The notes under the pieces: generated by a model
Database searches by the model: none
Told to the model about the DNA's origin: nothing
Seen by the model: only the letters and a program-made list of their open reading frames with translations
In this document: positions 1 to 64,000 of the stretch, one piece after another
Position numbering within the stretch: position 1 is the stretch's first letter
Layout of the letters: every line of letters begins with the position of its first letter
IMG/VR virus record: IMGVR_UViG_3300028772_000011
Span: 29,275-93,274 of that record
Direction: 5' to 3' (one strand)
Source of the DNA: a virus
DNA: 64,000 nucleotides
Made by a program: the position numbers and the translations under genes

Positions 1-16
1 ATTAAATAATTAAAAA

Positions 17-391
17 ATGATTGAAATTGAATCAGGACATTATTATTATTTTGACCTAAATAAAATTAACGATTGGATTTTTAACAACCAATCAGATATA
101 AATTTTATTGAAACTAAAGAATATACTTACACAAAAGAAAATGGGGGCATTGGTACAGAAATAAGTCATAATGAAAATAATACATCAAAGCAGATGTATT
201 CAAATACAAGGTTTGAGTTGTTGACTGACATGCTTAATTCACTATTTACCTTAACTTCAGAAAGCGACAACAATGGTGTTAAATTTATACAAAATACAGA
301 AGATTTAGGTATTGGAAATAAAATTATTTTTAATACACTAATAGAAAATGAATTTGTAGTTGATAAATTAGGCTCAAAAAAGAAAAAGTAA
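17..391 (+). CDS. hypothetical protein
   Basis: 124-aa ORF with A-rich leader, tightly packed with downstream genes. Confidence 0.7.
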   Translation: MIEIESGHYYYFDLNKINDWIFNNQSDINFIETKEYTYTKENGGIGTEISHNENNTSKQMYSNTRFELLTDMLNSLFTLTSESDNNGVKFIQNTEDLGIGNKIIFNTLIENEFVVDKLGSKKKK

Positions 392-393
392 AT

Positions 394-993
394 ATGGAAG
401 CAGAAGAAATTGAAAGAATATACGGAGAAAAAATATTCACTGAAGTCGAATTTAAGGATTGGAAATCGCCAGAGAATACCAGTTATGAAAATACAGTTGG
501 AATTGTAAAAGCAGAGGCGTCTGACTCTTCACCAGCATTTAAATTTGGGTTTGTTGGTAAGACACCTGAATGGATTTTCAAAAATATTATTGATAATACG
601 AACTCAGTACATAAAAAAATTAATGTTGGTACAGTACAATCAAATCACAAAGAAGACCACATTGATTGGCAAGATAAAAAAACTGGATTCAGCTATATGG
701 ATTTCAATGCTTCAACAAACACATTTATAGTAGCACTTACCGTATGGTATGCATTTTATATTGAAACAGGTTATTCGTATAGAGAAATGCAAAAGTTTTT
801 CGCTGAACAAATGAAATATCATTTTAATATAGTACCAGATAATATTACAATGTTAAGTCATATTATGGATGAAAAGGTTAGGTCATATAAACCAGATAAA
901 ACTAAAGTACTCACAGAAATGGAGAAATTAAGACAGGAACTAAATACAGTAACAGATAAACTAAATAAATTAAGTAATAAATATAATAAATAA
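394..993 (+). CDS. hypothetical protein
   Basis: 199-aa ORF; stop overlaps next ATG (TAATG). Confidence 0.7.
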   Translation: MEAEEIERIYGEKIFTEVEFKDWKSPENTSYENTVGIVKAEASDSSPAFKFGFVGKTPEWIFKNIIDNTNSVHKKINVGTVQSNHKEDHIDWQDKKTGFSYMDFNASTNTFIVALTVWYAFYIETGYSYREMQKFFAEQMKYHFNIVPDNITMLSHIMDEKVRSYKPDKTKVLTEMEKLRQELNTVTDKLNKLSNKYNK

Positions 994-2261
994 TGGATAA
1001 TAAAGTAAAAGAAATCTCAGAAAAAATAGAAGATGCGATTGGAAAGTTAAAAGATAAAAACTTTACGATCAATTTTTTTATTATTGACACAAAAGGAGTT
1101 CCAAATGGTAATACTCGATACATCTACGAAACAGCAAAAAGTTTGATTGATAATGAATATAAATGTTTCATGCTATATCAACAAGAAAAAGAAACGGTTC
1201 AATTTACAGTCCTCGATGTAGTAGAACCACCTCACAAGAGACAAAACGGTGATTGGGATGTTGTTATCAGAACAAAATTAAATGATGAATTTATTGACAA
1301 ACAGAAAATAGGCAAAGAGATTGACATTAAAAAACATAAAATCGGGTACGTTTGGGAAGAAGAAATTGAAGTACCTTTTATTGGTGTTCGCAGTTGGATG
1401 GGTGATGAATTTGCAGATATTGCTCATGGAAGTATCGGTGGTGATACAATTAAAATTTCAACATCTGATTTTTTAATTATTCCAGAACTGTTTGCAAATG
1501 TAATGAGCCAGACAAGTAAACTACCTTGTAAACGAATTGTTTTGTGTCAAAATTTAAATTATATTACAGAATTTATTTCTCTTGGTAGTTCATGGATGAG
1601 CTATGGTATTAGTGATGTAATAACCACAACTGAAACCCAAGCCGAAGAAATTAAGGGATTATTCCCATATATTAGCACAAAGGTTATTAATCCTTCCATA
1701 CCAAGTTTTTTCAGGAATAATACTGAACCTAAAAAAATTGTAATATCAACCGTAATTAAAGATGCTTCGTTATTAAAAAAATTAGTTAATCAATTTTATT
1801 GGAAATACCCACAATACAGTTGGGTTACTTTCATGGATTTAAGAAGTCTAAGTAGAGAATCATTTGCTAATACACTTAGAGAATCTGCTATTACAGTTTG
1901 GGTAGATGATGAAACATATTTTGGCCATGCGCCAGTAGAAGCAATTAAATCAGGTAGTATTGTTATTGGAAAAATACCAGATACAATACCAGAATGGATG
2001 TATTTGGATGATAAATCGGATATTTCAACAAATGGATTATGGTTTGATAATTTTAGGGATGTACATAAGCTTATTGCTCAAGCGATTAAACTTTGGCTTG
2101 ATGATGAAATACCAGCAATTGTAACAGATGAAATGGTAAAAATGACAGATAAATATTCAGATGAAAGTAAGGAAGTTCAACTTTTAAACGCATTCAGAGA
2201 ATATACTTTAGAACGAATTACAGAATTAACTGAAATTAAAAATAAAATTGAAAATAAATAA
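993..2261 (+). CDS. GT-B fold glycosyltransferase (GT4-like)
   Basis: N-terminal GNTRYIYE..KSL, DFLIIPE, and C-terminal ETYFGHAPVEAIKSGSIVIG resembling the E-x-F-G-x-P-x-E-A GT-B motif. Confidence 0.7.
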   Translation: MDNKVKEISEKIEDAIGKLKDKNFTINFFIIDTKGVPNGNTRYIYETAKSLIDNEYKCFMLYQQEKETVQFTVLDVVEPPHKRQNGDWDVVIRTKLNDEFIDKQKIGKEIDIKKHKIGYVWEEEIEVPFIGVRSWMGDEFADIAHGSIGGDTIKISTSDFLIIPELFANVMSQTSKLPCKRIVLCQNLNYITEFISLGSSWMSYGISDVITTTETQAEEIKGLFPYISTKVINPSIPSFFRNNTEPKKIVISTVIKDASLLKKLVNQFYWKYPQYSWVTFMDLRSLSRESFANTLRESAITVWVDDETYFGHAPVEAIKSGSIVIGKIPDTIPEWMYLDDKSDISTNGLWFDNFRDVHKLIAQAIKLWLDDEIPAIVTDEMVKMTDKYSDESKEVQLLNAFREYTLERITELTEIKNKIENK

Positions 2262-2263
2262 AA

Positions 2264-3064
2264 ATGGAAGAACTTACGATTATAATCCCAATTCATGAAT
2301 TTAACGAAACCATTGGGAACTATTTAGCAAGAGCAATTCAAAGTGTTGAAGCGCAAACAGAAAAACCAAGTAGTATCCTAATTGTCGGTCCAAAAGGGGT
2401 ATTGGGTAATATTAAACAGTTGGACGATAATTTGGTTAGTGTGAATTTAGTTGAGAATAAAGGAGAAACAGACTACTGTTCTCAAATAAATTTAGCTGTT
2501 AAATCCGTCGATACAAAGTATTTTTCAATTCTGGAATTTGATGATTATTATCAAAAAAATTGGATTAAGAATGTTAATATATATACAAAATATAAACCAG
2601 ACTTTTCTATATTTTTACCAATTTCAAAATTTGTAGATGTTAAAGATAATGAAGTTTGTTTGTCGAACGAAATAATTTGGTCACTATCGTTTACAGACAC
2701 ACTTGGTGTTATAGAACCAGATATTTTACAGTCATATGGTGACTTTTCAGTACCAGGTGGTGTTTTACGAGTAGATGATTTCATTGAGGTAGGTGGGCTG
2801 AAACCATCAATCAAGTTATCTTTCTGGTATGAATTTTTATTAAGAGCATCAAACAATGGTGTTAAAATATTTGTAATTCCTAAGACTGGGTATGTACATA
2901 CTATAGAACGTAAAAATTCTTTAATGAGTGAGTATATTGAAATGCCTGAAAAGGAAAAATTATTCTGGATTGAATTAGCAAAAAAAGAATATTACTTTGT
3001 TAATGAACGAGTAGACAAAGCAAAATATATCGAAAAGAAAAAACTAACTGAAATAATTAAATAA
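2264..3064 (+). CDS. glycosyltransferase family 2 (GT-A)
   Basis: LTIIIPIH...RAIQSVEAQT, INLAV, ILEFDD (DxD-like), FIEVGG. Confidence 0.8.
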   Translation: MEELTIIIPIHEFNETIGNYLARAIQSVEAQTEKPSSILIVGPKGVLGNIKQLDDNLVSVNLVENKGETDYCSQINLAVKSVDTKYFSILEFDDYYQKNWIKNVNIYTKYKPDFSIFLPISKFVDVKDNEVCLSNEIIWSLSFTDTLGVIEPDILQSYGDFSVPGGVLRVDDFIEVGGLKPSIKLSFWYEFLLRASNNGVKIFVIPKTGYVHTIERKNSLMSEYIEMPEKEKLFWIELAKKEYYFVNERVDKAKYIEKKKLTEIIK

Positions 3065-3065
3065 T

Positions 3066-3491
3066 ATGAGTGAAATAGGTAAAATGTCACCAGAAGCTAT
3101 TCGATCATTTAATAAAAAAGATATTAATAAATGCATTAAAAATTGGGCACAACTCGGATTTAACAATGGTCTATCTGAACCACAATTAACAAATGTGTCT
3201 ATTGCATTCGAAACAATGGACAGTATTTTATTAAATTCATTTACTAATCAATACCAAACCGAAATTGGGTTACTTGTATTTCCAATAGCAAGACGCATTT
3301 TTCAAAAAGTAGACCATGAAATTACGATTGGTGTTATAGTTGATAATTCAATTACTCTAATAGATGAACTCTCAAAATCTTACGTAGAAAGCATAACAGA
3401 AGATTTTATTGCTCAAAGTAAAAAATTCAATATCGACTATGAAGCGGAGTTTTGTGCTGTGTTTTCGGAAAAATATAAATTAAACCTTTAA
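3066..3491 (+). CDS. mini-paralog of the major capsid protein (gp23 N-terminal segment plus spine-helix segment)
   Basis: KNWAQLGFNNGL..FE..VFPIARRIFQK matches MCP KRWDALGFTEGL..FE..VFPMIRRVFSK; NIDYEAEFCAVFS matches MCP NIDAEAELTAVLS. Confidence 0.75.
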   Translation: MSEIGKMSPEAIRSFNKKDINKCIKNWAQLGFNNGLSEPQLTNVSIAFETMDSILLNSFTNQYQTEIGLLVFPIARRIFQKVDHEITIGVIVDNSITLIDELSKSYVESITEDFIAQSKKFNIDYEAEFCAVFSEKYKLNL

Positions 3492-3496
3492 ATTAT

Positions 3497-3532
3497 AAAT
3501 GTCAAGTATTCGACACTGTTTACTTGACATTT
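3497..3532 (+). terminator. hairpin / putative intrinsic terminator
   Basis: AAATGTCAAGTA / TACTTGACATTT 12-bp inverted repeat followed by T-rich tract. Confidence 0.55.
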
Positions 3533-3553
3533 TATTTCTTATCAAACTAATAA

Positions 3554-3621
3554 AGCATCGGCATAAGATGTTCAAAGAACATAGCCAAATAAAGCGTAAT
3601 AACCTTACGGAAATAGATGTT
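3554..3621 (+). ncRNA. candidate three-way-junction cis-regulatory RNA in the leader of the late sigma-like gene
   Basis: P1 AGCATC/GATGTT, P2 GGC+ATGTTC/GAACAT+GCC, P3 CGTAA/TTACG; locally GC-enriched. Confidence 0.4.
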
Positions 3622-3656
3622 GCAAAAAAAATAATATTTTTTACAACAAGTATAAA

Positions 3657-4391
3657 ATGGCTAAACGAGGAAGACCCCCGAAACCGAAAGAAGAACGCAC
3701 TGGATTCTACTTCTATACCGATGAAGAAAATGCTGTAGTAGCATATATAAAATCAAAGTCCAGAAAAGAAAAGAATGATATATTTAAAACAATATTAGAA
3801 GTTCCATTTACTAAAATGATTGAATCTATTATTAGGAGATACTTCAAAGATAATATAACTCAAGAAGATTTTCAAGTATATTTTAATGATACTATGGGTC
3901 ATGTAATTGAAAAGATGGTATTATATGATAAAAATAGATGTAAAAAAGCATATTCATATATTGGAACAATTGTTAGAAATTACGTATTAAGTAGATTAAT
4001 TGACAATAGAAAGGCATTATTAAGAGATGCTCAATTTGATGATTTATCAGATGAATTAAATGAGGATATTAATTATTCTTATAATATTAGTGATCACCAT
4101 AATTCAGATATGACTGAAATTATAGATTTAACAACTTCAAAGATAAATGAATTATTGATGGATGGTAAACAAAAATTAATTTATAATGAGATGTTAGTTG
4201 GCAAGGCGTTAGTCGAATTAATGTCAAACTGGGATGAGGTATTTACAGACTTAGGTTCAAATAAATTTAATAAAAGTTCCATTTTATTTTATTTAAAGGA
4301 AACGACTAATTTATCAACTAAAGAAGTTAGGAGTTCAATGAGAAAGTTTAAGACGATATATAATAAAACTAAAGAAATTGTTTATGCTTAA
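3657..4391 (+). CDS. sigma-factor-like protein, candidate late-transcription sigma (T4 gp55-like)
   Basis: region-2-like KMIESIIRRY...YDKNRCKKAYSYIGTIVRNY; basic N-terminus; upstream of structural genes. Confidence 0.55.
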   Translation: MAKRGRPPKPKEERTGFYFYTDEENAVVAYIKSKSRKEKNDIFKTILEVPFTKMIESIIRRYFKDNITQEDFQVYFNDTMGHVIEKMVLYDKNRCKKAYSYIGTIVRNYVLSRLIDNRKALLRDAQFDDLSDELNEDINYSYNISDHHNSDMTEIIDLTTSKINELLMDGKQKLIYNEMLVGKALVELMSNWDEVFTDLGSNKFNKSSILFYLKETTNLSTKEVRSSMRKFKTIYNKTKEIVYA

Positions 4392-4407
4392 AAAAATATA
4401 AATATTA

Positions 4408-4415
4408 TATTTATT
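4408..4415 (+). promoter_or_regulatory. putative late promoter (TATTTATT variant)
   Basis: 13 nt before ATG 4429; one mismatch to recurrent TATTTATA. Confidence 0.5.
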
Positions 4416-4428
4416 ATAAAAAAACATT

Positions 4429-4857
4429 ATGGGGACCTTTAAATTAAAACTAAATTCCGTTGAAAAGACGGAATCGTTATTACAAGAAATATATGACGAT
4501 TCTCTCAGGCAACAGAATCTACTTCAAACATTAATAAATGAACTTCGAGAATCTACAACTTTAATTGATGAACCACTTGATTCAAAAACTAAATTTGCAA
4601 AAGCTTTAAATGACTTCTCTGTAACAAAAGATAAAGCTATAGGTAGAAAATTGGATGTAGCAAAGGTTATGGCTGAGATATTAAAATATAGTGGTAACAT
4701 TGAAAAAGTGCTTGTAGAAGCTGAAATATTTAATAAATTGGACTTAGGTGACGAATTTAAGAAAGTTCGAGAGCAGGTAATTGAACCAATCTCCAATAAT
4801 GAAAAACCAAAAGCAGAGGAATATATTACGAATTCACAAAAACCAAGATTTCAATAA
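4429..4857 (+). CDS. hypothetical helical protein
   Basis: 142-aa ORF after late-type promoter. Confidence 0.7.
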   Translation: MGTFKLKLNSVEKTESLLQEIYDDSLRQQNLLQTLINELRESTTLIDEPLDSKTKFAKALNDFSVTKDKAIGRKLDVAKVMAEILKYSGNIEKVLVEAEIFNKLDLGDEFKKVREQVIEPISNNEKPKAEEYITNSQKPRFQ

Positions 4858-4859
4858 TA

Positions 4860-6305
4860 ATGGTATCAATTTCTAAACAGAAAAATAGTATATTTGGTGG
4901 TATTGCAGCATTAAAAACGATATCGGAACAATCACTAATTAAGTTAAATGGTAAAAAAAATTCTACCATCGGGGAAGCAAATAATATTATGTCTTCTCTT
5001 TTAGAAATTTTTAATCAACTTGGTGGATATAATGACTTAATACAAACAATTGAGAATATTTTAATTAAAAGACTTAGTGATATTGAAAACACAATTAAGG
5101 GGTCTATTAAAACTTCTATTAAACAAATAATATCTTGTGGTATAGAACCCACAATCACACCAGAATTAGTTTCCACTGGTGTAACATTCAACTTAAAAAA
5201 TATAGATCCACTTTCATTATTAACTATAAATCCAAAATCTGATAATGGTGAATTAGTTTATTTTGATAATGATCAAGGTCTTAATTCAAGAGATTTTAAT
5301 GTATTTTTATATTCTATTATTTCGGATGGAATCAATAATCAATACAGTACTGGTCATACATGGTACTCATCTAATGCATTGGACAAACAACCACTGATAA
5401 CAGTGTCATTTCAAGAGTTTGATCAAACAAACCATAGTTTAAATAATCTAACAATAAAAATAGATAGTTTTTACCAGGGTAAGAAACTAAGTGCGTTTAT
5501 AAGTGACTATTTAGATAGTATTAACTTATTTAATAATACTCAGCTACTGTCATCGATATTTGATGATATTATGGGTACAAAAATATTTTCTATTAATAAA
5601 ACATCAGAGCAAATTGCCGCTGAAAAAATAATTGAGAATTTGTGTAATAATATATTAAATAATGTTGATGAATCAGATGTTATAGACGATAGTTTTTATA
5701 TATTTTCAAATGATACATATAATAGCATATTAGAAGAGGCCGAAAATAAAAAAAATGGTGTATTCACATATAACGGGGACACAAATTTAGTATTATCTGT
5801 TGACCAAACATCTTTAATGAACTCACTATTAAATTTAAAAAATACAGATTCAAATAAGATAACCGACCAAACAAACATAATAAAAGAGGCTATTGATAAT
5901 TTAACTACTGATATTCTAAAAAACTCAACTATTGCCGAGAAAGATAAGTTCTCATTAAAACTAAATTTAATTCAAAATATTATCAAAAAATTAATGTCAA
6001 CTATAACAATGTTTATATTTTCACCTAAAATTATTTATTTATTTATAATGACAAGTAAGTTATTAGGTGTAGAAGATACGGGTGATATAGTACAATTTGT
6101 TAAAAAAAATATTAACGTATATAAATTAATAATAATTGCAATTAGAGATATTATAGTCTCAGAAATAACAAAGGAAATTGAAAAACTATTAGCACCATTA
6201 ATATCACAAGTTGTGGTTATACTTACAAAAGAAAAATTTTCTATATATAAAACGCAAATTGATGGGATACTCGCGCTGGCGACATCGATTACATCTTTAA
6301 TTTAA
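4860..6305 (+). CDS. putative virion structural protein
   Basis: 481-aa ORF in operon with tail-tube-like and gp5-like genes. Confidence 0.5.
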   Translation: MVSISKQKNSIFGGIAALKTISEQSLIKLNGKKNSTIGEANNIMSSLLEIFNQLGGYNDLIQTIENILIKRLSDIENTIKGSIKTSIKQIISCGIEPTITPELVSTGVTFNLKNIDPLSLLTINPKSDNGELVYFDNDQGLNSRDFNVFLYSIISDGINNQYSTGHTWYSSNALDKQPLITVSFQEFDQTNHSLNNLTIKIDSFYQGKKLSAFISDYLDSINLFNNTQLLSSIFDDIMGTKIFSINKTSEQIAAEKIIENLCNNILNNVDESDVIDDSFYIFSNDTYNSILEEAENKKNGVFTYNGDTNLVLSVDQTSLMNSLLNLKNTDSNKITDQTNIIKEAIDNLTTDILKNSTIAEKDKFSLKLNLIQNIIKKLMSTITMFIFSPKIIYLFIMTSKLLGVEDTGDIVQFVKKNINVYKLIIIAIRDIIVSEITKEIEKLLAPLISQVVVILTKEKFSIYKTQIDGILALATSITSLI

Positions 6306-6313
6306 TAAAAACA

Positions 6314-6706
6314 ATGGCAAATATAAGTAATATTTTTAGTTTGATAACCAATATGTTAAATGCATATAGGACACCACCACCAGAAATACCATCGTTATTA
6401 TTATTAACAGGTGCAAAACTTAGACCTGGACTATCCCCAACACTTATAGCCGCAAAAATAATAAGTAGACAACACGAAGCGGGAGCTCCTACAGGAGTAT
6501 TACCATCTGGTGGAAAGAATATTATGGAAGCAATGGAAGTTATCCGTATTCAAGAAATAATAAGCGCTCTCCAAGTAGATGCAAGGATTGATGTAGCTAT
6601 CAATATGGGAATACCTGTTCAAGCCAATGGAGCTAATGGTGGAGGACCAGTGGTAGTAGCTGGTATGACAATAGGTATTGGTTCGGGAACTGGTATAATA
6701 AGATAA
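6314..6706 (+). CDS. putative baseplate/spike-associated protein
   Basis: Gly/Pro-rich 130 aa with beta-strand-like C-terminus; tail context. Confidence 0.4.
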   Translation: MANISNIFSLITNMLNAYRTPPPEIPSLLLLTGAKLRPGLSPTLIAAKIISRQHEAGAPTGVLPSGGKNIMEAMEVIRIQEIISALQVDARIDVAINMGIPVQANGANGGGPVVVAGMTIGIGSGTGIIR

Positions 6707-6725
6707 ATAAATAAATAAAAATATT

Positions 6726-7199
6726 ATGGAAAATAAAAAAAAATTAGAAATGGATTTATTAAATGCAACAGTTTATTTAAAAAGTTCAGAAGATTTAGTT
6801 GGAATTCACACTCAGCCACTTATTTACGAACCAATTAGAAATAATAGATTTGTAGTTAAATTTCCAAGTGAAATTGGAATTCAAAGCTGGACAGTAGATT
6901 CTATTTCTACACCCAATATTATTAACGGAAAATGGAATAATACAAATGTAAACATAATGAATTTAATAAGTGAAAATACACCAATACGCGTACTTGATAA
7001 TTTATTAAAAAAGAAAAATTTTGATGTAACATTTGAATTTCTCGATCCGACAGGCGTTTCAATTCAAAAATGGATAATAAATATTAAAAAAGTTATATCA
7101 ATTGATTTTGGAGGACTAATTGAGTATGGAAATGATAAAATAAACATTATTAGTATTGTAATGGAAACCAAAAAGTGTAATTTATCCTTTGGTGTATGA
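6726..7199 (+). CDS. tail tube protein-like (gp19-like), divergent
   Basis: YEPIRNNRFVVKFP...IQSWTVDSISTP and LDPTGVSIQKWII motifs typical of gp19-like tube proteins. Confidence 0.6.
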   Translation: MENKKKLEMDLLNATVYLKSSEDLVGIHTQPLIYEPIRNNRFVVKFPSEIGIQSWTVDSISTPNIINGKWNNTNVNIMNLISENTPIRVLDNLLKKKNFDVTFEFLDPTGVSIQKWIINIKKVISIDFGGLIEYGNDKINIISIVMETKKCNLSFGV

Positions 7200-7387
7200 A
7201 AATAGATTGGGAAGAATACTCTAATTCTGAAATAGAGACAAAATTAAAAACAATGAGTTTTGATTATGAAAAATTAACAAATGAAATAAATGAAAAGGGT
7301 TATTTATTAAGCGAGTTGAATAAAAGTTATAGAAAAGGTAAGAATATACTTGAAAAAAGATTAAACCCTGGAAAAAAAATTAATTAA
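7196..7387 (+). CDS. small coiled-coil hypothetical protein
   Basis: 63 aa, ATGA overlap with upstream gene. Confidence 0.65.
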   Translation: MKIDWEEYSNSEIETKLKTMSFDYEKLTNEINEKGYLLSELNKSYRKGKNILEKRLNPGKKIN

Positions 7388-7389
7388 TT

Positions 7390-8208
7390 ATGGATTATGC
7401 ATTTAAATTTGGTATAGTTGTATCCGTCACTGATATTGAAGATGGTGATAGGATACGTGTATACATTAAAGGGGAAGATCCAGCAAACTATAATATTAAA
7501 GATATACCATACGCTTTTCCTATGATGCCTAAGCATTTATTCATTAAGCCACAGATAGGTGAAATGGTATTGGTGTTTAGACAAGGGGATCGTTCTTCAG
7601 ATGATAGATTTTATATAGGCCCAATAATATCCCAACCAGATAAATTAGGACGAGATACCGTAGCACCAGATGCTTTTTTAAGAAGTGGAATTATCGCTCC
7701 AAGTATCGCTCCATCAACTATACCAGAGAATAGGGGATTACAACCAGATAGTTCTGATATAGCAATATTCGGTAGGGGAAGTACCGATATAATACATAAA
7801 AAAGATGAAATACAAATACGAGCTGGTAAATCAGTAGACTTAAAAAAATTTAATAGAAATAATTTAACATATATACAAGTAAAAAATGACCCATCAAATG
7901 GAAAAGGCCAAATCAATATAGTTTCTGATAACATTAATTTTTTAAGTCATAGCAGTGCAACAAAATTTAATTTATGTGATCCAGAAAAACTTGTAACAGA
8001 CGAAGAGTTTCAGAAAATATTAAATGAAGCTCAACAAATACCATTAGGTAATAAACTAATAGAATTTTTATTATTACAACAAAAAGCATTTGCATCACAC
8101 GTACACGCATATCCAGGGTTACCACCAGATGCAACACAGGCTGAGGTAAAAAATTATTTAGACTTCGATTTAACGAAATTATTATCACAAAATTTTAGAT
8201 GTAATTAA
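7390..8208 (+). CDS. baseplate hub/central spike protein (gp5/VgrG-like OB fold)
   Basis: GIVVSVTD..DRIRV, PQIGEMVLV, RFYIGPI OB-fold motifs; C-terminal HVH metal-binding spike motif. Confidence 0.75.
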   Translation: MDYAFKFGIVVSVTDIEDGDRIRVYIKGEDPANYNIKDIPYAFPMMPKHLFIKPQIGEMVLVFRQGDRSSDDRFYIGPIISQPDKLGRDTVAPDAFLRSGIIAPSIAPSTIPENRGLQPDSSDIAIFGRGSTDIIHKKDEIQIRAGKSVDLKKFNRNNLTYIQVKNDPSNGKGQINIVSDNINFLSHSSATKFNLCDPEKLVTDEEFQKILNEAQQIPLGNKLIEFLLLQQKAFASHVHAYPGLPPDATQAEVKNYLDFDLTKLLSQNFRCN

Positions 8209-8222
8209 ATATCGAAATAAAC

Positions 8223-8249
8223 AAAAGTCAATCTAAACCATTGACTTTT
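8223..8249 (+). terminator. intrinsic terminator
   Basis: AAAAGTCAAT / ATTGACTTTT stem plus T-tract. Confidence 0.6.
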
Positions 8250-8261
8250 TATTTTTTAAAC

Positions 8262-8269
8262 TATTTATA
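8262..8269 (+). promoter_or_regulatory. putative late promoter TATTTATA
   Basis: 15 nt before ATG 8285. Confidence 0.6.
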
Positions 8270-8284
8270 GTAAAATAAATCCAA

Positions 8285-9649
8285 ATGAATATAAAAACGT
8301 ATTTAGATAAAACGAATACAATTGTCTATAACTCACTTGTAAACACTGGTCAAAACCCAGTATGTGAATTATATTATGGGGATGGATTCACTCGTGTATT
8401 ACTACATTTTGATACCAGTAAAATTAGCGCATTAATAGACGATAAAACATTTGCTGATACAACCAAATTAAAACACATATTAAAATTAAAAAATTGTTGG
8501 GGTTTACAAACAATTGACAGTAGAAGCGTATTTAATTCTGGTAAAGACACAGTTAAAGAAAGAACATCATCTTTTGATTTATATTTAATTAGAATACCAG
8601 AGTTATGGGATGCAGGTGTTGGTAATGAGTTTACCAAAGATGGATTTATTACAAAACAACCAAGTCTTTCGTATAATGCATCTAACTGGTTTAATTCTGG
8701 AACAGAGAAACCGTGGTATAATGGAAATGGTGTATTATCTGAAATATCATCAACTGATATAATAGCAATTCAGCATTTTGATATTGGTAATGAGGACATA
8801 GAAATTGATTTAACAGATGAAATAAATAATATTTTATCTGGAAACACAGATAATAATGGGTTTATGTTAAAATTTGTTGATCAACTCGAACAAACTACAA
8901 TGAACAAAGCACAATACGTTGGGTTTTTTACACAAAATAGTAACACATTTTTCAAACCTTTTATTGAATCGACTTATGATGATGTTATTTCAGATGATAG
9001 AAATGACTTTTATCTGGATAAGGATAATAAATTATATTTCTATTCTATCATAGGGGGTCATTTAACGAACTTAGACCAATTACCGACCTGTTCTATCAGC
9101 GAAGAAGAGAAAGTTGTTTATCAAGCCTCAAAAGGGGTTTATTACATTGAATTAAACTTATCATCACAAGCAGTCCAAGAAAATGAGATGATATATGATA
9201 TTTGGTCAAATATAATATTCAATCATATTACGTTTAATGATGTTGAACTTGACTTTGTAACTAAAACCAGTTCTAATTATTTTGATTTTGGAAATTCAAA
9301 AATAGAAACAAAAAAATATACGACTAATATATTCGGTATTAATAATGATCAAAAAGTTGATAGGGGTCAAAGAATTAAGATAGGGGTACAGGCTAGAGAA
9401 GAATTTACGATCAACAAATCGATAAATTCAAATAATATGGAAATTAGAATATACGTAAAAGAAGTTGATAAACAATTTGATGTAATCTCATGGGATAAAA
9501 TCGAAAAAGGCTCAACTGAAAATTATTATATGTTAGATACAGATAGTTTACTACCAAACAAATATTATATAGATATTAAAATGAATGTGAATAACGAAAT
9601 AAAAATACACAAGGAATTACTTGTTTTTAATATAGTTAATCAAATTTAA
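8285..9649 (+). CDS. putative virion structural protein (beta-sandwich, DNRLRE-like N-terminal half)
   Basis: NTGQNP..EL, RVLLHFD, WDAGVG, NNGFMLK pattern; late promoter. Confidence 0.55.
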   Translation: MNIKTYLDKTNTIVYNSLVNTGQNPVCELYYGDGFTRVLLHFDTSKISALIDDKTFADTTKLKHILKLKNCWGLQTIDSRSVFNSGKDTVKERTSSFDLYLIRIPELWDAGVGNEFTKDGFITKQPSLSYNASNWFNSGTEKPWYNGNGVLSEISSTDIIAIQHFDIGNEDIEIDLTDEINNILSGNTDNNGFMLKFVDQLEQTTMNKAQYVGFFTQNSNTFFKPFIESTYDDVISDDRNDFYLDKDNKLYFYSIIGGHLTNLDQLPTCSISEEEKVVYQASKGVYYIELNLSSQAVQENEMIYDIWSNIIFNHITFNDVELDFVTKTSSNYFDFGNSKIETKKYTTNIFGINNDQKVDRGQRIKIGVQAREEFTINKSINSNNMEIRIYVKEVDKQFDVISWDKIEKGSTENYYMLDTDSLLPNKYYIDIKMNVNNEIKIHKELLVFNIVNQI

Positions 9650-9742
9650 AAATAAATATATAAGTCACTTGTTTATTAAATAAATTAATATAATTATAAT
9701 AAAATACTTTAAAATAAAAACGACTTATTGTGAAATATTTAA

Positions 9743-9757
9743 TACTTATATTAAAAT
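9743..9757 (+). promoter_or_regulatory. putative late promoter (TACTTATATTAAAAT)
   Basis: one mismatch to the 15-mer TATTTATATTAAAAT seen six times elsewhere. Confidence 0.55.
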
Positions 9758-9787
9758 AATAGCACGAGTTGCTGGAAAACATTAAAT

Positions 9788-9826
9788 ATGGAGCTTAAAC
9801 GAGCGAATAAATATTACAAAGATTGA
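9788..9826 (+). CDS. possible 12-aa leader peptide (MELKRANKYYKD)
   Basis: short ORF with A-rich start context ending 3 nt before a terminator upstream of phoH. Confidence 0.25.
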   Translation: MELKRANKYYKD

Positions 9827-9829
9827 TTG

Positions 9830-9867
9830 AATGGGTGTACATCTAAATGTACGCCCATTTTTGTTTT
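9830..9867 (+). terminator. intrinsic terminator in the phoH leader
   Basis: AATGGGTGTACAT-CTAA-ATGTACGCCCATT (13 bp, one G-U) then TTTGTTTT. Confidence 0.75.
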
Positions 9868-9907
9868 ATATAAGTAGCTAATAAATAACAAATTAAATAA
9901 AAACAGT

Positions 9908-10753
9908 ATGGGTATTAGAAAAGGTAGTGCTTCAATAAATGCGGGAACGACGAAGCAAGCAAGAGGCAACACTGGTGCCGAAAAGAAAACCAGAGAAAAG
10001 AAACCGAAGATGTCGACTCAGGATATAGAGAATAAATATGGAGTTAGAAGTAAATCTTTAAATTATAAAATAAATTTCAAACCACTAACCGATACACAAG
10101 ACATATATTATCGAATGCTCAAAGAAAAACAAATTACTTTTTGTACTGGAGTTCCTGGAAGTGGAAAATCATTCGTTTGTTTGTCTGCCGCATTAAAGTT
10201 ACTTGCTGAAGATAATGAATATAAAAGAATATTAATAGTTAGCCCAACAGTAGAAGCTGGCAACATGGAACTCGGCTATTTAAAGGGATCAAAGGATGAA
10301 AAAATCGCTCCTTATTTAGAGGCCGATTTCCAAACTATTACAGATATTTTACAATTAAATGGGAATATGTCTGAAACAATTTTAAAAGACTTAATTGAAA
10401 CAAAACATATTCAAGGTGATTGCGTTAATTTTATGCGCGGAAAAACAATTAAAAATACTATTTGCATCATTACAGAAGCAGAAAATTTCAACAAACAAGA
10501 ACTGTGGTTATTACTATCGCGCGTATCACCATCTTCAAAATATTTTATTAATGGAGATAATAGACAGCAAGACAGAAAAGATATTAAAGGCAGCCAGCAA
10601 AATGGGCTAAAATTTGCTATGGATACATTAAAAAATAAAATTGATAAAATCGGGTTCTGTCACTTCACAAAAAAAGATATCGTTCGAGATCCGATAATTG
10701 AGGAGATAATGAATTTATGGTTTGAAGGTGAAAATTTAAATGATGAGTATTAA
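9908..10753 (+). CDS. phoH: PhoH family ATPase
   Basis: GVPGSGKS Walker A, LGYLKG..EKIAPY, FMRGKT, GDNRQQD, DIVRDP. Confidence 0.93.
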   Translation: MGIRKGSASINAGTTKQARGNTGAEKKTREKKPKMSTQDIENKYGVRSKSLNYKINFKPLTDTQDIYYRMLKEKQITFCTGVPGSGKSFVCLSAALKLLAEDNEYKRILIVSPTVEAGNMELGYLKGSKDEKIAPYLEADFQTITDILQLNGNMSETILKDLIETKHIQGDCVNFMRGKTIKNTICIITEAENFNKQELWLLLSRVSPSSKYFINGDNRQQDRKDIKGSQQNGLKFAMDTLKNKIDKIGFCHFTKKDIVRDPIIEEIMNLWFEGENLNDEY

Positions 10754-10759
10754 TATAAT

Positions 10760-10792
10760 AATAAATGGGGAACTAATTATTCCCCATTTATT
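10760..10792. terminator. bidirectional terminator
   Basis: AATAAATGGGGAA / TTCCCCATTTATT between convergent genes. Confidence 0.8.
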
Positions 10793-11575
10793 TTACAATC
10801 GAATCATATTATTTGTATAAATATCCTCATAAGAGTCTACATATCCATCACAAAACCATTTTTTTGGTGCTACTACTATTTTATCTTTATTTTTATTTAG
10901 ATAGCTACCCCACCACGAAAATGTTGAGTTAGAAATAATATTATGATTGCACATTGACATTAAATATAGTTGTTCATAATCCGCAAGATTAAAAGAATTA
11001 TCAATAAAAATTATATCATTACTTTGGGGTATGTTTTCTTTACACCACACTATATCATCCGAAAAAACCAAAACAGTTTTACCGACAAATAGCTTTAAAG
11101 AGTTTACAATATAATCCAACCCAATAAATCTATGCGTGTCTTTGTTTTTTAAATAGTCCCCCCGCCGAACGTGTAATGAAACAACTTCCTTATTATTTCT
11201 TATTTTTTTCAAAACGCAATTAAGTTTATTAACCATCTTAATAGTCGGTGAAAATAGTCCAATAATATAGTCTTTATTATTAAAGAAATATTTTTCACTT
11301 TGGAAAAAACCAATTAATTTAATATCTTTTTGATAAGTTATCTCACTAAAACTAAAATTTGGCTCTATATATTTCCAAATACAATTTATTTTACGATCAA
11401 GAACACTTGATAAAATATTGTCTTTATAAATATTTGATAAATAACCTTGCCCGCATTGCTGATGATCAGAAATATCAAAACAAGTCAAATCATTATTATC
11501 CAAAGCCAGAGATACAGCCGCTGCGATTTGAAACATTAGATTACCAATACCGCATTTTAATTCCGAGGTTACCAT
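10793..11575 (-). CDS. alpha-1,2-fucosyltransferase (GT11)
   Basis: GIGNLMFQ, GFFQSEKYF, SLHVRRGDY, FSDDIVWC, IISNSTFSWWG. Confidence 0.92.
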   Translation of the reverse strand: MVTSELKCGIGNLMFQIAAAVSLALDNNDLTCFDISDHQQCGQGYLSNIYKDNILSSVLDRKINCIWKYIEPNFSFSEITYQKDIKLIGFFQSEKYFFNNKDYIIGLFSPTIKMVNKLNCVLKKIRNNKEVVSLHVRRGDYLKNKDTHRFIGLDYIVNSLKLFVGKTVLVFSDDIVWCKENIPQSNDIIFIDNSFNLADYEQLYLMSMCNHNIISNSTFSWWGSYLNKNKDKIVVAPKKWFCDGYVDSYEDIYTNNMIRL

Positions 11576-11576
11576 A

Positions 11577-12338
11577 TTATTTAATTTCGTTATTTATTTT
11601 AATACAAGTTTTAATTGTTTCATTAAATAATGTTATTGTTTTTTGATCCTCAAAACTATATTGAATCCCATGGCCCAATTTTTTATTTATAGAAGATAAT
11701 CTTTCCCTATACATTTTATATCTTTCCAAGACATATTCGATTGATAGATGTTTGTAATGGAATAAGAATATCTTTTCACCATCGTAATATTTAACATACC
11801 CAACTGGATTACACGAATGAGCACCAGGAGTATAATTAATTTCACTTATTTTATTTGGATTAAAAATAATTCTTTTACCGAACGACCCATACTTAACCCC
11901 AGTAGTAATTATTTCATGTAATAACTTATTTTCTTCATATACTGGGAATTTTTCTGAATACATATCAAAAATAGTCGGAAAACATATTGTCTGTTCATTA
12001 GCCAACATATATTGAAGTTCTTCTGTGATTGAAACTGAAAATAAAGCTTCATCAAAATCGCATACAACAACAAAATCGCATTTACCAATGCTACGTTTCC
12101 AAGCATTATTTTTTAATTCTAAATATATTGAGTCGTTCAATTCGTTATTTGATTCATAAGATATAATTTCAACGTTAAATCTATTTTCCTGAGATAACAT
12201 CTGTACACTGTTATCCGTGGAATTATTATCAAGTACATAAACATTTGTTGCAAATTTAGCCCAATAATCAAGCATAAAAGGTACTAACATTTCCTCATTA
12301 TAACACAACACATAAACGTCAACTTTAACTTTATCCAT
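11577..12338 (-). CDS. glycosyltransferase family 2-like
   Basis: CYNEE, DNNSTDNS, VVCDFDE (DxD), PGAH. Confidence 0.85.
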   Translation of the reverse strand: MDKVKVDVYVLCYNEEMLVPFMLDYWAKFATNVYVLDNNSTDNSVQMLSQENRFNVEIISYESNNELNDSIYLELKNNAWKRSIGKCDFVVVCDFDEALFSVSITEELQYMLANEQTICFPTIFDMYSEKFPVYEENKLLHEIITTGVKYGSFGKRIIFNPNKISEINYTPGAHSCNPVGYVKYYDGEKIFLFHYKHLSIEYVLERYKMYRERLSSINKKLGHGIQYSFEDQKTITLFNETIKTCIKINNEIK

Positions 12339-12448
12339 CCAATATTAATTTAATTCCAATTTATACATAAATAATCCTTTCTAAACCCAAATTTATGAAA
12401 TATTTTATATCTATCTACTTACTATTAAATATTCTAATTATGTTTCAA

Positions 12449-12482
12449 CAAATATACTAATAAAATATTAAAAAAACAAGTT
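12449..12482 (-). promoter_or_regulatory. Bacteroidota sigma-A-type promoter
   Basis: AACTTG-N20-TATATTTG on minus strand. Confidence 0.75.
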
Positions 12483-12498
12483 CAAATAAATTATTTAA

Positions 12499-12537
12499 TA
12501 AAAATAAGGTGTAACCTTTTTAAAGATTACACCTTAT
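12499..12537 (-). terminator. terminator of capsid operon
   Basis: ATAAGGTGTAA / TTACACCTTAT stem with U-tract on minus strand. Confidence 0.75.
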
Positions 12538-12558
12538 AAAATTATATTAAATCAACAA

Positions 12559-14364
12559 TTAACGGAATTCGTTAGTTGACCATTTTTGTAAACCATCAAC
12601 ATGAACCTGACCATAGAACTTGTTATTAACCACTTTCTTAGCGTAACGAGTCATAATGTATTTAATCGGTGCTCCACCGTTAAATGGGTTGTACATCAGT
12701 GGAGAAAGTGTTAATGGAATATATGGTGCATAAATGTAACCAGTATCCATCAAACTCTTACCGTGGTGACCAATTATAATAGAATCAGAAGGAGAATATG
12801 GGTCAACATATACTTGGTAACGGTTTTGTAACGAACCGATACGTTCAATTCCTAAATTGTATTGATCAGATTCTGCAGAAGCATCAGATACGTGGAAATA
12901 CTCCAAGTTATTGAATACGGCAGAAATTTCAGTACTTACAACTACGAAGTTAGCTGCACCTTGAAGAGTTGATTTTTGGATTTGACCAGAAATCTGGTTA
13001 ATCTTAGTAAACAATTCTTGGTTCCAGTCTTTTTGTGTATAGTTAGTTGAAAAACCAGTGATTTTTCTCCATCCGTTTACATCAAATTTCAATTGCCAAG
13101 GAGCAACAACACGAAGTTCACGAAGAATTTCACGGTCAATTTCAGCAGCAACTTGTTGAGAAAGTACAGCTGTCAATTCAGCTTCAGCATCAATGTTCTG
13201 GAAAACAGCAACATCCTGAGCCATTTCTGGTGACCAAGTAGCGCGCAATTTACGTTCTTCAACAGAAATAGTCAAAGAATCTAAAGTTACACCAACTTCA
13301 CCAATCTCAGTATCCAATTCAAGGGTGTCATAAGTAGCCCAACCAATTTTAAATGTGCTTGCATCAACAGTATTTCCAGAAGCAACTCCTGCATAACCAT
13401 CAACTAAATTACTTGCACTTGGTTTAGTTAAATCAACTTCCAAATAAATAGCACCAGTAGCATCACAAACGTTGTTACGTTCAACAATACCCTTACCATA
13501 TTTCTGAGTCATTACGCGATAAAGAACAGGTTCACCAGCAGCAAACGAAGTTGCACCAGTCAAAGTTTTTCCGTCCCCCATTACAACTTTTAAAGAAGCC
13601 AAGAAGCTTTCAGTATCCATTTCATTACCATCAGCACCAGTTAATTTACCAGCTCCGTAGCTATTAAATCCAGTTACTTTTAAAACAACGTGACGAAGAG
13701 TACCATCAGTTGCAAGAACGTTTGTAACGTTAGTTGCACCAGTTACATAATTTCCATCAACATAAGAAACAGGAGCAGCAGTACCCATTTGTAAATGTAC
13801 TTTACCCTTAGAGTTATCATACAAGAAATCATCATAGAACAAGTCATATAAAGATTTTGCATAATTAGTAGTAATACCAGAAGCATCAATCTGAACTCCA
13901 GGAACATAACCACGAACTAAATCAGCACCAGAAGCATTACGGTCACGTAAATTTGCACCCATCATACCTTTATGAGATCCAGTCAAACCACTAAGAATTC
14001 CTTGTCCATCACCTTCCCAAGTTCTTTCGGAAGTAACAGGACGTAAGAAGAATACTTTACCAATTGACATATTCATTGCCTGTACAGATACGATATCATT
14101 AGCCAGCAATTTACTGAACACACGACGTATCATAGGGAATACAACTGTTTCAAATGAACCACTATTACTAGAGTCAGTTGTTTCTTTCATTATTTGTCTA
14201 GCCGTGTTTTCAAACAGCGTCGAAATGGTTTCTTTCTTATGTCCCTCAAGACCTTCTGTAAAACCAAGCGCATCCCAACGTTTCGATACTTCTTCACGTA
14301 AACGACGTTCTTTATCCAATTCGATATTACCAACTTTACCGCTGGCCAAAAATTCTCTAATCAT
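12559..14364 (-). CDS. gp23: major capsid protein (T4 gp23-like)
   Basis: IRRV..LLANDIVSVQAM, RKLRATWSPEMAQD, IDAEAELT, AEIDREI, GYIYAPYIP, MTRY. Confidence 0.96.
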   Translation of the reverse strand: MIREFLASGKVGNIELDKERRLREEVSKRWDALGFTEGLEGHKKETISTLFENTARQIMKETTDSSNSGSFETVVFPMIRRVFSKLLANDIVSVQAMNMSIGKVFFLRPVTSERTWEGDGQGILSGLTGSHKGMMGANLRDRNASGADLVRGYVPGVQIDASGITTNYAKSLYDLFYDDFLYDNSKGKVHLQMGTAAPVSYVDGNYVTGATNVTNVLATDGTLRHVVLKVTGFNSYGAGKLTGADGNEMDTESFLASLKVVMGDGKTLTGATSFAAGEPVLYRVMTQKYGKGIVERNNVCDATGAIYLEVDLTKPSASNLVDGYAGVASGNTVDASTFKIGWATYDTLELDTEIGEVGVTLDSLTISVEERKLRATWSPEMAQDVAVFQNIDAEAELTAVLSQQVAAEIDREILRELRVVAPWQLKFDVNGWRKITGFSTNYTQKDWNQELFTKINQISGQIQKSTLQGAANFVVVSTEISAVFNNLEYFHVSDASAESDQYNLGIERIGSLQNRYQVYVDPYSPSDSIIIGHHGKSLMDTGYIYAPYIPLTLSPLMYNPFNGGAPIKYIMTRYAKKVVNNKFYGQVHVDGLQKWSTNEFR

Positions 14365-14410
14365 TTTGTTATTTTTTTATTTTTTATTTTTTTTATTTTC
14401 CGATAGGTTA

Positions 14411-15712
14411 TTAATATTTATCCATTTTTCGCATTAACTCTTGCATCTTAACCATATCAGCATTTTGATATATAACTTTTTCATTGATAACCTTACTACC
14501 TTCTGCGCTAAATTGCTTATCAATTGAACTATTACTAATAACTTTTCCATTTAATTCTCTTTGAATAGTTTCGAAAAGTAAGTTACCAGCTTCAATAGAT
14601 TTAGCCTCACTTGCAAAACGATTTAAAATAACTGCTTTTTCATCTTTAGTTGTAGAATTTTCGAGAATTAACTTTACGAATTTTCCAAGACTATTATTTA
14701 GTACTGCATTTTCTTTTAATTGTCCAACAAATTGACCAAGCGCACTTTTCAATTGAACCATTTCGTTTTCAGTTGATTTCTTAAACGACTCATGTTGTTC
14801 AGTCAAGCTATTAATTTTTTTAGTGTATGCGATTTTAAGAGCTTTTACTTCTTTACTTTCACCAACTAATTGACCACCGTTTCTTTTATTAGCACCAGGA
14901 GCATTTGCAGCCCTTGTTTGCGATAAAACACCAGCACGTCTATTAACACTATATGATTGAGTTATATTTTTTTCATCAACTAATCCTTCGCCAGCGGCAT
15001 CTGGACCAACCTCAGGTTCGTTTTCTTCCGATAATTCGGTTTCATTCCCCTCATAACTATGATGCATCCCTTCGGATACAACGGGTTCATCATCTAAGTC
15101 AATTTCAATTTCTGGGTCTAAATCAGCATCAATACTAGGATCTACATCCGCACCAGCCGATGGGGTAGTATCAATCATATATTCTGCGCCAGTCTCATTG
15201 TCATTGAGTTCGATCTTTCCATCACCCAAATCTGTAATGCTTACTGAATCATTTCCATCAATGCGTTTAAACACTTTGATTAATTGACTAGTATCTGCAC
15301 CTGTAAGGTCATACTCACCATCATCCGATTTAAATTGATCAATGTCAAAATCTTCTTCTTCGCCTGATTCCAAATCTGAATCCACATCAGCGCCATCTAC
15401 ATCTACGTCAACATCTACGTCAGCGTTATCAGTTTCTGGTTCTTCTACTTCTACATTATCCAATCCGCTTTCGGTTGAATCGGTATCTTCCACACCTTCA
15501 ATATCTATATTATCACCATTCACGTCATCCGTTTCAGCATCCTTATCTGGATCTTCTTCTTCAAATGCTTCGGTCATATAATTTTTAAGTCCTTTTTTAA
15601 CAGCGTTTTCAAAAATAGTATTCACTGTATCTTCACTTGTTTCTTTTAAAAAGGTTTTCATTTTTTGTAGATCCAGAAGTGCTTCTTTCACGCTATCATT
15701 TTTTTCACTCAT
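14411..15712 (-). CDS. prohead core/scaffolding protein (gp22-like)
   Basis: highly acidic with coiled-coil C-terminus; directly upstream of MCP; many (I/L)xE sites. Confidence 0.75.
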   Translation of the reverse strand: MSEKNDSVKEALLDLQKMKTFLKETSEDTVNTIFENAVKKGLKNYMTEAFEEEDPDKDAETDDVNGDNIDIEGVEDTDSTESGLDNVEVEEPETDNADVDVDVDVDGADVDSDLESGEEEDFDIDQFKSDDGEYDLTGADTSQLIKVFKRIDGNDSVSITDLGDGKIELNDNETGAEYMIDTTPSAGADVDPSIDADLDPEIEIDLDDEPVVSEGMHHSYEGNETELSEENEPEVGPDAAGEGLVDEKNITQSYSVNRRAGVLSQTRAANAPGANKRNGGQLVGESKEVKALKIAYTKKINSLTEQHESFKKSTENEMVQLKSALGQFVGQLKENAVLNNSLGKFVKLILENSTTKDEKAVILNRFASEAKSIEAGNLLFETIQRELNGKVISNSSIDKQFSAEGSKVINEKVIYQNADMVKMQELMRKMDKY

Positions 15713-15735
15713 TGTAATTGATAATTAATTTAATT

Positions 15736-15750
15736 ATTTTAATATAAATA
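15736..15750 (-). promoter_or_regulatory. late promoter TATTTATATTAAAAT
   Basis: exact 15-mer upstream of scaffold/MCP. Confidence 0.7.
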
Positions 15751-15846
15751 TATATTATTTTGAAAAAAAACATTTATTTTTAAATTTATTTTTAATTATA
15801 TTAAGTTATTTATATAATTTCAACTATTTTAATAGTATTTTTGATT

Positions 15847-15861
15847 ATTTTAATATAAATA
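15847..15861 (-). promoter_or_regulatory. late promoter TATTTATATTAAAAT (second copy upstream of scaffold)
   Basis: exact 15-mer. Confidence 0.65.
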
Positions 15862-15902
15862 CTTTTTATTTGTTAAAAATCAAACACTTTATTAAATTAT
15901 TT

Positions 15903-16541
15903 TTATTTATTTATTAAATTATAGTAATATTGTGTTTTTTTAATTCTATCTTCTAATCCATTTGGTATTACACTTGAATTAACATTACCTACATTTATAG
16001 CTTTTGATAATAACGTAATCGATTTTTCATCTACCCCTTTAGCATATTTCCAAAGGTTATTTGTATCAAAGAAAAATTTTGCTGATTCAAATGGATATTT
16101 TGTTGCTATTAAACTTGGATTGTTTTTTACTTCTGGGTCTTTAATGTATGTCGCAAATGCAACATGATTAATTTTTCCAGTTAATTGAATTGGGCCAACA
16201 CCTTTGTGTAGCCAACCATCACCACTTGCTTCGTTACCATTACCCATTCTATTACAATAGACGTGGTTTGCTATCTTTTCTGGCTGCCTTTGAAATTCAT
16301 TAGCAGATTGAGTTGTAAAATACTTATGGAAGGTTGATAATAATGCGGCTGCTGAATAATTCAAGTTTTCATACAGTGATATAAATGAATTACTCTCGTG
16401 ATCACATTGACCCATAAAATTAGCCAGCTCTTCATTCGACGATATTTTATTAATCTCTTTTATTTTTAATAGTGTTATTTTACCTATTATTCCATCAGCA
16501 TCTAATCCATATTTTTTTTGAAAATCTAATATCATTCCCAT
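15903..16541 (-). CDS. endolysin, GH19 with N-terminal peptidoglycan-binding motif
   Basis: FQKKYGLDADGIIGKIT; FMGQCDHES, ENLNYSA, GDGW..KGVGPIQLTGK, GLEDR. Confidence 0.9.
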   Translation of the reverse strand: MGMILDFQKKYGLDADGIIGKITLLKIKEINKISSNEELANFMGQCDHESNSFISLYENLNYSAAALLSTFHKYFTTQSANEFQRQPEKIANHVYCNRMGNGNEASGDGWLHKGVGPIQLTGKINHVAFATYIKDPEVKNNPSLIATKYPFESAKFFFDTNNLWKYAKGVDEKSITLLSKAINVGNVNSSVIPNGLEDRIKKTQYYYNLINK

Positions 16542-16558
16542 AACTTTCTATGTGTTTT

Positions 16559-17563
16559 TTAAAATAAATTTATTGTATAATCTATATTATCTAAATCCTT
16601 TAATACCGAAGCTGCTTTTTCAACTTCGTTAACAAACAGATCAACATTCTTTGATAGCTCAGAAATACTATTTTCAACCTGAATAAAATGTTCATCATTC
16701 TGGTCGTATGCATATTCTGGTAGCCCCCAAATTGAATTAAGTGTTTTTCTTTTAATTAAATCAAAGCCTCTATTAGCCTCATCCGTTTCAACCATTATAT
16801 TATAGAAATTAGGATAAGACAATGTTTGGGTGTTAAAAAAAGCATTATATTTATTCTGTAATTCCAAGAACTTTTTACTATACTGTTGTAAAAACAAAGT
16901 ATTAATTTGAGGGACATCTTCATTGATAACCCTTCTAACGACATTTTCAATCAATGATTTTATATTTATATTTTCCATAATGAGGTCATTTTCTATTGCT
17001 AATTCTTTAATTTCTGTTTTATCGCTAGAATCGATTGAATCAGATGATAATAATGCTGACACAACTTCTTTCGTTACCAAACCACTCCTAAGTATTTCTT
17101 TAAATTTTTCAATATTATTTTCCACTAATATTATATTGTCAGAATCTGACTTAGCTAATGTTGCATTTTTAAATTTCGGATAAAAATATGGTATGTTATT
17201 GGTTTTTTTAAAATCATATATTTGACCGCATTTTATTTGAATAATATTTTCAATTGGAATTGATCTTGCAGCCCCTTGTATTCCATTAACATCGTATTGA
17301 GAATTATCTCTAATGAATAGTAAATCAAGATCACTCATTTTAACATCACGACTATTATTACTCTGACTTCTTTTGAGCATTGTATCAACATTCATTGTAG
17401 CATGAGTAATATTCCGCAATTCTCCTGTTGTTCTCTTCACAAACAATACAGAAAAATGTTGTTTTCCGTTAGCAATTTTATTCCATAATTCAACTGGGAA
17501 TATATGCCTGGAAAATGCTTCCGTTAAAGGTAATATGTCATTATTTTTTGCTGCGAGGATCAT
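16559..17563 (-). CDS. modular late protein with WYL_2/Sm-like domain
   Basis: FSVLFVKRTTGELR...RSIPIENIIQIK; internal IKSLIENVVRRVINE motif. Confidence 0.5.
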   Translation of the reverse strand: MILAAKNNDILPLTEAFSRHIFPVELWNKIANGKQHFSVLFVKRTTGELRNITHATMNVDTMLKRSQSNNSRDVKMSDLDLLFIRDNSQYDVNGIQGAARSIPIENIIQIKCGQIYDFKKTNNIPYFYPKFKNATLAKSDSDNIILVENNIEKFKEILRSGLVTKEVVSALLSSDSIDSSDKTEIKELAIENDLIMENINIKSLIENVVRRVINEDVPQINTLFLQQYSKKFLELQNKYNAFFNTQTLSYPNFYNIMVETDEANRGFDLIKRKTLNSIWGLPEYAYDQNDEHFIQVENSISELSKNVDLFVNEVEKAASVLKDLDNIDYTINLF

Positions 17564-18366
17564 TTAAGAATTTGTTTTAATAATAACTCTGGTATATTTT
17601 CATTAGTTGTACATATAGTATTCTTTTCATTATATATATTTTCAAACATTGGGGTTATCATCATATATTTTGTAAACTCAATTTTGTTTGTTACATATAT
17701 TAAATCAACCTTATTATCTTTACATAGTTTATTCTTTTTAATATCTCTACCAACATTTTTTATAAATCCAGTTTTTCCACCAAAATGTTCCATATGTGAT
17801 TCAAAATGTTGTTCTCCTTGGCACTCTATAGCTATTTTATAATCGGGTAAATAAAAATCTAAGGATTGTCGTCCAAGCCATCTAAATTTTTTCTGTTCAA
17901 TATATTCAATTTTATTATCCGTTAAAATTTTACCTATAAATACCTCTATTTTACTTTTTATTTTGCTACATTCTGGGCATCCGTGCTTCTCATTTGTATG
18001 CTTATTAGGCATTTGCCAGAATTCTCCGTGTATTGGACATATTATACATACAGGTAATTTGCTATGGGTATATTCAACTTTAGAATAATCATATTTATCT
18101 CCATGAACTAATATTGCATTTTCAATAAATTTATCTCTGGTTAATCTAATTGTGTTACCTCTTCTTTCGTTATAACACATTTGACAATCATTTATTTCGT
18201 TTTTACAAACTAACCAATTTGGTTTTGACTCCCAAGTATAATTGTGTATTGTACATTTAGCTGTTATGTATTTTTTATTTCCATTATATTGAGAAAGTAC
18301 TACCAAATGCGGCTTTATTATTTTAAGTTGTTCAACAAATTGTTCATGTGTAATTTTTGGCGGCAT
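17560..18366 (-). CDS. free-standing endonuclease: 2 zinc-binding (DUF723-like) repeats plus PD-(D/E)xK/Vsr-like domain
   Basis: HGDKYDYSKV..CPIHGEFWQ..GCPEC; QSLDFY..IAIECQGEQH. Confidence 0.8.
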   Translation of the reverse strand: MPPKITHEQFVEQLKIIKPHLVVLSQYNGNKKYITAKCTIHNYTWESKPNWLVCKNEINDCQMCYNERRGNTIRLTRDKFIENAILVHGDKYDYSKVEYTHSKLPVCIICPIHGEFWQMPNKHTNEKHGCPECSKIKSKIEVFIGKILTDNKIEYIEQKKFRWLGRQSLDFYLPDYKIAIECQGEQHFESHMEHFGGKTGFIKNVGRDIKKNKLCKDNKVDLIYVTNKIEFTKYMMITPMFENIYNEKNTICTTNENIPELLLKQILK

Positions 18367-18401
18367 TAATTTAAATTTAAACTTTTATTTAGTAATATCA
18401 T

Positions 18402-19124
18402 TTATAAAATACTTTTAGTTCCAAGAAAATAATTTAAACCCTCCAATATTTTTCCTTTATTATTTTGTTTTGATTCTACGTATTGTTTTAAATCATCCTG
18501 ATTATCAGCCAAATATGCACCTGGGGTCGATGGCGAACAAACAAAATCCCAACAGGTTATTTCAAAATCATCCTGTACAATATATTTACCAGTGAACTTA
18601 TCTTGTTCCACTGAACCAAGGCCTCTTGAAGAAATACCAAGTTTCCACCCAAGTCTTAAATAATTAGCAATTTGATCACCTTTGCAGGAAATAATTCCAT
18701 AGTTAATAAATCCTGGTGATAATATTAATTCAAGCTCACCAAATAATGTTTTATTTTCCCACCATAACTTATTGATACCGAATGCTAAACGGTCAAGATC
18801 TAAATTTATAGATTCTGGATGATTTGATTCGCCATACGACATCCTTTCATCAATCATTTTTTGATAAAGTTCAACTTGCTTCATTAATACGGATTTCGGA
18901 TATATCCTTCCGTTAGCATTTTCACAATTATACTTCTGTAGAATTGCATATACTTTCAATCTATCAACGATTTTAACTCCAGGTTCTTTACTACCAATCT
19001 TATTCAATTCAGTCCTTGCGTCCGAATTTCTTTCATCTCCTAAGTCGATGAAACCCCCATCTCTCTCGATTAAAATCCCGTATCCTTGATTGTTTTTCTT
19101 TATTTCGAATAGTTCTGAAGCCAT
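18402..19124 (-). CDS. gp21: prohead core protease (T4 gp21-like)
   Basis: NANGRIYP, GESNHP, GISSRGLGS, WDFVCSPSTPGA. Confidence 0.93.
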   Translation of the reverse strand: MASELFEIKKNNQGYGILIERDGGFIDLGDERNSDARTELNKIGSKEPGVKIVDRLKVYAILQKYNCENANGRIYPKSVLMKQVELYQKMIDERMSYGESNHPESINLDLDRLAFGINKLWWENKTLFGELELILSPGFINYGIISCKGDQIANYLRLGWKLGISSRGLGSVEQDKFTGKYIVQDDFEITCWDFVCSPSTPGAYLADNQDDLKQYVESKQNNKGKILEGLNYFLGTKSIL

Positions 19125-19140
19125 TTTAACTTATTTTTCA

Positions 19141-19148
19141 TATAAATA
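19141..19148 (-). promoter_or_regulatory. late promoter TATTTATA
   Basis: 16 nt before protease ATG. Confidence 0.6.
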
Positions 19149-19197
19149 GATTTAATTTGATAAATAACTGTATTTTTTAAAAATAATTTACTTAAGT

Positions 19198-19230
19198 ACT
19201 TGTTTTTTTAATATATTTTTAGTATATTTG
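19198..19230 (+). promoter_or_regulatory. Bacteroidota sigma-A-type promoter
   Basis: ACTTG-N20-TATATTTG. Confidence 0.7.
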
Positions 19231-19245
19231 TATAAAATATTAGGG

Positions 19246-19704
19246 ATGGTTGAGATTAAAAACACTAAAACAAAAAGAAATTCTCGCGAAATCAAATTAG
19301 ACTTAGAATCAGATAATTTCAAAGGAATTTTTGGGTCTACAAATAAATATGAACCGAATGTTATTTACATAAAATTAACTACTTGGATGAACCACACGGA
19401 ACCGATATATAATTATCCGTCGAATATGGAACAACTAAATAAAAAAATAAAAATAAAATTTGGGGAATACGTTAAAGATACAAATTCATTTGTTAGTAAG
19501 GTATTTTATAATTTAGATACAAAAACCGTATTAGTAAAAGAAGACGATTGTTTTCATGGGTCATTTGAATTTACAATAAAACAAGTTGAACCAACCGAAG
19601 TAGATATGGAAAAAATAAAACCAGTTATTGAAAAACTTTGTAATAAAATTATTAACTCAATGGAAATATCGTCTAATTTCAGTTTTAGATTGACAAAAAA
19701 ATAG
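19246..19704 (+). CDS. hypothetical protein
   Basis: start moved to ATG 19246 because the TTG at 19228 lies in the -7 element. Confidence 0.7.
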   Translation: MVEIKNTKTKRNSREIKLDLESDNFKGIFGSTNKYEPNVIYIKLTTWMNHTEPIYNYPSNMEQLNKKIKIKFGEYVKDTNSFVSKVFYNLDTKTVLVKEDDCFHGSFEFTIKQVEPTEVDMEKIKPVIEKLCNKIINSMEISSNFSFRLTKK

Positions 19705-19729
19705 CAACCGTATTTATTTGATTGCTATT
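19700..19729. terminator. bidirectional terminator
   Basis: AATAGCAA / TTGCTATT between convergent genes. Confidence 0.55.
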
Positions 19730-19739
19730 ATTTATTTAT

Positions 19740-22010
19740 TTATACTATTTCAAGAAATGAACCATCTGGTACAACCGCGGATACACTATCAAAATCTTCC
19801 CATATATTAGTATAATAATATCCTTGTTTTGCATTACCTTGTTTTAATTTACGACCCATCATTTCATTGGCCATTTCATCGCTACAAGGATCTTCGTATG
19901 TATTTGACATATCACCGATTATAACAACCTGAAAAATAGTTGGAACTGAATCAAATGGGATTAAATCTTTACTTGAAAAATAAACAGCTCTTTTCTTTCT
20001 TTGTTCTGGGTAATAATCATCATCTGGAACATCTTCTGTTGCATTAAAATTCATTATTGGGTCATACCCTATTATGTAATTCTTCCTTTCAAGTGTTTTT
20101 TTTCCAGCTAATAATGTTTTACCATATTCTCTTTTTCCATCCCATTCACCGACAGCTGGAACACCAATTTTTGCTTGTAATGCTTGTGTTGCAGCCATTT
20201 TTGTACCTATATGTATTCCACTTTTTCCGTTTAAAGATCTATCAGTAGTTCCGTGGTAAAACAAAGGGTGTCCATCTTTTAGTATAAGTTGTTCACGTAA
20301 GAAGTTTTTTTTTACTATATTTGATGTTTCTTCATTAATCACTAAACCTCTATCATCCAATTCTACAATATATAATTCATTTTCTTTTGCTAATGTTAAT
20401 ATATGATTTAATAATTTTTGTTTTGAATCATCAAATATACCATTCTCTGGAGATGGACCATAACACAATTTAAATTCGTGATTATTTAAAGGGGTTGATC
20501 CATTAACTTTATAAATATTTGGAAACCATTTAATAATATCTTTTTGTTTTTCCTTATCAAAATCAACTGATTGAGTACTAAAATTGATTTTATATATATT
20601 ACCACCATATATTAAACTACCATTTCTCCAGTCAACCAATTTAGAATTGATATTATTTTCTCTAATATTCCATTTTGCCTGACCATTTTTAATCATATCC
20701 TTATGATTCAAGCTTTCCTTATCACCGAATGCTGGCATATCAAACGCAATATCACCAATATTTCCCAAGGCGACTGCTTCATCGTTAATGATTCCACCAA
20801 GTTCATCGATTGAAAAATAACCATCTCTATCAACACCTAAATTGAAATCCTCAGCCTCAAAATATTCATCATCTTTATTATTATTATTATTTCCACCATT
20901 TAGCATACTATCAATAGAAGAAAAATCATTTTCTCTTTCAATTTGACGCTCTAAGCGATCTATAAACGACTTACCTTTTCTGGTACCAGCGAAAATTTCT
21001 TTTACTCTAACATTAAATTCATTTACTTCCAACGATATTAATTCAACGAATATTTCAGGTATCAGTTTTTTATTCTTAACACCATTAATAATTAAATCAT
21101 ATAATCCAACACCAAATCTTTTATCCCAGTTTTCAGCCAATAAAAAATCGGCCTTACCAATTACATATTCTGCATCTCGTATATTTTTTGGTAGTCCGTG
21201 AGAAGACATTAATTCCATCACACCTTTAATAGTTTCAAACACGAGTACTGGAAATATGATTGCCTCTGATACTATAGATGGTTCGGTAGATGACAAATTA
21301 ACTGAAACATACCCACCAAGGTTATTAGTTTCTGGTTTAATTTCCTTTACAAACGTTAGGTAATCATTTAACGCAATGATATTATAATATAATTCTGGTA
21401 GTTTAGGATTAAGTTCATAAATCTTGTTTAAAATAGTTGAGTAATCAGATGACAATCTCACAGACGCCCCTTGTATCAATGAATCTATTATTCGACGTTT
21501 ATATATTTCTTTTCCCAAATCATCCATTTCAGAAACCTCACCAAAATCCGTATCATCCAAAATAAGTGGTTCCAAATTCTGTTCCTTATCAGGTGTGATT
21601 ATATCCTTTAAAGAACACTCAATATCCAATTCACCAGGTTCTAAATTAAATTGTTCACAAACATATTCATAACATATTTTTTCAAGATCTTCACGTATGT
21701 TAATTTCAATTGATTTTGCTTTTGATATATATTCCGTTAACTTAGTAATTAAATAATTTTTATCATATTGTTCTAAGTCGTTTATTTTACCAACAGCTCT
21801 ACCAACTTCATTAAACCGTTTTAAAAGTAGTTTATATTCAAACGAACTCTCATCTCCTGGTGGGAAAGTAGGGTGATCACCTAACGAAGTCTTATGCTGT
21901 TTTATCGAATTACTTATGAATTTAGGTAAAGTAAGTTTATCCAACTGTTTTTCTTCAATTAGCTTCATTCTTAGTTCTTTCAATTGTGATTCCGTTATTA
22001 AAATATTCAT
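19740..22010 (-). CDS. multidomain virion protein with C-terminal ADP-ribosyltransferase-like domain
   Basis: N-terminal ILITESQLKELRMKLIEE motif; C-terminal PLFYHGT..GIHIGT..AA..GYYYTN..ED..SVSAVV. Confidence 0.55.
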   Translation of the reverse strand: MNILITESQLKELRMKLIEEKQLDKLTLPKFISNSIKQHKTSLGDHPTFPPGDESSFEYKLLLKRFNEVGRAVGKINDLEQYDKNYLITKLTEYISKAKSIEINIREDLEKICYEYVCEQFNLEPGELDIECSLKDIITPDKEQNLEPLILDDTDFGEVSEMDDLGKEIYKRRIIDSLIQGASVRLSSDYSTILNKIYELNPKLPELYYNIIALNDYLTFVKEIKPETNNLGGYVSVNLSSTEPSIVSEAIIFPVLVFETIKGVMELMSSHGLPKNIRDAEYVIGKADFLLAENWDKRFGVGLYDLIINGVKNKKLIPEIFVELISLEVNEFNVRVKEIFAGTRKGKSFIDRLERQIERENDFSSIDSMLNGGNNNNNKDDEYFEAEDFNLGVDRDGYFSIDELGGIINDEAVALGNIGDIAFDMPAFGDKESLNHKDMIKNGQAKWNIRENNINSKLVDWRNGSLIYGGNIYKINFSTQSVDFDKEKQKDIIKWFPNIYKVNGSTPLNNHEFKLCYGPSPENGIFDDSKQKLLNHILTLAKENELYIVELDDRGLVINEETSNIVKKNFLREQLILKDGHPLFYHGTTDRSLNGKSGIHIGTKMAATQALQAKIGVPAVGEWDGKREYGKTLLAGKKTLERKNYIIGYDPIMNFNATEDVPDDDYYPEQRKKRAVYFSSKDLIPFDSVPTIFQVVIIGDMSNTYEDPCSDEMANEMMGRKLKQGNAKQGYYYTNIWEDFDSVSAVVPDGSFLEIV

Positions 22011-22012
22011 AA

Positions 22013-23302
22013 TTATTTTTTTGTTAACATTTCAATCAATTCATTTTTTGTAAATGATTTCCTATCATATTTTTTATTGTTCTTATGCGCTTTATCTTTT
22101 GATTTGAAACCAGGTCCTTTATCATCCATCTCCATCTCCCTATCAGCCTTTTTAATTGCCTTTACATAATCACCATTCTTATCGCGAACAGCTTTTGCTT
22201 CGACCATCATACCAATAATTTGATTCTTTGTCACAATTATTTTTGATTCATTTGTATTACCAATTTCAATCTTATCAGTGTCTTTATTATATAATGTTGA
22301 ATCATTTTGCAATTTAGCCGTCTTTGCTTGTAATTGAGGATCATTAGCATCTAATTCATAGGTTGATTCTTCAATTGGTTGTTCTTTAATCCTGTGTTTT
22401 GGGTTTATTTGGTCCGTATATATAAAAGGTTCATTATCTTCTTTAATTAATGTATTTGCTATTTTTTGAAGCATCTCTGTTAATTCTCCTTTAGTCAATT
22501 TCATTGTGTTTTCTTTTACTTTGTTGTTATTATTTTTTTCATCCCAAAACTTATATAATGCTTTTTGTAATCTATTTTTAACGTTATCCGATAAAAGATT
22601 GTACCCACTAAATGTTTGTTTAAAAGTTTTTAATATCTGGTCAAAACTTCCACCCATATATCTTTTTGTTGCGAATTCAGAAAATCTTGCCCAATATTCG
22701 TGTGGCAAGGTTAAATATATTTGACGTGTTTTATCATCCATCACCGCACCTGGACTAAGAGGCTTATAATTTAAATTTTTATAGTAGTTTTTTGATTTTT
22801 TGTCATTTGCATAATTACCATTACTTCTAAAATCATCATAAGCGTGTTGTAGTTCATGTATCAAGATATTACGAATAGCCGACCCAAGTGAAATTCGCAA
22901 TAATTGAGCTGCTTTTTCTACCGACCAGTCAGTTTTTAATTTATAAAATTCAACACCATAACCTATTTCAGCAACAAATTCATTAAAATTTTCAATTTTT
23001 AACCATATTTCCCCACCGCTTTTCTTACCGTTTGGTATAAATACACCTGAAGAACTAAAATTATTTATGAAACGTATATTAATATCAGTTTTATCAATAA
23101 AATCTTTTAATAATGGATATATTGATTTATCATAGATTATATCACATAAAAACCCATATTCAAAATTAAAATATTCCTCAGAATCCAAACCGTTTATTAT
23201 TCTTTTAATAAAATCCGTATTCTTATCTGCGAAAAATTGAACTATCTGAATGGATAATTTTTCTATCTCAGTTATTTCAGCGTATCCTTCTTTTAATTCC
23301 AT
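22013..23302 (-). CDS. zincin-type metallopeptidase domain virion protein
   Basis: ILIHELQHAYD plus downstream HEYWARFSE; three copies of the cargo-like motif in the C-terminal third. Confidence 0.65.
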   Translation of the reverse strand: MELKEGYAEITEIEKLSIQIVQFFADKNTDFIKRIINGLDSEEYFNFEYGFLCDIIYDKSIYPLLKDFIDKTDINIRFINNFSSSGVFIPNGKKSGGEIWLKIENFNEFVAEIGYGVEFYKLKTDWSVEKAAQLLRISLGSAIRNILIHELQHAYDDFRSNGNYANDKKSKNYYKNLNYKPLSPGAVMDDKTRQIYLTLPHEYWARFSEFATKRYMGGSFDQILKTFKQTFSGYNLLSDNVKNRLQKALYKFWDEKNNNNKVKENTMKLTKGELTEMLQKIANTLIKEDNEPFIYTDQINPKHRIKEQPIEESTYELDANDPQLQAKTAKLQNDSTLYNKDTDKIEIGNTNESKIIVTKNQIIGMMVEAKAVRDKNGDYVKAIKKADREMEMDDKGPGFKSKDKAHKNNKKYDRKSFTKNELIEMLTKK

Positions 23303-24117
23303 TTTTTACCTGTTTTAATATCAGATATTACACTAGGTCCAACCCCATACAACACAGCGATATCTTTTTGCTTCATCGTATGTGATTTTAATAGTTCCTT
23401 TATTTCCATTACTATTTCAGGTTTTAATTTAAAATGAAAGTTTCCAGAACTAAAATTCTTTTTTGAATTTATTTTATGAGTAACCCACTCAAGATTTTCC
23501 ACTCTATTATCTGTTTTAACATTGTTAATATGATTAACTTCGCAACCTTTTTTATATTCACAAAATGCCATTGCAACTAATCTATGTACACGAAGCGTTT
23601 TTCTGACTCCCTTATCATTATTTAATGCAATGAAACAATATTTATCACTCGATAGATTTTGTTTTAAAATAAATGAATCTACTTTCTTTATTCTACCTAA
23701 ATTAGAAACAAGGTATTTTTTAAAACCAATTATTTCTTTCCATTCCTCATCTTTTAAATCTTTAATTTCAATGTTTTTATAAATTTGCCTTGCTGAATTA
23801 CGATAATCTTGTTCAATTCTCGCTTGTTTTATATCCTCATATTCAACATTAATCTCCATAATAGGAATAAATCCATCAATATTAACATTAATTACATCAC
23901 CATAGTATTTAATGGTTTCAATATATGGCTGAGTAAATTGGTAATTAATAAATATAAAATTATCTCCGTTCCATTGTGCAACTCTTGTATTTCTACATGT
24001 TCCAGTATAATAAAATCCTTTTTTTAATTCACTTTTTAGTATCAAAATATGTAGGTTATAAATATATTTATTTTTATTAAATTTAGAATACAAAATCTTT
24101 CGAATCAGTTCCTTCAA
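23293..24117 (-). CDS. NUMOD4-HNH homing endonuclease with extra N-terminal domain and C-terminal HTH
   Basis: EEWKEI..YLVSNLGRIK; VHRLVA..F; VNHINNVKTDNRVENLEWVT..N; QKDIAVLYGV. Confidence 0.85.
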   Translation of the reverse strand: MKELIRKILYSKFNKNKYIYNLHILILKSELKKGFYYTGTCRNTRVAQWNGDNFIFINYQFTQPYIETIKYYGDVINVNIDGFIPIMEINVEYEDIKQARIEQDYRNSARQIYKNIEIKDLKDEEWKEIIGFKKYLVSNLGRIKKVDSFILKQNLSSDKYCFIALNNDKGVRKTLRVHRLVAMAFCEYKKGCEVNHINNVKTDNRVENLEWVTHKINSKKNFSSGNFHFKLKPEIVMEIKELLKSHTMKQKDIAVLYGVGPSVISDIKTGKKWN

Positions 24118-24499
24118 ATACCATATTTCTTTTTGCTAAAGTGATTTCTATTTCAGAAATAACCAAACCAAATGGAAACACTATTCTACCTTCCTCTGGA
24201 TAACTTTCATACCCATCAATATTTTCCCACAGCAAACTGAGTATTAAATCCTTACAATCCATAAAACTGTGGCTGCTAGAATCTTTTGCTAAATCAAACT
24301 TTATTTTTGTTTTAAGTATTTTAATAGTATCATATACACTTTTTTCTGGAACTCCTAAATTACATATACTTGCAGGTTTCGTATCAGCATCGGTAATCCA
24401 AAAATATTCTGGGTCATCCGTAAAATAAAATTCATAGGTATAATTGTCTTCGGAATTTTTGCCTAATTTATTAACGTATACTAATTTCTGGTCACTCAT
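24083..24499 (-). CDS. hypothetical protein
   Basis: 138-aa ORF in late operon. Confidence 0.7.
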   Translation of the reverse strand: MSDQKLVYVNKLGKNSEDNYTYEFYFTDDPEYFWITDADTKPASICNLGVPEKSVYDTIKILKTKIKFDLAKDSSSHSFMDCKDLILSLLWENIDGYESYPEEGRIVFPFGLVISEIEITLAKRNMVFEGTDSKDFVF

Positions 24500-24505
24500 A
24501 ATTTT

Positions 24506-24796
24506 TTACATCATTGGTCTTATTTGATCTTTTTCACTTGCTTTAATCGTGTTAATAATTTCATATCTAACTATGTTATTAAACTCTTTATCCAGCCTTT
24601 GTTTAATGAAGCTATCCATATTTTTAGCCGCATCATTCTCATCTTTAAACACAAGTGAAAACGATAAATCACATTCATCAAAACCAGCAAATAACACCCT
24701 AGTATGGATTTTATATGTAACCATTGACCAAGGGTCTGTGTATTCTAATATAACTTTTTTAATTACATTTTTTAGGTTGCTTTCGTTTAAAACCAT
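24506..24796 (-). CDS. small putative head-internal protein
   Basis: begins LNESNLKNVIKKVILE (cargo-like motif); first gene after late promoter. Confidence 0.55.
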   Translation of the reverse strand: MVLNESNLKNVIKKVILEYTDPWSMVTYKIHTRVLFAGFDECDLSFSLVFKDENDAAKNMDSFIKQRLDKEFNNIVRYEIINTIKASEKDQIRPMM

Positions 24797-24810
24797 ATGA
24801 TTGACATTTT

Positions 24811-24825
24811 ATTTTAATATAAATA
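24811..24825 (-). promoter_or_regulatory. late promoter TATTTATATTAAAAT
   Basis: exact 15-mer. Confidence 0.7.
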
Positions 24826-24853
24826 CTTCAAATAGACAAAAAAGTTAGTATTC

Positions 24854-24887
24854 AACTTGTTTATTTCATATTTTAAACGTACATTTG
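24854..24887 (+). promoter_or_regulatory. Bacteroidota sigma-A-type promoter
   Basis: AACTTG-N20-TACATTTG. Confidence 0.8.
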
Positions 24888-24914
24888 TGGAAACTAAATA
24901 AAAATTAAAAGAAA

Positions 24915-25937
24915 TTGCAAAGATTAATTAACATATTATCTTCATTTTTAGGTGAACCAGACGATTCATCCAACACAAGCGGAGTTAATATTGGGTTTAA
25001 TTGCCCTGTATGCGGGAATACTAACCATAAGCTGATTGTCTCACCACGAATAAATGCGTATAAATGCTGGATTTGCTCAGAAACGAACCAAACCCACGGT
25101 CCAATTTCAAAATTAATTAAGGAATATGGGACCCCTGAAATATTACAACAATATAAAAATGTAATAAAAGAAATAAAAGCCAGTCGCGAGTATGAGTTGG
25201 ATTTATTTAGTGGTAATGGGATAGCTTTTAGTGAAGATGAGGATGATAAGATCAGGTTCGTGGATCATACGTATGATTTTCAATTTGGGGGGCTTAAACA
25301 AGAGGAAAATGCGTTAAACTATCTACTTCAACGTGGGTTTGATGAAAATCAAATTAGAAAATATGGCTTAAAATATACTACTTACGATTGTAAGGATAAA
25401 AGATGGTGGAATAGAATTATAATTCCATCATATAACAAATATAATGAACTTGATTATTACACTGGTCGAGATTACATTGGTAATTCTAAACAAAAATATT
25501 TAAATTGTGATTATGAAAGACGTGATATTATTTTTAACGAAAGTTTAATAAATTTTGATGGAGACATTTGTCTTTTAGAGGGGCCGCTTGATTCTACGAG
25601 TGTACCTAACTCAATTCCATTAATGGGTAAATCTTTAAATCCAGGTTGTTATCTTTTTGATTGTTTATTAAAATTTTCAACCGCTGATATAATCGTTTTT
25701 TTGGATAATGATGCAACTGAAGACTGTAAAAGTATATGTAGAAAATTATGTGATGCTGGATTAGGTGATAGACTAAAATTCGTACCAACAGAAGAATTAA
25801 GATTAAAGTTATATCCAATATATTTGAAAAAAGGGATTGATTTAAAGAAATTAGATCCAAGCAAACTTTTTGAACTGGGAGGTTATAAATCTATATGCTG
25901 GGCGTTACGCAACATCAAGAATTTCGAGTGTATTTAA
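24915..25937 (+). CDS. DNA primase (T4 gp61/DnaG-like)
   Basis: CPVC..CWIC zinc finger, YLLQRG, RIIIP, KYLN, TOPRIM EGPLD and LDND; TTG start. Confidence 0.9.
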   Translation: MQRLINILSSFLGEPDDSSNTSGVNIGFNCPVCGNTNHKLIVSPRINAYKCWICSETNQTHGPISKLIKEYGTPEILQQYKNVIKEIKASREYELDLFSGNGIAFSEDEDDKIRFVDHTYDFQFGGLKQEENALNYLLQRGFDENQIRKYGLKYTTYDCKDKRWWNRIIIPSYNKYNELDYYTGRDYIGNSKQKYLNCDYERRDIIFNESLINFDGDICLLEGPLDSTSVPNSIPLMGKSLNPGCYLFDCLLKFSTADIIVFLDNDATEDCKSICRKLCDAGLGDRLKFVPTEELRLKLYPIYLKKGIDLKKLDPSKLFELGGYKSICWALRNIKNFECI

Positions 25938-25946
25938 TTTACATTA

Positions 25947-26042
25947 TATCGGTAATTTTATGTTATCGGTAAAATAACCGATAAAAGCTATTTATCGGTA
26001 AAAAGACTTATAAACACCATTTATAAGCTAAAACGCTTATAA
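25947..26042. repeat. nested direct/inverted repeats (TATCGGT x4, TTATAA x3)
   Basis: TATCGGTAA at 25947, 25964, 25993; inverted ACCGATA at 25977; two overlapping TTATAA hairpins 26007-26042. Confidence 0.75.
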
Positions 26043-26074
26043 AAAATGCTGAGATTAATTTCCCAGCATTTTTT
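26041..26074. terminator. bidirectional terminator
   Basis: AAAAAATGCTG / CAGCATTTTTT. Confidence 0.8.
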
Positions 26075-26077
26075 TGT

Positions 26078-26332
26078 TTATCTTAAACCGTTAATCTTAA
26101 AACCTTGTAATGAACAAATAGATTTTCCAGAGTCACTTATATAAAAAATATCTTCTAAACTCCCAACTTCAATAGCAAAACCAGTAGATTTTTCTTTGAT
26201 TAATTTTTTATCTTCCAGCCACTTCATAATCCCATTACGCTTTAATTTAGCCGTGAAGCAAACTTCGAATGAGGAATATCCATCATCTATTAGTTTTTGT
26301 AAAACTGTCTTTTCAATTTTTTTCTTTTTCAT
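26078..26332 (-). CDS. hypothetical protein
   Basis: 84-aa ORF overlapping the MTase end. Confidence 0.6.
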   Translation of the reverse strand: MKKKKIEKTVLQKLIDDGYSSFEVCFTAKLKRNGIMKWLEDKKLIKEKSTGFAIEVGSLEDIFYISDSGKSICSLQGFKINGLR

Positions 26333-27068
26333 TTTCTAATCTTTCTTTTATTCTTATAATTGATTTATCATAATATTCAGTTTCTTTCTCCATCATTATC
26401 CAATCCCTGCCCGTATTAATCGATGCAATGGCCGTAGTTGAACTTCCAGCACAGCTATCAAGAACTAAGTCACCCTCATTAGAGAATGTCTTAATAATCT
26501 CCTCAATCAATAATATAGGTTTCTGTGTTGGGTGTAGTGCAGATTTTTGTTTATCAGTTACAAATGTCCAAACACTTTTTGGATAACGTTCGGTACTATC
26601 ATAAGATGTTAATCCATATTCACCATAATTTGTAGTTTGTTTACTATTTCTTTTATGTTTAGCGGTTGATACTTTCCTTTCGTGTCCAAATGTTTTTTGA
26701 GGATTATAAGTTGGTGGTTTTTTATAAAATACACAAATATCCTCGTGTGACCTTAATGGCATTTTTTTAGCATTTAAATGACCAGTAGCTGTTGTTTTTT
26801 GCCAAATAATATTGTATCTCCACATCTTCTCATTGGATAACATCATTTTTGCGGTAAACATTCCATTTGCGAATAAAACTATAGCCCCATCATCCTTGAT
26901 AATTCGTTCGTATTGTTCCCATAAAAGTTCAAATGGAATTATAATATCCCATTTGTTTCGAGTAGATCCGTAAGGGTGGTCTGTACATATTAAATCAATG
27001 CTTTTATCATCAATAGATTTCATCAACTCAAGGCAATCACCTTGATATATATTATTTTTTTCTAACAT
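26313..27068 (-). CDS. DNA N4-cytosine/N6-adenine methyltransferase (beta class)
   Basis: GDCLELM, ICTDHPYG (DPPY-like), HPTQKP, VLDSCAGS. Confidence 0.9.
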   Translation of the reverse strand: MLEKNNIYQGDCLELMKSIDDKSIDLICTDHPYGSTRNKWDIIIPFELLWEQYERIIKDDGAIVLFANGMFTAKMMLSNEKMWRYNIIWQKTTATGHLNAKKMPLRSHEDICVFYKKPPTYNPQKTFGHERKVSTAKHKRNSKQTTNYGEYGLTSYDSTERYPKSVWTFVTDKQKSALHPTQKPILLIEEIIKTFSNEGDLVLDSCAGSSTTAIASINTGRDWIMMEKETEYYDKSIIRIKERLENEKEKN

Positions 27069-27069
27069 C

Positions 27070-27912
27070 TCAAAAATTTACAAATTCTTCAACATTTTCA
27101 TTTAAATCTTCCAAAGAATTGATACGGAACTTATAATACCCATAATCTGAGGATATATCGTGTTCTTCATATGTAATGTCTGTTGTATCAAATAAATCCC
27201 AAATAAGAAACCCGTGCCCACTGTTAACCGTTTCACCAAAATTTTGTTGAATTAGCGAACCAGGTTGAACGATTTTAATTCCATTATAATCTTGTTCTTG
27301 ACGTAAATGTACATCTCCACATAATACAGCATCTGAACCATCAAACATTTCAAGACTTTTGCCGTGTTCAAACATAAATCCACTTTCATTTTTAAGTCCA
27401 ATTGTCATACCATGAAATAAGGATAGAAATATTTTATCTGAGTATTCTATTTTTTTTAATTTTATATCAATTGGTGTATGATTATCAAATACAGAAAATA
27501 AAGACCACATAATATTTTCATCTTCATAAAATCCACCTTTATAACCCAATTCCATATCTAAATATATAATATTAGGTAACTCAAGCATTTGAACAATAGG
27601 AGTTAGGCTATCTACGCGATCTTTATTATTTTCTAAAAAATCATGATTACCACTAATGATAATTGTTTTACATATTTTATCACACTCCCTAAGAAACCAA
27701 CTAAGTAGTTGATTCTGTTCATTTGACACGGTAATCTTAGAATGGACTAAATCTCCAACGATACAAATTCGAGTAGATTCTTTTCCGTTTTCATCAACAA
27801 TTTCTTTTGCTTGTTTTAAAAATTCTGTTATTACTTCCTTATATTCTTGGTGACGTTGAAAATTTCTAATATGTATATCAGCCAAATGAATTACCTTAGT
27901 TATTTTTTGCAT
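27070..27912 (-). CDS. Mre11/SbcD-like recombination nuclease (gp47-like)
   Basis: HLADIH, GDLVH, GNHD, FHG, GDVH, PGSLIQQNFGE. Confidence 0.9.
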   Translation of the reverse strand: MQKITKVIHLADIHIRNFQRHQEYKEVITEFLKQAKEIVDENGKESTRICIVGDLVHSKITVSNEQNQLLSWFLRECDKICKTIIISGNHDFLENNKDRVDSLTPIVQMLELPNIIYLDMELGYKGGFYEDENIMWSLFSVFDNHTPIDIKLKKIEYSDKIFLSLFHGMTIGLKNESGFMFEHGKSLEMFDGSDAVLCGDVHLRQEQDYNGIKIVQPGSLIQQNFGETVNSGHGFLIWDLFDTTDITYEEHDISSDYGYYKFRINSLEDLNENVEEFVNF

Positions 27913-29614
27913 TTTCTTTTAATTTTATTATATCGTTAATTTTATTAATTAATTCTTGTTCATCAATATATACTTTATCTATATAGTCAATTATATATTT
28001 TGGGTTTTCATATGTAAAATATAATAAATTGACATTATTCTTCTTACATAAATTATTTTTTCTAATATCTCTTTCTCTTACTTCTGAAAATCCTTTAGCT
28101 CCACCCCAACAATTATTTTCATCAAAATGTTGCCTTCCATGATATTCAATAGCTATATCATATTCTGTTAAATACATATCAATACTTTGAGCCCTTAACC
28201 ATTTATCTCTAAATTGGTATACTAAATTATAGTTTTGAAAATTATCTCTAATAATAGATAATAATTTTTGTTCAGATATATCATTTTTTGAAGCACACTC
28301 TGGACAATTAGATCCTCTCAAATGACTACTTGGTATTTGCCAGAATTCTCCGTGGATTTGGCATATAATACATATTTTAGTTGATGAGTTAACGTAATTT
28401 ACTTTTGAATAATCATATTTTTCCCAACGCGCATTTTTTAGCTTTTTAACGTATTCAGTAGTTTCCATTTTATTACACTCTGAACACCCACAGCCTTTAA
28501 GGTGAACTTCTGGTGTTTGTGTAAAATCTCCGTGTTTTAAGCAAGTTATTATAACAGTGGTGTGTCTGTCAACATATTCTACTTTTGAATAGTCATATTT
28601 ATTTCCATGAATCAATTTTGCTTTTGTTATAAATTTTTCATTTGTAAATCTTAAAGCATTTCCAACTATTTCACCTGCACATTTAGGGCAACCTCCACCT
28701 CGCAAATGGCTATTTGGTAGTTGCCAAAATTCACCATGAACTGGGCAAATAATATATACTTTTAAATTCCAATTAATATATTCTGTTTTTGAGTATATAT
28801 ATTTTTCACCATGAATTAATCTTGATTGTTCTATAAACTCATCACTTGTCTTACTATTTTTACATTTTATACACCCCAAGCCATCTAAATGTTTCTTAGG
28901 CTTCTGTTTAAAATCACCATGTATAGGACAATTGATTATTACTGGCGTTTTGTTGTCAACATATATTACTTTAGAATAATCATATTTATTTCCATATATT
29001 ATTTTGGATTTTAAAATGAATGATTCTGTTGTTAAAACCCCATTTGCGCATTTAGGGCAGCCATGTCCAAATGAATGATTTGCAGGTAATTGCCAAAATT
29101 CCCCATGTTCAGGACATATTATACAAATTTCAGTAGTTGAATTAATATATGTAACTTTTGAATAGTCATATTTATTATTATGTATTTTAATTGATTTTTC
29201 TATAAATTCATTAAAATTTAAAGCTAAAGAATTTGTTTTAGTACAATTAGGACATCCGAAACCCTTTAAATGGTCTTCTGGTTTTTGCAAAAACTCACCG
29301 TGTTCTGAACATATTATAATTACAGGGGTATTTTTATCTACATATTTAACCTTTGAATAATCATATTTATTTTTATGTATCTCATTAGCTTTATCCGAAA
29401 ACATTTCAGTAGTTGGTACATTGTGGCCGCATTTAGTACAATTATTACCGTTTAAATGATTGTTTGGTAATTGGTAAAATTCACCGTGTATTTTACATAT
29501 AATACAAACATGTTTTTTACTATTAACATAAACTACTTTTGAATAATCATATCTATCTCCATGAATCAGTATAGCTTTTTCGATAAATTCCTCTCTTGTT
29601 AATTTTTTAGGCAT
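27896..29614 (-). CDS. free-standing endonuclease: 7 zinc-binding repeats plus PD-(D/E)xK/Vsr-like domain
   Basis: seven ~62-aa YDYSK..CxxHG(E/D)FxQxPxxH..CxxC repeats; QSIDMY..IAIEYHGRQH. Confidence 0.85.
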   Translation of the reverse strand: MPKKLTREEFIEKAILIHGDRYDYSKVVYVNSKKHVCIICKIHGEFYQLPNNHLNGNNCTKCGHNVPTTEMFSDKANEIHKNKYDYSKVKYVDKNTPVIIICSEHGEFLQKPEDHLKGFGCPNCTKTNSLALNFNEFIEKSIKIHNNKYDYSKVTYINSTTEICIICPEHGEFWQLPANHSFGHGCPKCANGVLTTESFILKSKIIYGNKYDYSKVIYVDNKTPVIINCPIHGDFKQKPKKHLDGLGCIKCKNSKTSDEFIEQSRLIHGEKYIYSKTEYINWNLKVYIICPVHGEFWQLPNSHLRGGGCPKCAGEIVGNALRFTNEKFITKAKLIHGNKYDYSKVEYVDRHTTVIITCLKHGDFTQTPEVHLKGCGCSECNKMETTEYVKKLKNARWEKYDYSKVNYVNSSTKICIICQIHGEFWQIPSSHLRGSNCPECASKNDISEQKLLSIIRDNFQNYNLVYQFRDKWLRAQSIDMYLTEYDIAIEYHGRQHFDENNCWGGAKGFSEVRERDIRKNNLCKKNNVNLLYFTYENPKYIIDYIDKVYIDEQELINKINDIIKLKENAKNN

Positions 29615-29756
29615 TTTTAATATATTCCTTTAATAATTTATTTATCAAGGAAGAAGTATTAATACATTGACCCTTTAAATAATCAACCACTTCTGGTGAT
29701 ACAGAAATAGATATTTTTACTTTTCTTTCTTCGTCTCCGATCTTTGTTCTTCCCAT
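29607..29756 (-). CDS. 49-aa ribbon-helix-helix-like protein (not in ORF track)
   Basis: MGRTKIGDEERKVKISISVSPEVVDYLKGQCINTSSLINKLLKEYIKNA; stop overlaps endonuclease start. Confidence 0.7.
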   Translation of the reverse strand: MGRTKIGDEERKVKISISVSPEVVDYLKGQCINTSSLINKLLKEYIKNA

Positions 29757-29760
29757 CCTA

Positions 29761-29768
29761 TATAAATA
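29761..29768 (-). promoter_or_regulatory. late promoter TATTTATA
   Basis: 4 nt before RHH ATG. Confidence 0.45.
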
Positions 29769-29813
29769 TTAAAAAAATTATTATTTTACTATAATTCATA
29801 CTTTTATTTTTAA

Positions 29814-30002
29814 TTATTTTTGTTTTGCAATGTCCACATTACAATTATCGTTATTTTCTTTTAATTTTTTATTCATATTCATATAATTTCGAACAATGGT
29901 TTCAAATGCAATTATCTGCTTCCAATCAGAAACAGGAAGTGATCTAAACATTTCACCCCTACGTTTAAGTGAAGCTTCAACTTCTTTTGAAAATGTTATC
30001 AT
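29814..30002 (-). CDS. hypothetical protein
   Basis: 62-aa ORF in packed operon. Confidence 0.6.
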   Translation of the reverse strand: MITFSKEVEASLKRRGEMFRSLPVSDWKQIIAFETIVRNYMNMNKKLKENNDNCNVDIAKQK

Positions 30003-30008
30003 ATTTAT

Positions 30009-30368
30009 TTATTCAGTCTTAATATTAATAGGTTTAGCACTATATTTCATTAATTCTTCATTATCCTTTTGATATTTCTCAACCATATCAATCAACTGTT
30101 CAATAATTTCATATCTATTAGCCCCAGCCATTAACGATTGAAATATGTTATTAAACAAAGGTGAACGTAACATCTTTTTCTCAGCATCTTTTGAAAAATA
30201 GCTTAGTAATTCATCTGGCGAAATCATTCTCGATTCCCTTTCAAATACTTCTTTTGAATATTTACTCAAACAACTAACATAACCTATTGGTTGATCCGAT
30301 GAATGTAAAATACTATTAGTATTTTCCGCCATTATATGTGTGTAATTTTCTTCTGTTATTTTATTCAT
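30009..30368 (-). CDS. hypothetical protein
   Basis: 119-aa ORF in packed operon. Confidence 0.65.
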   Translation of the reverse strand: MNKITEENYTHIMAENTNSILHSSDQPIGYVSCLSKYSKEVFERESRMISPDELLSYFSKDAEKKMLRSPLFNNIFQSLMAGANRYEIIEQLIDMVEKYQKDNEELMKYSAKPINIKTE

Positions 30369-30559
30369 TTTTTAGTTATTGTTATTTCAAATTTACTATC
30401 ATACCACACACCATTTTTTGTAGTTACAAATTTACCTTTATAATCATATTCTGATTCTTTTCCAAGAACGAATAAAATAGTGTCATTAGATATTTCACCA
30501 GCAAAGGTTATTATTTGTTCACCAGATTTCATAGCCTTAATTTGTTCTTCTGTTACCAT
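30365..30559 (-). CDS. hypothetical protein
   Basis: 64-aa ORF, ATGA overlap. Confidence 0.6.
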   Translation of the reverse strand: MVTEEQIKAMKSGEQIITFAGEISNDTILFVLGKESEYDYKGKFVTTKNGVWYDSKFEITITKK

Positions 30560-30865
30560 TTAGTTTATAAATTTTAATTTATCTCTTAATTTAGCTGCCA
30601 ATTCATAATTTTCAGATTCTAATGCTTGTTTTAACCTATATTCAAGTGTGTGTTTGGTATTATAATCAGTCAATACCTTATTGGTAAGTATTTTTATTTC
30701 GTCTTTATTTGATTTTATTTTTGATATTATAATCTGAATATCAATAGGGTTATCAATTAGTTCATCAATTAAATCGTCTCTAAATGCATACAATGACCCT
30801 ATCATATTACGATCTGTTTCACATAATAATTTTATTCTATTCAAATCTGGTATTTCATTTTCCAT
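30560..30865 (-). CDS. UVR (UvrB/C motif) domain protein
   Basis: LKQALESENYELAAKLRDKL. Confidence 0.75.
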   Translation of the reverse strand: MENEIPDLNRIKLLCETDRNMIGSLYAFRDDLIDELIDNPIDIQIIISKIKSNKDEIKILTNKVLTDYNTKHTLEYRLKQALESENYELAAKLRDKLKFIN

Positions 30866-30877
30866 AATTTACAATTT

Positions 30878-31060
30878 TTAATTTATATTTGCAATCAACC
30901 GACCCATTAGTATATTAATCATTTCATGAACTTCATCTCTAATTTTTAAAGTTTGTTCTTCTTCTGAAATTGGCTCCTTAGAAATATCACGACATTTATC
31001 AAAATGGTTTTTCATAATTTCATCATCTTGATAATTACAAGTTAATTTTTCTTTTTTCAT
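30878..31060 (-). CDS. hypothetical protein
   Basis: 60-aa ORF, ATGA overlap. Confidence 0.55.
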   Translation of the reverse strand: MKKEKLTCNYQDDEIMKNHFDKCRDISKEPISEEEQTLKIRDEVHEMINILMGRLIANIN

Positions 31061-31461
31061 AAGTTTAATTTATCTCTTAAATTAGCAGCTAATTCATAAT
31101 TTTCAGACTCTAATGCTTCACTAAGTTGTTCCTCAATAGATTTTTTTGTGAGATTTTCTTTGTCCTCAATATCTTTTGATGCATCAAGTAATAAACTTTT
31201 TAAATAATCTGGATCTTCTAATGATTTGTTAATATCTGATTTCATTTTTTCCCATTTTTCGTTGACTCTCGATACACTTTCTGGGTTAGACTTTTTTAAA
31301 ACAGATATTCTATTTTCATTCAATTTTATTTTTTCGAGCAAACGGATGTTTAAAGTTTCCAATACATCTATTTCATTGTTAACAATAGAATCACAAGCCT
31401 CAATAATTAACTTATCGTTATCTTTTATTAATTTAATTATTTCATTCATTTCCGTTTCCAT
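31057..31461 (-). CDS. UVR domain protein (paralog)
   Basis: LSEALESENYELAANLRDKL; start moved to ATG 31461. Confidence 0.75.
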   Translation of the reverse strand: METEMNEIIKLIKDNDKLIIEACDSIVNNEIDVLETLNIRLLEKIKLNENRISVLKKSNPESVSRVNEKWEKMKSDINKSLEDPDYLKSLLLDASKDIEDKENLTKKSIEEQLSEALESENYELAANLRDKLNL

Positions 31462-31485
31462 ATAAATTTTAATTTTTATTTTAAA

Positions 31486-31519
31486 CAAATGTACGTATAA
31501 TTTTTATATAAAACAAGTT
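31486..31519 (-). promoter_or_regulatory. Bacteroidota sigma-A-type promoter
   Basis: AACTTG-N20-TACATTTG. Confidence 0.8.
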
Positions 31520-32643
31520 TAATTTTGAGAAATATTTAATTCTTTATTTAATATTTCTTCTATATTATAAAATTCCGTATATGGGATTCTAATTAATTTA
31601 ATACCATTATCAAGACAATATTGTGTTTTAATTTCATCTCTTTTTTTATTAAGTATAAAAGATATTTCTCCTCCCCAATGATTAACTGGTTGAAAATGCT
31701 GTTTACCATCGAATTCTATACATATATTAAGCGATGGTATGTAAAAATCAAAAGGTAATGGTTTTATATTCTTGCATTCATTAAATCTATGTTGGTTGAT
31801 ATTAATAATATTTTTCTTATTTAATATTTTCATAATTAAGCTTTCGCCTTTACTTTCTATACAAATAGGACACCCTTTACCTTGTAAATGATTGGTAGGG
31901 CTACACGAAAATTGACCATGTTTTTTACAAATAATATTAACCTTTTTATGTGCAGTTTCATATTTCACTAACGAATAATCAAATTTATCACCATGAATAA
32001 GTTTTGCGCTTAAAATAAACTCATTAGTTGTTGGTTTAATTTTATTACTACATTTAGCACATCCATCGCCTCGTAAATGATGCTCAACAGTTTGCTTGAT
32101 AATATTACCACAATCCTTACAATAAAAAATAATATAATCGGTTAATTTAATAAAAACAACATCTGAATAATCAAATTTATTTTTATGTTTAATATTTGCC
32201 TTTTTTATAAATTCTTCTTTTGATAGATAATAATTTCCTAAACATTTTTTACAACCATTACCTTTAGATATTAATAATGATCCAGCTTGAACATAAAAAT
32301 TATTTCCACATTTTTTACATATTACGTTAACTTTTCCTTTATCGTTAATATAATTAATATTTGATAGGTCATAACTATCTCCGTGCTTTTTATATAACTC
32401 TAATAAATATTGCTCTTGCGTTTTTGTTCTTTTTAACGTACCCTTTTTTATACTGCATTTTGGGCATCCACTGCCTAATAAATGTGATCCAGCTTCTTGT
32501 TCAAAAAATTCTTTATGAATATTACAAAATATTTTTAATTTAGAGTGTCTTCCACTATATATTGTTTCAGAATAATTATATCTATCTCCGTGAATTAATC
32601 TTGCTTTAATTATAAATTCTTCTGTTGTAAGTTTTTTACTCAT
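31519..32643 (-). CDS. free-standing endonuclease: 4 zinc-binding repeats plus PD-(D/E)xK/Vsr-like domain
   Basis: four repeats ending GCxxC; SKGE..LPFDFY..IEFDGKQH..LIRIPY. Confidence 0.85.
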   Translation of the reverse strand: MSKKLTTEEFIIKARLIHGDRYNYSETIYSGRHSKLKIFCNIHKEFFEQEAGSHLLGSGCPKCSIKKGTLKRTKTQEQYLLELYKKHGDSYDLSNINYINDKGKVNVICKKCGNNFYVQAGSLLISKGNGCKKCLGNYYLSKEEFIKKANIKHKNKFDYSDVVFIKLTDYIIFYCKDCGNIIKQTVEHHLRGDGCAKCSNKIKPTTNEFILSAKLIHGDKFDYSLVKYETAHKKVNIICKKHGQFSCSPTNHLQGKGCPICIESKGESLIMKILNKKNIININQHRFNECKNIKPLPFDFYIPSLNICIEFDGKQHFQPVNHWGGEISFILNKKRDEIKTQYCLDNGIKLIRIPYTEFYNIEEILNKELNISQN

Positions 32644-32691
32644 TATTTTGTTTTAAAATTATTTTGTCAGCGGAAAGGTTGACATATAATA

Positions 32692-32699
32692 TATAAATA
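32692..32699 (-). promoter_or_regulatory. late promoter TATTTATA
   Basis: upstream of endonuclease ATG 32643. Confidence 0.45.
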
Positions 32700-32868
32700 A
32701 CACTAACGTTATCTCATGTATTTATGAAAAATAAAAGTTTTTTACTAAGGAAAGAATTATTAACCATTCTTTCAAAACTGGTCTGGGCAATACTTACCCA
32801 TTTAATATCTAAAATCGATATTAATTATATTTTATTAACATTTTTTTGGAGTTAATTTGTGGGTGGAA

Positions 32869-32902
32869 AAATAAAAGGTGTGGATTAACGCACCTTTTAT
32901 TT
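32869..32902 (-). terminator. intrinsic terminator
   Basis: AAATAAAAGGTG / CACCTTTTATTT immediately after stop at 32905. Confidence 0.75.
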
Positions 32903-32904
32903 GA

Positions 32905-33330
32905 TTATCCAATTGCGGATGTTATGCAAAAAATTACGCCACATAACAGTCCATATAGAGCAAGCGTTCCAGCAATTGAAAAATTACCAGTTATAAGTAA
33001 TAAGAATGCAAGTAAGAAAAGAATCAATGCAATTACAGCGGAAACAATTCCAATTTTCATAGAAATAGAAGACTCTTTATTAAAATCTATGGATGCATAT
33101 AATTTTTCTTTTTTTGATAGTTCACCATCTTTAAGGCCTTCACCAGGATTAAATTTATTACCACAATCTAAACAAGTAATTTTTACTTTACCACTACCAA
33201 TAAATCCAGCTGCTAATCCTATTCCTCCAGTTAAAATTACTCCACTAATTCCCTTAGCAGCGCTATAACCATTTTTATTTGTAGTTAATTGAGTTGAACC
33301 ACAATTAGGGCATTTAATTTCATTTTTCAT
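32905..33330 (-). CDS. zinc-ribbon membrane protein
   Basis: CPNC-(Gly-rich hydrophobic)-CLDC followed by two TM-like segments. Confidence 0.7.
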   Translation of the reverse strand: MKNEIKCPNCGSTQLTTNKNGYSAAKGISGVILTGGIGLAAGFIGSGKVKITCLDCGNKFNPGEGLKDGELSKKEKLYASIDFNKESSISMKIGIVSAVIALILFLLAFLLLITGNFSIAGTLALYGLLCGVIFCITSAIG

Positions 33331-33335
33331 CGTTT

Positions 33336-33527
33336 TTATTTATTTCGATAAATTCTAAATTCATATATTGGTCTCATTTTAGTTCGTTCAATTTCTATAT
33401 ATTTAGAGGTATATTTACCATCTGGAACTAATAATAACCTTTTAGCTGCCTTAGTAAGCATAGCAGGAAGAAAATCACAAGCATAATCATCAATTTCTAA
33501 TTTTTCGATTTCTTTTTTTGTAAACAT
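33336..33527 (-). CDS. hypothetical protein
   Basis: 63-aa ORF in packed operon. Confidence 0.55.
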   Translation of the reverse strand: MFTKKEIEKLEIDDYACDFLPAMLTKAAKRLLLVPDGKYTSKYIEIERTKMRPIYEFRIYRNK

Positions 33528-33535
33528 ATTTTTAT

Positions 33536-33901
33536 TTAATAAGCTGCGTTTCTATTTGTGTCAAAATATTCTTTAACATCACTTGAAAGGTTGTCTTTGA
33601 TTAAGTAGTTATATTTTACAATGATATCAAGAATACAATCTCTTAACTCCTCAGTCATTTGAGGTAGATTATCCAATTTTTCAGCTAAAGTAGCTTTTCG
33701 ATGTCTACGCATTTTATCGAATGTCCCAAATGATTCAATGATTTCTCTTGCTTTTTTCTTTGGGAGTCCGTTGATATTTTTATGTAAGTTTAAAATACCA
33801 TAATTTTCTCCCATCATACAAATTTCTATTCCTCTTCTCATAATTTTAAATCTTTTTATTTCCCCTACTCTGTTGTATGTTGGTTTTTCAGGATGTACCA
33901 T
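33536..33901 (-). CDS. hypothetical protein
   Basis: 121-aa ORF. Confidence 0.6.
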   Translation of the reverse strand: MVHPEKPTYNRVGEIKRFKIMRRGIEICMMGENYGILNLHKNINGLPKKKAREIIESFGTFDKMRRHRKATLAEKLDNLPQMTEELRDCILDIIVKYNYLIKDNLSSDVKEYFDTNRNAAY

Positions 33902-34487
33902 CGCTATTATTTTTTTTATAAATATCTATATGTTCTTCGTATTCAATTAATGAACTTTCAGTAAAATATTTTGGATTTACATACGCAACTAAACTATTAT
34001 TAAACCCATATGAAAGAATAGGATATAGTATAAGGTTTTGTTCTTTATAATGATCCATTATTTCATAGCCACTAAGATATTTTTTCGTACTCCAAACATG
34101 AAGTTGTTTAATTATATTTTTATCAATCAAATTTGATTTAAATAAATTTAAAATTAGATTAACATATTCGTTGGATGATTCTTCAGCACAGTATTGTATC
34201 TCTTGAAAATGTACTAAAGGGTTAAGATCTCTCCAACTTCGTTCAAATTGTATGTAGTTATCTCTATTCCAAACAAACATTTTACCACAACCCAGATTTT
34301 CAAATTCATCAACTTCAATATCATACCACAATTTAGGGTATTTTTCTTTATATTTATCTATATTATTAACCCATTTATCAAAATCTTCTCCGTATAGGAT
34401 AACTTTTGTTCCCTCATCTGAATCGTATTTGATTTCCCCCTCAACCCTAAATACATTCTCCGATACTTTAACTAATGTTGTGTTCAT
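33888..34487 (-). CDS. hypothetical protein
   Basis: 199-aa ORF. Confidence 0.7.
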   Translation of the reverse strand: MNTTLVKVSENVFRVEGEIKYDSDEGTKVILYGEDFDKWVNNIDKYKEKYPKLWYDIEVDEFENLGCGKMFVWNRDNYIQFERSWRDLNPLVHFQEIQYCAEESSNEYVNLILNLFKSNLIDKNIIKQLHVWSTKKYLSGYEIMDHYKEQNLILYPILSYGFNNSLVAYVNPKYFTESSLIEYEEHIDIYKKNNSDGTS

Positions 34488-34597
34488 AAAACTATTTTAT
34501 TTTTTAAATTGATTCGAAGCAAATATACCAATAAAATTCAAGAAAAACAAGTTCCAAATAAAAACCGAGCATTTTTAAATACTCGACTCCTAATATT

Positions 34598-34897
34598 TTA
34601 AAATAATTTAATTTCGATAATTTGAATTCCATTATTATTAATACAATTATCAGGATATTTAAATTCAAAATCATATCCAGACATATCCAATGCTGAAATT
34701 TGCTGCTCATTTAAATTTTCCAATACAATTGATGTTTTATCTTCAATTAAGCCACTTTTAATCTCAACGTATAGTTGATAAATCGGTCCACACCCAAAGG
34801 TACCTTTTCCCTCTAATATAGAAGATTTAATTTCTTCTAACGTCATTAAGTTTTCCATATCTGGAATTCCCAATACTTCATTAATTTCTTTAATCAT
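34598..34897 (-). CDS. hypothetical protein
   Basis: 99-aa ORF. Confidence 0.6.
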   Translation of the reverse strand: MIKEINEVLGIPDMENLMTLEEIKSSILEGKGTFGCGPIYQLYVEIKSGLIEDKTSIVLENLNEQQISALDMSGYDFEFKYPDNCINNNGIQIIEIKLF

Positions 34898-34919
34898 TGT
34901 TTTTTATTTAATTTGTTAT

Positions 34920-35723
34920 TTAAAATATTAATTCTCCTATTTCTCTTTCAGAAAGCATTGTATTTCCAACAATTTTTCCAATTTCGGTTACAGTTGGGAT
35001 ATATTCAATAACTTCTTCTTCCATTATAGAATAGTCATCATCATACCATTCACTATCTACATATCTCTTGTACCAATTAATATTGTATTTAAGTGTTGAT
35101 TCATTGAATTCAAAATACCCTATTCCGTGAATGTTTTTTTCGTGTTGATGGAATTCAAAAATATCAATATCAGCAAAAATTTTATTATTTTTCACATCTA
35201 ATTTTCCAGTAAATTGACCAATACGTGAATCATATTCTGTTTCTATTGGAACTAAAAGATTATTATCAAATATTAATTCTCCTTCATCATTATATTCAAA
35301 ATTATCAAAAGCTGAAATAAAAGATCTTCCATTGGAAATTATTAAATTACCTTCAAGCCATATTTCAAGATCATTTACGTAGCATTTAAATAGGGTATTA
35401 TTGAATAGTCTGGAACAATACTCGTTTTTAAAATTTCTTAAATTCGAATTTGCGGTTTCAAGACATTTTTCAAATGCATCATCTTCTTTATCATCATCTT
35501 CGTATTTTGTATCTTCACAATCATCATCAACATTATCATTTACGTTACGTCTTATTTTACTTTCATCAGATTCTATTATTTCCCATTCTGAAGAAGTATT
35601 TTCATTTAACCAAGCTTTAAAACGTTTCTGTATTTGTTTGTCGATATCTTTGGTTTCATCAATTTTGAATATTAAATCCTCGTCAGTACTGTCACACTCA
35701 AAATGCACTTTAATTTTCTTCAT
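34920..35723 (-). CDS. YopX-like domain protein with acidic N-terminal part
   Basis: IGQFTGKLDVKNNKIFADI...KIVGN. Confidence 0.6.
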   Translation of the reverse strand: MKKIKVHFECDSTDEDLIFKIDETKDIDKQIQKRFKAWLNENTSSEWEIIESDESKIRRNVNDNVDDDCEDTKYEDDDKEDDAFEKCLETANSNLRNFKNEYCSRLFNNTLFKCYVNDLEIWLEGNLIISNGRSFISAFDNFEYNDEGELIFDNNLLVPIETEYDSRIGQFTGKLDVKNNKIFADIDIFEFHQHEKNIHGIGYFEFNESTLKYNINWYKRYVDSEWYDDDYSIMEEEVIEYIPTVTEIGKIVGNTMLSEREIGELIF

Positions 35724-35740
35724 AAAACTATTTTTTAAAT

Positions 35741-35926
35741 TTATTTTTCTTCTTCAATTAATTCATCCAAATACGTTAGCGTTCCGCAATTTTCACAGGT
35801 GATGACAACTTTATCCTCATTTTCCCAGGTATCATCATTTATTTCTTTTATAAGGTGATATTTAAATTCGTGATTGCAACCACATAGGCCACATATAATG
35901 TGTATTGGGGGATTTGCTATTGCCAT
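35741..35926 (-). CDS. small zinc-ribbon protein
   Basis: CGLC..CENC. Confidence 0.65.
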   Translation of the reverse strand: MAIANPPIHIICGLCGCNHEFKYHLIKEINDDTWENEDKVVITCENCGTLTYLDELIEEEK

Positions 35927-35931
35927 AATAT

Positions 35932-36177
35932 TTATTTCCTTACACCCTCTTCGAAGGCTGATTTTGTTTTATTTGAAAATTTTAGTAGATCTTCGATTGA
36001 TAATTTGAATTGACTTTCTGAAAATGCTTCTATAGCACCAAGTAAGTCTGTTAATTCACATATCTGTAAAACTTTATCCGTTTGTTCATATGCATCAAAT
36101 AGTTCTGTAAACTCTTCCTGTACTTTAGAAAATTCCCCAAGTACTCCTTTCTTAATTTCTCTCTTATGATATCCCAT
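35932..36177 (-). CDS. MazG-like all-alpha NTP pyrophosphatase-like protein
   Basis: KVQEEFTEL...ELTDLLGA (EExxE..ExxD). Confidence 0.55.
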   Translation of the reverse strand: MGYHKREIKKGVLGEFSKVQEEFTELFDAYEQTDKVLQICELTDLLGAIEAFSESQFKLSIEDLLKFSNKTKSAFEEGVRK

Positions 36178-36185
36178 ATTAAATT

Positions 36186-36731
36186 TTATTTATATTTCTT
36201 TATTAGAGTTGATAATCTTGGTTCGGCACATCCAGTACCATAAATCCATTTTAAAAATTCACATTCACGTATTCCGTATGATCCTAATTCTTCACCACAT
36301 ATTGTGATATCATAACCGATATCTGTCTTAATTACGTCAAGTATATTGTGTTTAAAATATTGTTGAAAAAAATCACATGACATATTTAATATTTTGTGAA
36401 CTTCATTATCATTTACGATATCCGTTTTAATTAATTCATTTTTCATGAAATACTGCATATGTAAATAATCTACTGATTCGTTTCTAAAGCAAGGAGTGAT
36501 CCCCATAAACTGCCCCTTGGTGATATAATCTTTCAAATATAAATATAAAAATGATTGTTCACCGCTTGCAACCAAACGTTTGTTATTGATATTTAATTGG
36601 AACGGTGTTTTATTTACTGGTCGTGTAATATCATCGATATATGGTGAAACCGTCCAAGGCAACTCAATTCGTTGAAACCCATTTTCACTATAATAATTTA
36701 CCGAATCGTCTAATAATTTATAGTCTATCAT
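36186..36731 (-). CDS. stand-alone class II aminoacyl-tRNA synthetase (SerRS-like) catalytic domain
   Basis: GFQRIELP (motif 1), ASGE, TPCFRNE (motif 2), YFMKNEL, ELGSYG, GTGCAEPR (motif 3); no tRNA-binding arm. Confidence 0.75.
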   Translation of the reverse strand: MIDYKLLDDSVNYYSENGFQRIELPWTVSPYIDDITRPVNKTPFQLNINNKRLVASGEQSFLYLYLKDYITKGQFMGITPCFRNESVDYLHMQYFMKNELIKTDIVNDNEVHKILNMSCDFFQQYFKHNILDVIKTDIGYDITICGEELGSYGIRECEFLKWIYGTGCAEPRLSTLIKKYK

Positions 36732-36886
36732 TTATATTTATTATTAAAATTTTTGAACCTAAAGTTATTGAATTTATTATTAATTGATTGGTTAAATCGT
36801 CGATAGTGGTAATTTTCAAATACTTTATAATGCTCAACATATTCAAGTATTCCAATCAAGTTTGTTCCGATGCAATATTTAATCAT
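36728..36886 (-). CDS. 52-aa hypothetical protein (not in ORF track)
   Basis: MIKYCIGTNLIG...NNKYK; TGA overlaps next ATG. Confidence 0.45.
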   Translation of the reverse strand: MIKYCIGTNLIGILEYVEHYKVFENYHYRRFNQSINNKFNNFRFKNFNNKYK

Positions 36887-36920
36887 AATATTATTAGTTT
36901 ATCGTATTGCGCTTATTTCT

Positions 36921-37163
36921 TTATATATTATCTAATAACGCTCTCATTCTATAATAAACCCTTTCGTTTAGGTTACTTTTTGTTGGGTATATATCTTCAT
37001 AGCTCAAACCTAAAAATTTATATTTATCACTATATAGGTCAATTAATTTATAACAAGAACTGAGTTGCATAACCTTATCACAACTGTCAATTACATTAAT
37101 TATCCAACAGAAATCCTTACACATTTCTATAAGCTCCGAGCTATTTAATCTTTTCTTTTTCAT
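36921..37163 (-). CDS. hypothetical protein
   Basis: 80-aa ORF. Confidence 0.6.
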   Translation of the reverse strand: MKKKRLNSSELIEMCKDFCWIINVIDSCDKVMQLSSCYKLIDLYSDKYKFLGLSYEDIYPTKSNLNERVYYRMRALLDNI

Positions 37164-37384
37164 TTAATAAGTTTTTCTACTAACTGCCCACATTTCATAT
37201 CCAAACATCGGTTAACCAAATCTATTAACATTTCAAAATCATCAACGCTAAGTGAGATTTCCATACCAGCACTTTCAATAACGAGCCATTCAGCCACGGA
37301 ATTATAACTACATTTTTGGGTGATAGTTGTATTTCCATAATCCTCCGATCTATCAAAGGTTTGTTCTTTATAAATTTGTCCCAT
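37160..37384 (-). CDS. hypothetical protein
   Basis: 74-aa ORF. Confidence 0.6.
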   Translation of the reverse strand: MGQIYKEQTFDRSEDYGNTTITQKCSYNSVAEWLVIESAGMEISLSVDDFEMLIDLVNRCLDMKCGQLVEKLIK

Positions 37385-38090
37385 TATATTTAAATAGTTT
37401 TTCTATTGGTTTAGTTGTGTTTGTTGTATGCATTGAATTGGTAACTTCCTTACTCCATATACAATCAAAATCTTTTGGTGCATTATATTCTGATATAAAA
37501 ACCTGATGTCCATTAAGTGTCATATCCCTACACCATTGCCAAAAATCAGTATGGATAAAATTTTTAGATGTAGAATATTGCTTTGTATTTTCATACGGTG
37601 GATCACAATATATAATTGAATTTGATGGGACAATTAAATCGTAGTAATTCATAGAACAAAAATGAATACCATTTAATTTATCAGCTTGTTTTAATGTATT
37701 TCGAATTTGTTCGTTAACATAATCCCTTGTTAATGTTTTACCAGAGTATCCCCCATCAAAAAACCTACCGTTAAAAGAACCCATAAAACCAATCCAGCCA
37801 ATTTCGAAATCATTAAAGCCAATATTGGTTCCATTATTAAATTCAGTTCTTGCCCTTGAATAAAGTTCTTTTGGAATCTCCATTGGTTTCCAAAGATTAT
37901 GTTGTAACCCCCACCACATTGCTATAAGATATTTATTTTTATCATTTGTAATTCTATTACCATCAACCTTATCTAATGTACCTAACCCACCACAAAACGG
38001 TTCAACATACCATTGATTCTCAGTTCTATCTTTTAAAATTATTGGTAGAATGTCATTTGCAATTCTACTCTTAGACCCCATAAACTTCAT
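37368..38090 (-). CDS. DNA adenine methyltransferase (Dam/D12 class)
   Basis: FMGSK, YVEPFCGG, IYCDPPY, FISEY. Confidence 0.9.
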   Translation of the reverse strand: MKFMGSKSRIANDILPIILKDRTENQWYVEPFCGGLGTLDKVDGNRITNDKNKYLIAMWWGLQHNLWKPMEIPKELYSRARTEFNNGTNIGFNDFEIGWIGFMGSFNGRFFDGGYSGKTLTRDYVNEQIRNTLKQADKLNGIHFCSMNYYDLIVPSNSIIYCDPPYENTKQYSTSKNFIHTDFWQWCRDMTLNGHQVFISEYNAPKDFDCIWSKEVTNSMHTTNTTKPIEKLFKYNGTNL

Positions 38091-38117
38091 TACCTATCTT
38101 ATTTTTCTGATTTTGAA

Positions 38118-38151
38118 CAAATGTACTGATAAAAAATGTAAAAAACAAGTT
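38118..38151 (-). promoter_or_regulatory. Bacteroidota sigma-A-type promoter
   Basis: AACTTG-N20-TACATTTG. Confidence 0.8.
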
Positions 38152-38220
38152 CAAGTATGAAATTTATTTATTTAAACACAAAATATAAAGTATATAATAT
38201 TATTAAAATCAATAAAGTAA

Positions 38221-38871
38221 ATGGAAGAAAATAAATCTAAATTAATACTTGGGTTAGATGTATCAACTACAACTATTGGGTGTACACTAATGCAAGTTGA
38301 TGGTAATAAACGAGAAATTATTAAAGCGACAGCAGTAAGCCCCAAAATCAATAAAAATATTAAAGGATTAGAGGCACTATTTTTAAAAAAGAAAATTTTT
38401 GAAAATGAATTTTTAAAACAATATGTTGATTTTCAAATTGATGAAGTCATTATAGAGGAGCCGTTAGCGCGATCTAACAATGTTGGGACAGTACTAATAT
38501 TAGCACGTTTCAATATTCTGATAGCTGAATCCGTATATGATTTACTTAAAATAGTTCCAAAATTTATTTCAGTTTACGATGCTCGTTCAAATGCATTTCC
38601 AGAATTGGTTGGTATTCGTACTATCAATAAAAAAGGCGAACCTGTCTCACTTGCAAAGCAAAAAGCATCTAAACCAGCACTCTTTTCAGCATACAGTCCA
38701 GATATCGATAAAAAACAGATCATATTAGAAAAGGTACTGGAGTTATATCCAGATTTGGTGTTCACTTATGATAAGAAAGGTAATCTTGATAAATCAAACT
38801 TTGATGTCACAGACAGCATAACGGTGGTGATTGGTTGGCTTAATGAACAAGAAAATTTAAAATTACTTTAA
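38221..38871 (+). CDS. ruvC: RuvC-like Holliday junction resolvase
   Basis: ILGLDVSTTTIG, VIIEEP, FDVTDS. Confidence 0.8.
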   Translation: MEENKSKLILGLDVSTTTIGCTLMQVDGNKREIIKATAVSPKINKNIKGLEALFLKKKIFENEFLKQYVDFQIDEVIIEEPLARSNNVGTVLILARFNILIAESVYDLLKIVPKFISVYDARSNAFPELVGIRTINKKGEPVSLAKQKASKPALFSAYSPDIDKKQIILEKVLELYPDLVFTYDKKGNLDKSNFDVTDSITVVIGWLNEQENLKLL

Positions 38872-38875
38872 GAAT

Positions 38876-38910
38876 AAAAATCCCGTTAGATTAATTTCAA
38901 CGGGATTTTT
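38876..38910. terminator. bidirectional terminator
   Basis: AAAAATCCCGTT / AACGGGATTTTT. Confidence 0.85.
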
Positions 38911-38917
38911 TATATTA

Positions 38918-39931
38918 CTATTTAAATTCAGGTGCTTTAAAAATGTTTTTCTTTCCAGAGGGCTTTCTATTAGACATTTCTGAATCATCACCCCTTAACA
39001 TTCGATCAATTAATTCATCAATAGTTTCGCTTTCTTTGACAAGCTTTTTCTTATTCTTATTATTAATTCCTTTACTTTCCATTTTAGGTGGTGCTTGTTG
39101 TAAATCATCCCCTCCTTCTATTGGTGCTTCACTTGGCATTCCTTGTTCTGGTGGTACATCACTTGTTTGTCCAATAGATGCACTATCTGTAACATCACCA
39201 CCATCTACTTTACCAATATTATCTTGAACTTTTTTAATTACGTCCTGAGCGTCTTCTGGACTCATATTTGGTATTGAGGCACTTATGATGCTATTAGTGG
39301 CGAATTTATTAAGGTCTCCGTCTTTTGTTGTTTCATTATAAGCCCTTAAACTTTGAGCTAACTTGCCCGATAATTGTTGTATAAATAATTTCGGATCTGT
39401 TGCTTCATCAGCTTCAACGCCAGCATCAAATTTCTCATTTCCAAATGGGTTTTCATTCTGTTGTGGTTCACCCATTGGCGGTTGACTTACACCCATATCA
39501 GGAGCTTCTTGAGACATTTCAGGTTGAACTTGTGATTGTGGAACAGGTAGTTTTAATTTCACCTGTTGTCCACCGTTCACATCTATTTCAGTGAGTTTTT
39601 TTTTAGACTCGTCCATTTCATAAGGTTGGTCTTCATCATCAACAAAGTCAGATTGTCCATAGAATTGTTCAATGGTTTCATTCGAACCCGTTAATTCTTT
39701 AAATTTTTCAAAAGCAATGTCTGTATTTCTAAATGGTTTTGCTTTTTTTAATTGTCCTAAATTATCATATAATATAATTGTAGATCCTTCATTTGCATTT
39801 TTTGACCTTAATTCTACCTTACCATCCTTTGACGCTCTAATGAGATTACCATATTCACTTTCAACACTATAATCACCAAATTCATCTGATTGTTCTGGCC
39901 CATTCAACATATCACGTTGCATATTTAGCAA
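38918..39931 (-). CDS. acidic putative head protein; probably the -1 frame extension of the upstream gene
   Basis: weak TTG start; frame stays open back to the TTTAAAAAAAAAA run in the upstream ORF. Confidence 0.65.
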   Translation of the reverse strand: MLNMQRDMLNGPEQSDEFGDYSVESEYGNLIRASKDGKVELRSKNANEGSTIILYDNLGQLKKAKPFRNTDIAFEKFKELTGSNETIEQFYGQSDFVDDEDQPYEMDESKKKLTEIDVNGGQQVKLKLPVPQSQVQPEMSQEAPDMGVSQPPMGEPQQNENPFGNEKFDAGVEADEATDPKLFIQQLSGKLAQSLRAYNETTKDGDLNKFATNSIISASIPNMSPEDAQDVIKKVQDNIGKVDGGDVTDSASIGQTSDVPPEQGMPSEAPIEGGDDLQQAPPKMESKGINNKNKKKLVKESETIDELIDRMLRGDDSEMSNRKPSGKKNIFKAPEFK

Positions 39932-39957
39932 GTGGTTTTCATCATCATAACCCTCTT

Positions 39958-41577
39958 TTATTTTACTTTTTTTTTTAAATCCCTGATAATGCTTTCAGCC
40001 AATTTATCCATATAACCTTTGGTCTTTTCAATATCATCTTTTGGTTTCATTTCAGTTTTTGCATCCTTTGGTTCAGCAACCAATTCAGCTTCTGCTTTTT
40101 CTGGTGTAACCAATGTTCCATCTGCCTTAGGTTTTTGGATTGCATATTGCCTTGTTCCACCACCTGGCATTGTCATAGGTTCTTTACCAAATGAATCAAC
40201 TTTTCCAAATACATTCAAAATAGCCTCAGTCAATTCATCTTCATCTATTTCATACATTTTTTCTTCTTCGAAAGGCTGTGTTCCATCCAAATCAACTGAT
40301 TCAACATCATCTTCAAATCCAGCGTTGTCATTGTATTCTTGTGGTTCAATATCTAAATTGTCTTCATCATTACCATTTGGGTCTCTTGTTACTTCTTGGT
40401 AAATAGGATTACGATCTAAAATAACATAAAGATTATCCTCCAGATTTTCCAAATCAACTTTTGTATTATTTGTTGGGTCATATCTAAAACCCTTATCAGC
40501 CTTATAATCTTGTCGAATAGTACCAATCAGATCAATTAAATCTTCCATATAAAGATATTCATCATAATCAGCCATTCTATCTGGCATTTTATATACTTTA
40601 TCTTTAATCAAATTTAATGTTCTACTTACCTCTGGATTATTACTAGATAATTTATCAACATCAAATTTCATTTTACGAGTGTTGATATCCTGGCCTTCAG
40701 TTACAACTTCGGCTTTGGTTCCTGGTGTTAAATCAGCTTGGTGAGCTACTGGTGGTACTGCTGGCGCATTTGGGTCTACTGGTGGTTTAGCTGGTGTTAC
40801 AATTGCTGGAACAACAGGTGTAGTTGATGTGGTTGTAGAAACTGCTTGAATAGCTTCCTCGGCCAATTTAGCTTTAACATTTTTCAATTGAAGTCCAGTA
40901 ATTTTAAATTTCTTACCTGCTTTCGAAGGATCGGCTTCCATATCTGGTTTAACTTCATCATTGAAAGGAATTCCGACCTTAGTTGGTTCCACATTTCCCT
41001 TACTTGGTACTTCAGTTCCTTTTGGTTCAGTTACTTTATCGGTAAATGGTTCGGCTTTTTTATCAGCATCTGTAGATGTAATCTTCAAAACTGGTTTATA
41101 TCCAAGGTCTTCTTTCAATATACCAGATGTTTTGAACATGATCTCACGTTGACGAGCAAGTTCTTTACTCATTTCAACGCGTTCTTCTGCTATAATTGTT
41201 TCTTTTGTATCTGGATTAAATGAATCAACAATGCGACCTTTCTGATTTTTAGCTTCGTTAATTGAACGCAATTTAAACTCAAGGTTTTTAACAGCCAAAG
41301 CATACGAATTATTTTCACACATTGATTTATATCCAATTCCACCAACATAGTCGAAATCTTGTTTCAATGGATTTTCCGTTTTTCCAGAAACTTTAATATA
41401 GTATTTATTGCTTTCACGTACAATACCATAGCATTTACCGTCAGCTGCTATTTTTTTATACTCAACGATTTCAGATGAATAGTTTTTATTGTCAGATTCA
41501 GCAAATACACTGAAATTCATTAATCGTTTCATCTCATTTAACTTATTATCAAATGAATTATCGGTGGTTTTAGCCAT
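39958..41577 (-). CDS. acidic putative head/prohead core protein
   Basis: late promoter; LNEMKRLM, ADGKCYGIVRE; many (I/L)xE sites. Confidence 0.7.
   Translation of the reverse strand: MAKTTDNSFDNKLNEMKRLMNFSVFAESDNKNYSSEIVEYKKIAADGKCYGIVRESNKYYIKVSGKTENPLKQDFDYVGGIGYKSMCENNSYALAVKNLEFKLRSINEAKNQKGRIVDSFNPDTKETIIAEERVEMSKELARQREIMFKTSGILKEDLGYKPVLKITSTDADKKAEPFTDKVTEPKGTEVPSKGNVEPTKVGIPFNDEVKPDMEADPSKAGKKFKITGLQLKNVKAKLAEEAIQAVSTTTSTTPVVPAIVTPAKPPVDPNAPAVPPVAHQADLTPGTKAEVVTEGQDINTRKMKFDVDKLSSNNPEVSRTLNLIKDKVYKMPDRMADYDEYLYMEDLIDLIGTIRQDYKADKGFRYDPTNNTKVDLENLEDNLYVILDRNPIYQEVTRDPNGNDEDNLDIEPQEYNDNAGFEDDVESVDLDGTQPFEEEKMYEIDEDELTEAILNVFGKVDSFGKEPMTMPGGGTRQYAIQKPKADGTLVTPEKAEAELVAEPKDAKTEMKPKDDIEKTKGYMDKLAESIIRDLKKKVK
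39967..39979 (-). other. candidate -1 frameshift / slippage site (U UUA AAA, A10)
   Basis: GAT TTA AAA AAA AAA GTA AAA TAA; -1 frame continues into the 38918 ORF. Confidence 0.55.
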
Positions 41578-41599
41578 TTTTTTAATTATTTATTTAATT

Positions 41600-41614
41600 A
41601 TTTTAATATAAATA
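41600..41614 (-). promoter_or_regulatory. late promoter TATTTATATTAAAAT
   Basis: exact 15-mer. Confidence 0.7.
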
Positions 41615-41655
41615 TATTTTTTTTTGAAAAAGTACTGATTTTCTGTAAATTATTT

Positions 41656-43737
41656 TCATTTAATTGAATTAATTTTATCGTAGGTCACAAGTTTCAAATC
41701 AATTAATTTTTCGAAGTATCCATTACGTCTTAAAACTTTAAAAACTATATTACCTATTGAGAGTTCACCATCTTCAGATTCCAATCCTTGTTTCCTTAGT
41801 TTCTTGATTTTATCGTAAAGTTTTTTTGTTTTATTCGATATTACTGTAAGCTCAGTGAAATTAGGTTTTGATTTATAATCTTTTAATAAATTTTCAATGC
41901 TTGTCATAATAGTTGAGGCCTTTTCTTTAATTTTTTTCTTATCAAAATCAGCATCATTTATTATTTCTGGTTTACTTAACCATTTATTTTTTTCCAATGA
42001 AAATTGACCAACAGATGCGTTTTCTTGTTTTATATCCTGTACATACAACTCAATAGGAAATCCAAATATCTTTAGATTTTCATGATCTTCGTTCCATAAT
42101 CTTCTCTTTGAATCAAAATACTCTGTAACTAATTCAATATTTTTATTTATTTTACTAAAATCTACAATCAAATGTAAATCAACATCTGAATAGCTTGACC
42201 AATTGAAATTAGCCATACTTCCAAGGAAAACTATGTCATTAACCTTTTTAATATCAATTGTTAAGTATTCAATAAAATCATCCGCTATTTTAAGTAAACG
42301 TTTCCTTACGATTGGTTTTAACTTACCAGATTCATCCCAAAACTTAGTATTTAATTCTTTTTTAGGTTTAAAAGAACTAAGATTTACGTCTTCAATTGTT
42401 GCTTCGGTTAATTTATTGTTATTAATTTGTTTACAATAATCCCAAACAGATGGTGATATAATTATTTCTGACTTATTATGATTACTATTTGTCCATATCA
42501 TATTATTAGTTGTTGTAATATTTTTAGTTAAATCTAACAATCCACCCCTACTATTTACAACCCTCAAAAAAAACCTATCACCGTTTTTAATCAAACTATT
42601 AATTACACCTCTATCTTTAAAATTGTATATTCGTTTACCATCCCTACGACCACCATAAGAACCATAAAGACCTATAGTTTTACCAACTAAATATTCACAA
42701 TCAATATTTTCTGGATTATTTCCTATTCTTAATTCGACTTCTTCAATTTTTTTTGGAATCCTAAACGTTGCGGCTTTTTTGCCATTAATAGTAGGCATAC
42801 CAAAATCATCCTCGCCAATAGTCTTTATAACAACTTTCTTATTTTTAAACTTACCCATCATTATAGTATCACCAACTTTAACTGGTAATTTAATTTCCTC
42901 TTCCAGATGTTTATTGATTTCATTTAATTGTTCTTTTGTAATCAATATTGTTTTTCCTTCTCCCATTCCATAACGTTTATAATGATTATATTCAGCCTGA
43001 GTTACATTCCCCAACTTATCTCCGATATTTTTATATTTTGCATCTAAAGAGGCTTTCATTTGTGGTGTTTTCATTTTCTCAGCGGATGATAATGTGTGAA
43101 TATTTTGCATTTCACTTGCTGATGAATCATTTGACCCCATGAAATTCTTTACAGGGATTAAATTTCCAATTTTACTATTGGTTTCCCATTCGTAATCTGG
43201 TTCATAGTCCTCATCATCAGCATCTAAATCGGCCTGATACTCATTTGTCTTAATTTCAATCCTATAATTCGAGAAATCTACTTTCAAGCCATAAATGTGC
43301 TCAATTTCAGTTGAAAGTTCTTTTAATAGACTTGGCATTTTATTTTTATCTGGATACTGCCAAAATGATATAACTTTACTATTAGTCCACAATCTTCCAG
43401 GGTGTTCAAAACTACTCCTATCCGATCCAATTCCATTATCACCATATAATACACCATAAAAGTCAGATATACCACGATGCATTTGCATCTTTTCAACAGA
43501 TTTCCAGGCCGTATGATCAATTTCATATTTTTTATCCTGAGATATCTTATTTGACTCAAAAAATAATGTATTATTATATCCAACAAAAGCTCTCCCATTT
43601 AAGAAACCAAAAGCTATCGCATCATCATTTGACCAATGAGCTATCAGATCATCATAACTATTCAATACTTTATCTGGGCTCTCATTTAAATGATTCCTAA
43701 CCTCTTCTAATTGAGCTTTTGTTATTTTAATATTCAT
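41656..43737 (-). CDS. modular virion protein with C-terminal Pol-beta-family nucleotidyltransferase
   Basis: GSMANFNWSSYSDVDLH..IELYVQD; two I-x-I-T-K-x-Q-L motifs. Confidence 0.8.
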   Translation of the reverse strand: MNIKITKAQLEEVRNHLNESPDKVLNSYDDLIAHWSNDDAIAFGFLNGRAFVGYNNTLFFESNKISQDKKYEIDHTAWKSVEKMQMHRGISDFYGVLYGDNGIGSDRSSFEHPGRLWTNSKVISFWQYPDKNKMPSLLKELSTEIEHIYGLKVDFSNYRIEIKTNEYQADLDADDEDYEPDYEWETNSKIGNLIPVKNFMGSNDSSASEMQNIHTLSSAEKMKTPQMKASLDAKYKNIGDKLGNVTQAEYNHYKRYGMGEGKTILITKEQLNEINKHLEEEIKLPVKVGDTIMMGKFKNKKVVIKTIGEDDFGMPTINGKKAATFRIPKKIEEVELRIGNNPENIDCEYLVGKTIGLYGSYGGRRDGKRIYNFKDRGVINSLIKNGDRFFLRVVNSRGGLLDLTKNITTTNNMIWTNSNHNKSEIIISPSVWDYCKQINNNKLTEATIEDVNLSSFKPKKELNTKFWDESGKLKPIVRKRLLKIADDFIEYLTIDIKKVNDIVFLGSMANFNWSSYSDVDLHLIVDFSKINKNIELVTEYFDSKRRLWNEDHENLKIFGFPIELYVQDIKQENASVGQFSLEKNKWLSKPEIINDADFDKKKIKEKASTIMTSIENLLKDYKSKPNFTELTVISNKTKKLYDKIKKLRKQGLESEDGELSIGNIVFKVLRRNGYFEKLIDLKLVTYDKINSIK

Positions 43738-43750
43738 TTAGTTGTTGGGT

Positions 43751-43765
43751 ATTTTAATATAAATA
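43751..43765 (-). promoter_or_regulatory. late promoter TATTTATATTAAAAT
   Basis: exact 15-mer. Confidence 0.7.
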
Positions 43766-43813
43766 CATTCAAATCAGCAAATTTAGGTAATTTTTAGTTT
43801 TTATTTTTAAGGT

Positions 43814-43847
43814 AACTTGTTTTATTCATTTATTATTGGTACATTTG
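43814..43847 (+). promoter_or_regulatory. Bacteroidota sigma-A-type promoter
   Basis: AACTTG-N20-TACATTTG. Confidence 0.8.
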
Positions 43848-43864
43848 CTCAAAACCAAAGTTAA

Positions 43865-44194
43865 ATGAGGAAAGTATCAACACAAGTCAGAATTAGTAAT
43901 GAATTATTAGGTAGTTTTCAGTATGACGTTAAAAATGATATAATCGAATATGATATTATAAATTCTTTATCTAAACATATCGTTAGTGAAAAACTGGTTG
44001 ATATAAAAAAAGAAAAAATCGACATGATAGATGGCGATACATATTCAACAGAGTTTTATATTTTGAAACCAGAAGAAATTAGAGAGATAATTGTTTGTTT
44101 GAAAGATATTAAAAGAAATTCAATCATTAATGATAGAATATATAATAGAGCATCTGAAATACAATCTGTTTTAATTCCAGATGATGAGAAATAA
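43865..44194 (+). CDS. hypothetical protein
   Basis: 109-aa ORF after promoter. Confidence 0.7.
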   Translation: MRKVSTQVRISNELLGSFQYDVKNDIIEYDIINSLSKHIVSEKLVDIKKEKIDMIDGDTYSTEFYILKPEEIREIIVCLKDIKRNSIINDRIYNRASEIQSVLIPDDEK

Positions 44195-44272
44195 TTTTTG
44201 TTAATAAATTTCCGTAAGTTAAACATAATTCATATCTTTGTGGTTCAAATAAATAAAACCAAAACTTAGAAT

Positions 44273-44473
44273 ATGAATAAAAAAATTAAACTTATGAAAA
44301 AATCTGGTGGAGACTTAATAGCAGATGAAGTTTGGGACATGTTACCAAATACTTGTAAAGCAATTATGGAAGATGTAAAAGTATCTTTCAAAGAAAGTAT
44401 TAAAGCTGATGTTAATCAAATGATCATAACAAAAGCCAAATCAATGGTGTCAATTATAACAAGATTAAATTAA
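44273..44473 (+). CDS. hypothetical protein
   Basis: 66-aa ORF; TATCTTTG -7 element at 44233. Confidence 0.6.
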   Translation: MNKKIKLMKKSGGDLIADEVWDMLPNTCKAIMEDVKVSFKESIKADVNQMIITKAKSMVSIITRLN

Positions 44474-44478
44474 AAAAT

Positions 44479-44709
44479 ATGTGTAAATTTATAAAAAAGT
44501 TATTCAATCGAATTAATAAAAATCTTCTCGATGAACTCGGCCCACTTGGTGTCATATATGGTGAGGACGCAAAGGTGTTTATTAAAAAAATGGAAGCAAA
44601 CAATAAAATATACTCAGCTGAAGAAACACCAAAAAAATCACAGTTAACATTATCGGAAAGGATAATTGAGAAAAGTAAAAAAGAACCTTTTATAAATAAA
44701 AATCATTAA
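44479..44709 (+). CDS. hypothetical protein
   Basis: 76-aa ORF, TAATG overlap. Confidence 0.6.
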   Translation: MCKFIKKLFNRINKNLLDELGPLGVIYGEDAKVFIKKMEANNKIYSAEETPKKSQLTLSERIIEKSKKEPFINKNH

Positions 44710-45563
44710 TGAAAATTTACACGAATAATATACCATCAATACTTTCAAATCAATTTGATTTTACTACCAGTCCATATGATAAAGACATTAAATTAGCATT
44801 TCAAAATGAATCAGCTTTTTATGGTAACATTAAAAGTCATTTAGATGTATTTAATATACCAATAATAGGTGGGGAAAGATTAAATAAGATTCAACAATAT
44901 ATTATTTTAAAACAATACGATATTAGAACCCCTAACACCTATTTCAACAATAAAGAATATACAGCATTTCGTAGCATAGGCGAATTTGATTCGTTCTGTG
45001 AGTTAAATAAGTTTGTAGTCAAACCAATTTGTGGGGCAAGAGGTCTTGGTGTAAAAATTATAGATAGAAAACAATTTAAGGACATGTTGGAAAATCCATA
45101 TGATAATGTTCCTACTATTTACTCCAAGGAAATTAATTGCCAAAAATTATGCGAACCAGATATTAACCATTCATATGTTGAAGATCAATTTTCTGATAAA
45201 CAAATGATTGTTCAAGAAATAATAGAAGTTAAAAATGAGTTTAGGTTAATTTGTTTTCCAGAAGACTCGTTAATATATGAACGGAAAAAAGAAGAAGGTC
45301 AATTTCTTGGTAATTTATCACACGGATCAACACCTATAATGGTTGATGAAGACACTATAAATAAAATAGATTCGAAATTAATTTATAAAATTAGATGCAT
45401 AATGAAAAGATTTTCTTATCCTTGGTTATCTGTTGATTTATATGTTAATGATGAAGGAAATATTGGTGTATTTGAGTTCCAAATGGAATTTGCTTATGAG
45501 GGATTTAACCCTATAGATATAAGAAACAGAATGGAAACTGCAATTAAATCATTTATAAAATAA
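44709..45563 (+). CDS. ATP-grasp ligase (RimK-like)
   Basis: VVKPICGARGLGV, IVQEII, EFRL, GNLSHG, SVDL, VFE. Confidence 0.8.
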   Translation: MKIYTNNIPSILSNQFDFTTSPYDKDIKLAFQNESAFYGNIKSHLDVFNIPIIGGERLNKIQQYIILKQYDIRTPNTYFNNKEYTAFRSIGEFDSFCELNKFVVKPICGARGLGVKIIDRKQFKDMLENPYDNVPTIYSKEINCQKLCEPDINHSYVEDQFSDKQMIVQEIIEVKNEFRLICFPEDSLIYERKKEEGQFLGNLSHGSTPIMVDEDTINKIDSKLIYKIRCIMKRFSYPWLSVDLYVNDEGNIGVFEFQMEFAYEGFNPIDIRNRMETAIKSFIK

Positions 45564-45836
45564 TTGATGATAAAGGTCAGATTAAAAACAATGTGGATGA
45601 TTGATCGTGAATTCGAATCAAACGTACCAGAAAAATATATGATTTCACACGGGCTATGGATTACAAATGGGTTAGAGGTTATTAATAGTGATTTAAATGT
45701 TTTTACATTAGTGTGTATATCATCCAATCACAAAGATATAAGTATAGGTGATATTAGAAGATTACCAGAAATACAGTTAATTTCAATGTGTCATGAAGTT
45801 AAATTAGTGTATTTACCAAAATTAATTATAGAATGA
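45564..45836 (+). CDS. hypothetical protein
   Basis: 90-aa ORF. Confidence 0.55.
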   Translation: MMIKVRLKTMWMIDREFESNVPEKYMISHGLWITNGLEVINSDLNVFTLVCISSNHKDISIGDIRRLPEIQLISMCHEVKLVYLPKLIIE

Positions 45837-46036
45837 TAATATATAATACAGATGGAATATTAGGTATTGATAGTTGCCCATTTTGTGGATCAGAATGCAA
45901 TATAGAAAATACAACTTTTGGTGATTCAATGTTTAAATATTATAGAGTTAGATGCACTGGTGAAGATGAACACGCAATAGATAGTTGGCAAGATACACCA
46001 GAAGAAGCAATTAAATTTTGGAACAAACGAAAATAA
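45833..46036 (+). CDS. Lar-like (restriction alleviation) zinc-finger protein
   Basis: CPFCG...TPEEAIKFWNKR. Confidence 0.65.
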   Translation: MIIYNTDGILGIDSCPFCGSECNIENTTFGDSMFKYYRVRCTGEDEHAIDSWQDTPEEAIKFWNKRK

Positions 46037-46041
46037 AAATA

Positions 46042-46428
46042 ATGAAATATTTTCCAATCCACATTAACACAAAAGAAGAAGCGTTACATTGCATTACTAC
46101 AGCTCGAAACTGGAATTCAAAAAGATATGATGAATTAAAAAATTTAACCGATAAAGAATTTAATTCAATAGAAGAGGAAATAGTAATTAAAAGCGGTATT
46201 AATGCGCTTGCTGGTGGGAAAGGTATTATATTACATCAAGCAAATGGAATGCCTAAAATGGTATTAGCCGAACGTATCAAACGCGAATTTATAATGTTTC
46301 AAGTAGATCAATTAATTGATCACTTAACTAATAAATATCAAATAATAGAAGAATTAGATGAGCGTAGGATTATGCATACGGATAAATATACTATTAAAAT
46401 TAGAAATATAAACGATATAGAATTATAG
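46042..46428 (+). CDS. hypothetical protein
   Basis: start moved to ATG 46042. Confidence 0.6.
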   Translation: MKYFPIHINTKEEALHCITTARNWNSKRYDELKNLTDKEFNSIEEEIVIKSGINALAGGKGIILHQANGMPKMVLAERIKREFIMFQVDQLIDHLTNKYQIIEELDERRIMHTDKYTIKIRNINDIEL

Positions 46429-46437
46429 TAATAAAAG

Positions 46438-48036
46438 ATGAGTGAATTTATTCCAAGTGTATATCAACAAGAGGTTTTTGATTTCATAAAATACGGTCAC
46501 GGAAACGCTGTTGTAGAGGCAGTTGCTGGGTCAGGTAAATCAAAAACTATCATCGAATGTTTAAAATACATTAAAGGAGATAAGAGGGTTTTATTTTTAG
46601 CGTTCAATAATGCTATTGTTGAAAGTTTAAAAGGTAAGATTAATAGAGAAAAAACAGATGTAAAAACATTACATTCTTTAGGTTATTCAATTCTAAAATA
46701 TAATTTTAAAGACATTGATATAAAGATTGACGAACTTAAATATAAAAAGAAACTTAATGTTTGGTTTAATCATAATGAGATTGATGGCGCAAGTGATGAC
46801 CTATTTGAAGGTATAAGCGATGGTGTAAATGTAAAAAATGTAAAGAAATATAAATCCAACATATTAAAACTAACTGACCTTGGTAGATACTATCTAACAA
46901 AAAATAAAAAACAATTGGAAGTAATATCAATTAAACACAATATTGTATTAGTTGATAATGAAATTGACATTGCACTTGCATTACTTGCGTGGGCTAAGAA
47001 TAGTTTAGAAGAAACTAATTCAATTGATTTCGGTGATATGCTCTATCTTCCAAATATCCTACCAATCAGAACATTTAAATATGATTTTATTATCATTGAT
47101 GAAGCACAAGATTTATCATATTCACAATTACAATTATTTTTGAAATGCTTCAAACAAGGTGGCCGTTTCATAGCCGTAGGAGACAAAAATCAGTCCATCT
47201 ATGGTTTCTCTGGATCTGATACTGAGTCATTTAATAAAATTAAATCACTTCCAAGTACAATATTACTTCCGTTATCAATTTGCTACAGGTGTCCAACAAA
47301 GGTAATTGAGTTAGCAAAGAAATTTGTTCCAGAAATTGAAGCTCGTGAAAATGCGATAGAGGGTTATATCAATTATAAGGCCTCTATTGACGATATCATC
47401 GATGGGGACATGATTATATGTCGAAACACCTTACCACTCGTTAAATTGTACTTAAAATTGATTTCAGAAGATAAAAAAGCATTTATTAAAGGAAAAGATA
47501 TTGGGGTTAATTTAATTGATTTAATTAAAGATATTAATGTAGATGATTTAAACACAGATTTAAATGAAATTGGTGTTTTTAGTGAACTATATTCATCATT
47601 ACTTGGCTTTATTGAACAAACTAAAAGTCTACTTGAAATAAGCGAAAGTGAAGTATTCGAAACACAGGAATTCAATAATTTACTTGATAGTATCGAATGC
47701 TTGGAAATTGTTGCTAACGGATTAGAAACAAAACTTGAATTAATCAATAAGCTTACGTTAATTTTTAAAGACAACAACGGGGAAGGAATTTGTTTATCAA
47801 CAATACATAAAGCTAAAGGACTGGAAGCGGACAACGTGTATATATTGAATAAGAATTTAATGCCAAGTAAGTTTGTAAAACAAGATTGGGAAAAAGAACA
47901 AGAGAGAAATTTAGAATATGTTGCATACACTCGTCCAAAGAAAATGCTTGGATTCATATATTCAAAGGATGAAATAAACTTTAAAACAACACCAGAAAAA
48001 ATAGCTGAAATAAAATATTTAATAGAAAAACTTTAA
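46438..48036 (+). CDS. UvrD/Rep-like SF1 helicase
   Basis: AVAGSGKS, LAFN, TLHS, IDEAQD, VGDKNQSIYGF, YRCP, STIHKAKGLE, YVAYTR. Confidence 0.92.
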   Translation: MSEFIPSVYQQEVFDFIKYGHGNAVVEAVAGSGKSKTIIECLKYIKGDKRVLFLAFNNAIVESLKGKINREKTDVKTLHSLGYSILKYNFKDIDIKIDELKYKKKLNVWFNHNEIDGASDDLFEGISDGVNVKNVKKYKSNILKLTDLGRYYLTKNKKQLEVISIKHNIVLVDNEIDIALALLAWAKNSLEETNSIDFGDMLYLPNILPIRTFKYDFIIIDEAQDLSYSQLQLFLKCFKQGGRFIAVGDKNQSIYGFSGSDTESFNKIKSLPSTILLPLSICYRCPTKVIELAKKFVPEIEARENAIEGYINYKASIDDIIDGDMIICRNTLPLVKLYLKLISEDKKAFIKGKDIGVNLIDLIKDINVDDLNTDLNEIGVFSELYSSLLGFIEQTKSLLEISESEVFETQEFNNLLDSIECLEIVANGLETKLELINKLTLIFKDNNGEGICLSTIHKAKGLEADNVYILNKNLMPSKFVKQDWEKEQERNLEYVAYTRPKKMLGFIYSKDEINFKTTPEKIAEIKYLIEKL

Positions 48037-48085
48037 TTAAATAACATTTTTCATGTTACAATAACAGCTTTTTCAATTTTTCATG

Positions 48086-48093
48086 TATTTATA
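48086..48093 (+). promoter_or_regulatory. late promoter TATTTATA
   Basis: 14 nt before endonuclease ATG. Confidence 0.55.
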
Positions 48094-48107
48094 TATAAAA
48101 TAAATAC

Positions 48108-49034
48108 ATGAAAAAGTTAACTAATGAAGAATTTATTAATAAATGCCAAGCAATTTACGATAATTATGATTATTCTAAAACGTTATATGATGGGTGCGGG
48201 AAAAAAGTAATAATTATTTGTGAAGAGCACGGAGAATTCGAACAAACACCAACTCACCTATTGAGTGGTCACGGTTGTCAAAAATGTGGTATAGCGAGAA
48301 GAGGATTAATTAGGAGTTCTAATACTACTGAATTTATTGACAAAGCTATTAAAGTTCATGATAATAAATACACATATGAAAAATCAATTTATAAAACCTC
48401 AAATTCAAAAATTATTATAACATGTCAAGATCACGGATATTTCACTCAAACCCCATCTAGCCATTTGAAAGGAAGATGTTGCCCTAAATGTTCAAAGCAA
48501 TCATATAAAGATACTAAAGAGAGTTTTATTGAAAAAGCAAAATTAGTTCACGGAGATAGATACGATTATAGTAATGTGGTGTATATAAACTGTTTTACTA
48601 AAATAGATATTATTTGTAAAAAACACGGGGTTTTTAATCAAACCCCAATTGATCATTTACAAAGATGTGGTTGCAAGCAATGTAAAGAAAGTAAATTAGA
48701 AACAGAAGTCCGAAATATATTAAAAACTAACGAAATAAGTTTTAAATACGATGTAAGAAATGTAGATTGGCTAAAGCCATTGACTCTTGATTTTTATATT
48801 GAAAATAAAAAAATAGGCATTGAATGTCAAGGAGAACAACATTTTAGATCAATAAAATATTTTGGTGGTGATGTTGATTTTGAGAAAAGAGTTATAAATG
48901 ATAATTTAAAAAGTAAATTATGTTTTGAAAATGGAATAAAATTATTATATTATAGTAATCACGAATATAACGATACAATAATAACAGATATTAACTACTT
49001 GATAGATGAAATTAATAATTCACCAACATTATAA
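48108..49034 (+). CDS. free-standing endonuclease: 3 zinc-binding repeats plus PD-(D/E)xK/Vsr-like domain
   Basis: three CxxHGxFxQTP..CxxC repeats; LDFY..IECQGEQH. Confidence 0.85.
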   Translation: MKKLTNEEFINKCQAIYDNYDYSKTLYDGCGKKVIIICEEHGEFEQTPTHLLSGHGCQKCGIARRGLIRSSNTTEFIDKAIKVHDNKYTYEKSIYKTSNSKIIITCQDHGYFTQTPSSHLKGRCCPKCSKQSYKDTKESFIEKAKLVHGDRYDYSNVVYINCFTKIDIICKKHGVFNQTPIDHLQRCGCKQCKESKLETEVRNILKTNEISFKYDVRNVDWLKPLTLDFYIENKKIGIECQGEQHFRSIKYFGGDVDFEKRVINDNLKSKLCFENGIKLLYYSNHEYNDTIITDINYLIDEINNSPTL

Positions 49035-49067
49035 CAAATTAATTATTTTATATAAGATATGTTAACC

Positions 49068-49101
49068 AACTTGTTTTTATAAAACAATTATGGTACATTT
49101 G
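49068..49101 (+). promoter_or_regulatory. Bacteroidota sigma-A-type promoter
   Basis: AACTTG-N20-TACATTTG. Confidence 0.8.
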
Positions 49102-49139
49102 TACAGAATTAAAAAAATAAACTAATAATAAATTATAAT

Positions 49140-49268
49140 ATGGATTCAGATGCTTTAGATGGTTGTTCTACAGTCTCAGACTGGGAAATTAAAAATGGAA
49201 GAGGGTTCTGGGGAAATGCAACCACTGGTTACATTAATGATTCAGATATGGATGAAAAAACTAATTAA
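49140..49268 (+). CDS. 42-aa acidic peptide (not in ORF track)
   Basis: MDSDALDGCSTVSDWEIKNGRGFWGNATTGYINDSDMDEKTN; first ATG after promoter. Confidence 0.6.
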   Translation: MDSDALDGCSTVSDWEIKNGRGFWGNATTGYINDSDMDEKTN

Positions 49269-49281
49269 ATTAAAAATAAAT

Positions 49282-49617
49282 ATGACAAAAGATACGGTTA
49301 TTTTGGACGTTGTTGAATACAACAAGTTGAGGGATTTTAAAAACGAAATCGAAAAGGGTAATATTTTAAAGAAATATTCAAATTATAGTGGGTATACTTT
49401 TATTTGCGGGTTAGATGTAGATGAAGCTATTATATTATTAGCTAATGAAAATGATGAATTAAAAGAAAGAATCATTAATAAAGATAAGATTATACAAGAA
49501 TTAAAATATAAATGTTCAGATATAGAAAAGCCGACTGAATCAAAAGAAAAAACAATTGAAGAGATTCGAAACATGTCTTATTTTGAATTTCGCCGCTGGT
49601 CAAAAAAGAAAAAATAA
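49282..49617 (+). CDS. hypothetical coiled-coil protein
   Basis: start moved to ATG 49282. Confidence 0.65.
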   Translation: MTKDTVILDVVEYNKLRDFKNEIEKGNILKKYSNYSGYTFICGLDVDEAIILLANENDELKERIINKDKIIQELKYKCSDIEKPTESKEKTIEEIRNMSYFEFRRWSKKKK

Positions 49618-49618
49618 T

Positions 49619-49831
49619 ATGGAATATCTAAAAGTTAAAGATCTAATTGGTATATTACAAGATTTCAACGATGAACTACCAGTTATTATAACTCACAATG
49701 GTAAAGATCATCAATATGGTGTTACAGACGATGGTATTTTTTTAACTAAATCGGCTTATTTTGGTAATGACCCAGAGGCAGATGAAGCTTATGGTGATTG
49801 TAAACTTTATTTAAACATAGGTAATATTTAA
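49619..49831 (+). CDS. hypothetical protein
   Basis: start moved to ATG 49619; LKVKDLIGILQDF..ELPV. Confidence 0.6.
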   Translation: MEYLKVKDLIGILQDFNDELPVIITHNGKDHQYGVTDDGIFLTKSAYFGNDPEADEAYGDCKLYLNIGNI

Positions 49832-49842
49832 ATTGAAATAAA

Positions 49843-50124
49843 ATGAAAGATTTAATAGAAATATCATTAGTTGAGGATTATTTTAATAAAGTTAATAAAG
49901 AAATTGATTGGGAAGAAATGAATTATTCAGATCTAATACCAATGGCTCAAGCTAATTTATTGCAGAACATATTGACAACTGAAGTATCCATTTATCTATT
50001 AAGACGTAATATTGGTTTTTGTGGTAGTCTTGTTGATGATATGGTTGGCATTCGTAGAAATTTTATTAATCAATACGAGGAAAATTTTGGTGAAAAATAT
50101 ATTGAATATAATGACTTTTATTGA
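49843..50124 (+). CDS. hypothetical protein
   Basis: 93-aa ORF. Confidence 0.6.
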   Translation: MKDLIEISLVEDYFNKVNKEIDWEEMNYSDLIPMAQANLLQNILTTEVSIYLLRRNIGFCGSLVDDMVGIRRNFINQYEENFGEKYIEYNDFY

Positions 50125-50138
50125 ATAAATGGTATAAA

Positions 50139-50375
50139 ATGAAATCAGATATAATTTCAAAAATTCTTAAAGAAACACCACTTGAAATACGTTTGAATGT
50201 GGATAATGAATTCGCATTTATTAATCTAATAACTGAATTAGGGTTCAGAGAAGATAAAATGTGGGAAGATTGTGAAGATCCAATGTTACGTAAGTTAATT
50301 ATGTTAGCTAACGAGTTAACAAAAAGACAAATCAAAACAATCGAACGATGGGAAAAAGATGGTAAACCAATTTAA
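50139..50375 (+). CDS. hypothetical protein
   Basis: start moved to ATG 50139. Confidence 0.6.
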   Translation: MKSDIISKILKETPLEIRLNVDNEFAFINLITELGFREDKMWEDCEDPMLRKLIMLANELTKRQIKTIERWEKDGKPI

Positions 50376-50389
50376 TCAGAATAATATTC

Positions 50390-50761
50390 ATGAGAACAAA
50401 AACTTTTGCACAAATTCCAGTAACAATAGAAATAGCAAGAAAATTATATCAATCAGGTGATGATGAATTAAAAGAAAAAGCGCTTGAATTTTTCGATGAG
50501 GTTGAATTGGTTACACAAGAAACTCTTATCTCAACATTTATTCATGAAGCTCGTGGCGATTTTGCTTTAAATGTGGTTAAAATTGATGAAAACGCAATAG
50601 AAGAGTTAAAAAAAATAACTCCAGTCAAGCTTTGGTCCGAGGCATTATACCCGTTAATTAAATCACACGAAAGGTCATTGAGATTCGCAAATATGTTTAT
50701 TGAATACTATGAAAATATTGATAAAAGAATTATATTAAATAATTTTAAAATAAAATATTAA
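50390..50761 (+). CDS. hypothetical protein
   Basis: 123-aa ORF. Confidence 0.65.
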   Translation: MRTKTFAQIPVTIEIARKLYQSGDDELKEKALEFFDEVELVTQETLISTFIHEARGDFALNVVKIDENAIEELKKITPVKLWSEALYPLIKSHERSLRFANMFIEYYENIDKRIILNNFKIKY

Positions 50762-50959
50762 ATGAAACAACCAAAAACTCTTAAATCGTATTTAAAATTA
50801 TTACTTATTTTAGCGGATACATCACCATACCATTTAAAAGGTATTACAGTACCAGAAGCTAATCTACTTAGTTATATTAGTGCAAATATTCAAACTGAGT
50901 TAGGTGAAGATGAAATAGAATCACTTCTTAAAAAATGTGGATTAATATATAAAGGTTGA
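50762..50959 (+). CDS. hypothetical protein
   Basis: 65-aa ORF. Confidence 0.55.
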   Translation: MKQPKTLKSYLKLLLILADTSPYHLKGITVPEANLLSYISANIQTELGEDEIESLLKKCGLIYKG

Positions 50960-51516
50960 TTAATATGGACTTATTAAAATATTTTATTGAAATAGATCTT
51001 GATTCGATTAATGTGAATGCCAATGCTGGTAATACAATTACACATATCCCAACAACAATAGAAGTAAAATTTGATTTTATTGGTGATTATGAAAATTTTA
51101 ACTTATTAAAAGAATTTGAAAAAGATAAAACGTGCGTAATAACCGAAATAACTTATTTTGAATCGAATGATAAAATAATTAAATGCAATGGAATATTATA
51201 TAATCCAAATAAAATAAGTGAGTTTAAATCGATAGAATATGTAAATATCGAATACAACAAAAACTATGTTATACTAAACCACTTTCCTATTCCAAAATAT
51301 TCATTCAAATACATAGATTCCGAAGTTGGGTGTTCCGAATGTGGATCAAAATTCAATTTCAGTGAATTAGAAGCTGAAGAATATGATTTTGATGGTGAGG
51401 ATTATTATGATACAACAACTAAATGTCCTAAATGTAACACTTGGGATTGTTGTGAAATTGAATATGAAACAATTAAAAATGCTTTAATCAGATTAAATAC
51501 TAATATAATTAAATGA
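50956..51516 (+). CDS. hypothetical protein with C-terminal zinc ribbon
   Basis: CSEC..CPKC; likely ATG at 50965. Confidence 0.65.
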   Translation: MINMDLLKYFIEIDLDSINVNANAGNTITHIPTTIEVKFDFIGDYENFNLLKEFEKDKTCVITEITYFESNDKIIKCNGILYNPNKISEFKSIEYVNIEYNKNYVILNHFPIPKYSFKYIDSEVGCSECGSKFNFSELEAEEYDFDGEDYYDTTTKCPKCNTWDCCEIEYETIKNALIRLNTNIIK

Positions 51517-51740
51517 AAAACACTCTCGTTGGAACAAAAATAGTCAAACAAGTTACCTACCAAATTGAGATAATGAGTTTAAGTAAAGAAGTACCGAATG
51601 AAACCATTCCTGATTTTATTGATTGGTTACAATCACAAGCAATTGAAAATGGTATTGGTAAGCATCATGATTATTATTATGGTGATAGTGAATATTGGTA
51701 CGACAACATTGCAGCAACTTTTAACGTTAAGACTATTTAG
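51513..51740 (+). CDS. hypothetical protein
   Basis: 75-aa ORF, ATGA overlap. Confidence 0.6.
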   Translation: MKNTLVGTKIVKQVTYQIEIMSLSKEVPNETIPDFIDWLQSQAIENGIGKHHDYYYGDSEYWYDNIAATFNVKTI

Positions 51741-51822
51741 CAAAACGCTTTAATATTAGGTAAAAGCGATAAATTATTGTGCCAAATAAAAAACTTACAT
51801 AATTCACTCATAAAACTTGTTA

Positions 51823-51859
51823 ATTGAACACTATTGTTCAATATTTTCACCTATCTTTG
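51823..51859 (+). promoter_or_regulatory. promoter (-7 TATCTTTG) overlapped by operator-like palindrome
   Basis: ATTGAACA-CTAT-TGTTCAAT at 51823-51842; TATCTTTG at 51852. Confidence 0.5.
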
Positions 51860-51906
51860 TACTCAGGAAATAAAACTTAAATTAATAATTTTAAAAATTA
51901 AAACTT

Positions 51907-52791
51907 ATGCTCAAACGATTTAATTCAAATGCTTCAAAGTCTTACTACACACCAAATGTGGGTGTTTTAAATAGTTTTTTATTAGAAATTTCAAAGTTTA
52001 AAATAATAGATGAAAAGGAAATAAGAGTATTAATTAAATTATCAAAAAAAGGGGATAAGATTGCTACTGATAAAATTGTTAAGTCATATCAACGATTCAT
52101 TGTTACAGTAGCTAAGAGATATAGTGCTGGAAATTATGAATTATTATGTGATTTAATAAATGAAGCGAATATTGGTCTGTTAAAAGCCATCGAAACATTT
52201 GATATGAAATTCGACAATAAATTACTCACCCACGCAATTTCACATATTCAAAAAATGATATTTGAATATTTAACATTCACAGCAGACCAAATTAAGATTT
52301 CAAATAAAAATAAAACGATAAATGTGAAGCATATATCCAACAGATTTTTACTTGAAAATGGAAGACTACCAGCAACAGCCGAAATTATAGATATATTAGA
52401 GGAAACAAAAGGTATAAGCATATTAAATGAATCTGATATTTATAATATTGATATGTTTTCAATGAGTAATATAGTTGAATTTGATGGATCAAGTGATTTA
52501 GGAAGCGAAATAGAATTTAATAATACAGATAAGATGTCATCTGTTAATGAATATGAAGCAAAATGTGATGGTGAGCACTTTAAAACGATAATTGATAGTG
52601 TTATTGGAACTTTAACACCAAAAGAACAAAAAGTAATGAAATTATTATATGGTATAGATGAATATAAACAATTTGAAATACAGGAAGTCGCCGAAGTTAT
52701 TGGAGTAACAAGCGAAGCAGTTAGATTAATTAATAAGAGAGCGTTAAGTAAATTAAAACAAGAAATTAATATCATTAAAGAAAGAGTATAA
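51907..52791 (+). CDS. RpoD/sigma-70 family RNA polymerase sigma factor (divergent)
   Basis: RFIVTVAKRY, DLINEANIGLLKAIETFD, region 4 LTPKEQKVMKLLYGI..EVAEVIGVTSEAVR. Confidence 0.85.
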   Translation: MLKRFNSNASKSYYTPNVGVLNSFLLEISKFKIIDEKEIRVLIKLSKKGDKIATDKIVKSYQRFIVTVAKRYSAGNYELLCDLINEANIGLLKAIETFDMKFDNKLLTHAISHIQKMIFEYLTFTADQIKISNKNKTINVKHISNRFLLENGRLPATAEIIDILEETKGISILNESDIYNIDMFSMSNIVEFDGSSDLGSEIEFNNTDKMSSVNEYEAKCDGEHFKTIIDSVIGTLTPKEQKVMKLLYGIDEYKQFEIQEVAEVIGVTSEAVRLINKRALSKLKQEINIIKERV

Positions 52792-52797
52792 AATATT

Positions 52798-53874
52798 ATG
52801 GTAGTTGATAAAAAATATTACGACATTCTGGGGGTTAAAGAGAATGCAACACAAGAAGAAATAAAGAAAAATTATCGAAAAAAAGCTAAGTCACACCATC
52901 CAGATAAGCAAAGTGGTAAAAGTGAAGAAGAAATAAAAAAAGCCAATGAAGAGTTTCAAACAATTGGACAGGCATATGAAGTTCTATCTGATCCAAATAA
53001 AAGAGAACTTTATAATCAATATGGTGAAGACCTTGGTAAAAATAGACAACAAAGCGGTGGGTTTAATGATGTTGACCTTGGTGATTTAATAAATAAAATG
53101 CGAGGTGGTTTCGGTGGCGGATTCCAACAAGATCCAAGAGAACAAGGGAATTTAAGAATTACAGTTCCAGTTACCTTGTTAGAATGCTTCGACGGGACAA
53201 AGAAGAAATTTAAATATAAAAGACAAATAATATGTGATTCTTGCAATGGTACAAAGCACGAAACAGGTGGTTCCGTTAATATTTGTCAAGCTTGTGGTGG
53301 TTCTGGTATGAGTTCTTTCCAACAAGGTCGTATGATTTTCCAACAAACTTGTCAAGCCTGTAGTGGGCAGGGATTCACAATAATTAAACCTTGTAAAAAA
53401 TGTAATGCGTCTGGTGTTATATCAAAGGATGAAGTTATTGAAATAGATTTACCTGTTGGTGTTCAGAATGGTATGAATATCCAAATAAATAATAGTGGTA
53501 ATGAATTTTTATTAAATGGTAAAAAAAACGTTGGTGATTTAATTGTTCAAATAAGAGAATTACAAGATGAAAAATACCAGCGTCAAAATAATGATCTTCA
53601 CGTAGCGCTTAACGTAAAAATTTTAGATGCTATTGTTGGCTCAGAGACAATAATTGAATGTATCGATGGGAAAGAACAAAAATTTAAATTGAGTATAGGA
53701 ACTAAACAAGATCAAGTTTATAGATTAAGTGGCCTTGGTATGAAACTATATGGTAATCCATTTAGTAGGGGCTCTTTATTTGTACACGTAAATTTAATTT
53801 TACCAAAAGAATTAAATGAAAAAGAGCTTGAATTAATTACTAATTTAAAAAATGAGGAACATTTTAAAAATTAA
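52798..53874 (+). CDS. dnaJ: DnaJ chaperone
   Basis: J-domain YYDILGV..HPDK..AYEVLSD; G/F region; four CxxC zinc-finger repeats. Confidence 0.95.
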
Positions 53875-53907
53875 ACTTGTTTTTCTCGCATTTTATTAGT
53901 ACATTTG
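53874..53907 (+). promoter_or_regulatory. Bacteroidota sigma-A-type promoter
   Basis: AACTTG-N20-TACATTTG. Confidence 0.8.
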
Positions 53908-53936
53908 TTTAAATAAAAAAAATAATAAAATAAATT

Positions 53937-54779
53937 ATGGTAATATTAACAGGTATTTTAAATTTTTTCAAGGCAGCATTTAGTGCTAAATACATCGCAG
54001 TTACATTTGCGGTTATAATCGTTGGGTTATTTATTTGGAACATACAAACATCGAAATCGTTAACGAAGAAAATTTCTATTTTAGAACAAAACAGTTTACT
54101 TGATAAAAACAATCGAGAAGCTTTAATGGATACAATATCTAACAGAGTTGATAAAAAGGTTAATAAATCAATCGGTGAAAAGATGGGATATGTTGTAACT
54201 TCAGTTGGTGATTTACAAAATTACAATAAAAATTTATATTCTGAGTTCAAGTCAATGGGTAATACGGTTTCAGGAATTCAATCTCAATTATCTATAAATT
54301 TACCAACGATTATATCAGCCGTTAGTAAACCAATTACTGATCCAAAAGATAGCACGAAGATGTTGATTCCTTGGAATTTTAGCCATAGTGATCCTGGGTT
54401 GAGTCAAGTACTTGTTGGTAAAACACAATTTAGATTATTAAACAACCGTATTTTATCACCAATAATTTCAACATTAGATACAAATAAGATTAGTATTAGT
54501 TTAAATTATGGTTTTATTGAAAAAGATGGTAAATATATTGTACAAGCAAATTCACCATCTAAACTAATTTCGTTTACAGAATTAAACGGAGCACTCGTTC
54601 TTGATAAGTTTCCACAAACTACAGTTACAAATCAAAATCCTTGGTCATTTGGTCCATATATGGGTGTAGGTTTAAATACAGATTTAACAGGCCAAAATTC
54701 AAGATTCGGTTGGTCAATAGGCATCGGGGCATCCTACAATTTTTTTAGTAAAATCAAAGGTGGTAAATTATTCAAGTAA
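53937..54779 (+). CDS. membrane-anchored protein with C-terminal amphipathic beta-hairpin (spanin-like candidate)
   Basis: N-terminal TM, coiled coil, WSFGPYMGVG...WSIGIGASYNFF. Confidence 0.5.
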   Translation: MVILTGILNFFKAAFSAKYIAVTFAVIIVGLFIWNIQTSKSLTKKISILEQNSLLDKNNREALMDTISNRVDKKVNKSIGEKMGYVVTSVGDLQNYNKNLYSEFKSMGNTVSGIQSQLSINLPTIISAVSKPITDPKDSTKMLIPWNFSHSDPGLSQVLVGKTQFRLLNNRILSPIISTLDTNKISISLNYGFIEKDGKYIVQANSPSKLISFTELNGALVLDKFPQTTVTNQNPWSFGPYMGVGLNTDLTGQNSRFGWSIGIGASYNFFSKIKGGKLFK

Positions 54780-54799
54780 AAATAAATATATAAATAAAA

Positions 54800-55882
54800 A
54801 TGATAGAAGCAGTAAGTTATAAATTAATTAAGAAATTACCAAATTCCAATACAGAGGTTGGTACGGTTGAGTCATATTTTGGTGGAACTAATTCAACACC
54901 AACTTGGAGAGGGACAATATATTATAATTCAAATTCTGAATATTGGCAAAAAGTTGATTTAGATAAAGAATATGAAATTATTAACTATATCATTACAGAT
55001 GGTGTTTTTAAAGAATCAATGACAGATAATATTAACAACTGTGGTTTACTCGGTCACGAATTCAAAGTAAGTTCAGTAAAACGACTTTCCGATAATGAAA
55101 TATTTACAATTGGGGAAGAAGTTGAAATATATAATTCTTTTGGTGGTACATTTAAAATAAATGGGTTTCACTTATCTAAGGGTGATGATTTAGTTGTAGA
55201 TCATAATGATGGAAATACTTTTTTATATAATATTAAAAAGAAAATTGAATACCCTATAATTAAGAGTTTTATTGACACCAAAATCCCAGCAAATATTTAT
55301 TTTGAGAAAAATGGTCTTTATGGTTTTGGTAATGAATTTTGTTTATCATTAGAAAGTTTTCTTCATGATATGCGTTGTGTTGATAGTGGTGATTTTTATA
55401 TTGATGAAGTAATTATTTCCGAAACTGAAACATTAAAAATTGGGGATAAAGTTGAATATATTGGAAATCCATCGGTTAAAAATTCAGTACCATTTTTTAT
55501 TATTGATAATTTTTATTACAGGTGTGATGGAATGATAGTTTGTAGATCAAAAGGTAACTTAAATGTTGAAGATGTTATGACAGTTAAAATAGTAGTTGAA
55601 GAGAAACGAAAATTAATATTTGTTACCGAAGATGACGTTGATATTTTTGAAGATGATGTTACTTATTGGATATCAAGAAGTAGTGGTGAGTGGAAATATT
55701 TATATGATCTAAAAATCAATGAATTACATAAATCAATATTATTTAAAAATTCAAATTTTAAGATATTCTCATCAAAATATTTAGCAGAGTTATTCATTTT
55801 AAAAGAAAATATGTTGTCATCATTTAAAACGTGGAATGAAGATGTTTCAAAATACGAAAATAAATTAAAAGAAGGTAAATGA
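54800..55882 (+). CDS. hypothetical repeat-domain protein
   Basis: YKLIKKLP.. and SVKRLSDNEIFTIGE modules shared with 59861-60583. Confidence 0.7.
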   Translation: MIEAVSYKLIKKLPNSNTEVGTVESYFGGTNSTPTWRGTIYYNSNSEYWQKVDLDKEYEIINYIITDGVFKESMTDNINNCGLLGHEFKVSSVKRLSDNEIFTIGEEVEIYNSFGGTFKINGFHLSKGDDLVVDHNDGNTFLYNIKKKIEYPIIKSFIDTKIPANIYFEKNGLYGFGNEFCLSLESFLHDMRCVDSGDFYIDEVIISETETLKIGDKVEYIGNPSVKNSVPFFIIDNFYYRCDGMIVCRSKGNLNVEDVMTVKIVVEEKRKLIFVTEDDVDIFEDDVTYWISRSSGEWKYLYDLKINELHKSILFKNSNFKIFSSKYLAELFILKENMLSSFKTWNEDVSKYENKLKEGK

Positions 55883-56430
55883 TTTTAAATATCCTTGGTA
55901 AAAGTTGTGCTGGTAAAGACGTGACAGCCAGAATTTTAGAGAAAGAACACGGGTTTGATTTTGTAGTTAGTACAACAAGCCGTCCAATTAGAGATGGGGA
56001 ATCAGAACGCAACCCTTATAATTTTGTTTCAAATTCAACGTTTGAAGAACTTATTAAAAACGATGGCTTAATTGAATATCGCGAATACAATACGTTGGTT
56101 AACAATATTCCAGCTGTTTGGTACTATGGGGTTGAAAACAAGGAAGTGGATTCAAATAAAGATACTGTAGTAGTCCTAGATACAGTTGGTTTAGATGGAT
56201 TTATTGAAAGATTTGGTGATAAAGTTACTTCTTTCTATCTTGATGTTAATTTAGAGACAAGAAAACAAAGATGTATTGATAGGGGCGATTACGATGAATT
56301 TGAGTTTAATAGAAGAGCCGAAGATGATGAGATTAGATTTTCAAAAGAAGTAATCCAAAACAAGGTTGATTATGTAATTACATCAACCGACAGATACAAA
56401 ATAGTTGAAGAAATATTAAATAAAATTTAA
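55879..56430 (+). CDS. gmk: guanylate kinase-like NMP kinase
   Basis: GKSCAGKD, VSTTSRPIRDGE, YNFVS, IEYREY, WYYG. Confidence 0.85.
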   Translation: MILNILGKSCAGKDVTARILEKEHGFDFVVSTTSRPIRDGESERNPYNFVSNSTFEELIKNDGLIEYREYNTLVNNIPAVWYYGVENKEVDSNKDTVVVLDTVGLDGFIERFGDKVTSFYLDVNLETRKQRCIDRGDYDEFEFNRRAEDDEIRFSKEVIQNKVDYVITSTDRYKIVEEILNKI

Positions 56431-56435
56431 AATAA

Positions 56436-57305
56436 ATGATATTAAACAAAAAAGTTTTTTCAGAATTAGATTCAACTATTAAATATGTTTTTGTTAATGA
56501 TGATAATTTCACATTAGAATTCTCATATATTAATAAAAATGATGGTAAAGACATTATATGTGCTCCAAGCCAAACTATGTGTAATATGGCTTGTAAATTT
56601 TGTCATTGTACAGACCACATTGGTAAAATTAAATCTGAAAATTTAAAACGCCCAGATCTAATTGATGGTATTCAATATATTATCGATGATTTAAAATTAA
56701 CAGATGATAAAATGTTGCTAATTAGCTTCATGGGAATAGGTGAACCAATATTGAACTGGAGTAACATTCTATGTGTGATGATGCATTTTTATAATAAAAG
56801 GGATAAAAATAATATTAGATTTGCTATTGCGACTGCTATATCACATTTTGCTTGGGTTGACTTTTTTAATTTTACAAATGTAGTTGAAAAGATGAAAATA
56901 CCAGTGAAATTACATTTATCATTACATTATACCGATGACATAACAAGAAAAGAATGGATGCCATCTTCTTTAGGTATTTATAGTTCAATAGCCGCTGTTA
57001 ATTTTTATAGGCATATAACTGGAAATAAAGTTGAAATACATTACGCTTTGATTGATGGTTTAAATGATTCGGAACAAGATGCAATTTATTTATCTCAATT
57101 ATTAGAAGATAAAGATATGGATGTTAAATTTTTATTTTTTAATGAAAAAGAATCATTAGATTACCATCGTTCAAATAAAGATAAATTAGATGTCTTTAAA
57201 AAATATTTTGGTCAATGGGATATAAATTTTGAATATTATATTCCTCCAGGATTAGATATCGGCGCAAGCTGTGGCCAATTCCTTATGGATAATTATATTA
57301 ATTAA
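56436..57305 (+). CDS. rlmN: RlmN/Cfr-family radical SAM methyltransferase
   Basis: CAPSQTMCNMACKFC, FMGIGEP, LSLH, LNDS, DIGASCGQ. Confidence 0.85.
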   Translation: MILNKKVFSELDSTIKYVFVNDDNFTLEFSYINKNDGKDIICAPSQTMCNMACKFCHCTDHIGKIKSENLKRPDLIDGIQYIIDDLKLTDDKMLLISFMGIGEPILNWSNILCVMMHFYNKRDKNNIRFAIATAISHFAWVDFFNFTNVVEKMKIPVKLHLSLHYTDDITRKEWMPSSLGIYSSIAAVNFYRHITGNKVEIHYALIDGLNDSEQDAIYLSQLLEDKDMDVKFLFFNEKESLDYHRSNKDKLDVFKKYFGQWDINFEYYIPPGLDIGASCGQFLMDNYIN

Positions 57306-57317
57306 AATATTTAATAA

Positions 57318-57791
57318 GTGAAAAAAGTATACCAACAACTAATCGATAACAACAAAGGTGATTGTATGCAAGCCGCAGTTGCGAGTTTATTTGATTTAGA
57401 ATTAGATGAGGTACCAAAATTCATCGAATTAAATGAACCATTTCATCATTTTATGCAATTTGCTTTGGATAGTGGTTATGAAATAAAAGGGACTTTATAT
57501 AATTACTCACATGTTAATGGTGGTAAATACTCCTCAATACACAGGCTACAAACCAAAGGCTATAATGGAATAAAAGGTTACTTTTTTGCAAGTGTATTTT
57601 CACCAAAATACTATGATTATTCTAAATCAATTAATGAATACCAAGTAACTCATGCTGTATTAATTGATAAAGACTATAACATAGTGTTTGATCCAAATCC
57701 AAATAATGATGGATTGACAACCTACCCTATGAACGATATACTTGGATATAATGGCATTAAAGATATAATTGTAATAGAAGAAAAAAATTAA
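57318..57791 (+). CDS. putative papain-like Cys-His-Asp protein
   Basis: GDCMQAAVASL..THAVL..FDPNP. Confidence 0.45.
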   Translation: MKKVYQQLIDNNKGDCMQAAVASLFDLELDEVPKFIELNEPFHHFMQFALDSGYEIKGTLYNYSHVNGGKYSSIHRLQTKGYNGIKGYFFASVFSPKYYDYSKSINEYQVTHAVLIDKDYNIVFDPNPNNDGLTTYPMNDILGYNGIKDIIVIEEKN

Positions 57792-57794
57792 TTA

Positions 57795-57983
57795 ATGAAA
57801 AAAATACTTGAATCAGAATATCTGAACGCAAAATCTATTGTTGAGCAATACAATAAACAGATAAAATGTGAATGTAAAAATACTATACACAGGGTATTTC
57901 ATGATACTCACCCATACGGGCAAAGTATATCATATGATGAATGTCAAGAATGTGGTGAATGGAAAAATTTTACGACTTTTTGA
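57795..57983 (+). CDS. small zinc-ribbon protein
   Basis: CEC..CQEC. Confidence 0.55.
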   Translation: MKKILESEYLNAKSIVEQYNKQIKCECKNTIHRVFHDTHPYGQSISYDECQECGEWKNFTTF

Positions 57984-57985
57984 GT

Positions 57986-58186
57986 ATGAAGAAAAAAGAA
58001 TATAGAATCGATGAAATAATGGAGACTATTTTGGCTCGTGAAATTAGAAATGTAATGAATGATGAGATAATAAATAGTATCAAGGAGAACCGTAAACCAA
58101 ACTTGAAACCAATGATTTTTAATTCTATTGAAGATAAAGAACAGTATAAAAAGAACTTTGATAAAATTATTAATCGAGACATTTAA
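57986..58186 (+). CDS. hypothetical protein
   Basis: start moved to ATG 57986. Confidence 0.55.
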   Translation: MKKKEYRIDEIMETILAREIRNVMNDEIINSIKENRKPNLKPMIFNSIEDKEQYKKNFDKIINRDI

Positions 58187-58187
58187 T

Positions 58188-58745
58188 ATGGGAAGAAAGA
58201 AAATAGGAATTGATTTAGACACCACATTAAATAATTTAATGGAACATTGGTTAGATTGTTACAACAAAGATTACAATGACAATTTAAAACAATGGGATAC
58301 CTGGGCAGTCGATAAGCACGTTAAACCTGAATGTGGTGTAAAAATATTTGATTATCTAACTAAACCAAGTTTTTTTTATAATTTAGACATAAAACAAAAT
58401 GCTGTTGAGGTAATTGATTTTTTAATGTTACATTTCGATGTTTATATTGTTACTGCATATCTACCAGAAACATGTTTGGATAAAGCCAATTGGGTTAAAA
58501 AATCCATCCCTAATTTAAAGTCAGAAAATATAATATTCATTAATAACAAAAGCTTACTTGATTTAGATTTTCTAATAGATGATGGTCCTCATAATATAGA
58601 ATCATTTAGTCCACTCAAGGAAGCTATTATCTACGATATGCCTTACAACCGTTATTTGGATTATGATGCTTTCCAAGTGTGGGATAGGGTACATAATTGG
58701 AATGAAATAAAACAATTATTCATCGATAAATACATTAAACAATAA
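58188..58745 (+). CDS. 5'(3')-deoxyribonucleotidase (HAD, NT5C family)
   Basis: IGIDLDTTL, YIVTA, KANW, LIDDGPHN, PYN. Confidence 0.88.
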   Translation: MGRKKIGIDLDTTLNNLMEHWLDCYNKDYNDNLKQWDTWAVDKHVKPECGVKIFDYLTKPSFFYNLDIKQNAVEVIDFLMLHFDVYIVTAYLPETCLDKANWVKKSIPNLKSENIIFINNKSLLDLDFLIDDGPHNIESFSPLKEAIIYDMPYNRYLDYDAFQVWDRVHNWNEIKQLFIDKYIKQ

Positions 58746-58749
58746 GATA

Positions 58750-58986
58750 ATGAAAACAATAATATCTTTATTAAAAACGAGCTTTATACTATTAATAAAG
58801 CTGGATAAGACTATTTATCTTTTATGGTTTATAGCATTCATATCTTTATGCTTCTCATATCCAAATACATTTCTTTTGAAACTCCTTTTAATTAGTGGTT
58901 TATTGTCAATTGGATTTGTTTTATTCGTAGTTATAATCGCGGTAATATGTTACAGTGTAGAAAACAAAAATAAAGATGGAAAATAA
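58750..58986 (+). CDS. small two-TM membrane protein
   Basis: two hydrophobic segments. Confidence 0.55.
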   Translation: MKTIISLLKTSFILLIKLDKTIYLLWFIAFISLCFSYPNTFLLKLLLISGLLSIGFVLFVVIIAVICYSVENKNKDGK

Positions 58987-59209
58987 AGCATTAAGGGTTT
59001 ATTTACAAGATGAGAAGAAATCTAAAGTATTAGCGTTAAGGAAAAATGACCATTTTGAAATGAAATTTGATTATTCTAAAATGGTTGAATTGAGAAATAA
59101 TGGTTGGTTTATATATGCAATAAATGAAGAAGGTGTGTTTTTATTCTTAGCTAATTGTGATTTTGATGGTAATGATTGGTGTAAAATAACAATTAAAGAT
59201 TTTAAATAA
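58976..59209 (+). CDS. hypothetical protein
   Basis: 77-aa ORF. Confidence 0.6.
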   Translation: MENKALRVYLQDEKKSKVLALRKNDHFEMKFDYSKMVELRNNGWFIYAINEEGVFLFLANCDFDGNDWCKITIKDFK

Positions 59210-59210
59210 G

Positions 59211-59591
59211 ATGGAAATAGAGGTAAAAAATTGCAATAATTGTCCTTTTAAGGTAGTGGACTATGATAGTGAGTGTGTCGGTTTTGATACTGTTGAAAAA
59301 TGTAATTTAAGCTCATTTGTAGATCAAAAATATGAAGCAATTGCAGTATATGATAGCTTCCGTGACGAATGTTCGGATGCCGATGAATGTGATTATTGTA
59401 AAAATTATTGGAATGAATACCATCAAAACATAAAATTGAATCTACCAGAACCAACATTTGATGAATCAAAATGCGAGTGTGATAGATTAAGACAAGAATA
59501 TATTGATAACTTACCAGTAGTGGAATTTAAATCTCCTGATTGGTGTCCACTAATTGAATTAAAAGAAATAAATATTAAATTAAAAAATTAA
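59211..59591 (+). CDS. Cys-rich hypothetical protein
   Basis: CNNCPF..PDWCPL. Confidence 0.65.
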   Translation: MEIEVKNCNNCPFKVVDYDSECVGFDTVEKCNLSSFVDQKYEAIAVYDSFRDECSDADECDYCKNYWNEYHQNIKLNLPEPTFDESKCECDRLRQEYIDNLPVVEFKSPDWCPLIELKEINIKLKN

Positions 59592-59596
59592 ATTAT

Positions 59597-59836
59597 ATGC
59601 TTGATAGAATAATAGAATGTTATGATGATGAAGAACTTTTAGCCCCATGCGGTTTTGATGATGCTGTCATTGGTATTGACGAGAATTCAATGAGATTAAT
59701 ATATTCCGTATCAAAGTGTGTTAAAATATTAATGAAAGACATGAACTATGAAGATGCACTTGAACATTTTAGTAACAACATTAGTGGTGGTTATGTCGGT
59801 GAAAAAACACCTATTTGGTGTGAAGACATTTTTTAA
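59597..59836 (+). CDS. conserved phage hypothetical protein
   Basis: GFDDAVIG..YSVSKC..EDALEHF..NI.GGYVGEKTP. Confidence 0.7.
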   Translation: MLDRIIECYDDEELLAPCGFDDAVIGIDENSMRLIYSVSKCVKILMKDMNYEDALEHFSNNISGGYVGEKTPIWCEDIF

Positions 59837-59860
59837 ATAAAAAACTAAAAAACTAAAAAT

Positions 59861-60583
59861 ATGAGAACATTCAAATTAATAGAAGAATATTATGGCTCAC
59901 CAGTATTGGGTACAGTTATTAGAGAAGATACAAACTATCAATTGGTTTCAGAACAAGTTGAAATATTCCAAATGTATAAGGTATTAAAGTATCCAAAACA
60001 TTGGAAAGAATTTGCCGAAGTTGATTATACAGGTGTTAAATTTAAGTGTAATAATAGTGATATCATATATGATATTATTGAAAAAACATTTAATGTGTAC
60101 ACTATAACGTGGGAAAATGAAACAGTACAAGAAAAATTTAAAATATTCAATGTAAACGAATGTTTCGAAAGTGGCGAATGGACTAAAATAGATGAAACCC
60201 CAAAATATTTTGTTGATATTGATCCAGCAACTGGTATAGATAGTGATTTTGTCACGTTCAGACTTTTATTCGGTAAAATGGAACAAATATTTCCAGATAA
60301 AAAACCAGGATTTGAATTATTAAGTTATATAGTTGAAAAACCAAAAATGAATGGTCCAATCACTGGAAAATTTGAAGAAATTAAGATTTATAAAATCAAA
60401 AGGTTATCAGATAATCAATTTTTTAAAATTGGTGATAAAATAAAATTACCTATTGGGGATACTGTATATGAAATAACAAAATTTAATTATAAACTAACGA
60501 AATATGAAGAATTAATGGTTGGTCTTGGTGATAATATTTGTGAGGTTGCATTATCAAACCTATCAAACCTAATAAAAATATGA
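59861..60583 (+). CDS. hypothetical protein, paralog of 54800-55882
   Basis: FKLIEEYYGSP..; KIKRLSDNQFFKIGD. Confidence 0.7.
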   Translation: MRTFKLIEEYYGSPVLGTVIREDTNYQLVSEQVEIFQMYKVLKYPKHWKEFAEVDYTGVKFKCNNSDIIYDIIEKTFNVYTITWENETVQEKFKIFNVNECFESGEWTKIDETPKYFVDIDPATGIDSDFVTFRLLFGKMEQIFPDKKPGFELLSYIVEKPKMNGPITGKFEEIKIYKIKRLSDNQFFKIGDKIKLPIGDTVYEITKFNYKLTKYEELMVGLGDNICEVALSNLSNLIKI

Positions 60584-61032
60584 AAAACTTTTACATGAAC
60601 GTAGGTGATCTACTAAAAAAATTAAAAGGAATGGATATTCCAGATGATGTCCCTGTGGTTTATCAACGAATTGAAGATAGATATTTTGATGGTAATGATA
60701 TCAGTGGAATGCGCGGGTCAGCATCAAGTGGAGCAATTGATGGGGTATTCCCTCCAGGAACAAAATCAAAAGGTTGGGATACAGTAAAGATTAAAGGTGA
60801 TTTATATTATCAAATGGTTCACCATAACGAACAATTAGACAGAGGTAAACTTGTCAATGAAGGTAAATTAGACGAAGATGAGGTTGGTAGATACTATTGG
60901 TCAGATGAATATAAAGATGTTCGAGAATATTATGATCTTAATGATGAAAAATTACTTGATGAATATGTTGGAGTGTTTGATTGTTTCTATGACGAAGAAA
61001 AAAACGTACTTTGTATAACAGCACATTATTAG
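60580..61032 (+). CDS. hypothetical protein
   Basis: 150-aa ORF, ATGA overlap. Confidence 0.7.
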   Translation: MKNFYMNVGDLLKKLKGMDIPDDVPVVYQRIEDRYFDGNDISGMRGSASSGAIDGVFPPGTKSKGWDTVKIKGDLYYQMVHHNEQLDRGKLVNEGKLDEDEVGRYYWSDEYKDVREYYDLNDEKLLDEYVGVFDCFYDEEKNVLCITAHY

Positions 61033-61035
61033 ACT

Positions 61036-61419
61036 ATGATTAATAATATATTAAAATGCTGGAATCACATTCCATATACGATTAAACATTATATTGCCTT
61101 TTTAAAACTCCAAAAGAAATTACTTGGTTATTCCAAATATAAATTTCATGACTTGGATAAAATATTTATGTATATATTAATTCCGTTTATTGGTACTAAA
61201 AGAATAAAAAAAATCCATAAAGCTATTAATAGACACCATATTATTGATACAAAGCGTAGAAGTTGTAACTACGAGGAAGCAATTATTGATTGGGAATGTT
61301 CTCGATCAACAAAACCAGATAAACCATATACGGCCAGAGACGTTGCAAATTTTCCCAAATTTAAAAATACAAAACATTATCCTGAGTTAATTAAACAACT
61401 TAATAAGTTTAATCTTTAA
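61036..61419 (+). CDS. HD-like metal-binding protein (DUF5662-like)
   Basis: HDLDK..HKAINRHH..IIDWEC. Confidence 0.55.
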   Translation: MINNILKCWNHIPYTIKHYIAFLKLQKKLLGYSKYKFHDLDKIFMYILIPFIGTKRIKKIHKAINRHHIIDTKRRSCNYEEAIIDWECSRSTKPDKPYTARDVANFPKFKNTKHYPELIKQLNKFNL

Positions 61420-61489
61420 TAATAAAAGATAAGTGTGAATATTGTAACTTATAATAAAAAATACTTTAAAATTATTAAAATTATTATTG

Positions 61490-61497
61490 TATTTATA
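61490..61497 (+). promoter_or_regulatory. late promoter TATTTATA
   Basis: 14 nt before ATG 61512. Confidence 0.55.
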
Positions 61498-61511
61498 TAA
61501 AAACAAATATC

Positions 61512-61904
61512 ATGATTATATTAATAATACTTTCTATCTTATTAGCGTTGCTTTCTGGTATAGCTAAAGCAGTTTGTGATACATCATCGATAAATGGCTC
61601 GAGTGATAAACTTTCTTCTTTAAAACAAAGCTATTGGCGTAAATCAATTAGCTCTGTAAACAAGTGGAAAAATAACGACCCAAAACAAGGTGAAAAATTC
61701 TGGGGTAGTTCCACTGTTTTAGTATCACTAACAGACGCTTGGCATTTATTTGATGTCATACGAGATTTTAGTTTTATATTCTGTGGAATAACCTTGGTTT
61801 TTATATTTAATGTTAATGGTATATCTCTTTGGTATATATTATTACTTTATCCAATAAAACAATCGATATTTGAAATATTTTATCGCTGGCTTAGAAAGCC
61901 ATAA
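61512..61904 (+). CDS. late membrane protein
   Basis: N-terminal TM, TDAWH motif, two C-terminal hydrophobic segments. Confidence 0.65.
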   Translation: MIILIILSILLALLSGIAKAVCDTSSINGSSDKLSSLKQSYWRKSISSVNKWKNNDPKQGEKFWGSSTVLVSLTDAWHLFDVIRDFSFIFCGITLVFIFNVNGISLWYILLLYPIKQSIFEIFYRWLRKP

Positions 61905-61980
61905 AAAGGAAAACCCATCAGGTAGCGATACTCGATGGGTTTATTTTTCGCCGAAACGAAACAACGGTCCTAAACGTTAT
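61905..61980 (-). ncRNA. three-hairpin structured element ending in a bidirectional terminator
   Basis: minus strand AUAACG-UUUAGGAC-CGUUGU, UUUCGU-UUCG-GCGAAA, AAACCCAUC/GAUGGGUUU plus U-tract. Confidence 0.5.
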
Positions 61981-61984
61981 GATT

Positions 61985-62650
61985 CTACCTATTTGGAAAA
62001 GTTTCTTTTTTATTTGCTGTTCTGGAAAGATTCTGTAAAAATTTTGCTAATTTTTGACCCTTATCACCCAATTTACCCTGTTGAAGAGCATTCATGACTT
62101 CTGAAATACCAGCACTTGCTAAGAAAACACCAACGGTACCAGCAGCAACAGGTATTAATTCTTCAAAACCCTCATTAATAGTAGATTCATCTATATCAGG
62201 ATTAACATTAGAATATTTATCCTTGTTTTTAATAGCCTTTTTGAACATTCTACTAATCAATTGTAATGTAGGTATGCCATCATATTCCATATCACGGCTT
62301 CTAATTATATCAACATTTGGTTTACCTTGGTTGGAATGAGGTGAATAACTAACAATTTTCAAAGCACCATTTCTATAAATAATTGGATCATAAGTATATG
62401 GTTCTTCCCAAGTACTATTAGGTTCAATTACACCAATTTTATCGCCATCTGAATCGACCGCCTGGGCTATTAATTCATTAATTTGATTTACATATTTTTC
62501 AATTTTTGGGATATTACGAGCAACACCTTCTTTTATTTGATTTTTCGAAATAGTTATTTTTTTTGATTCACCCAATAGAATCGTTTGGTTTTCTATAGTT
62601 TCACTTACCATAGAACGTAATACGCTTTCTTTAACCTTTATTTTTGTCAT
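61985..62650 (-). CDS. putative head-internal protein
   Basis: KIKVKESVLRSMVSETIE and KKITISKNQIKE motifs; late operon. Confidence 0.6.
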   Translation of the reverse strand: MTKIKVKESVLRSMVSETIENQTILLGESKKITISKNQIKEGVARNIPKIEKYVNQINELIAQAVDSDGDKIGVIEPNSTWEEPYTYDPIIYRNGALKIVSYSPHSNQGKPNVDIIRSRDMEYDGIPTLQLISRMFKKAIKNKDKYSNVNPDIDESTINEGFEELIPVAAGTVGVFLASAGISEVMNALQQGKLGDKGQKLAKFLQNLSRTANKKETFPNR

Positions 62651-62672
62651 TTTATATTTATTTTAATTGTAT

Positions 62673-63008
62673 TTATGATATATAAAAATTTAATTCGTAA
62701 TTATTCCCCCTACCAAAATTTAACCCCATATTATATACTTGTATACTGAGAGTTTTTCGAGTTAATTTTTCATCTTTCCACAATCCAATATTTGCTTTTG
62801 TAGTTTGACCATCCCTTGGTTTACCCTGACCAACATTAATCTGATTAAACCAATCATCTTCATCCACCACATAACCTTTGGATTCAGCTATTGACCTTGC
62901 ATATTGGACCGCACCTGAAAATGTAGACCAATATACGTTTTCAGACACGGCTTCTTTTATGAATTTTTTAATTAAAGTTTTTAATTTAATAGTATCTTGA
63001 TCGTTCAT
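62673..63008 (-). CDS. putative head-internal protein
   Basis: LKTLIKKFIKEAVSE N-terminal motif; first gene after late promoter. Confidence 0.6.
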   Translation of the reverse strand: MNDQDTIKLKTLIKKFIKEAVSENVYWSTFSGAVQYARSIAESKGYVVDEDDWFNQINVGQGKPRDGQTTKANIGLWKDEKLTRKTLSIQVYNMGLNFGRGNNYELNFYIS

Positions 63009-63016
63009 TATTTTTT

Positions 63017-63031
63017 ATTTTAATATAAATA
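63017..63031 (-). promoter_or_regulatory. late promoter TATTTATATTAAAAT
   Basis: exact 15-mer. Confidence 0.7.
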
Positions 63032-63080
63032 CAACTGACTATTAAAATAGTAGCATTTTATTTAAATTATTTCAACTCAA

Positions 63081-63114
63081 AAGTTGTTTTTTTAATATTT
63101 TATACGTATATTTG
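63081..63114 (+). promoter_or_regulatory. Bacteroidota sigma-A-type promoter
   Basis: AAGTTG-N20-TATATTTG. Confidence 0.75.
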
Positions 63115-63135
63115 TTTTGAAATTAAAAATCAAAC

Positions 63136-63324
63136 ATGGAAGAAGTAAAAATGTATTGTGATAGTAACGGGCAGATAACAAAAGAAGGTCTTGAAAAATT
63201 CCTTGATTACGAAATTAATGATTTTAAAGTTGAACCAGTAATATACCAAGGCAAAGAAGTAGGGTTAAGTATTATGGTACATACAAAACAACAAATTGAA
63301 CATATCAATATTGATTTTAAATAA
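63136..63324 (+). CDS. hypothetical protein
   Basis: 62-aa ORF after promoter. Confidence 0.6.
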   Translation: MEEVKMYCDSNGQITKEGLEKFLDYEINDFKVEPVIYQGKEVGLSIMVHTKQQIEHINIDFK

Positions 63325-63330
63325 TTGAGG

Positions 63331-63882
63331 ATGAAAGTAAGTAGAATTGAAAGTATTGGTTCATGGGTAAGAGCAATAGATAAAGCGCGTAGGACAATTG
63401 GAAAAGAACCAAATGGAAAAGAACCAACTGATAGTTGGAAATCAAAAATGTTATTGGCTGAACATTCACCAATACGGATGGTTGAATATGATTGGACATG
63501 GGTTGATATAAAACAATATGTAACCGCACACCTTGTTAGACATCATATAGGTACAGAAAAGTTTGTTAGAACGCAACGAACTGATAGAACAAATATTAAT
63601 AGGGATGAATTAAAGCAATCTACATTAAACGATATGGATATGACCGCAAATGCTCAGGCTCTAATCAACATATCAAGAAAAAGATTATGTAATTGTGCAT
63701 CAAAGGAAACTCGTGAAGCATGGAAAGCAGTAATTGATGAAATAAACTTAATTGATCCAATCATGGCAAGTAAGTGTGTACCCGAATGTTTATATCGGGG
63801 TTTTTGTCCAGAATTCATGAATCCATGTGGATATAGTAAAACGGAAAAATATATAACTGATTTAGAGGTATATCGAAAATAG
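63331..63882 (+). CDS. thyX: ThyX-like flavin-dependent thymidylate synthase (divergent)
   Basis: AEHSP, HLVRH, NAQALINISRKRLC..A..ET.., VPEC..G.CPE. Confidence 0.65.
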   Translation: MKVSRIESIGSWVRAIDKARRTIGKEPNGKEPTDSWKSKMLLAEHSPIRMVEYDWTWVDIKQYVTAHLVRHHIGTEKFVRTQRTDRTNINRDELKQSTLNDMDMTANAQALINISRKRLCNCASKETREAWKAVIDEINLIDPIMASKCVPECLYRGFCPEFMNPCGYSKTEKYITDLEVYRK

Positions 63883-63945
63883 TTCAATAAAGGTTATATA
63901 ATTCTGTTATAAACTTGTAAGATTCTTAGTTAAATAAAGCCAACG

Positions 63946-63979
63946 AACTTGTAATTTAAAAAAAATAGTGGTACATTTG
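63946..63979 (+). promoter_or_regulatory. Bacteroidota sigma-A-type promoter
   Basis: AACTTG-N20-TACATTTG. Confidence 0.75.
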
Positions 63980-64000
63980 TATAAAATTAATATGGTGGTA

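Follow-up and report, generated by a model that had tools for sequence, protein, structure and literature searches.

A free-standing partial paralogue of the gp23-type capsid protein in uncultured giant phages, possibly an auxiliary head-assembly protein

What is the role of a piece of capsid protein that a giant phage encodes as a separate gene, outside its head-gene cluster? The gene that raises this question occupies positions 3066..3491 (+) of the 64,000-nucleotide stretch of DNA analysed here (the window), which is part of a 93-kb viral record estimated to be 27% complete, so that the genome should measure ~340 kb. It runs from an ATG at 3066 to a stop codon at 3489-3491 and codes for a protein of 141 aa (16.1 kDa, pI 4.9), hereafter the mini protein; the reading frame and length given in the original prediction were exact. 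Its start codon lies 1 nt after the stop codon of a gene for a family 2 glycosyltransferase (GT2). A strong terminator-like hairpin with a U-rich tail follows directly on its 3′ side (3497..3541, +; 12-bp stem, −14.5 kcal/mol, z −5.0), so that the transcription unit ends with this gene. The unit comprises six genes, a 198-aa ORF, then four ORFs that include glycosyltransferase-like genes, and finally the mini gene. Just before the window, at L026:9598-9690 (G000 ~28,600-28,690), another terminator-like hairpin is followed by an AT-rich, promoter-like stretch, which is probably where this unit begins. When the mini protein, its family and ten neighbours were searched against Pfam and PHROGs, the sole match was GT2 on the upstream gene, and the 244-aa gene beyond the terminator (3657-4391, +) had no match in either library.

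The head genes of the window lie elsewhere, on the − strand. The parent of the mini protein is a gp23-type major capsid protein (MCP) of 601 aa (12559..14364, −; Pfam Gp23, E 1.1e-67) that aligns to the solved structures of T4 gp23. It is ~80 residues longer than T4 gp23, and its N-arm and E-loop are separated by a large, beta-rich insertion (residues ~115-345) with a weak hint of CBM_35_2 (E 0.084). Directly upstream of the MCP gene is the gene of a probable scaffolding protein of 433 aa (14411..15712, −), assigned by position and composition only, as the PHROG search gave no match; its helical C-terminal part is preceded by ~200 residues of low complexity that are extremely acidic and include runs like DVDVDVDVD. 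A T4 gp21-type prohead maturation protease is encoded at 18402..19124 (−; phrog_207, 6.5e-35). Three genes at 15903-18366 (−), an endolysin/chitinase-like gene, a 334-aa gene of unknown function and an HNH homing-endonuclease gene, separate the protease gene from those of the scaffold and the MCP and break the usual T4 order 21-22-23. A candidate late promoter, the box CTATTTATA, has exact copies at 8261-8269 (+) and 19141-19149 (−), which lie 16-25 nt from the start codons of ORF 8285 and the protease gene on their 5′ side; the scaffold gene and ORF 4429 are preceded by boxes that resemble it. Boxes of this kind thus stand 5′ of some structural genes, although window-wide they are not enriched over shuffles, and the promoter scan found none on the + strand of window positions 1-3900.

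The relationship between the two proteins is clearest at their N-termini. Residues ~14-85 of the mini protein (3105..3320, +) form a module homologous to the propeptide helices and first N-arm helix of the MCP (residues ~24-89), with the motifs W27, GF..GL, E49 and FPxxRR at 72-77; in the alignment, mini residues 18-85 face MCP residues 21-89 (14098..14304, −), which include VFPMIRRVF. By BLASTP, mini 25-82 and MCP 28-86 are 31% identical (E 6e-7), and the Smith-Waterman score against the N-terminal MCP segment was 79, a value reached by none of 1000 shuffles (mean 30, maximum 52). A profile-profile comparison of 45 family members with 16 MCPs using hhalign gave a probability of 98.4% and an E-value of 5e-15. 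Moreover, the family profile matched six further MCP N-termini from unrelated records, those of Microcystis phage Mel-JY01 (2.9e-9), LR756508.1 (5e-8), Flavobacterium phage immuto (1.8e-5), Rhodothermus phage RM378 (2.6e-4), Salicola phage SCTP-2 (1e-4) and PA5oct. The N-terminal match to the MCP of the window that had been proposed from the letters alone is therefore upheld.

The original prediction had also described a second match, roughly 300 residues further along the MCP. BLASTP reported one that is collinear with the first (mini 81-136 to MCP 349-404, E 0.003), of which the extension into MCP 349-388 is filler; the true match covers ~15 residues, mini 121-135 (NIDYEAEFCAVFSE) against MCP 389-403 (NIDAEAELTAVLSQ), at 60% identity. 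What stands of that claim is the place, the start of the MCP spine helix; the match is weaker than the N-terminal one (hhalign P 0.0013; 2 of 1000 shuffles reach the pairwise score). Nevertheless, an HMM of the family C-terminus found the same spine-helix start in six of eight diverse MCPs, at 9-14 bits, scoring above all 200 shuffles in five of them and above all but one in the sixth, and in EJP2 and XaC1 this C-terminal motif was the sole match of the family profile. The motif, NIDYEAEFCAVFSE(K) at residues 121-136 (3426..3473, +), contains D124, E126 and A127, which are nearly invariant in the family, and follows the pattern of the spine-helix start, (I/M)D-A-(E/D)-A-E-L; the counterpart of mini 120-136 is MCP 388-404 (FQNIDAEAELTAVLSQQ; 13153..13203, −). 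Between the two matching segments, residues 86-120 (3321..3425, +) form a family-specific helical hairpin (H88-109 and H112-120, from AlphaFold2) with no counterpart in MCPs. It stands in place of ~300 residues of insertion domain and E-loop, so that the predicted absence of the intervening MCP domains was correct, the HK97 body being missing from the mini protein.

Could the resemblance be due to chance, or the gene be a decaying, non-functional fragment of a capsid gene? The C-terminal match taken alone, with its 15 residues and a P of ~1e-3, is short enough to invite this reading, and the original prediction had itself named an alignment no better than shuffled controls, or homologues decaying under neutral evolution, as grounds for giving up the idea. 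The results speak against both. Besides the shuffling result and N-terminal E-values of 1e-7 to 1e-15, an exhaustive search at E<=1e-3 returned at least 51 cluster representatives, all of 116-216 aa and with no full capsid protein among them; they are intact ORFs of similar length, present in one copy per genome. The gene is also kept in a collinear relative, metagenomic contig L004, which is syntenic with window 1-10.7 kb and whose mini protein is 38% identical to ours (neighbours, 38-62%), and the protein is predicted to fold with high confidence (see below). Chance or decay is so improbable that we consider this reading refuted: the mini protein is a genuine paralogue of the capsid protein, partial but conserved, and a gene remnant is excluded.

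The family is acidic (median pI 4.9), and some members are extended, P0041 by ~75 aa at the C-terminus and P0045, P0026 and P0048 by 50-85 aa at the N-terminus; the extension of P0045 is hydrophobic and may reflect a mis-called start. Its conserved positions (W27, G31-F32, E49, F72-P73, R76-R77, D124, E126-A127-E128 and S134) are the residues that are invariant in the MCP clade, and the invariant polar residues among them, E49, R76/R77, D124, E126, E128 and S134, are identical to the MCP-invariant ones. Since the conserved charged sites barely vary in the family, pairwise covariation among them is uninformative, and synonymous sites are saturated because even the closest homologue is only 47% identical. 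A tree of the N-terminal domain separates all MCPs from all mini proteins and is thus compatible with a single origin, even though the split itself is without support. The mini proteins are not nearest to the MCPs of their own phages, and their branches are several-fold longer, that is, they evolve several-fold faster than the MCP N-terminus. This tree, with the two groups apart and long mini branches, suggests one old duplication followed by fast divergence, rather than recent or repeated copying.

AlphaFold2 modelled the mini protein as a compact all-helical globule of seven helices (pLDDT 92.9, pTM 0.86). As the model has no strands, the protein does not have the HK97 fold, and the A and P domains, E-loop and full spine helix of HK97-fold MCPs are all missing. 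Database searches pointed to no described family: no Pfam or PHROG family fits the mini protein, the Pfam Gp23 model being matched by one of 45 family members (E 0.064) and not by this one. A PDB sequence search gave no match, Foldseek found nothing in the PDB at E<=0.001, the best hit of a VIA fold search (Z 5.6) was within noise for helical models, the only match in BFVD was an uncharacterised Myoviridae protein, and the ESM Atlas yielded nothing usable. The full MCP was modelled too poorly for the packing to be compared in three dimensions (pLDDT 47.8), and only the helix pattern of its N-terminus and spine helix agrees with the mini protein. The confidently predicted fold of the mini protein may show how the N-terminal region of gp23 packs on the spine helix in the prohead state.

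Such a stable, capsid-derived bundle could have been reused as a scaffold for an unrelated job, the shared residues serving to keep the fold and the partners of the capsid having no part in it. Most of the shared conserved residues are indeed hydrophobic or able to form internal salt bridges, the middle third is new, some members have gained N- or C-terminal extensions, and the genomic context is not conserved beyond close relatives. However, all eight conserved polar positions are the ones invariant in MCPs, after deep divergence, which exceeds what fold maintenance usually asks for. We therefore hold a job unrelated to the capsid to be unlikely, if a possibility to be reckoned with.

The known structure of T4 gp23 gives these residues a possible meaning. 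MCP VFPMIRRVF aligns with T4 VMGMVRRAI (gp23 residues 95-103), so that the T4 counterpart of mini FPIARR is VMGMVRR. In the unexpanded T4 head, gp23 residues 66-105 are disordered and directed inward, where they probably touch the gp22 core, and the head-length mutations A94V and G97S lie in the VMGMVRR motif (PMC9546572). Moreover, Met98 clusters with His282 and Met284, just before DADAEL (PMC9546572), and the two "distant" segments are thus neighbours in three dimensions.

The N-terminal module of the capsid protein bears the presumed maturation site. In the MCP clade this would be [L/M/I]-x-E61, with E61 invariant, accompanied by L50-x-E52, and both agree with the LxE rule of cleavage in T4-type proheads; in the MCP of the window IMKE would, from its sequence, be the site cleaved. 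Opposite IMKE the mini protein has LLNS, as had been pointed out, and the aligned site is absent from 41 of 45 family members, the other four having such a triplet at this place, while opposite L50-x-E52 the mini proteins carry [A/S/G]-x-E. Most of them lack the aligned site and would therefore not be released as the capsid propeptide is. To call the protein non-cleavable, as in the original prediction, is nonetheless too strong, as it retains three [L/I]-x-E triplets elsewhere.

Stand-alone copies of the gene were found only in uncultured phages of ~320-480 kb. The complete 339,898-bp genome IMGVR_UViG_3300028666_000022, which has terminal repeats, carries it ~196 kb from the MCP gene, and further copies are on a 323-kb contig and on the 484-kb LR756508.1. 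When the complete genome was searched with the MCP, only the MCP gene itself and the mini gene came up, with no gp24-like vertex paralogue at E<=0.001. The mini gene was not detected in eight cultured T4-like phages (Mel-JY01, immuto, RM378, T4, SCTP-2, PA5oct, EJP2 and XaC1), a six-frame search of the whole T4 genome with the family found nothing, and 50,697 phage records searched by tblastn with four members of the family returned only LR756508.1 itself and no cultured phage. The last four of the eight are jumbo phages with gp23-type MCPs, so large heads do not require the mini protein, which weakens the idea of a giant-head factor. Outside the collinear contig, the gene stands in different neighbourhoods in the other relatives, including the complete genome, a variable position more typical of accessory genes. 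The family is undescribed, fast-evolving and, so far, seen only in uncultured giant phages.

A free copy of the capsid N-terminus in an accessory-like position might be aimed at the host. In T4, the factors that deal with the gp23 N-terminus are EF-Tu, with the Lit protease acting via the Gol peptide, and GroEL. A host-directed mimic, the decoy of the original prediction, would bind a host factor, or a defence sensor, of the nascent capsid N-terminus and, lacking the remainder of the capsid protein, block or titrate it, a reading we judge quite unlikely. It draws on the reports that the T4 gp23 N-terminus directs fusion proteins to GroEL (PMC3012670) and that ~100 N-terminal gp23 residues bind EF-Tu stably, Gol, the trigger of Lit, being a region of 29 residues with a 20-residue core and the most conserved of gp23 (PMC3014915). 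The mini protein retains exactly the motifs invariant in MCPs, is patchily distributed and evolves fast, and its gene sits in a movable, accessory-like position beside glycosyltransferase genes; the position and the fast evolution keep a decoy under consideration. The original prediction had set VFPMIRRV at the start of the T4 Gol region, and the alignment given above agrees with this; as a Gol mimic, however, the mini protein is incomplete. Its similarity to the MCP ends at MCP 86-89, whereas the T4 alignment of the presumed Gol-equivalent stretch continues to MCP 111. The resemblance therefore stops ~12 residues into that stretch, and the most conserved MCP segment, which comes next (LLANDIVSVQAMN), is absent from the mini protein. 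Also against a host target, the Pfam, PHROG and PDB sequence searches gave no match, the promoter scan gave no early promoter or timing signal, and the literature searched reports no phage capsid-mimic decoy. That the mini protein is a non-assembling capsid mimic occupying a sensor or factor that reads the nascent capsid N-terminus, Lit/EF-Tu-like or other, strikes us as distinctly unlikely. If this were true, it would be the first phage-encoded capsid decoy, and any host-directed role would amount to a new anti-defence principle.

We incline, tentatively and at somewhat less than an even chance, to an auxiliary role in head assembly, in which the mini protein would be a minor core or scaffold partner, or a modulator of nucleation or size. 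The gene descends from an ancient partial duplicate of a gp23-type capsid gene and encodes a soluble, acidic, all-helical globule. It has kept the helices of the propeptide, the N-arm's first helix (FPxxRR) and a cap helix that corresponds by homology to the spine-helix start (DxEAE), whereas insertion domain, E-loop and the entire HK97 body are lost. On the capsid protein, the three pieces kept would form the side that looks into the prohead and, before cleavage, meets the scaffolding core. A free mini protein would present this face and would therefore act in head morphogenesis. Its partner would be the scaffold or core, or else the clustered N-termini of the capsid proteins, and it would serve as a minor component of the core or scaffold, or compete with the capsid protein and so adjust shell nucleation and size. 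The probable scaffold of the window (14411..15712) is its proposed partner; a complex prediction of the two scored 0.03 against a mark of 0.32, which is evidence neither way. By analogy, a small, acidic, helical and fast-evolving protein is what minor core and scaffold proteins tend to be. Against an assembly role stand the location outside the head-gene cluster, at the end of a unit with glycosyltransferase genes, the accessory-like variable position, the distance from the MCP gene (~196 kb in the complete genome), the lack of the gene in four cultured jumbo phages and, again, the fast evolution; the shared residues may also keep only the fold, and the partner would then be a different one.

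Capsid-gene duplicates are known as whole-fold paralogues, for example T4 gp24, and we came across no report of the scaffold-facing N-terminal module alone being conserved as a free-standing copy. Were the assembly role true, giant T4-type phages would possess an accessory head protein of a new kind, which would give a handle on the dialogue between the gp23 N-terminus and the core and on how head size is set. Either way, the family offers a model, small and well folding, for a part of the capsid that structural studies have struggled with, as it is disordered in the T4 unexpanded-head structure (PMC9546572).

Among known systems, the closest is the N-terminal propeptide and N-arm of gp23 itself (PF07068 proteins), with which the mini protein shares the motifs W..G..GL, ..FE.. 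and FP/MG-x-x-RR and a helix pattern equal to that predicted for the MCP N-terminus; unlike it, the mini protein is free-standing, closed by its own spine-helix start and without the HK97 body, and most members lack the aligned LxE. With the Gol peptide of gp23 the likeness is partial, as mini FPIARRIFQK aligns with the beginning of the T4 Gol region, of which only the first dozen or so residues are present, and the host here, probably a member of the Bacteroidota, is not E. coli. The minor prohead core proteins gp67 and gp68 of T4 are likewise small head-assembly proteins, gp68 also having 141 aa and gp67 being conspicuously acidic. However, their genes lie in the head cluster, unlike the mini gene, and an hmmsearch of T4 gp22, gp67 and gp68 with the family profile gave no meaningful match, gp67 scoring <7 bits and gp68 ~0.5 bits, neither along its length. 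The vertex protein gp24 of T4, a full-length paralogue of gp23, is likewise a capsid-gene duplicate kept for a specialised role, but it retains the whole HK97 fold and builds pentons, whereas the mini protein retains ~85 + 15 residues and cannot tile a shell. Finally, the delta domain of HK97 and T5, a scaffolding domain fused to the capsid protein, is likewise helical and N-terminal and does its work within the prohead, and the mini protein could be seen as a module of this sort that has become independent. Delta domains, however, are part of the capsid chain until the protease removes them, whereas the mini protein is the product of a separate gene, alongside a dedicated scaffold gene.

What the first reader, a model, noticed from the sequence alone, without database searches (positions are those of the whole stretch)
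16559..63008. Candidate capsid-cargo system: late modular proteins with a shared targeting/cleavage motif and swappable effector domains
Seen: otherwise unrelated minus-strand late genes share a short amphipathic motif, usually ending in (I/L/V)xE. Examples: MNIKITKAQLEEVRNHLNE and KTILITKEQLNEINKHLEE (41656-43737); MNILITESQLKELRMKLIE (19740-22010); MKLTKGELTEMLQKIANTLIKE, KIIVTKNQIIGMMVE and KSFTKNELIEML (22013-23302); MVLNESNLKNVIKKVILE (24506-24796); KIKVKESVLRSMVSETIE and KKITISKNQIKE (61985-62650); LKTLIKKFIKEAVSE (62673-63008); IKSLIENVVRRVINE (16559-17563). The motif sits at termini or apparent domain junctions. Flanked domains include a nucleotidyltransferase, an ART-like domain, a zincin and a WYL-like barrel. 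Established: T4 gp21 cleaves after (I/L)xE, and T4 internal proteins and Alt are packaged, processed and injected. Inference: the motif addresses proteins to the prohead, the protease (18402-19124) cuts them into single effectors, and these are ejected with the DNA. It could be an anti-defence arsenal and an engineerable packaging tag.
Basis: partly seen in the sequence, partly recalled or inferred. Interest (0 to 1): 0.9.

Follow-up and report, generated by a model that had tools for sequence, protein, structure and literature searches.

The report
Phage capsid-cargo leader peptide family
An uncultured T4-like phage puts one short leader peptide, ending in the cutting motif of its own head protease, on unrelated enzymes and at the joints of multi-enzyme chains, most likely to load them into the capsid; this extends a mechanism known from phage T4, and nothing has been measured yet.

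Summary
The motif is real. A pattern for it hits 10 times in the 93-kb genome against 0.55 in shuffles. A profile built from 80 related contigs finds 98 copies against 0 in shuffled or reversed controls. Consensus: M-K-K-φ-φ-(K/R)-L-T-E-S-(D/Q)-L, then an amphipathic helix ending φ-x-E.

Three more strong copies lie outside the window.

The phage has a gp23-type capsid protein and a gp21-type protease with its catalytic His and Ser. The capsid protein carries a conserved φφxE site where T4 gp23 is cut.

The best evidence is comparative. The ART-like, nucleotidyltransferase and 370-aa core domains all occur elsewhere as stand-alone proteins with interchangeable short leaders. On the ART-like family, 27 of 117 leaders look like the proven T4 capsid-targeting sequence. 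Both internal joints match N-terminal leaders of stand-alone homologues.

Motif genes share an exact 16-base promoter with the scaffold gene.

My reading is a T4-style capsid-targeting propeptide system with a new leader family. Packaging, cleavage and ejection are inferred, not shown.

This scan has reported similar systems before on other DNA.

The parts
12559..14364 (-). gp23-type major capsid protein. The predicted maturation site I-M-K-E is at 14182-14193.
   Evidence: Pfam PF07068 at 1e-67. In 77 aligned relatives an invariant φφxE precedes the conserved mature N-terminus.
14411..15712 (-). Scaffold (gp22-like) protein: an N-terminal helix ending M-T-E, a long acidic tract and a conserved C-terminal helical domain. 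Two exact late-promoter 16-mers lie upstream at 15735-15750 and 15846-15861.
   Evidence: Position directly upstream of the capsid gene in all loci; alignment A3. A leader HMM built without scaffolds still hits the scaffold N-terminal helix in more than 20 loci; hhalign probability 89%. Promoters.
18402..19124 (-). gp21-type (S77) prohead serine protease
   Evidence: PF03420 at 1e-21. T4 gp21 structure 5jbl at 3e-16; His102 and Ser165 align with the two positions that read Ala in that crystal form.
19740..22010 (-). 756-aa cargo chain: leader (21954-22010), conserved 370-aa core domain, internal joint (20292-20345) and ART-like domain (19743-20291)
   Evidence: Leader scores 23.9 bits. The core family has 862 clusters, 45% with this leader type at the N-terminus. 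The joint aligns with N-terminal leaders of stand-alone ART-like proteins. ART fold.
22013..23302 (-). 429-aa protein: HExxH zincin-like N-domain (22511-23302), then three motif copies at 22439-22507 (strong), 22199-22243 (chance level) and 22016-22060 (moderate)
   Evidence: Scores of 18.4, 3.5 and 7.6 bits. SprT-like/M76 hits are below threshold.
24506..24796 (-). 96-aa first gene of the operon 24796 to 19740. It has a leader-like N-terminus (24743-24796) and an exact promoter 16-mer at 24810-24825.
   Evidence: 12.0 bits. Promoter.
41656..43737 (-). 693-aa cargo chain: leader (43681-43737), domain A, second leader at the joint (42898-42954), small barrel (42739-42891), insert, and nucleotidyltransferase (41659-42402). 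An exact promoter 16-mer lies at 43750-43765.
   Evidence: Leaders score 19.8 and 20.5 bits. phrog_36119 at 1e-40. In homologue P0254 the leader is N-terminal, ahead of the same barrel plus NTase (after a ~35-residue linker). P0248 has leader plus NTase only.
39958..41577 (-). 539-aa protein of unknown function with the same exact promoter (41599-41614). It is a possible further head or cargo protein.
   Evidence: Promoter. It follows the NTase chain in L008 and L015 as well, there within 10 kb upstream of the capsid gene.
62673..63008 (-). 111-aa protein with a helix-only version of the motif (62940-62990). An exact promoter 16-mer lies at 63016-63031.
   Evidence: 9.2 bits. Promoter.
61985..62650 (-). 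221-aa protein downstream of the 111-aa gene. Its two proposed motif copies are weak (62591-62650) and moderate (62528-62563).
   Evidence: 2.9 and 6.0 bits.
16559..17563 (-). 334-aa accessory protein inserted in the head operon, with a helix-only motif at 16919-16963
   Evidence: 7.0 bits. The gene is absent from the closest relative L001, where the lysin gene follows the protease directly.

Best explanation
The motif is a capsid-targeting propeptide, the functional counterpart of the T4 internal-protein CTS.

Proposed steps:
1. Late in infection, the same promoter that drives the scaffold gene drives a set of unrelated proteins. Each begins with a leader of about 20-25 residues: a short strand (φ-φ-K/R-L-T-E-S-D/Q-L) followed by an amphipathic helix ending φ-x-E.
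2. The helix resembles the N-terminal helix of the phage's own scaffold protein. The leader probably co-assembles with the scaffolding core inside the growing prohead.
3. The gp21-type protease then cuts after the Glu and frees the mature protein inside the head, from where it can leave with the DNA.
4. In the 693-aa and 756-aa proteins, genes that are separate elsewhere have been fused in frame with their leaders retained. The internal leaders lie at module joints, bracketed by φxE sites, and are candidate cutting points that would release single enzymes.

Shown: the motif, its distribution, the protease and capsid families, leader exchange, and the promoter sharing.
Inferred: binding to the core, cleavage, packaging and ejection.
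For: 1. Real, family-wide leader.
- 98 HMM hits against 0 in controls.
- 45 of the 66 non-scaffold hits start within the first 10 residues.
- Sequences diverge completely after the final Glu (alignment A4).
- A 119-aa member retrieves 1221 protein clusters, and most of the listed hits share only the leader, at about 80-90% identity.
- Five relatives carry 3-12 copies each.

2. T4-type machinery.
- gp23 capsid protein and S77 protease.
- Catalytic His and Ser are present.
- An invariant φφxE lies at the expected capsid maturation site in 77 relatives.
- 54 of 66 leaders end in [ILVM]xE.

3. Leader exchange on the same cargo.
- 146 stand-alone homologues of the ART-like domain were found. In 100 of 117 examined, a short leader ends in φxE within 12 residues of the domain.
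- 27 of those leaders resemble T4 MKTYQEFIAE. 16-19 are of this window's type.
- T4 sequences were read from NC_000866.
- The first-half leader sits at the N-terminus in 45%, 16% and 17% of the core, ART and NTase families, against 1% for internal windows.

4. Joints equal leaders.
- The 756 joint aligns with N-terminal leaders of P0121 and P0125.
- The 693 internal copy is the N-terminal leader in P0254.

5. Co-regulation.
- The exact 16-mer TATTTATATTAAAATA occurs 6 times against 0.012 expected.
- It occurs only upstream of the scaffold, three motif-gene units and the 539-aa gene.
- All strong motif genes fall in putative late units (Fisher p = 0.005).

6. Resemblance to the scaffold N-terminal helix.

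7. Precedent. The T4 CTS, gp21 processing and the packaged ART enzyme Alt are established (PMC9026906 section 2.6; PMC3012670; PMC5694885).
Against: - There are no virion proteomics, no cleavage data and no cultured relative. The motif is absent from deposited phage genomes.
- φxE is common by chance, at 2.2 per 100 residues. The tripeptide alone proves little.
- The leader has no sequence similarity to the T4 CTS.
- Some copies sit at the extreme C-terminus (genome 21954-22487; 22016-22060). There, cutting would release only a few residues.
- The 79-aa and 180-aa proteins outside the window have their φxE earlier than the family norm.
- About a third of the core family lacks any leader.
- 'Late' is inferred from a promoter motif, not from expression.
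Confidence: 0.6

Rival explanations
1. N-terminal leaders do target proteins to the head. The internal copies are only fossils of gene fusion, so the long proteins are packaged or act as whole chains and are not cut into single effectors.
For: The internal copies are explained by fusion of leader-bearing genes. φxE sites are frequent by chance. Some virion polyvalent proteins, such as N4 vRNAP, are packaged unprocessed (PMC5512222).
Against: All three internal leaders are bracketed by φxE on both sides. The 693 internal copy is as well conserved as the N-terminal ones, at 20.5 bits. Multiple cuts within one substrate are normal for gp21-type proteases (PMC5694885).
Confidence: 0.2
2. The motif is a general assembly or oligomerisation helix. 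It could be a coiled-coil handle or a tag for another virion part such as neck, tail or baseplate. It is unrelated to the head core and is not removed.
For: It is an amphipathic helix. Copies occur at C-termini. Motif genes are scattered over the genome, one pair next to tail-fibre genes.
Against: On the same cargo domain it is interchangeable with T4-CTS-like leaders. It ends in the protease motif. It shares the scaffold's exact promoter. It resembles the scaffold N-terminus. The cargo are enzymes that act on cytoplasmic targets.
Confidence: 0.12
3. The conserved 5' gene segment is kept for DNA-level reasons, such as a recombination cassette for shuffling genes or a translation-start context. 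It is not kept for a function of the peptide.
For: In the gut branch even the in-frame codons upstream of the start are conserved (the Y-Y-N before M-N-K-K in P0031, P0042, P0059 and others). This points to conserved upstream DNA.
Against: In this genome, leader-coding DNA is only 30-67% identical between copies, while the peptide pattern is kept. Internal and C-terminal copies have no start context.
Confidence: 0.05
4. Compositional artefact of a Lys/Glu/Ile/Leu-rich proteome.
Against: Shuffled and reversed proteomes give 0 hits where the real one gives 98. The motif also has a strong preference for the N-terminus.
Confidence: 0.02

Closest known systems
Phage T4 internal proteins IPI, IPII, IPIII and Alt: capsid targeting sequence (CTS) removed by the prohead protease gp21
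   Same: Short N-terminal leader shared by otherwise unrelated proteins. It ends in (L/I)xE. The genome has a gp21-family protease and a gp23-family capsid protein with its own propeptide. The cargo includes an ART-fold enzyme, as T4 packages Alt. The variable cargo set is consistent with an arms race.
   Different: The leader sequence is unrelated to MKTYQEFIAE and about twice as long (strand plus helix, with a 4-residue length variant). It is also used internally, at joints of multi-module proteins, and sometimes at C-termini. It resembles the scaffold N-terminal helix. Nothing has been shown experimentally here.
Propeptides of head and ejection proteins of giant phages phiKZ, 201phi2-1 and SPN3US, cut after Glu by gp21-like proteases
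   Same: Many head-internal proteins are processed after Glu by a diverged gp21 homologue. Multiple sites occur per substrate. The propeptides are thought to target the prohead (PMC5694885).
   Different: Those propeptides are mostly over 100 residues long and are shared only within paralogous families. They are not one portable short tag on unrelated domains. Their cleavage motif is (S/A/G)xE.
Polyvalent proteins of phages and conjugative elements (Iyer et al. 2017, PMC5512222)
   Same: Several effector-type domains (ART, nucleotidyltransferase, zincin-like) in one polypeptide, encoded among late virion genes and predicted to travel with the DNA. One homologue of the ART-like domain carries Pfam ART-PolyVal.
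   Different: In polyvalent proteins, processing is ascribed to built-in zincin-like peptidases, and packaging often to MuF or portal fusions. Here the joints carry a repeated leader with head-protease-type sites.
Encapsulin cargo-loading peptides (from my own knowledge)
   Same: A short portable peptide directs diverse enzymes into an HK97-fold shell.
   Different: Encapsulin tags are usually C-terminal, bind the shell protein directly and are not removed. There is no protease, scaffold or DNA.

Membership tests
T4-type CTS / internal-protein system | gp21-family (S77) prohead protease encoded in the same genome, with catalytic residues | tested here: met
   PF03420 at 1e-21. 5jbl at 3e-16, with His102 and Ser165 in place.
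T4-type CTS / internal-protein system | gp23-type capsid protein with an N-terminal propeptide ending in φxE | tested here: met
   PF07068 at 1e-67. The φφxE site is invariant in 77 relatives. The cut itself is inferred.
T4-type CTS / internal-protein system | One short N-terminal leader shared by otherwise unrelated proteins | tested here: met
T4-type CTS / internal-protein system | Leader ends in the protease motif (L/I)xE | tested here: met
   54 of 66 against 12.5 expected. 100 of 117 leaders on the ART-like family.
T4-type CTS / internal-protein system | Sequence similarity of the leader to the T4 CTS (MKTYQEFIAE) | tested here: not met
   The T4 sequences differ from alignment A4. T4-like leaders do occur on orthologous cargo in other phages.
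T4-type CTS / internal-protein system | Proteins present in the virion, leader removed, protein ejected | not testable with these tools
   No cultured relative.
T4-type CTS / internal-protein system | Late expression together with the head core | tested here: inconclusive
   An exact 16-mer promoter is shared with the scaffold. There are no expression data.
Polyvalent proteins | Two or more effector-type domains in one polypeptide among late virion genes | tested here: met
   The 693-aa protein has NTase plus other modules. The 756-aa protein has the core plus an ART-like domain. In L008 and L015 the NTase chain lies within 10 kb upstream of the capsid gene.
Polyvalent proteins | Zincin-like peptidase module for processing | tested here: inconclusive
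   HExxH in 22013-23302, with only sub-threshold SprT-like/M76 hits.
ADP-ribosyltransferase fold (ART-PolyVal, PF18760) | ART fold with a conserved His / Tyr / Glu set | tested here: inconclusive
   The model has pLDDT 89.9. The top VIA rows are almost all ART-fold proteins, but Z is only 4-6. Foldseek finds nothing at E<=0.001. Pfam does not hit the window's domain, and PF18760 is recorded on one homologue. His27 is invariant, and Tyr173/174 and Glu179 are nearly invariant.
Pol-beta-type nucleotidyltransferase (PF01909) | Match to the family model | tested here: inconclusive
   E = 0.0017 at 19.2 bits, below the cut-off of 21. PF01909 is recorded on many close homologues. phrog_36119 at 1e-40.

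The most novel reading that the evidence does not exclude
A second, independently evolved capsid-address tag exists. It copies the N-terminal helix of the phage's own scaffold protein. It serves an entire uncultured clade of T4-like phages, including ~360-kb gut and rumen-type jumbo phages. It also acts as an excisable joint, so that fused multi-enzyme chains are loaded as one unit and cut into separate injected effectors by the head protease. Leader types (T4-like, this one, and at least one more in the same genome) would then be lineage-specific 'postcodes' matched to the scaffold. They would allow cargo genes to move between phages by swapping only the tag.
Probability: 0.3. Interest if true: 0.7.

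Novelty: new variant of a known kind. Interest (0 to 1): 0.55.

Why it matters
If the reading holds, a simple sequence tag would identify which proteins of a large, wholly uncultured phage clade travel inside the capsid. That makes the 'first-minute' arsenal of these phages readable from sequence. It includes an ART-fold enzyme, a nucleotidyltransferase, a very widespread 370-aa domain with no clear match to any solved fold, and more than a thousand small orphan proteins.

It would also show that the T4 CTS principle is general and modular. Different lineages would use different tags on the same cargo. Gene fusion at tag boundaries would build protease-jointed polyproteins.

The engineering idea, packaging foreign proteins by a tag, is not new; it has been done in T4. 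A second, longer tag with a likely scaffold-mimic mechanism could still help to find what the tag binds, which is not known even in T4.

Tried and rejected
- Complex prediction of the scaffold (A3) with the leader (A4) gave 'no answer' (score 0.00). It says nothing either way.
- Foldseek against the PDB gave no match at E<=0.001 for the ART-like model or for the 370-aa core model.
- For the core, VIA-align gave only Z of about 5, to helical zincin-type peptidases, and the family has no HExxH. I do not assign it a fold. BFVD gave one uncharacterised phage protein.
- Literature search for the motif strings found nothing relevant.
- megablast and tblastn against deposited phages found no close relative and no motif-bearing protein.
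- The 8-base TATTTATA alone is not enriched genome-wide (56 found against about 47 expected). Only its position and the extended 16-mer are informative.
- My first transcription-unit test missed the 756 and 429 genes because my ORF caller truncated the TTG-start HNH gene. I corrected this by hand.
- Whole-protein hmmsearch with the 24-column model undercounts the short leaders of the core family. I replaced it with a first-half matrix with an internal-window null.
- The DNA-repeat explanation is rejected for this genome, because leader-coding DNA is only 30-67% identical between copies.

Full report
**What the window is.** The window is the last 64 kb of a single 93,274-bp virus record with 28% G+C. 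It encodes the following head proteins:
- a gp23-type major capsid protein (12559-14364, PF07068 at 1e-67);
- a gp21-type S77 prohead protease (18402-19124, PF03420 at 1e-21);
- between them, an acidic scaffold protein (14411-15712).

The protease matches the solved T4 gp21 (5jbl, 3e-16). It has His102 and Ser165 at the two positions that read Ala in that crystal form. That these are the catalytic residues comes from my own knowledge of that structure.

No close relative exists among deposited phages. IMG/VR holds at least 588 contigs with a capsid protein related to the query. I fetched the best 80 of them (48-61% identical) with 10-kb flanks. Some of these records are ~360 kb and rated complete, so this record may itself be a fragment.

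**Is the motif real?** Yes.
- A regex for its core hits 10 times in 122 ORFs, against 0.55 in shuffles.
- A profile iterated over the genome and the 80 loci finds 98 instances at 9 bits or more. It finds none in shuffled or reversed proteomes.
- The family consensus is M-K-K-φ-φ-(K/R)-L-T-E-S-(D/Q)-L-x-x-φ-φ-K-x-(φ)-φ-x-E. One variant is a helical turn longer.
- Of the 66 instances outside scaffold proteins, 45 start within the first ten residues of proteins that are mostly 80-230 aa long.
- 54 of the 66 end in [ILVM]xE at +16 to +24, against 12.5 for random positions. This is partly circular, because those columns are in the model.
- After that Glu the sequences have nothing in common (alignment A4).

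Three more strong copies lie in the same genome before the window.

The leader-coding DNA is only 30-67% identical between copies. The conservation is therefore at the peptide level.

**How widespread is it?**
- A 119-aa member from locus L009 retrieves 1221 protein clusters of 65-209 aa at E<=0.01. Most of the listed hits share only the leader, at about 80-90% identity, on contigs of up to 366 kb. None carries a functional annotation.
- Five related records carry 3-12 leader-bearing frames each, scattered along the genome.
- I found no paper that prints the motif.
- No deposited phage genome holds it.

**The key comparative result.** Three unrelated conserved domains of the window's long proteins occur elsewhere as separate proteins with interchangeable short leaders.

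*(a) The C-terminal 183 residues of the 756-aa protein.*
- They have 146 mostly stand-alone homologues of about 190 aa.
- In 100 of 117 examined, a leader of 10-30 residues ends in φxE within 12 residues of the first conserved strand.
- 27 of these leaders resemble the T4 capsid-targeting sequence. P0170, P0196 and P0209 are examples. I read the T4 sequences from the T4 record itself: IPII and IPIII begin MKTYQEFIAE.
- 16-19 are of the window's type (P0142, P0129, P0131). Others are helix-only.
- The window's internal joint before this domain (20292-20345) aligns with the N-terminal leaders of P0121 and P0125.

*(b) The nucleotidyltransferase of the 693-aa protein.*
- It stands alone in Lak, Maribacter and cyanophage genomes.
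- In the large protein collection it carries varied N-terminal extensions. P0248 has the window-type leader directly on the domain.
- In P0254 the leader is N-terminal, ahead of the same small barrel plus NTase after a ~35-residue linker. That makes the window's internal copy (42898-42954) the counterpart of an N-terminal leader.

*(c) The first 370 residues after the leader of the 756-aa protein.*
- They form a family of 862 cluster representatives.
- It lies in the head-gene block of 27 of the 80 loci.

With a first-half leader matrix, I set the threshold at the 99th percentile of internal windows. The N-terminus passes in 45% of the core family, 16% of the ART-like family and 17% of the NTase family. 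So the leader is portable. On the same cargo it alternates with a tag whose capsid-targeting role is experimentally proven in T4 (PMC9026906 section 2.6; PMC3012670).

**Link to the protease and the core.**
- The capsid proteins of 77 relatives carry an invariant φφxE directly before the conserved mature N-terminus. T4 gp23 is cut at the equivalent place.
- The protease N-termini carry a conserved L-I-E. The T4 review describes the same for gp21.
- A leader profile built without any scaffold sequence still hits the N-terminal helix of the scaffold protein at the same position in more than 20 loci, at 6-13 bits. Controls give 1-2 hits at 7 bits or more among about 1470 proteins. Profile-profile probability is 89%.
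- This scaffold likeness is suggestive, not proven. It fits a leader that co-assembles with the core by imitating the scaffold.
- All three internal leaders are bracketed by φxE sites. φxE is frequent by chance, however, at 2.2 per 100 residues.

**Co-regulation.**
The exact 16-mer TATTTATATTAAAATA occurs six times in the genome, against 0.012 expected.
- All six are in sense orientation on the minus strand, 23-38 nt (one at 149 nt) before start codons.
- They sit before the scaffold gene (twice), the operon 24796 to 19740, the 693-aa gene, the 539-aa gene and the 111-aa gene.
- After correcting one truncated ORF call, all six strong motif genes lie in putative late units (Fisher p = 0.005). 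All ten strong-plus-moderate genes do too (p = 0.0001).
- Timing is inferred from the motif's position before the portal, protease and scaffold genes. It is not inferred from RNA.

**The cargo.**
- The ART-like model is confident (pLDDT 89.9). Nearly every top row of the structure search is an ART-fold protein: RES and ParT toxins, an anti-CRISPR ART, PARPs and diphtheria-type toxins. One row is a module of a cyanophage pre-ejectosome protein. Z is only 4-6, however, and Foldseek finds nothing significant.
- One homologue carries Pfam ART-PolyVal, and the protein atlas gives the same lead. I call the domain ART-like and make no claim of activity.
- The NTase assignment rests on phrog_36119, a sub-threshold PF01909 hit, and PF01909 recorded on close homologues.
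- The 'zincin' is an HExxH motif with sub-threshold hits only.
- The 'WYL-like barrel' was not tested.

**Verdict.** The best explanation is a T4-style capsid-targeting propeptide system with a new, longer leader family that also marks the joints of fused cargo chains (confidence 0.6).

The principle is known from T4 and from the giant phages, and multi-domain virion cargo is known as polyvalent proteins (PMC5512222). I therefore rate the finding as a new variant of a known kind.

This scan has already reported similar leader and joint systems in other T4-like phages. Those are unchecked AI notes, and I did not use them as evidence. Packaging, cleavage, ejection and any anti-defence role remain untested.

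Noticed in passing
genome 6304-6969 and 6979-7344 (minus strand, about 22 kb before the window; locus L086): Two paralogous proteins begin with a different leader-like peptide (pattern φ-F-E-φ-M-x-K-L-N-x-D-F ... L-N-E). The same peptide type heads six stand-alone homologues of the ART-like domain (P0145, P0153, P0159, P0164, P0172, P0178). The genome seems to use at least two leader families.
   Followed up: partly
window 20871-21953 (residues 20-380 of the 756-aa protein): A conserved 370-aa domain with 862 cluster representatives. It stands alone or is fused at either end of proteins of up to about 2000 aa. The predicted structure is very confident (pLDDT 92.6) but has no clear solved relative. 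There are only weak (Z about 5) likenesses to helical zincin peptidases, and the family has no HExxH. It sits in the head-gene block of 27 of 80 related loci.
   Followed up: partly
window 15903-16541: A GH19/endolysin-like gene (phrog_181 at 3e-46) sits inside the head operon between the protease and scaffold genes. It holds the same place in the closest relative L001. That is an unusual position for a lysin.
   Followed up: no
window 17560-18366 and 23293-24117: Two HNH-type homing endonuclease genes are inserted in the head and cargo operons. The first, together with the 334-aa gene, is absent from relative L001.
   Followed up: partly
window 38918-41577: The 539-aa and 337-aa proteins have no family match. 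The 539-aa gene has the exact scaffold-type promoter, and it follows the NTase chain in L008 and L015 too. They may be further head-core or cargo proteins.
   Followed up: partly
proteins P0031, P0042, P0059, P0078, P0108 (gut-type branch): Gene calls that start upstream read the same in-frame residues (Y-Y-N) before the leader's Met. The DNA just upstream of the start codon is therefore conserved across unrelated genes. It may be a shared promoter or start context.
   Followed up: no
whole record (93,274 bp): Relatives with the same capsid type include records of about 360 kb rated complete and 90-126-kb records rated about 30% complete. This record may be a fragment of a jumbo phage.
   Followed up: no
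window 42403-42738 (residues 334-445 of the 693-aa protein): Compared with homologue P0243, the window protein has an extra module of about 110 residues between the barrel and the nucleotidyltransferase. It is flanked by I-E-E and L-T-E, so it looks like a module inserted at a joint.
   Followed up: partly
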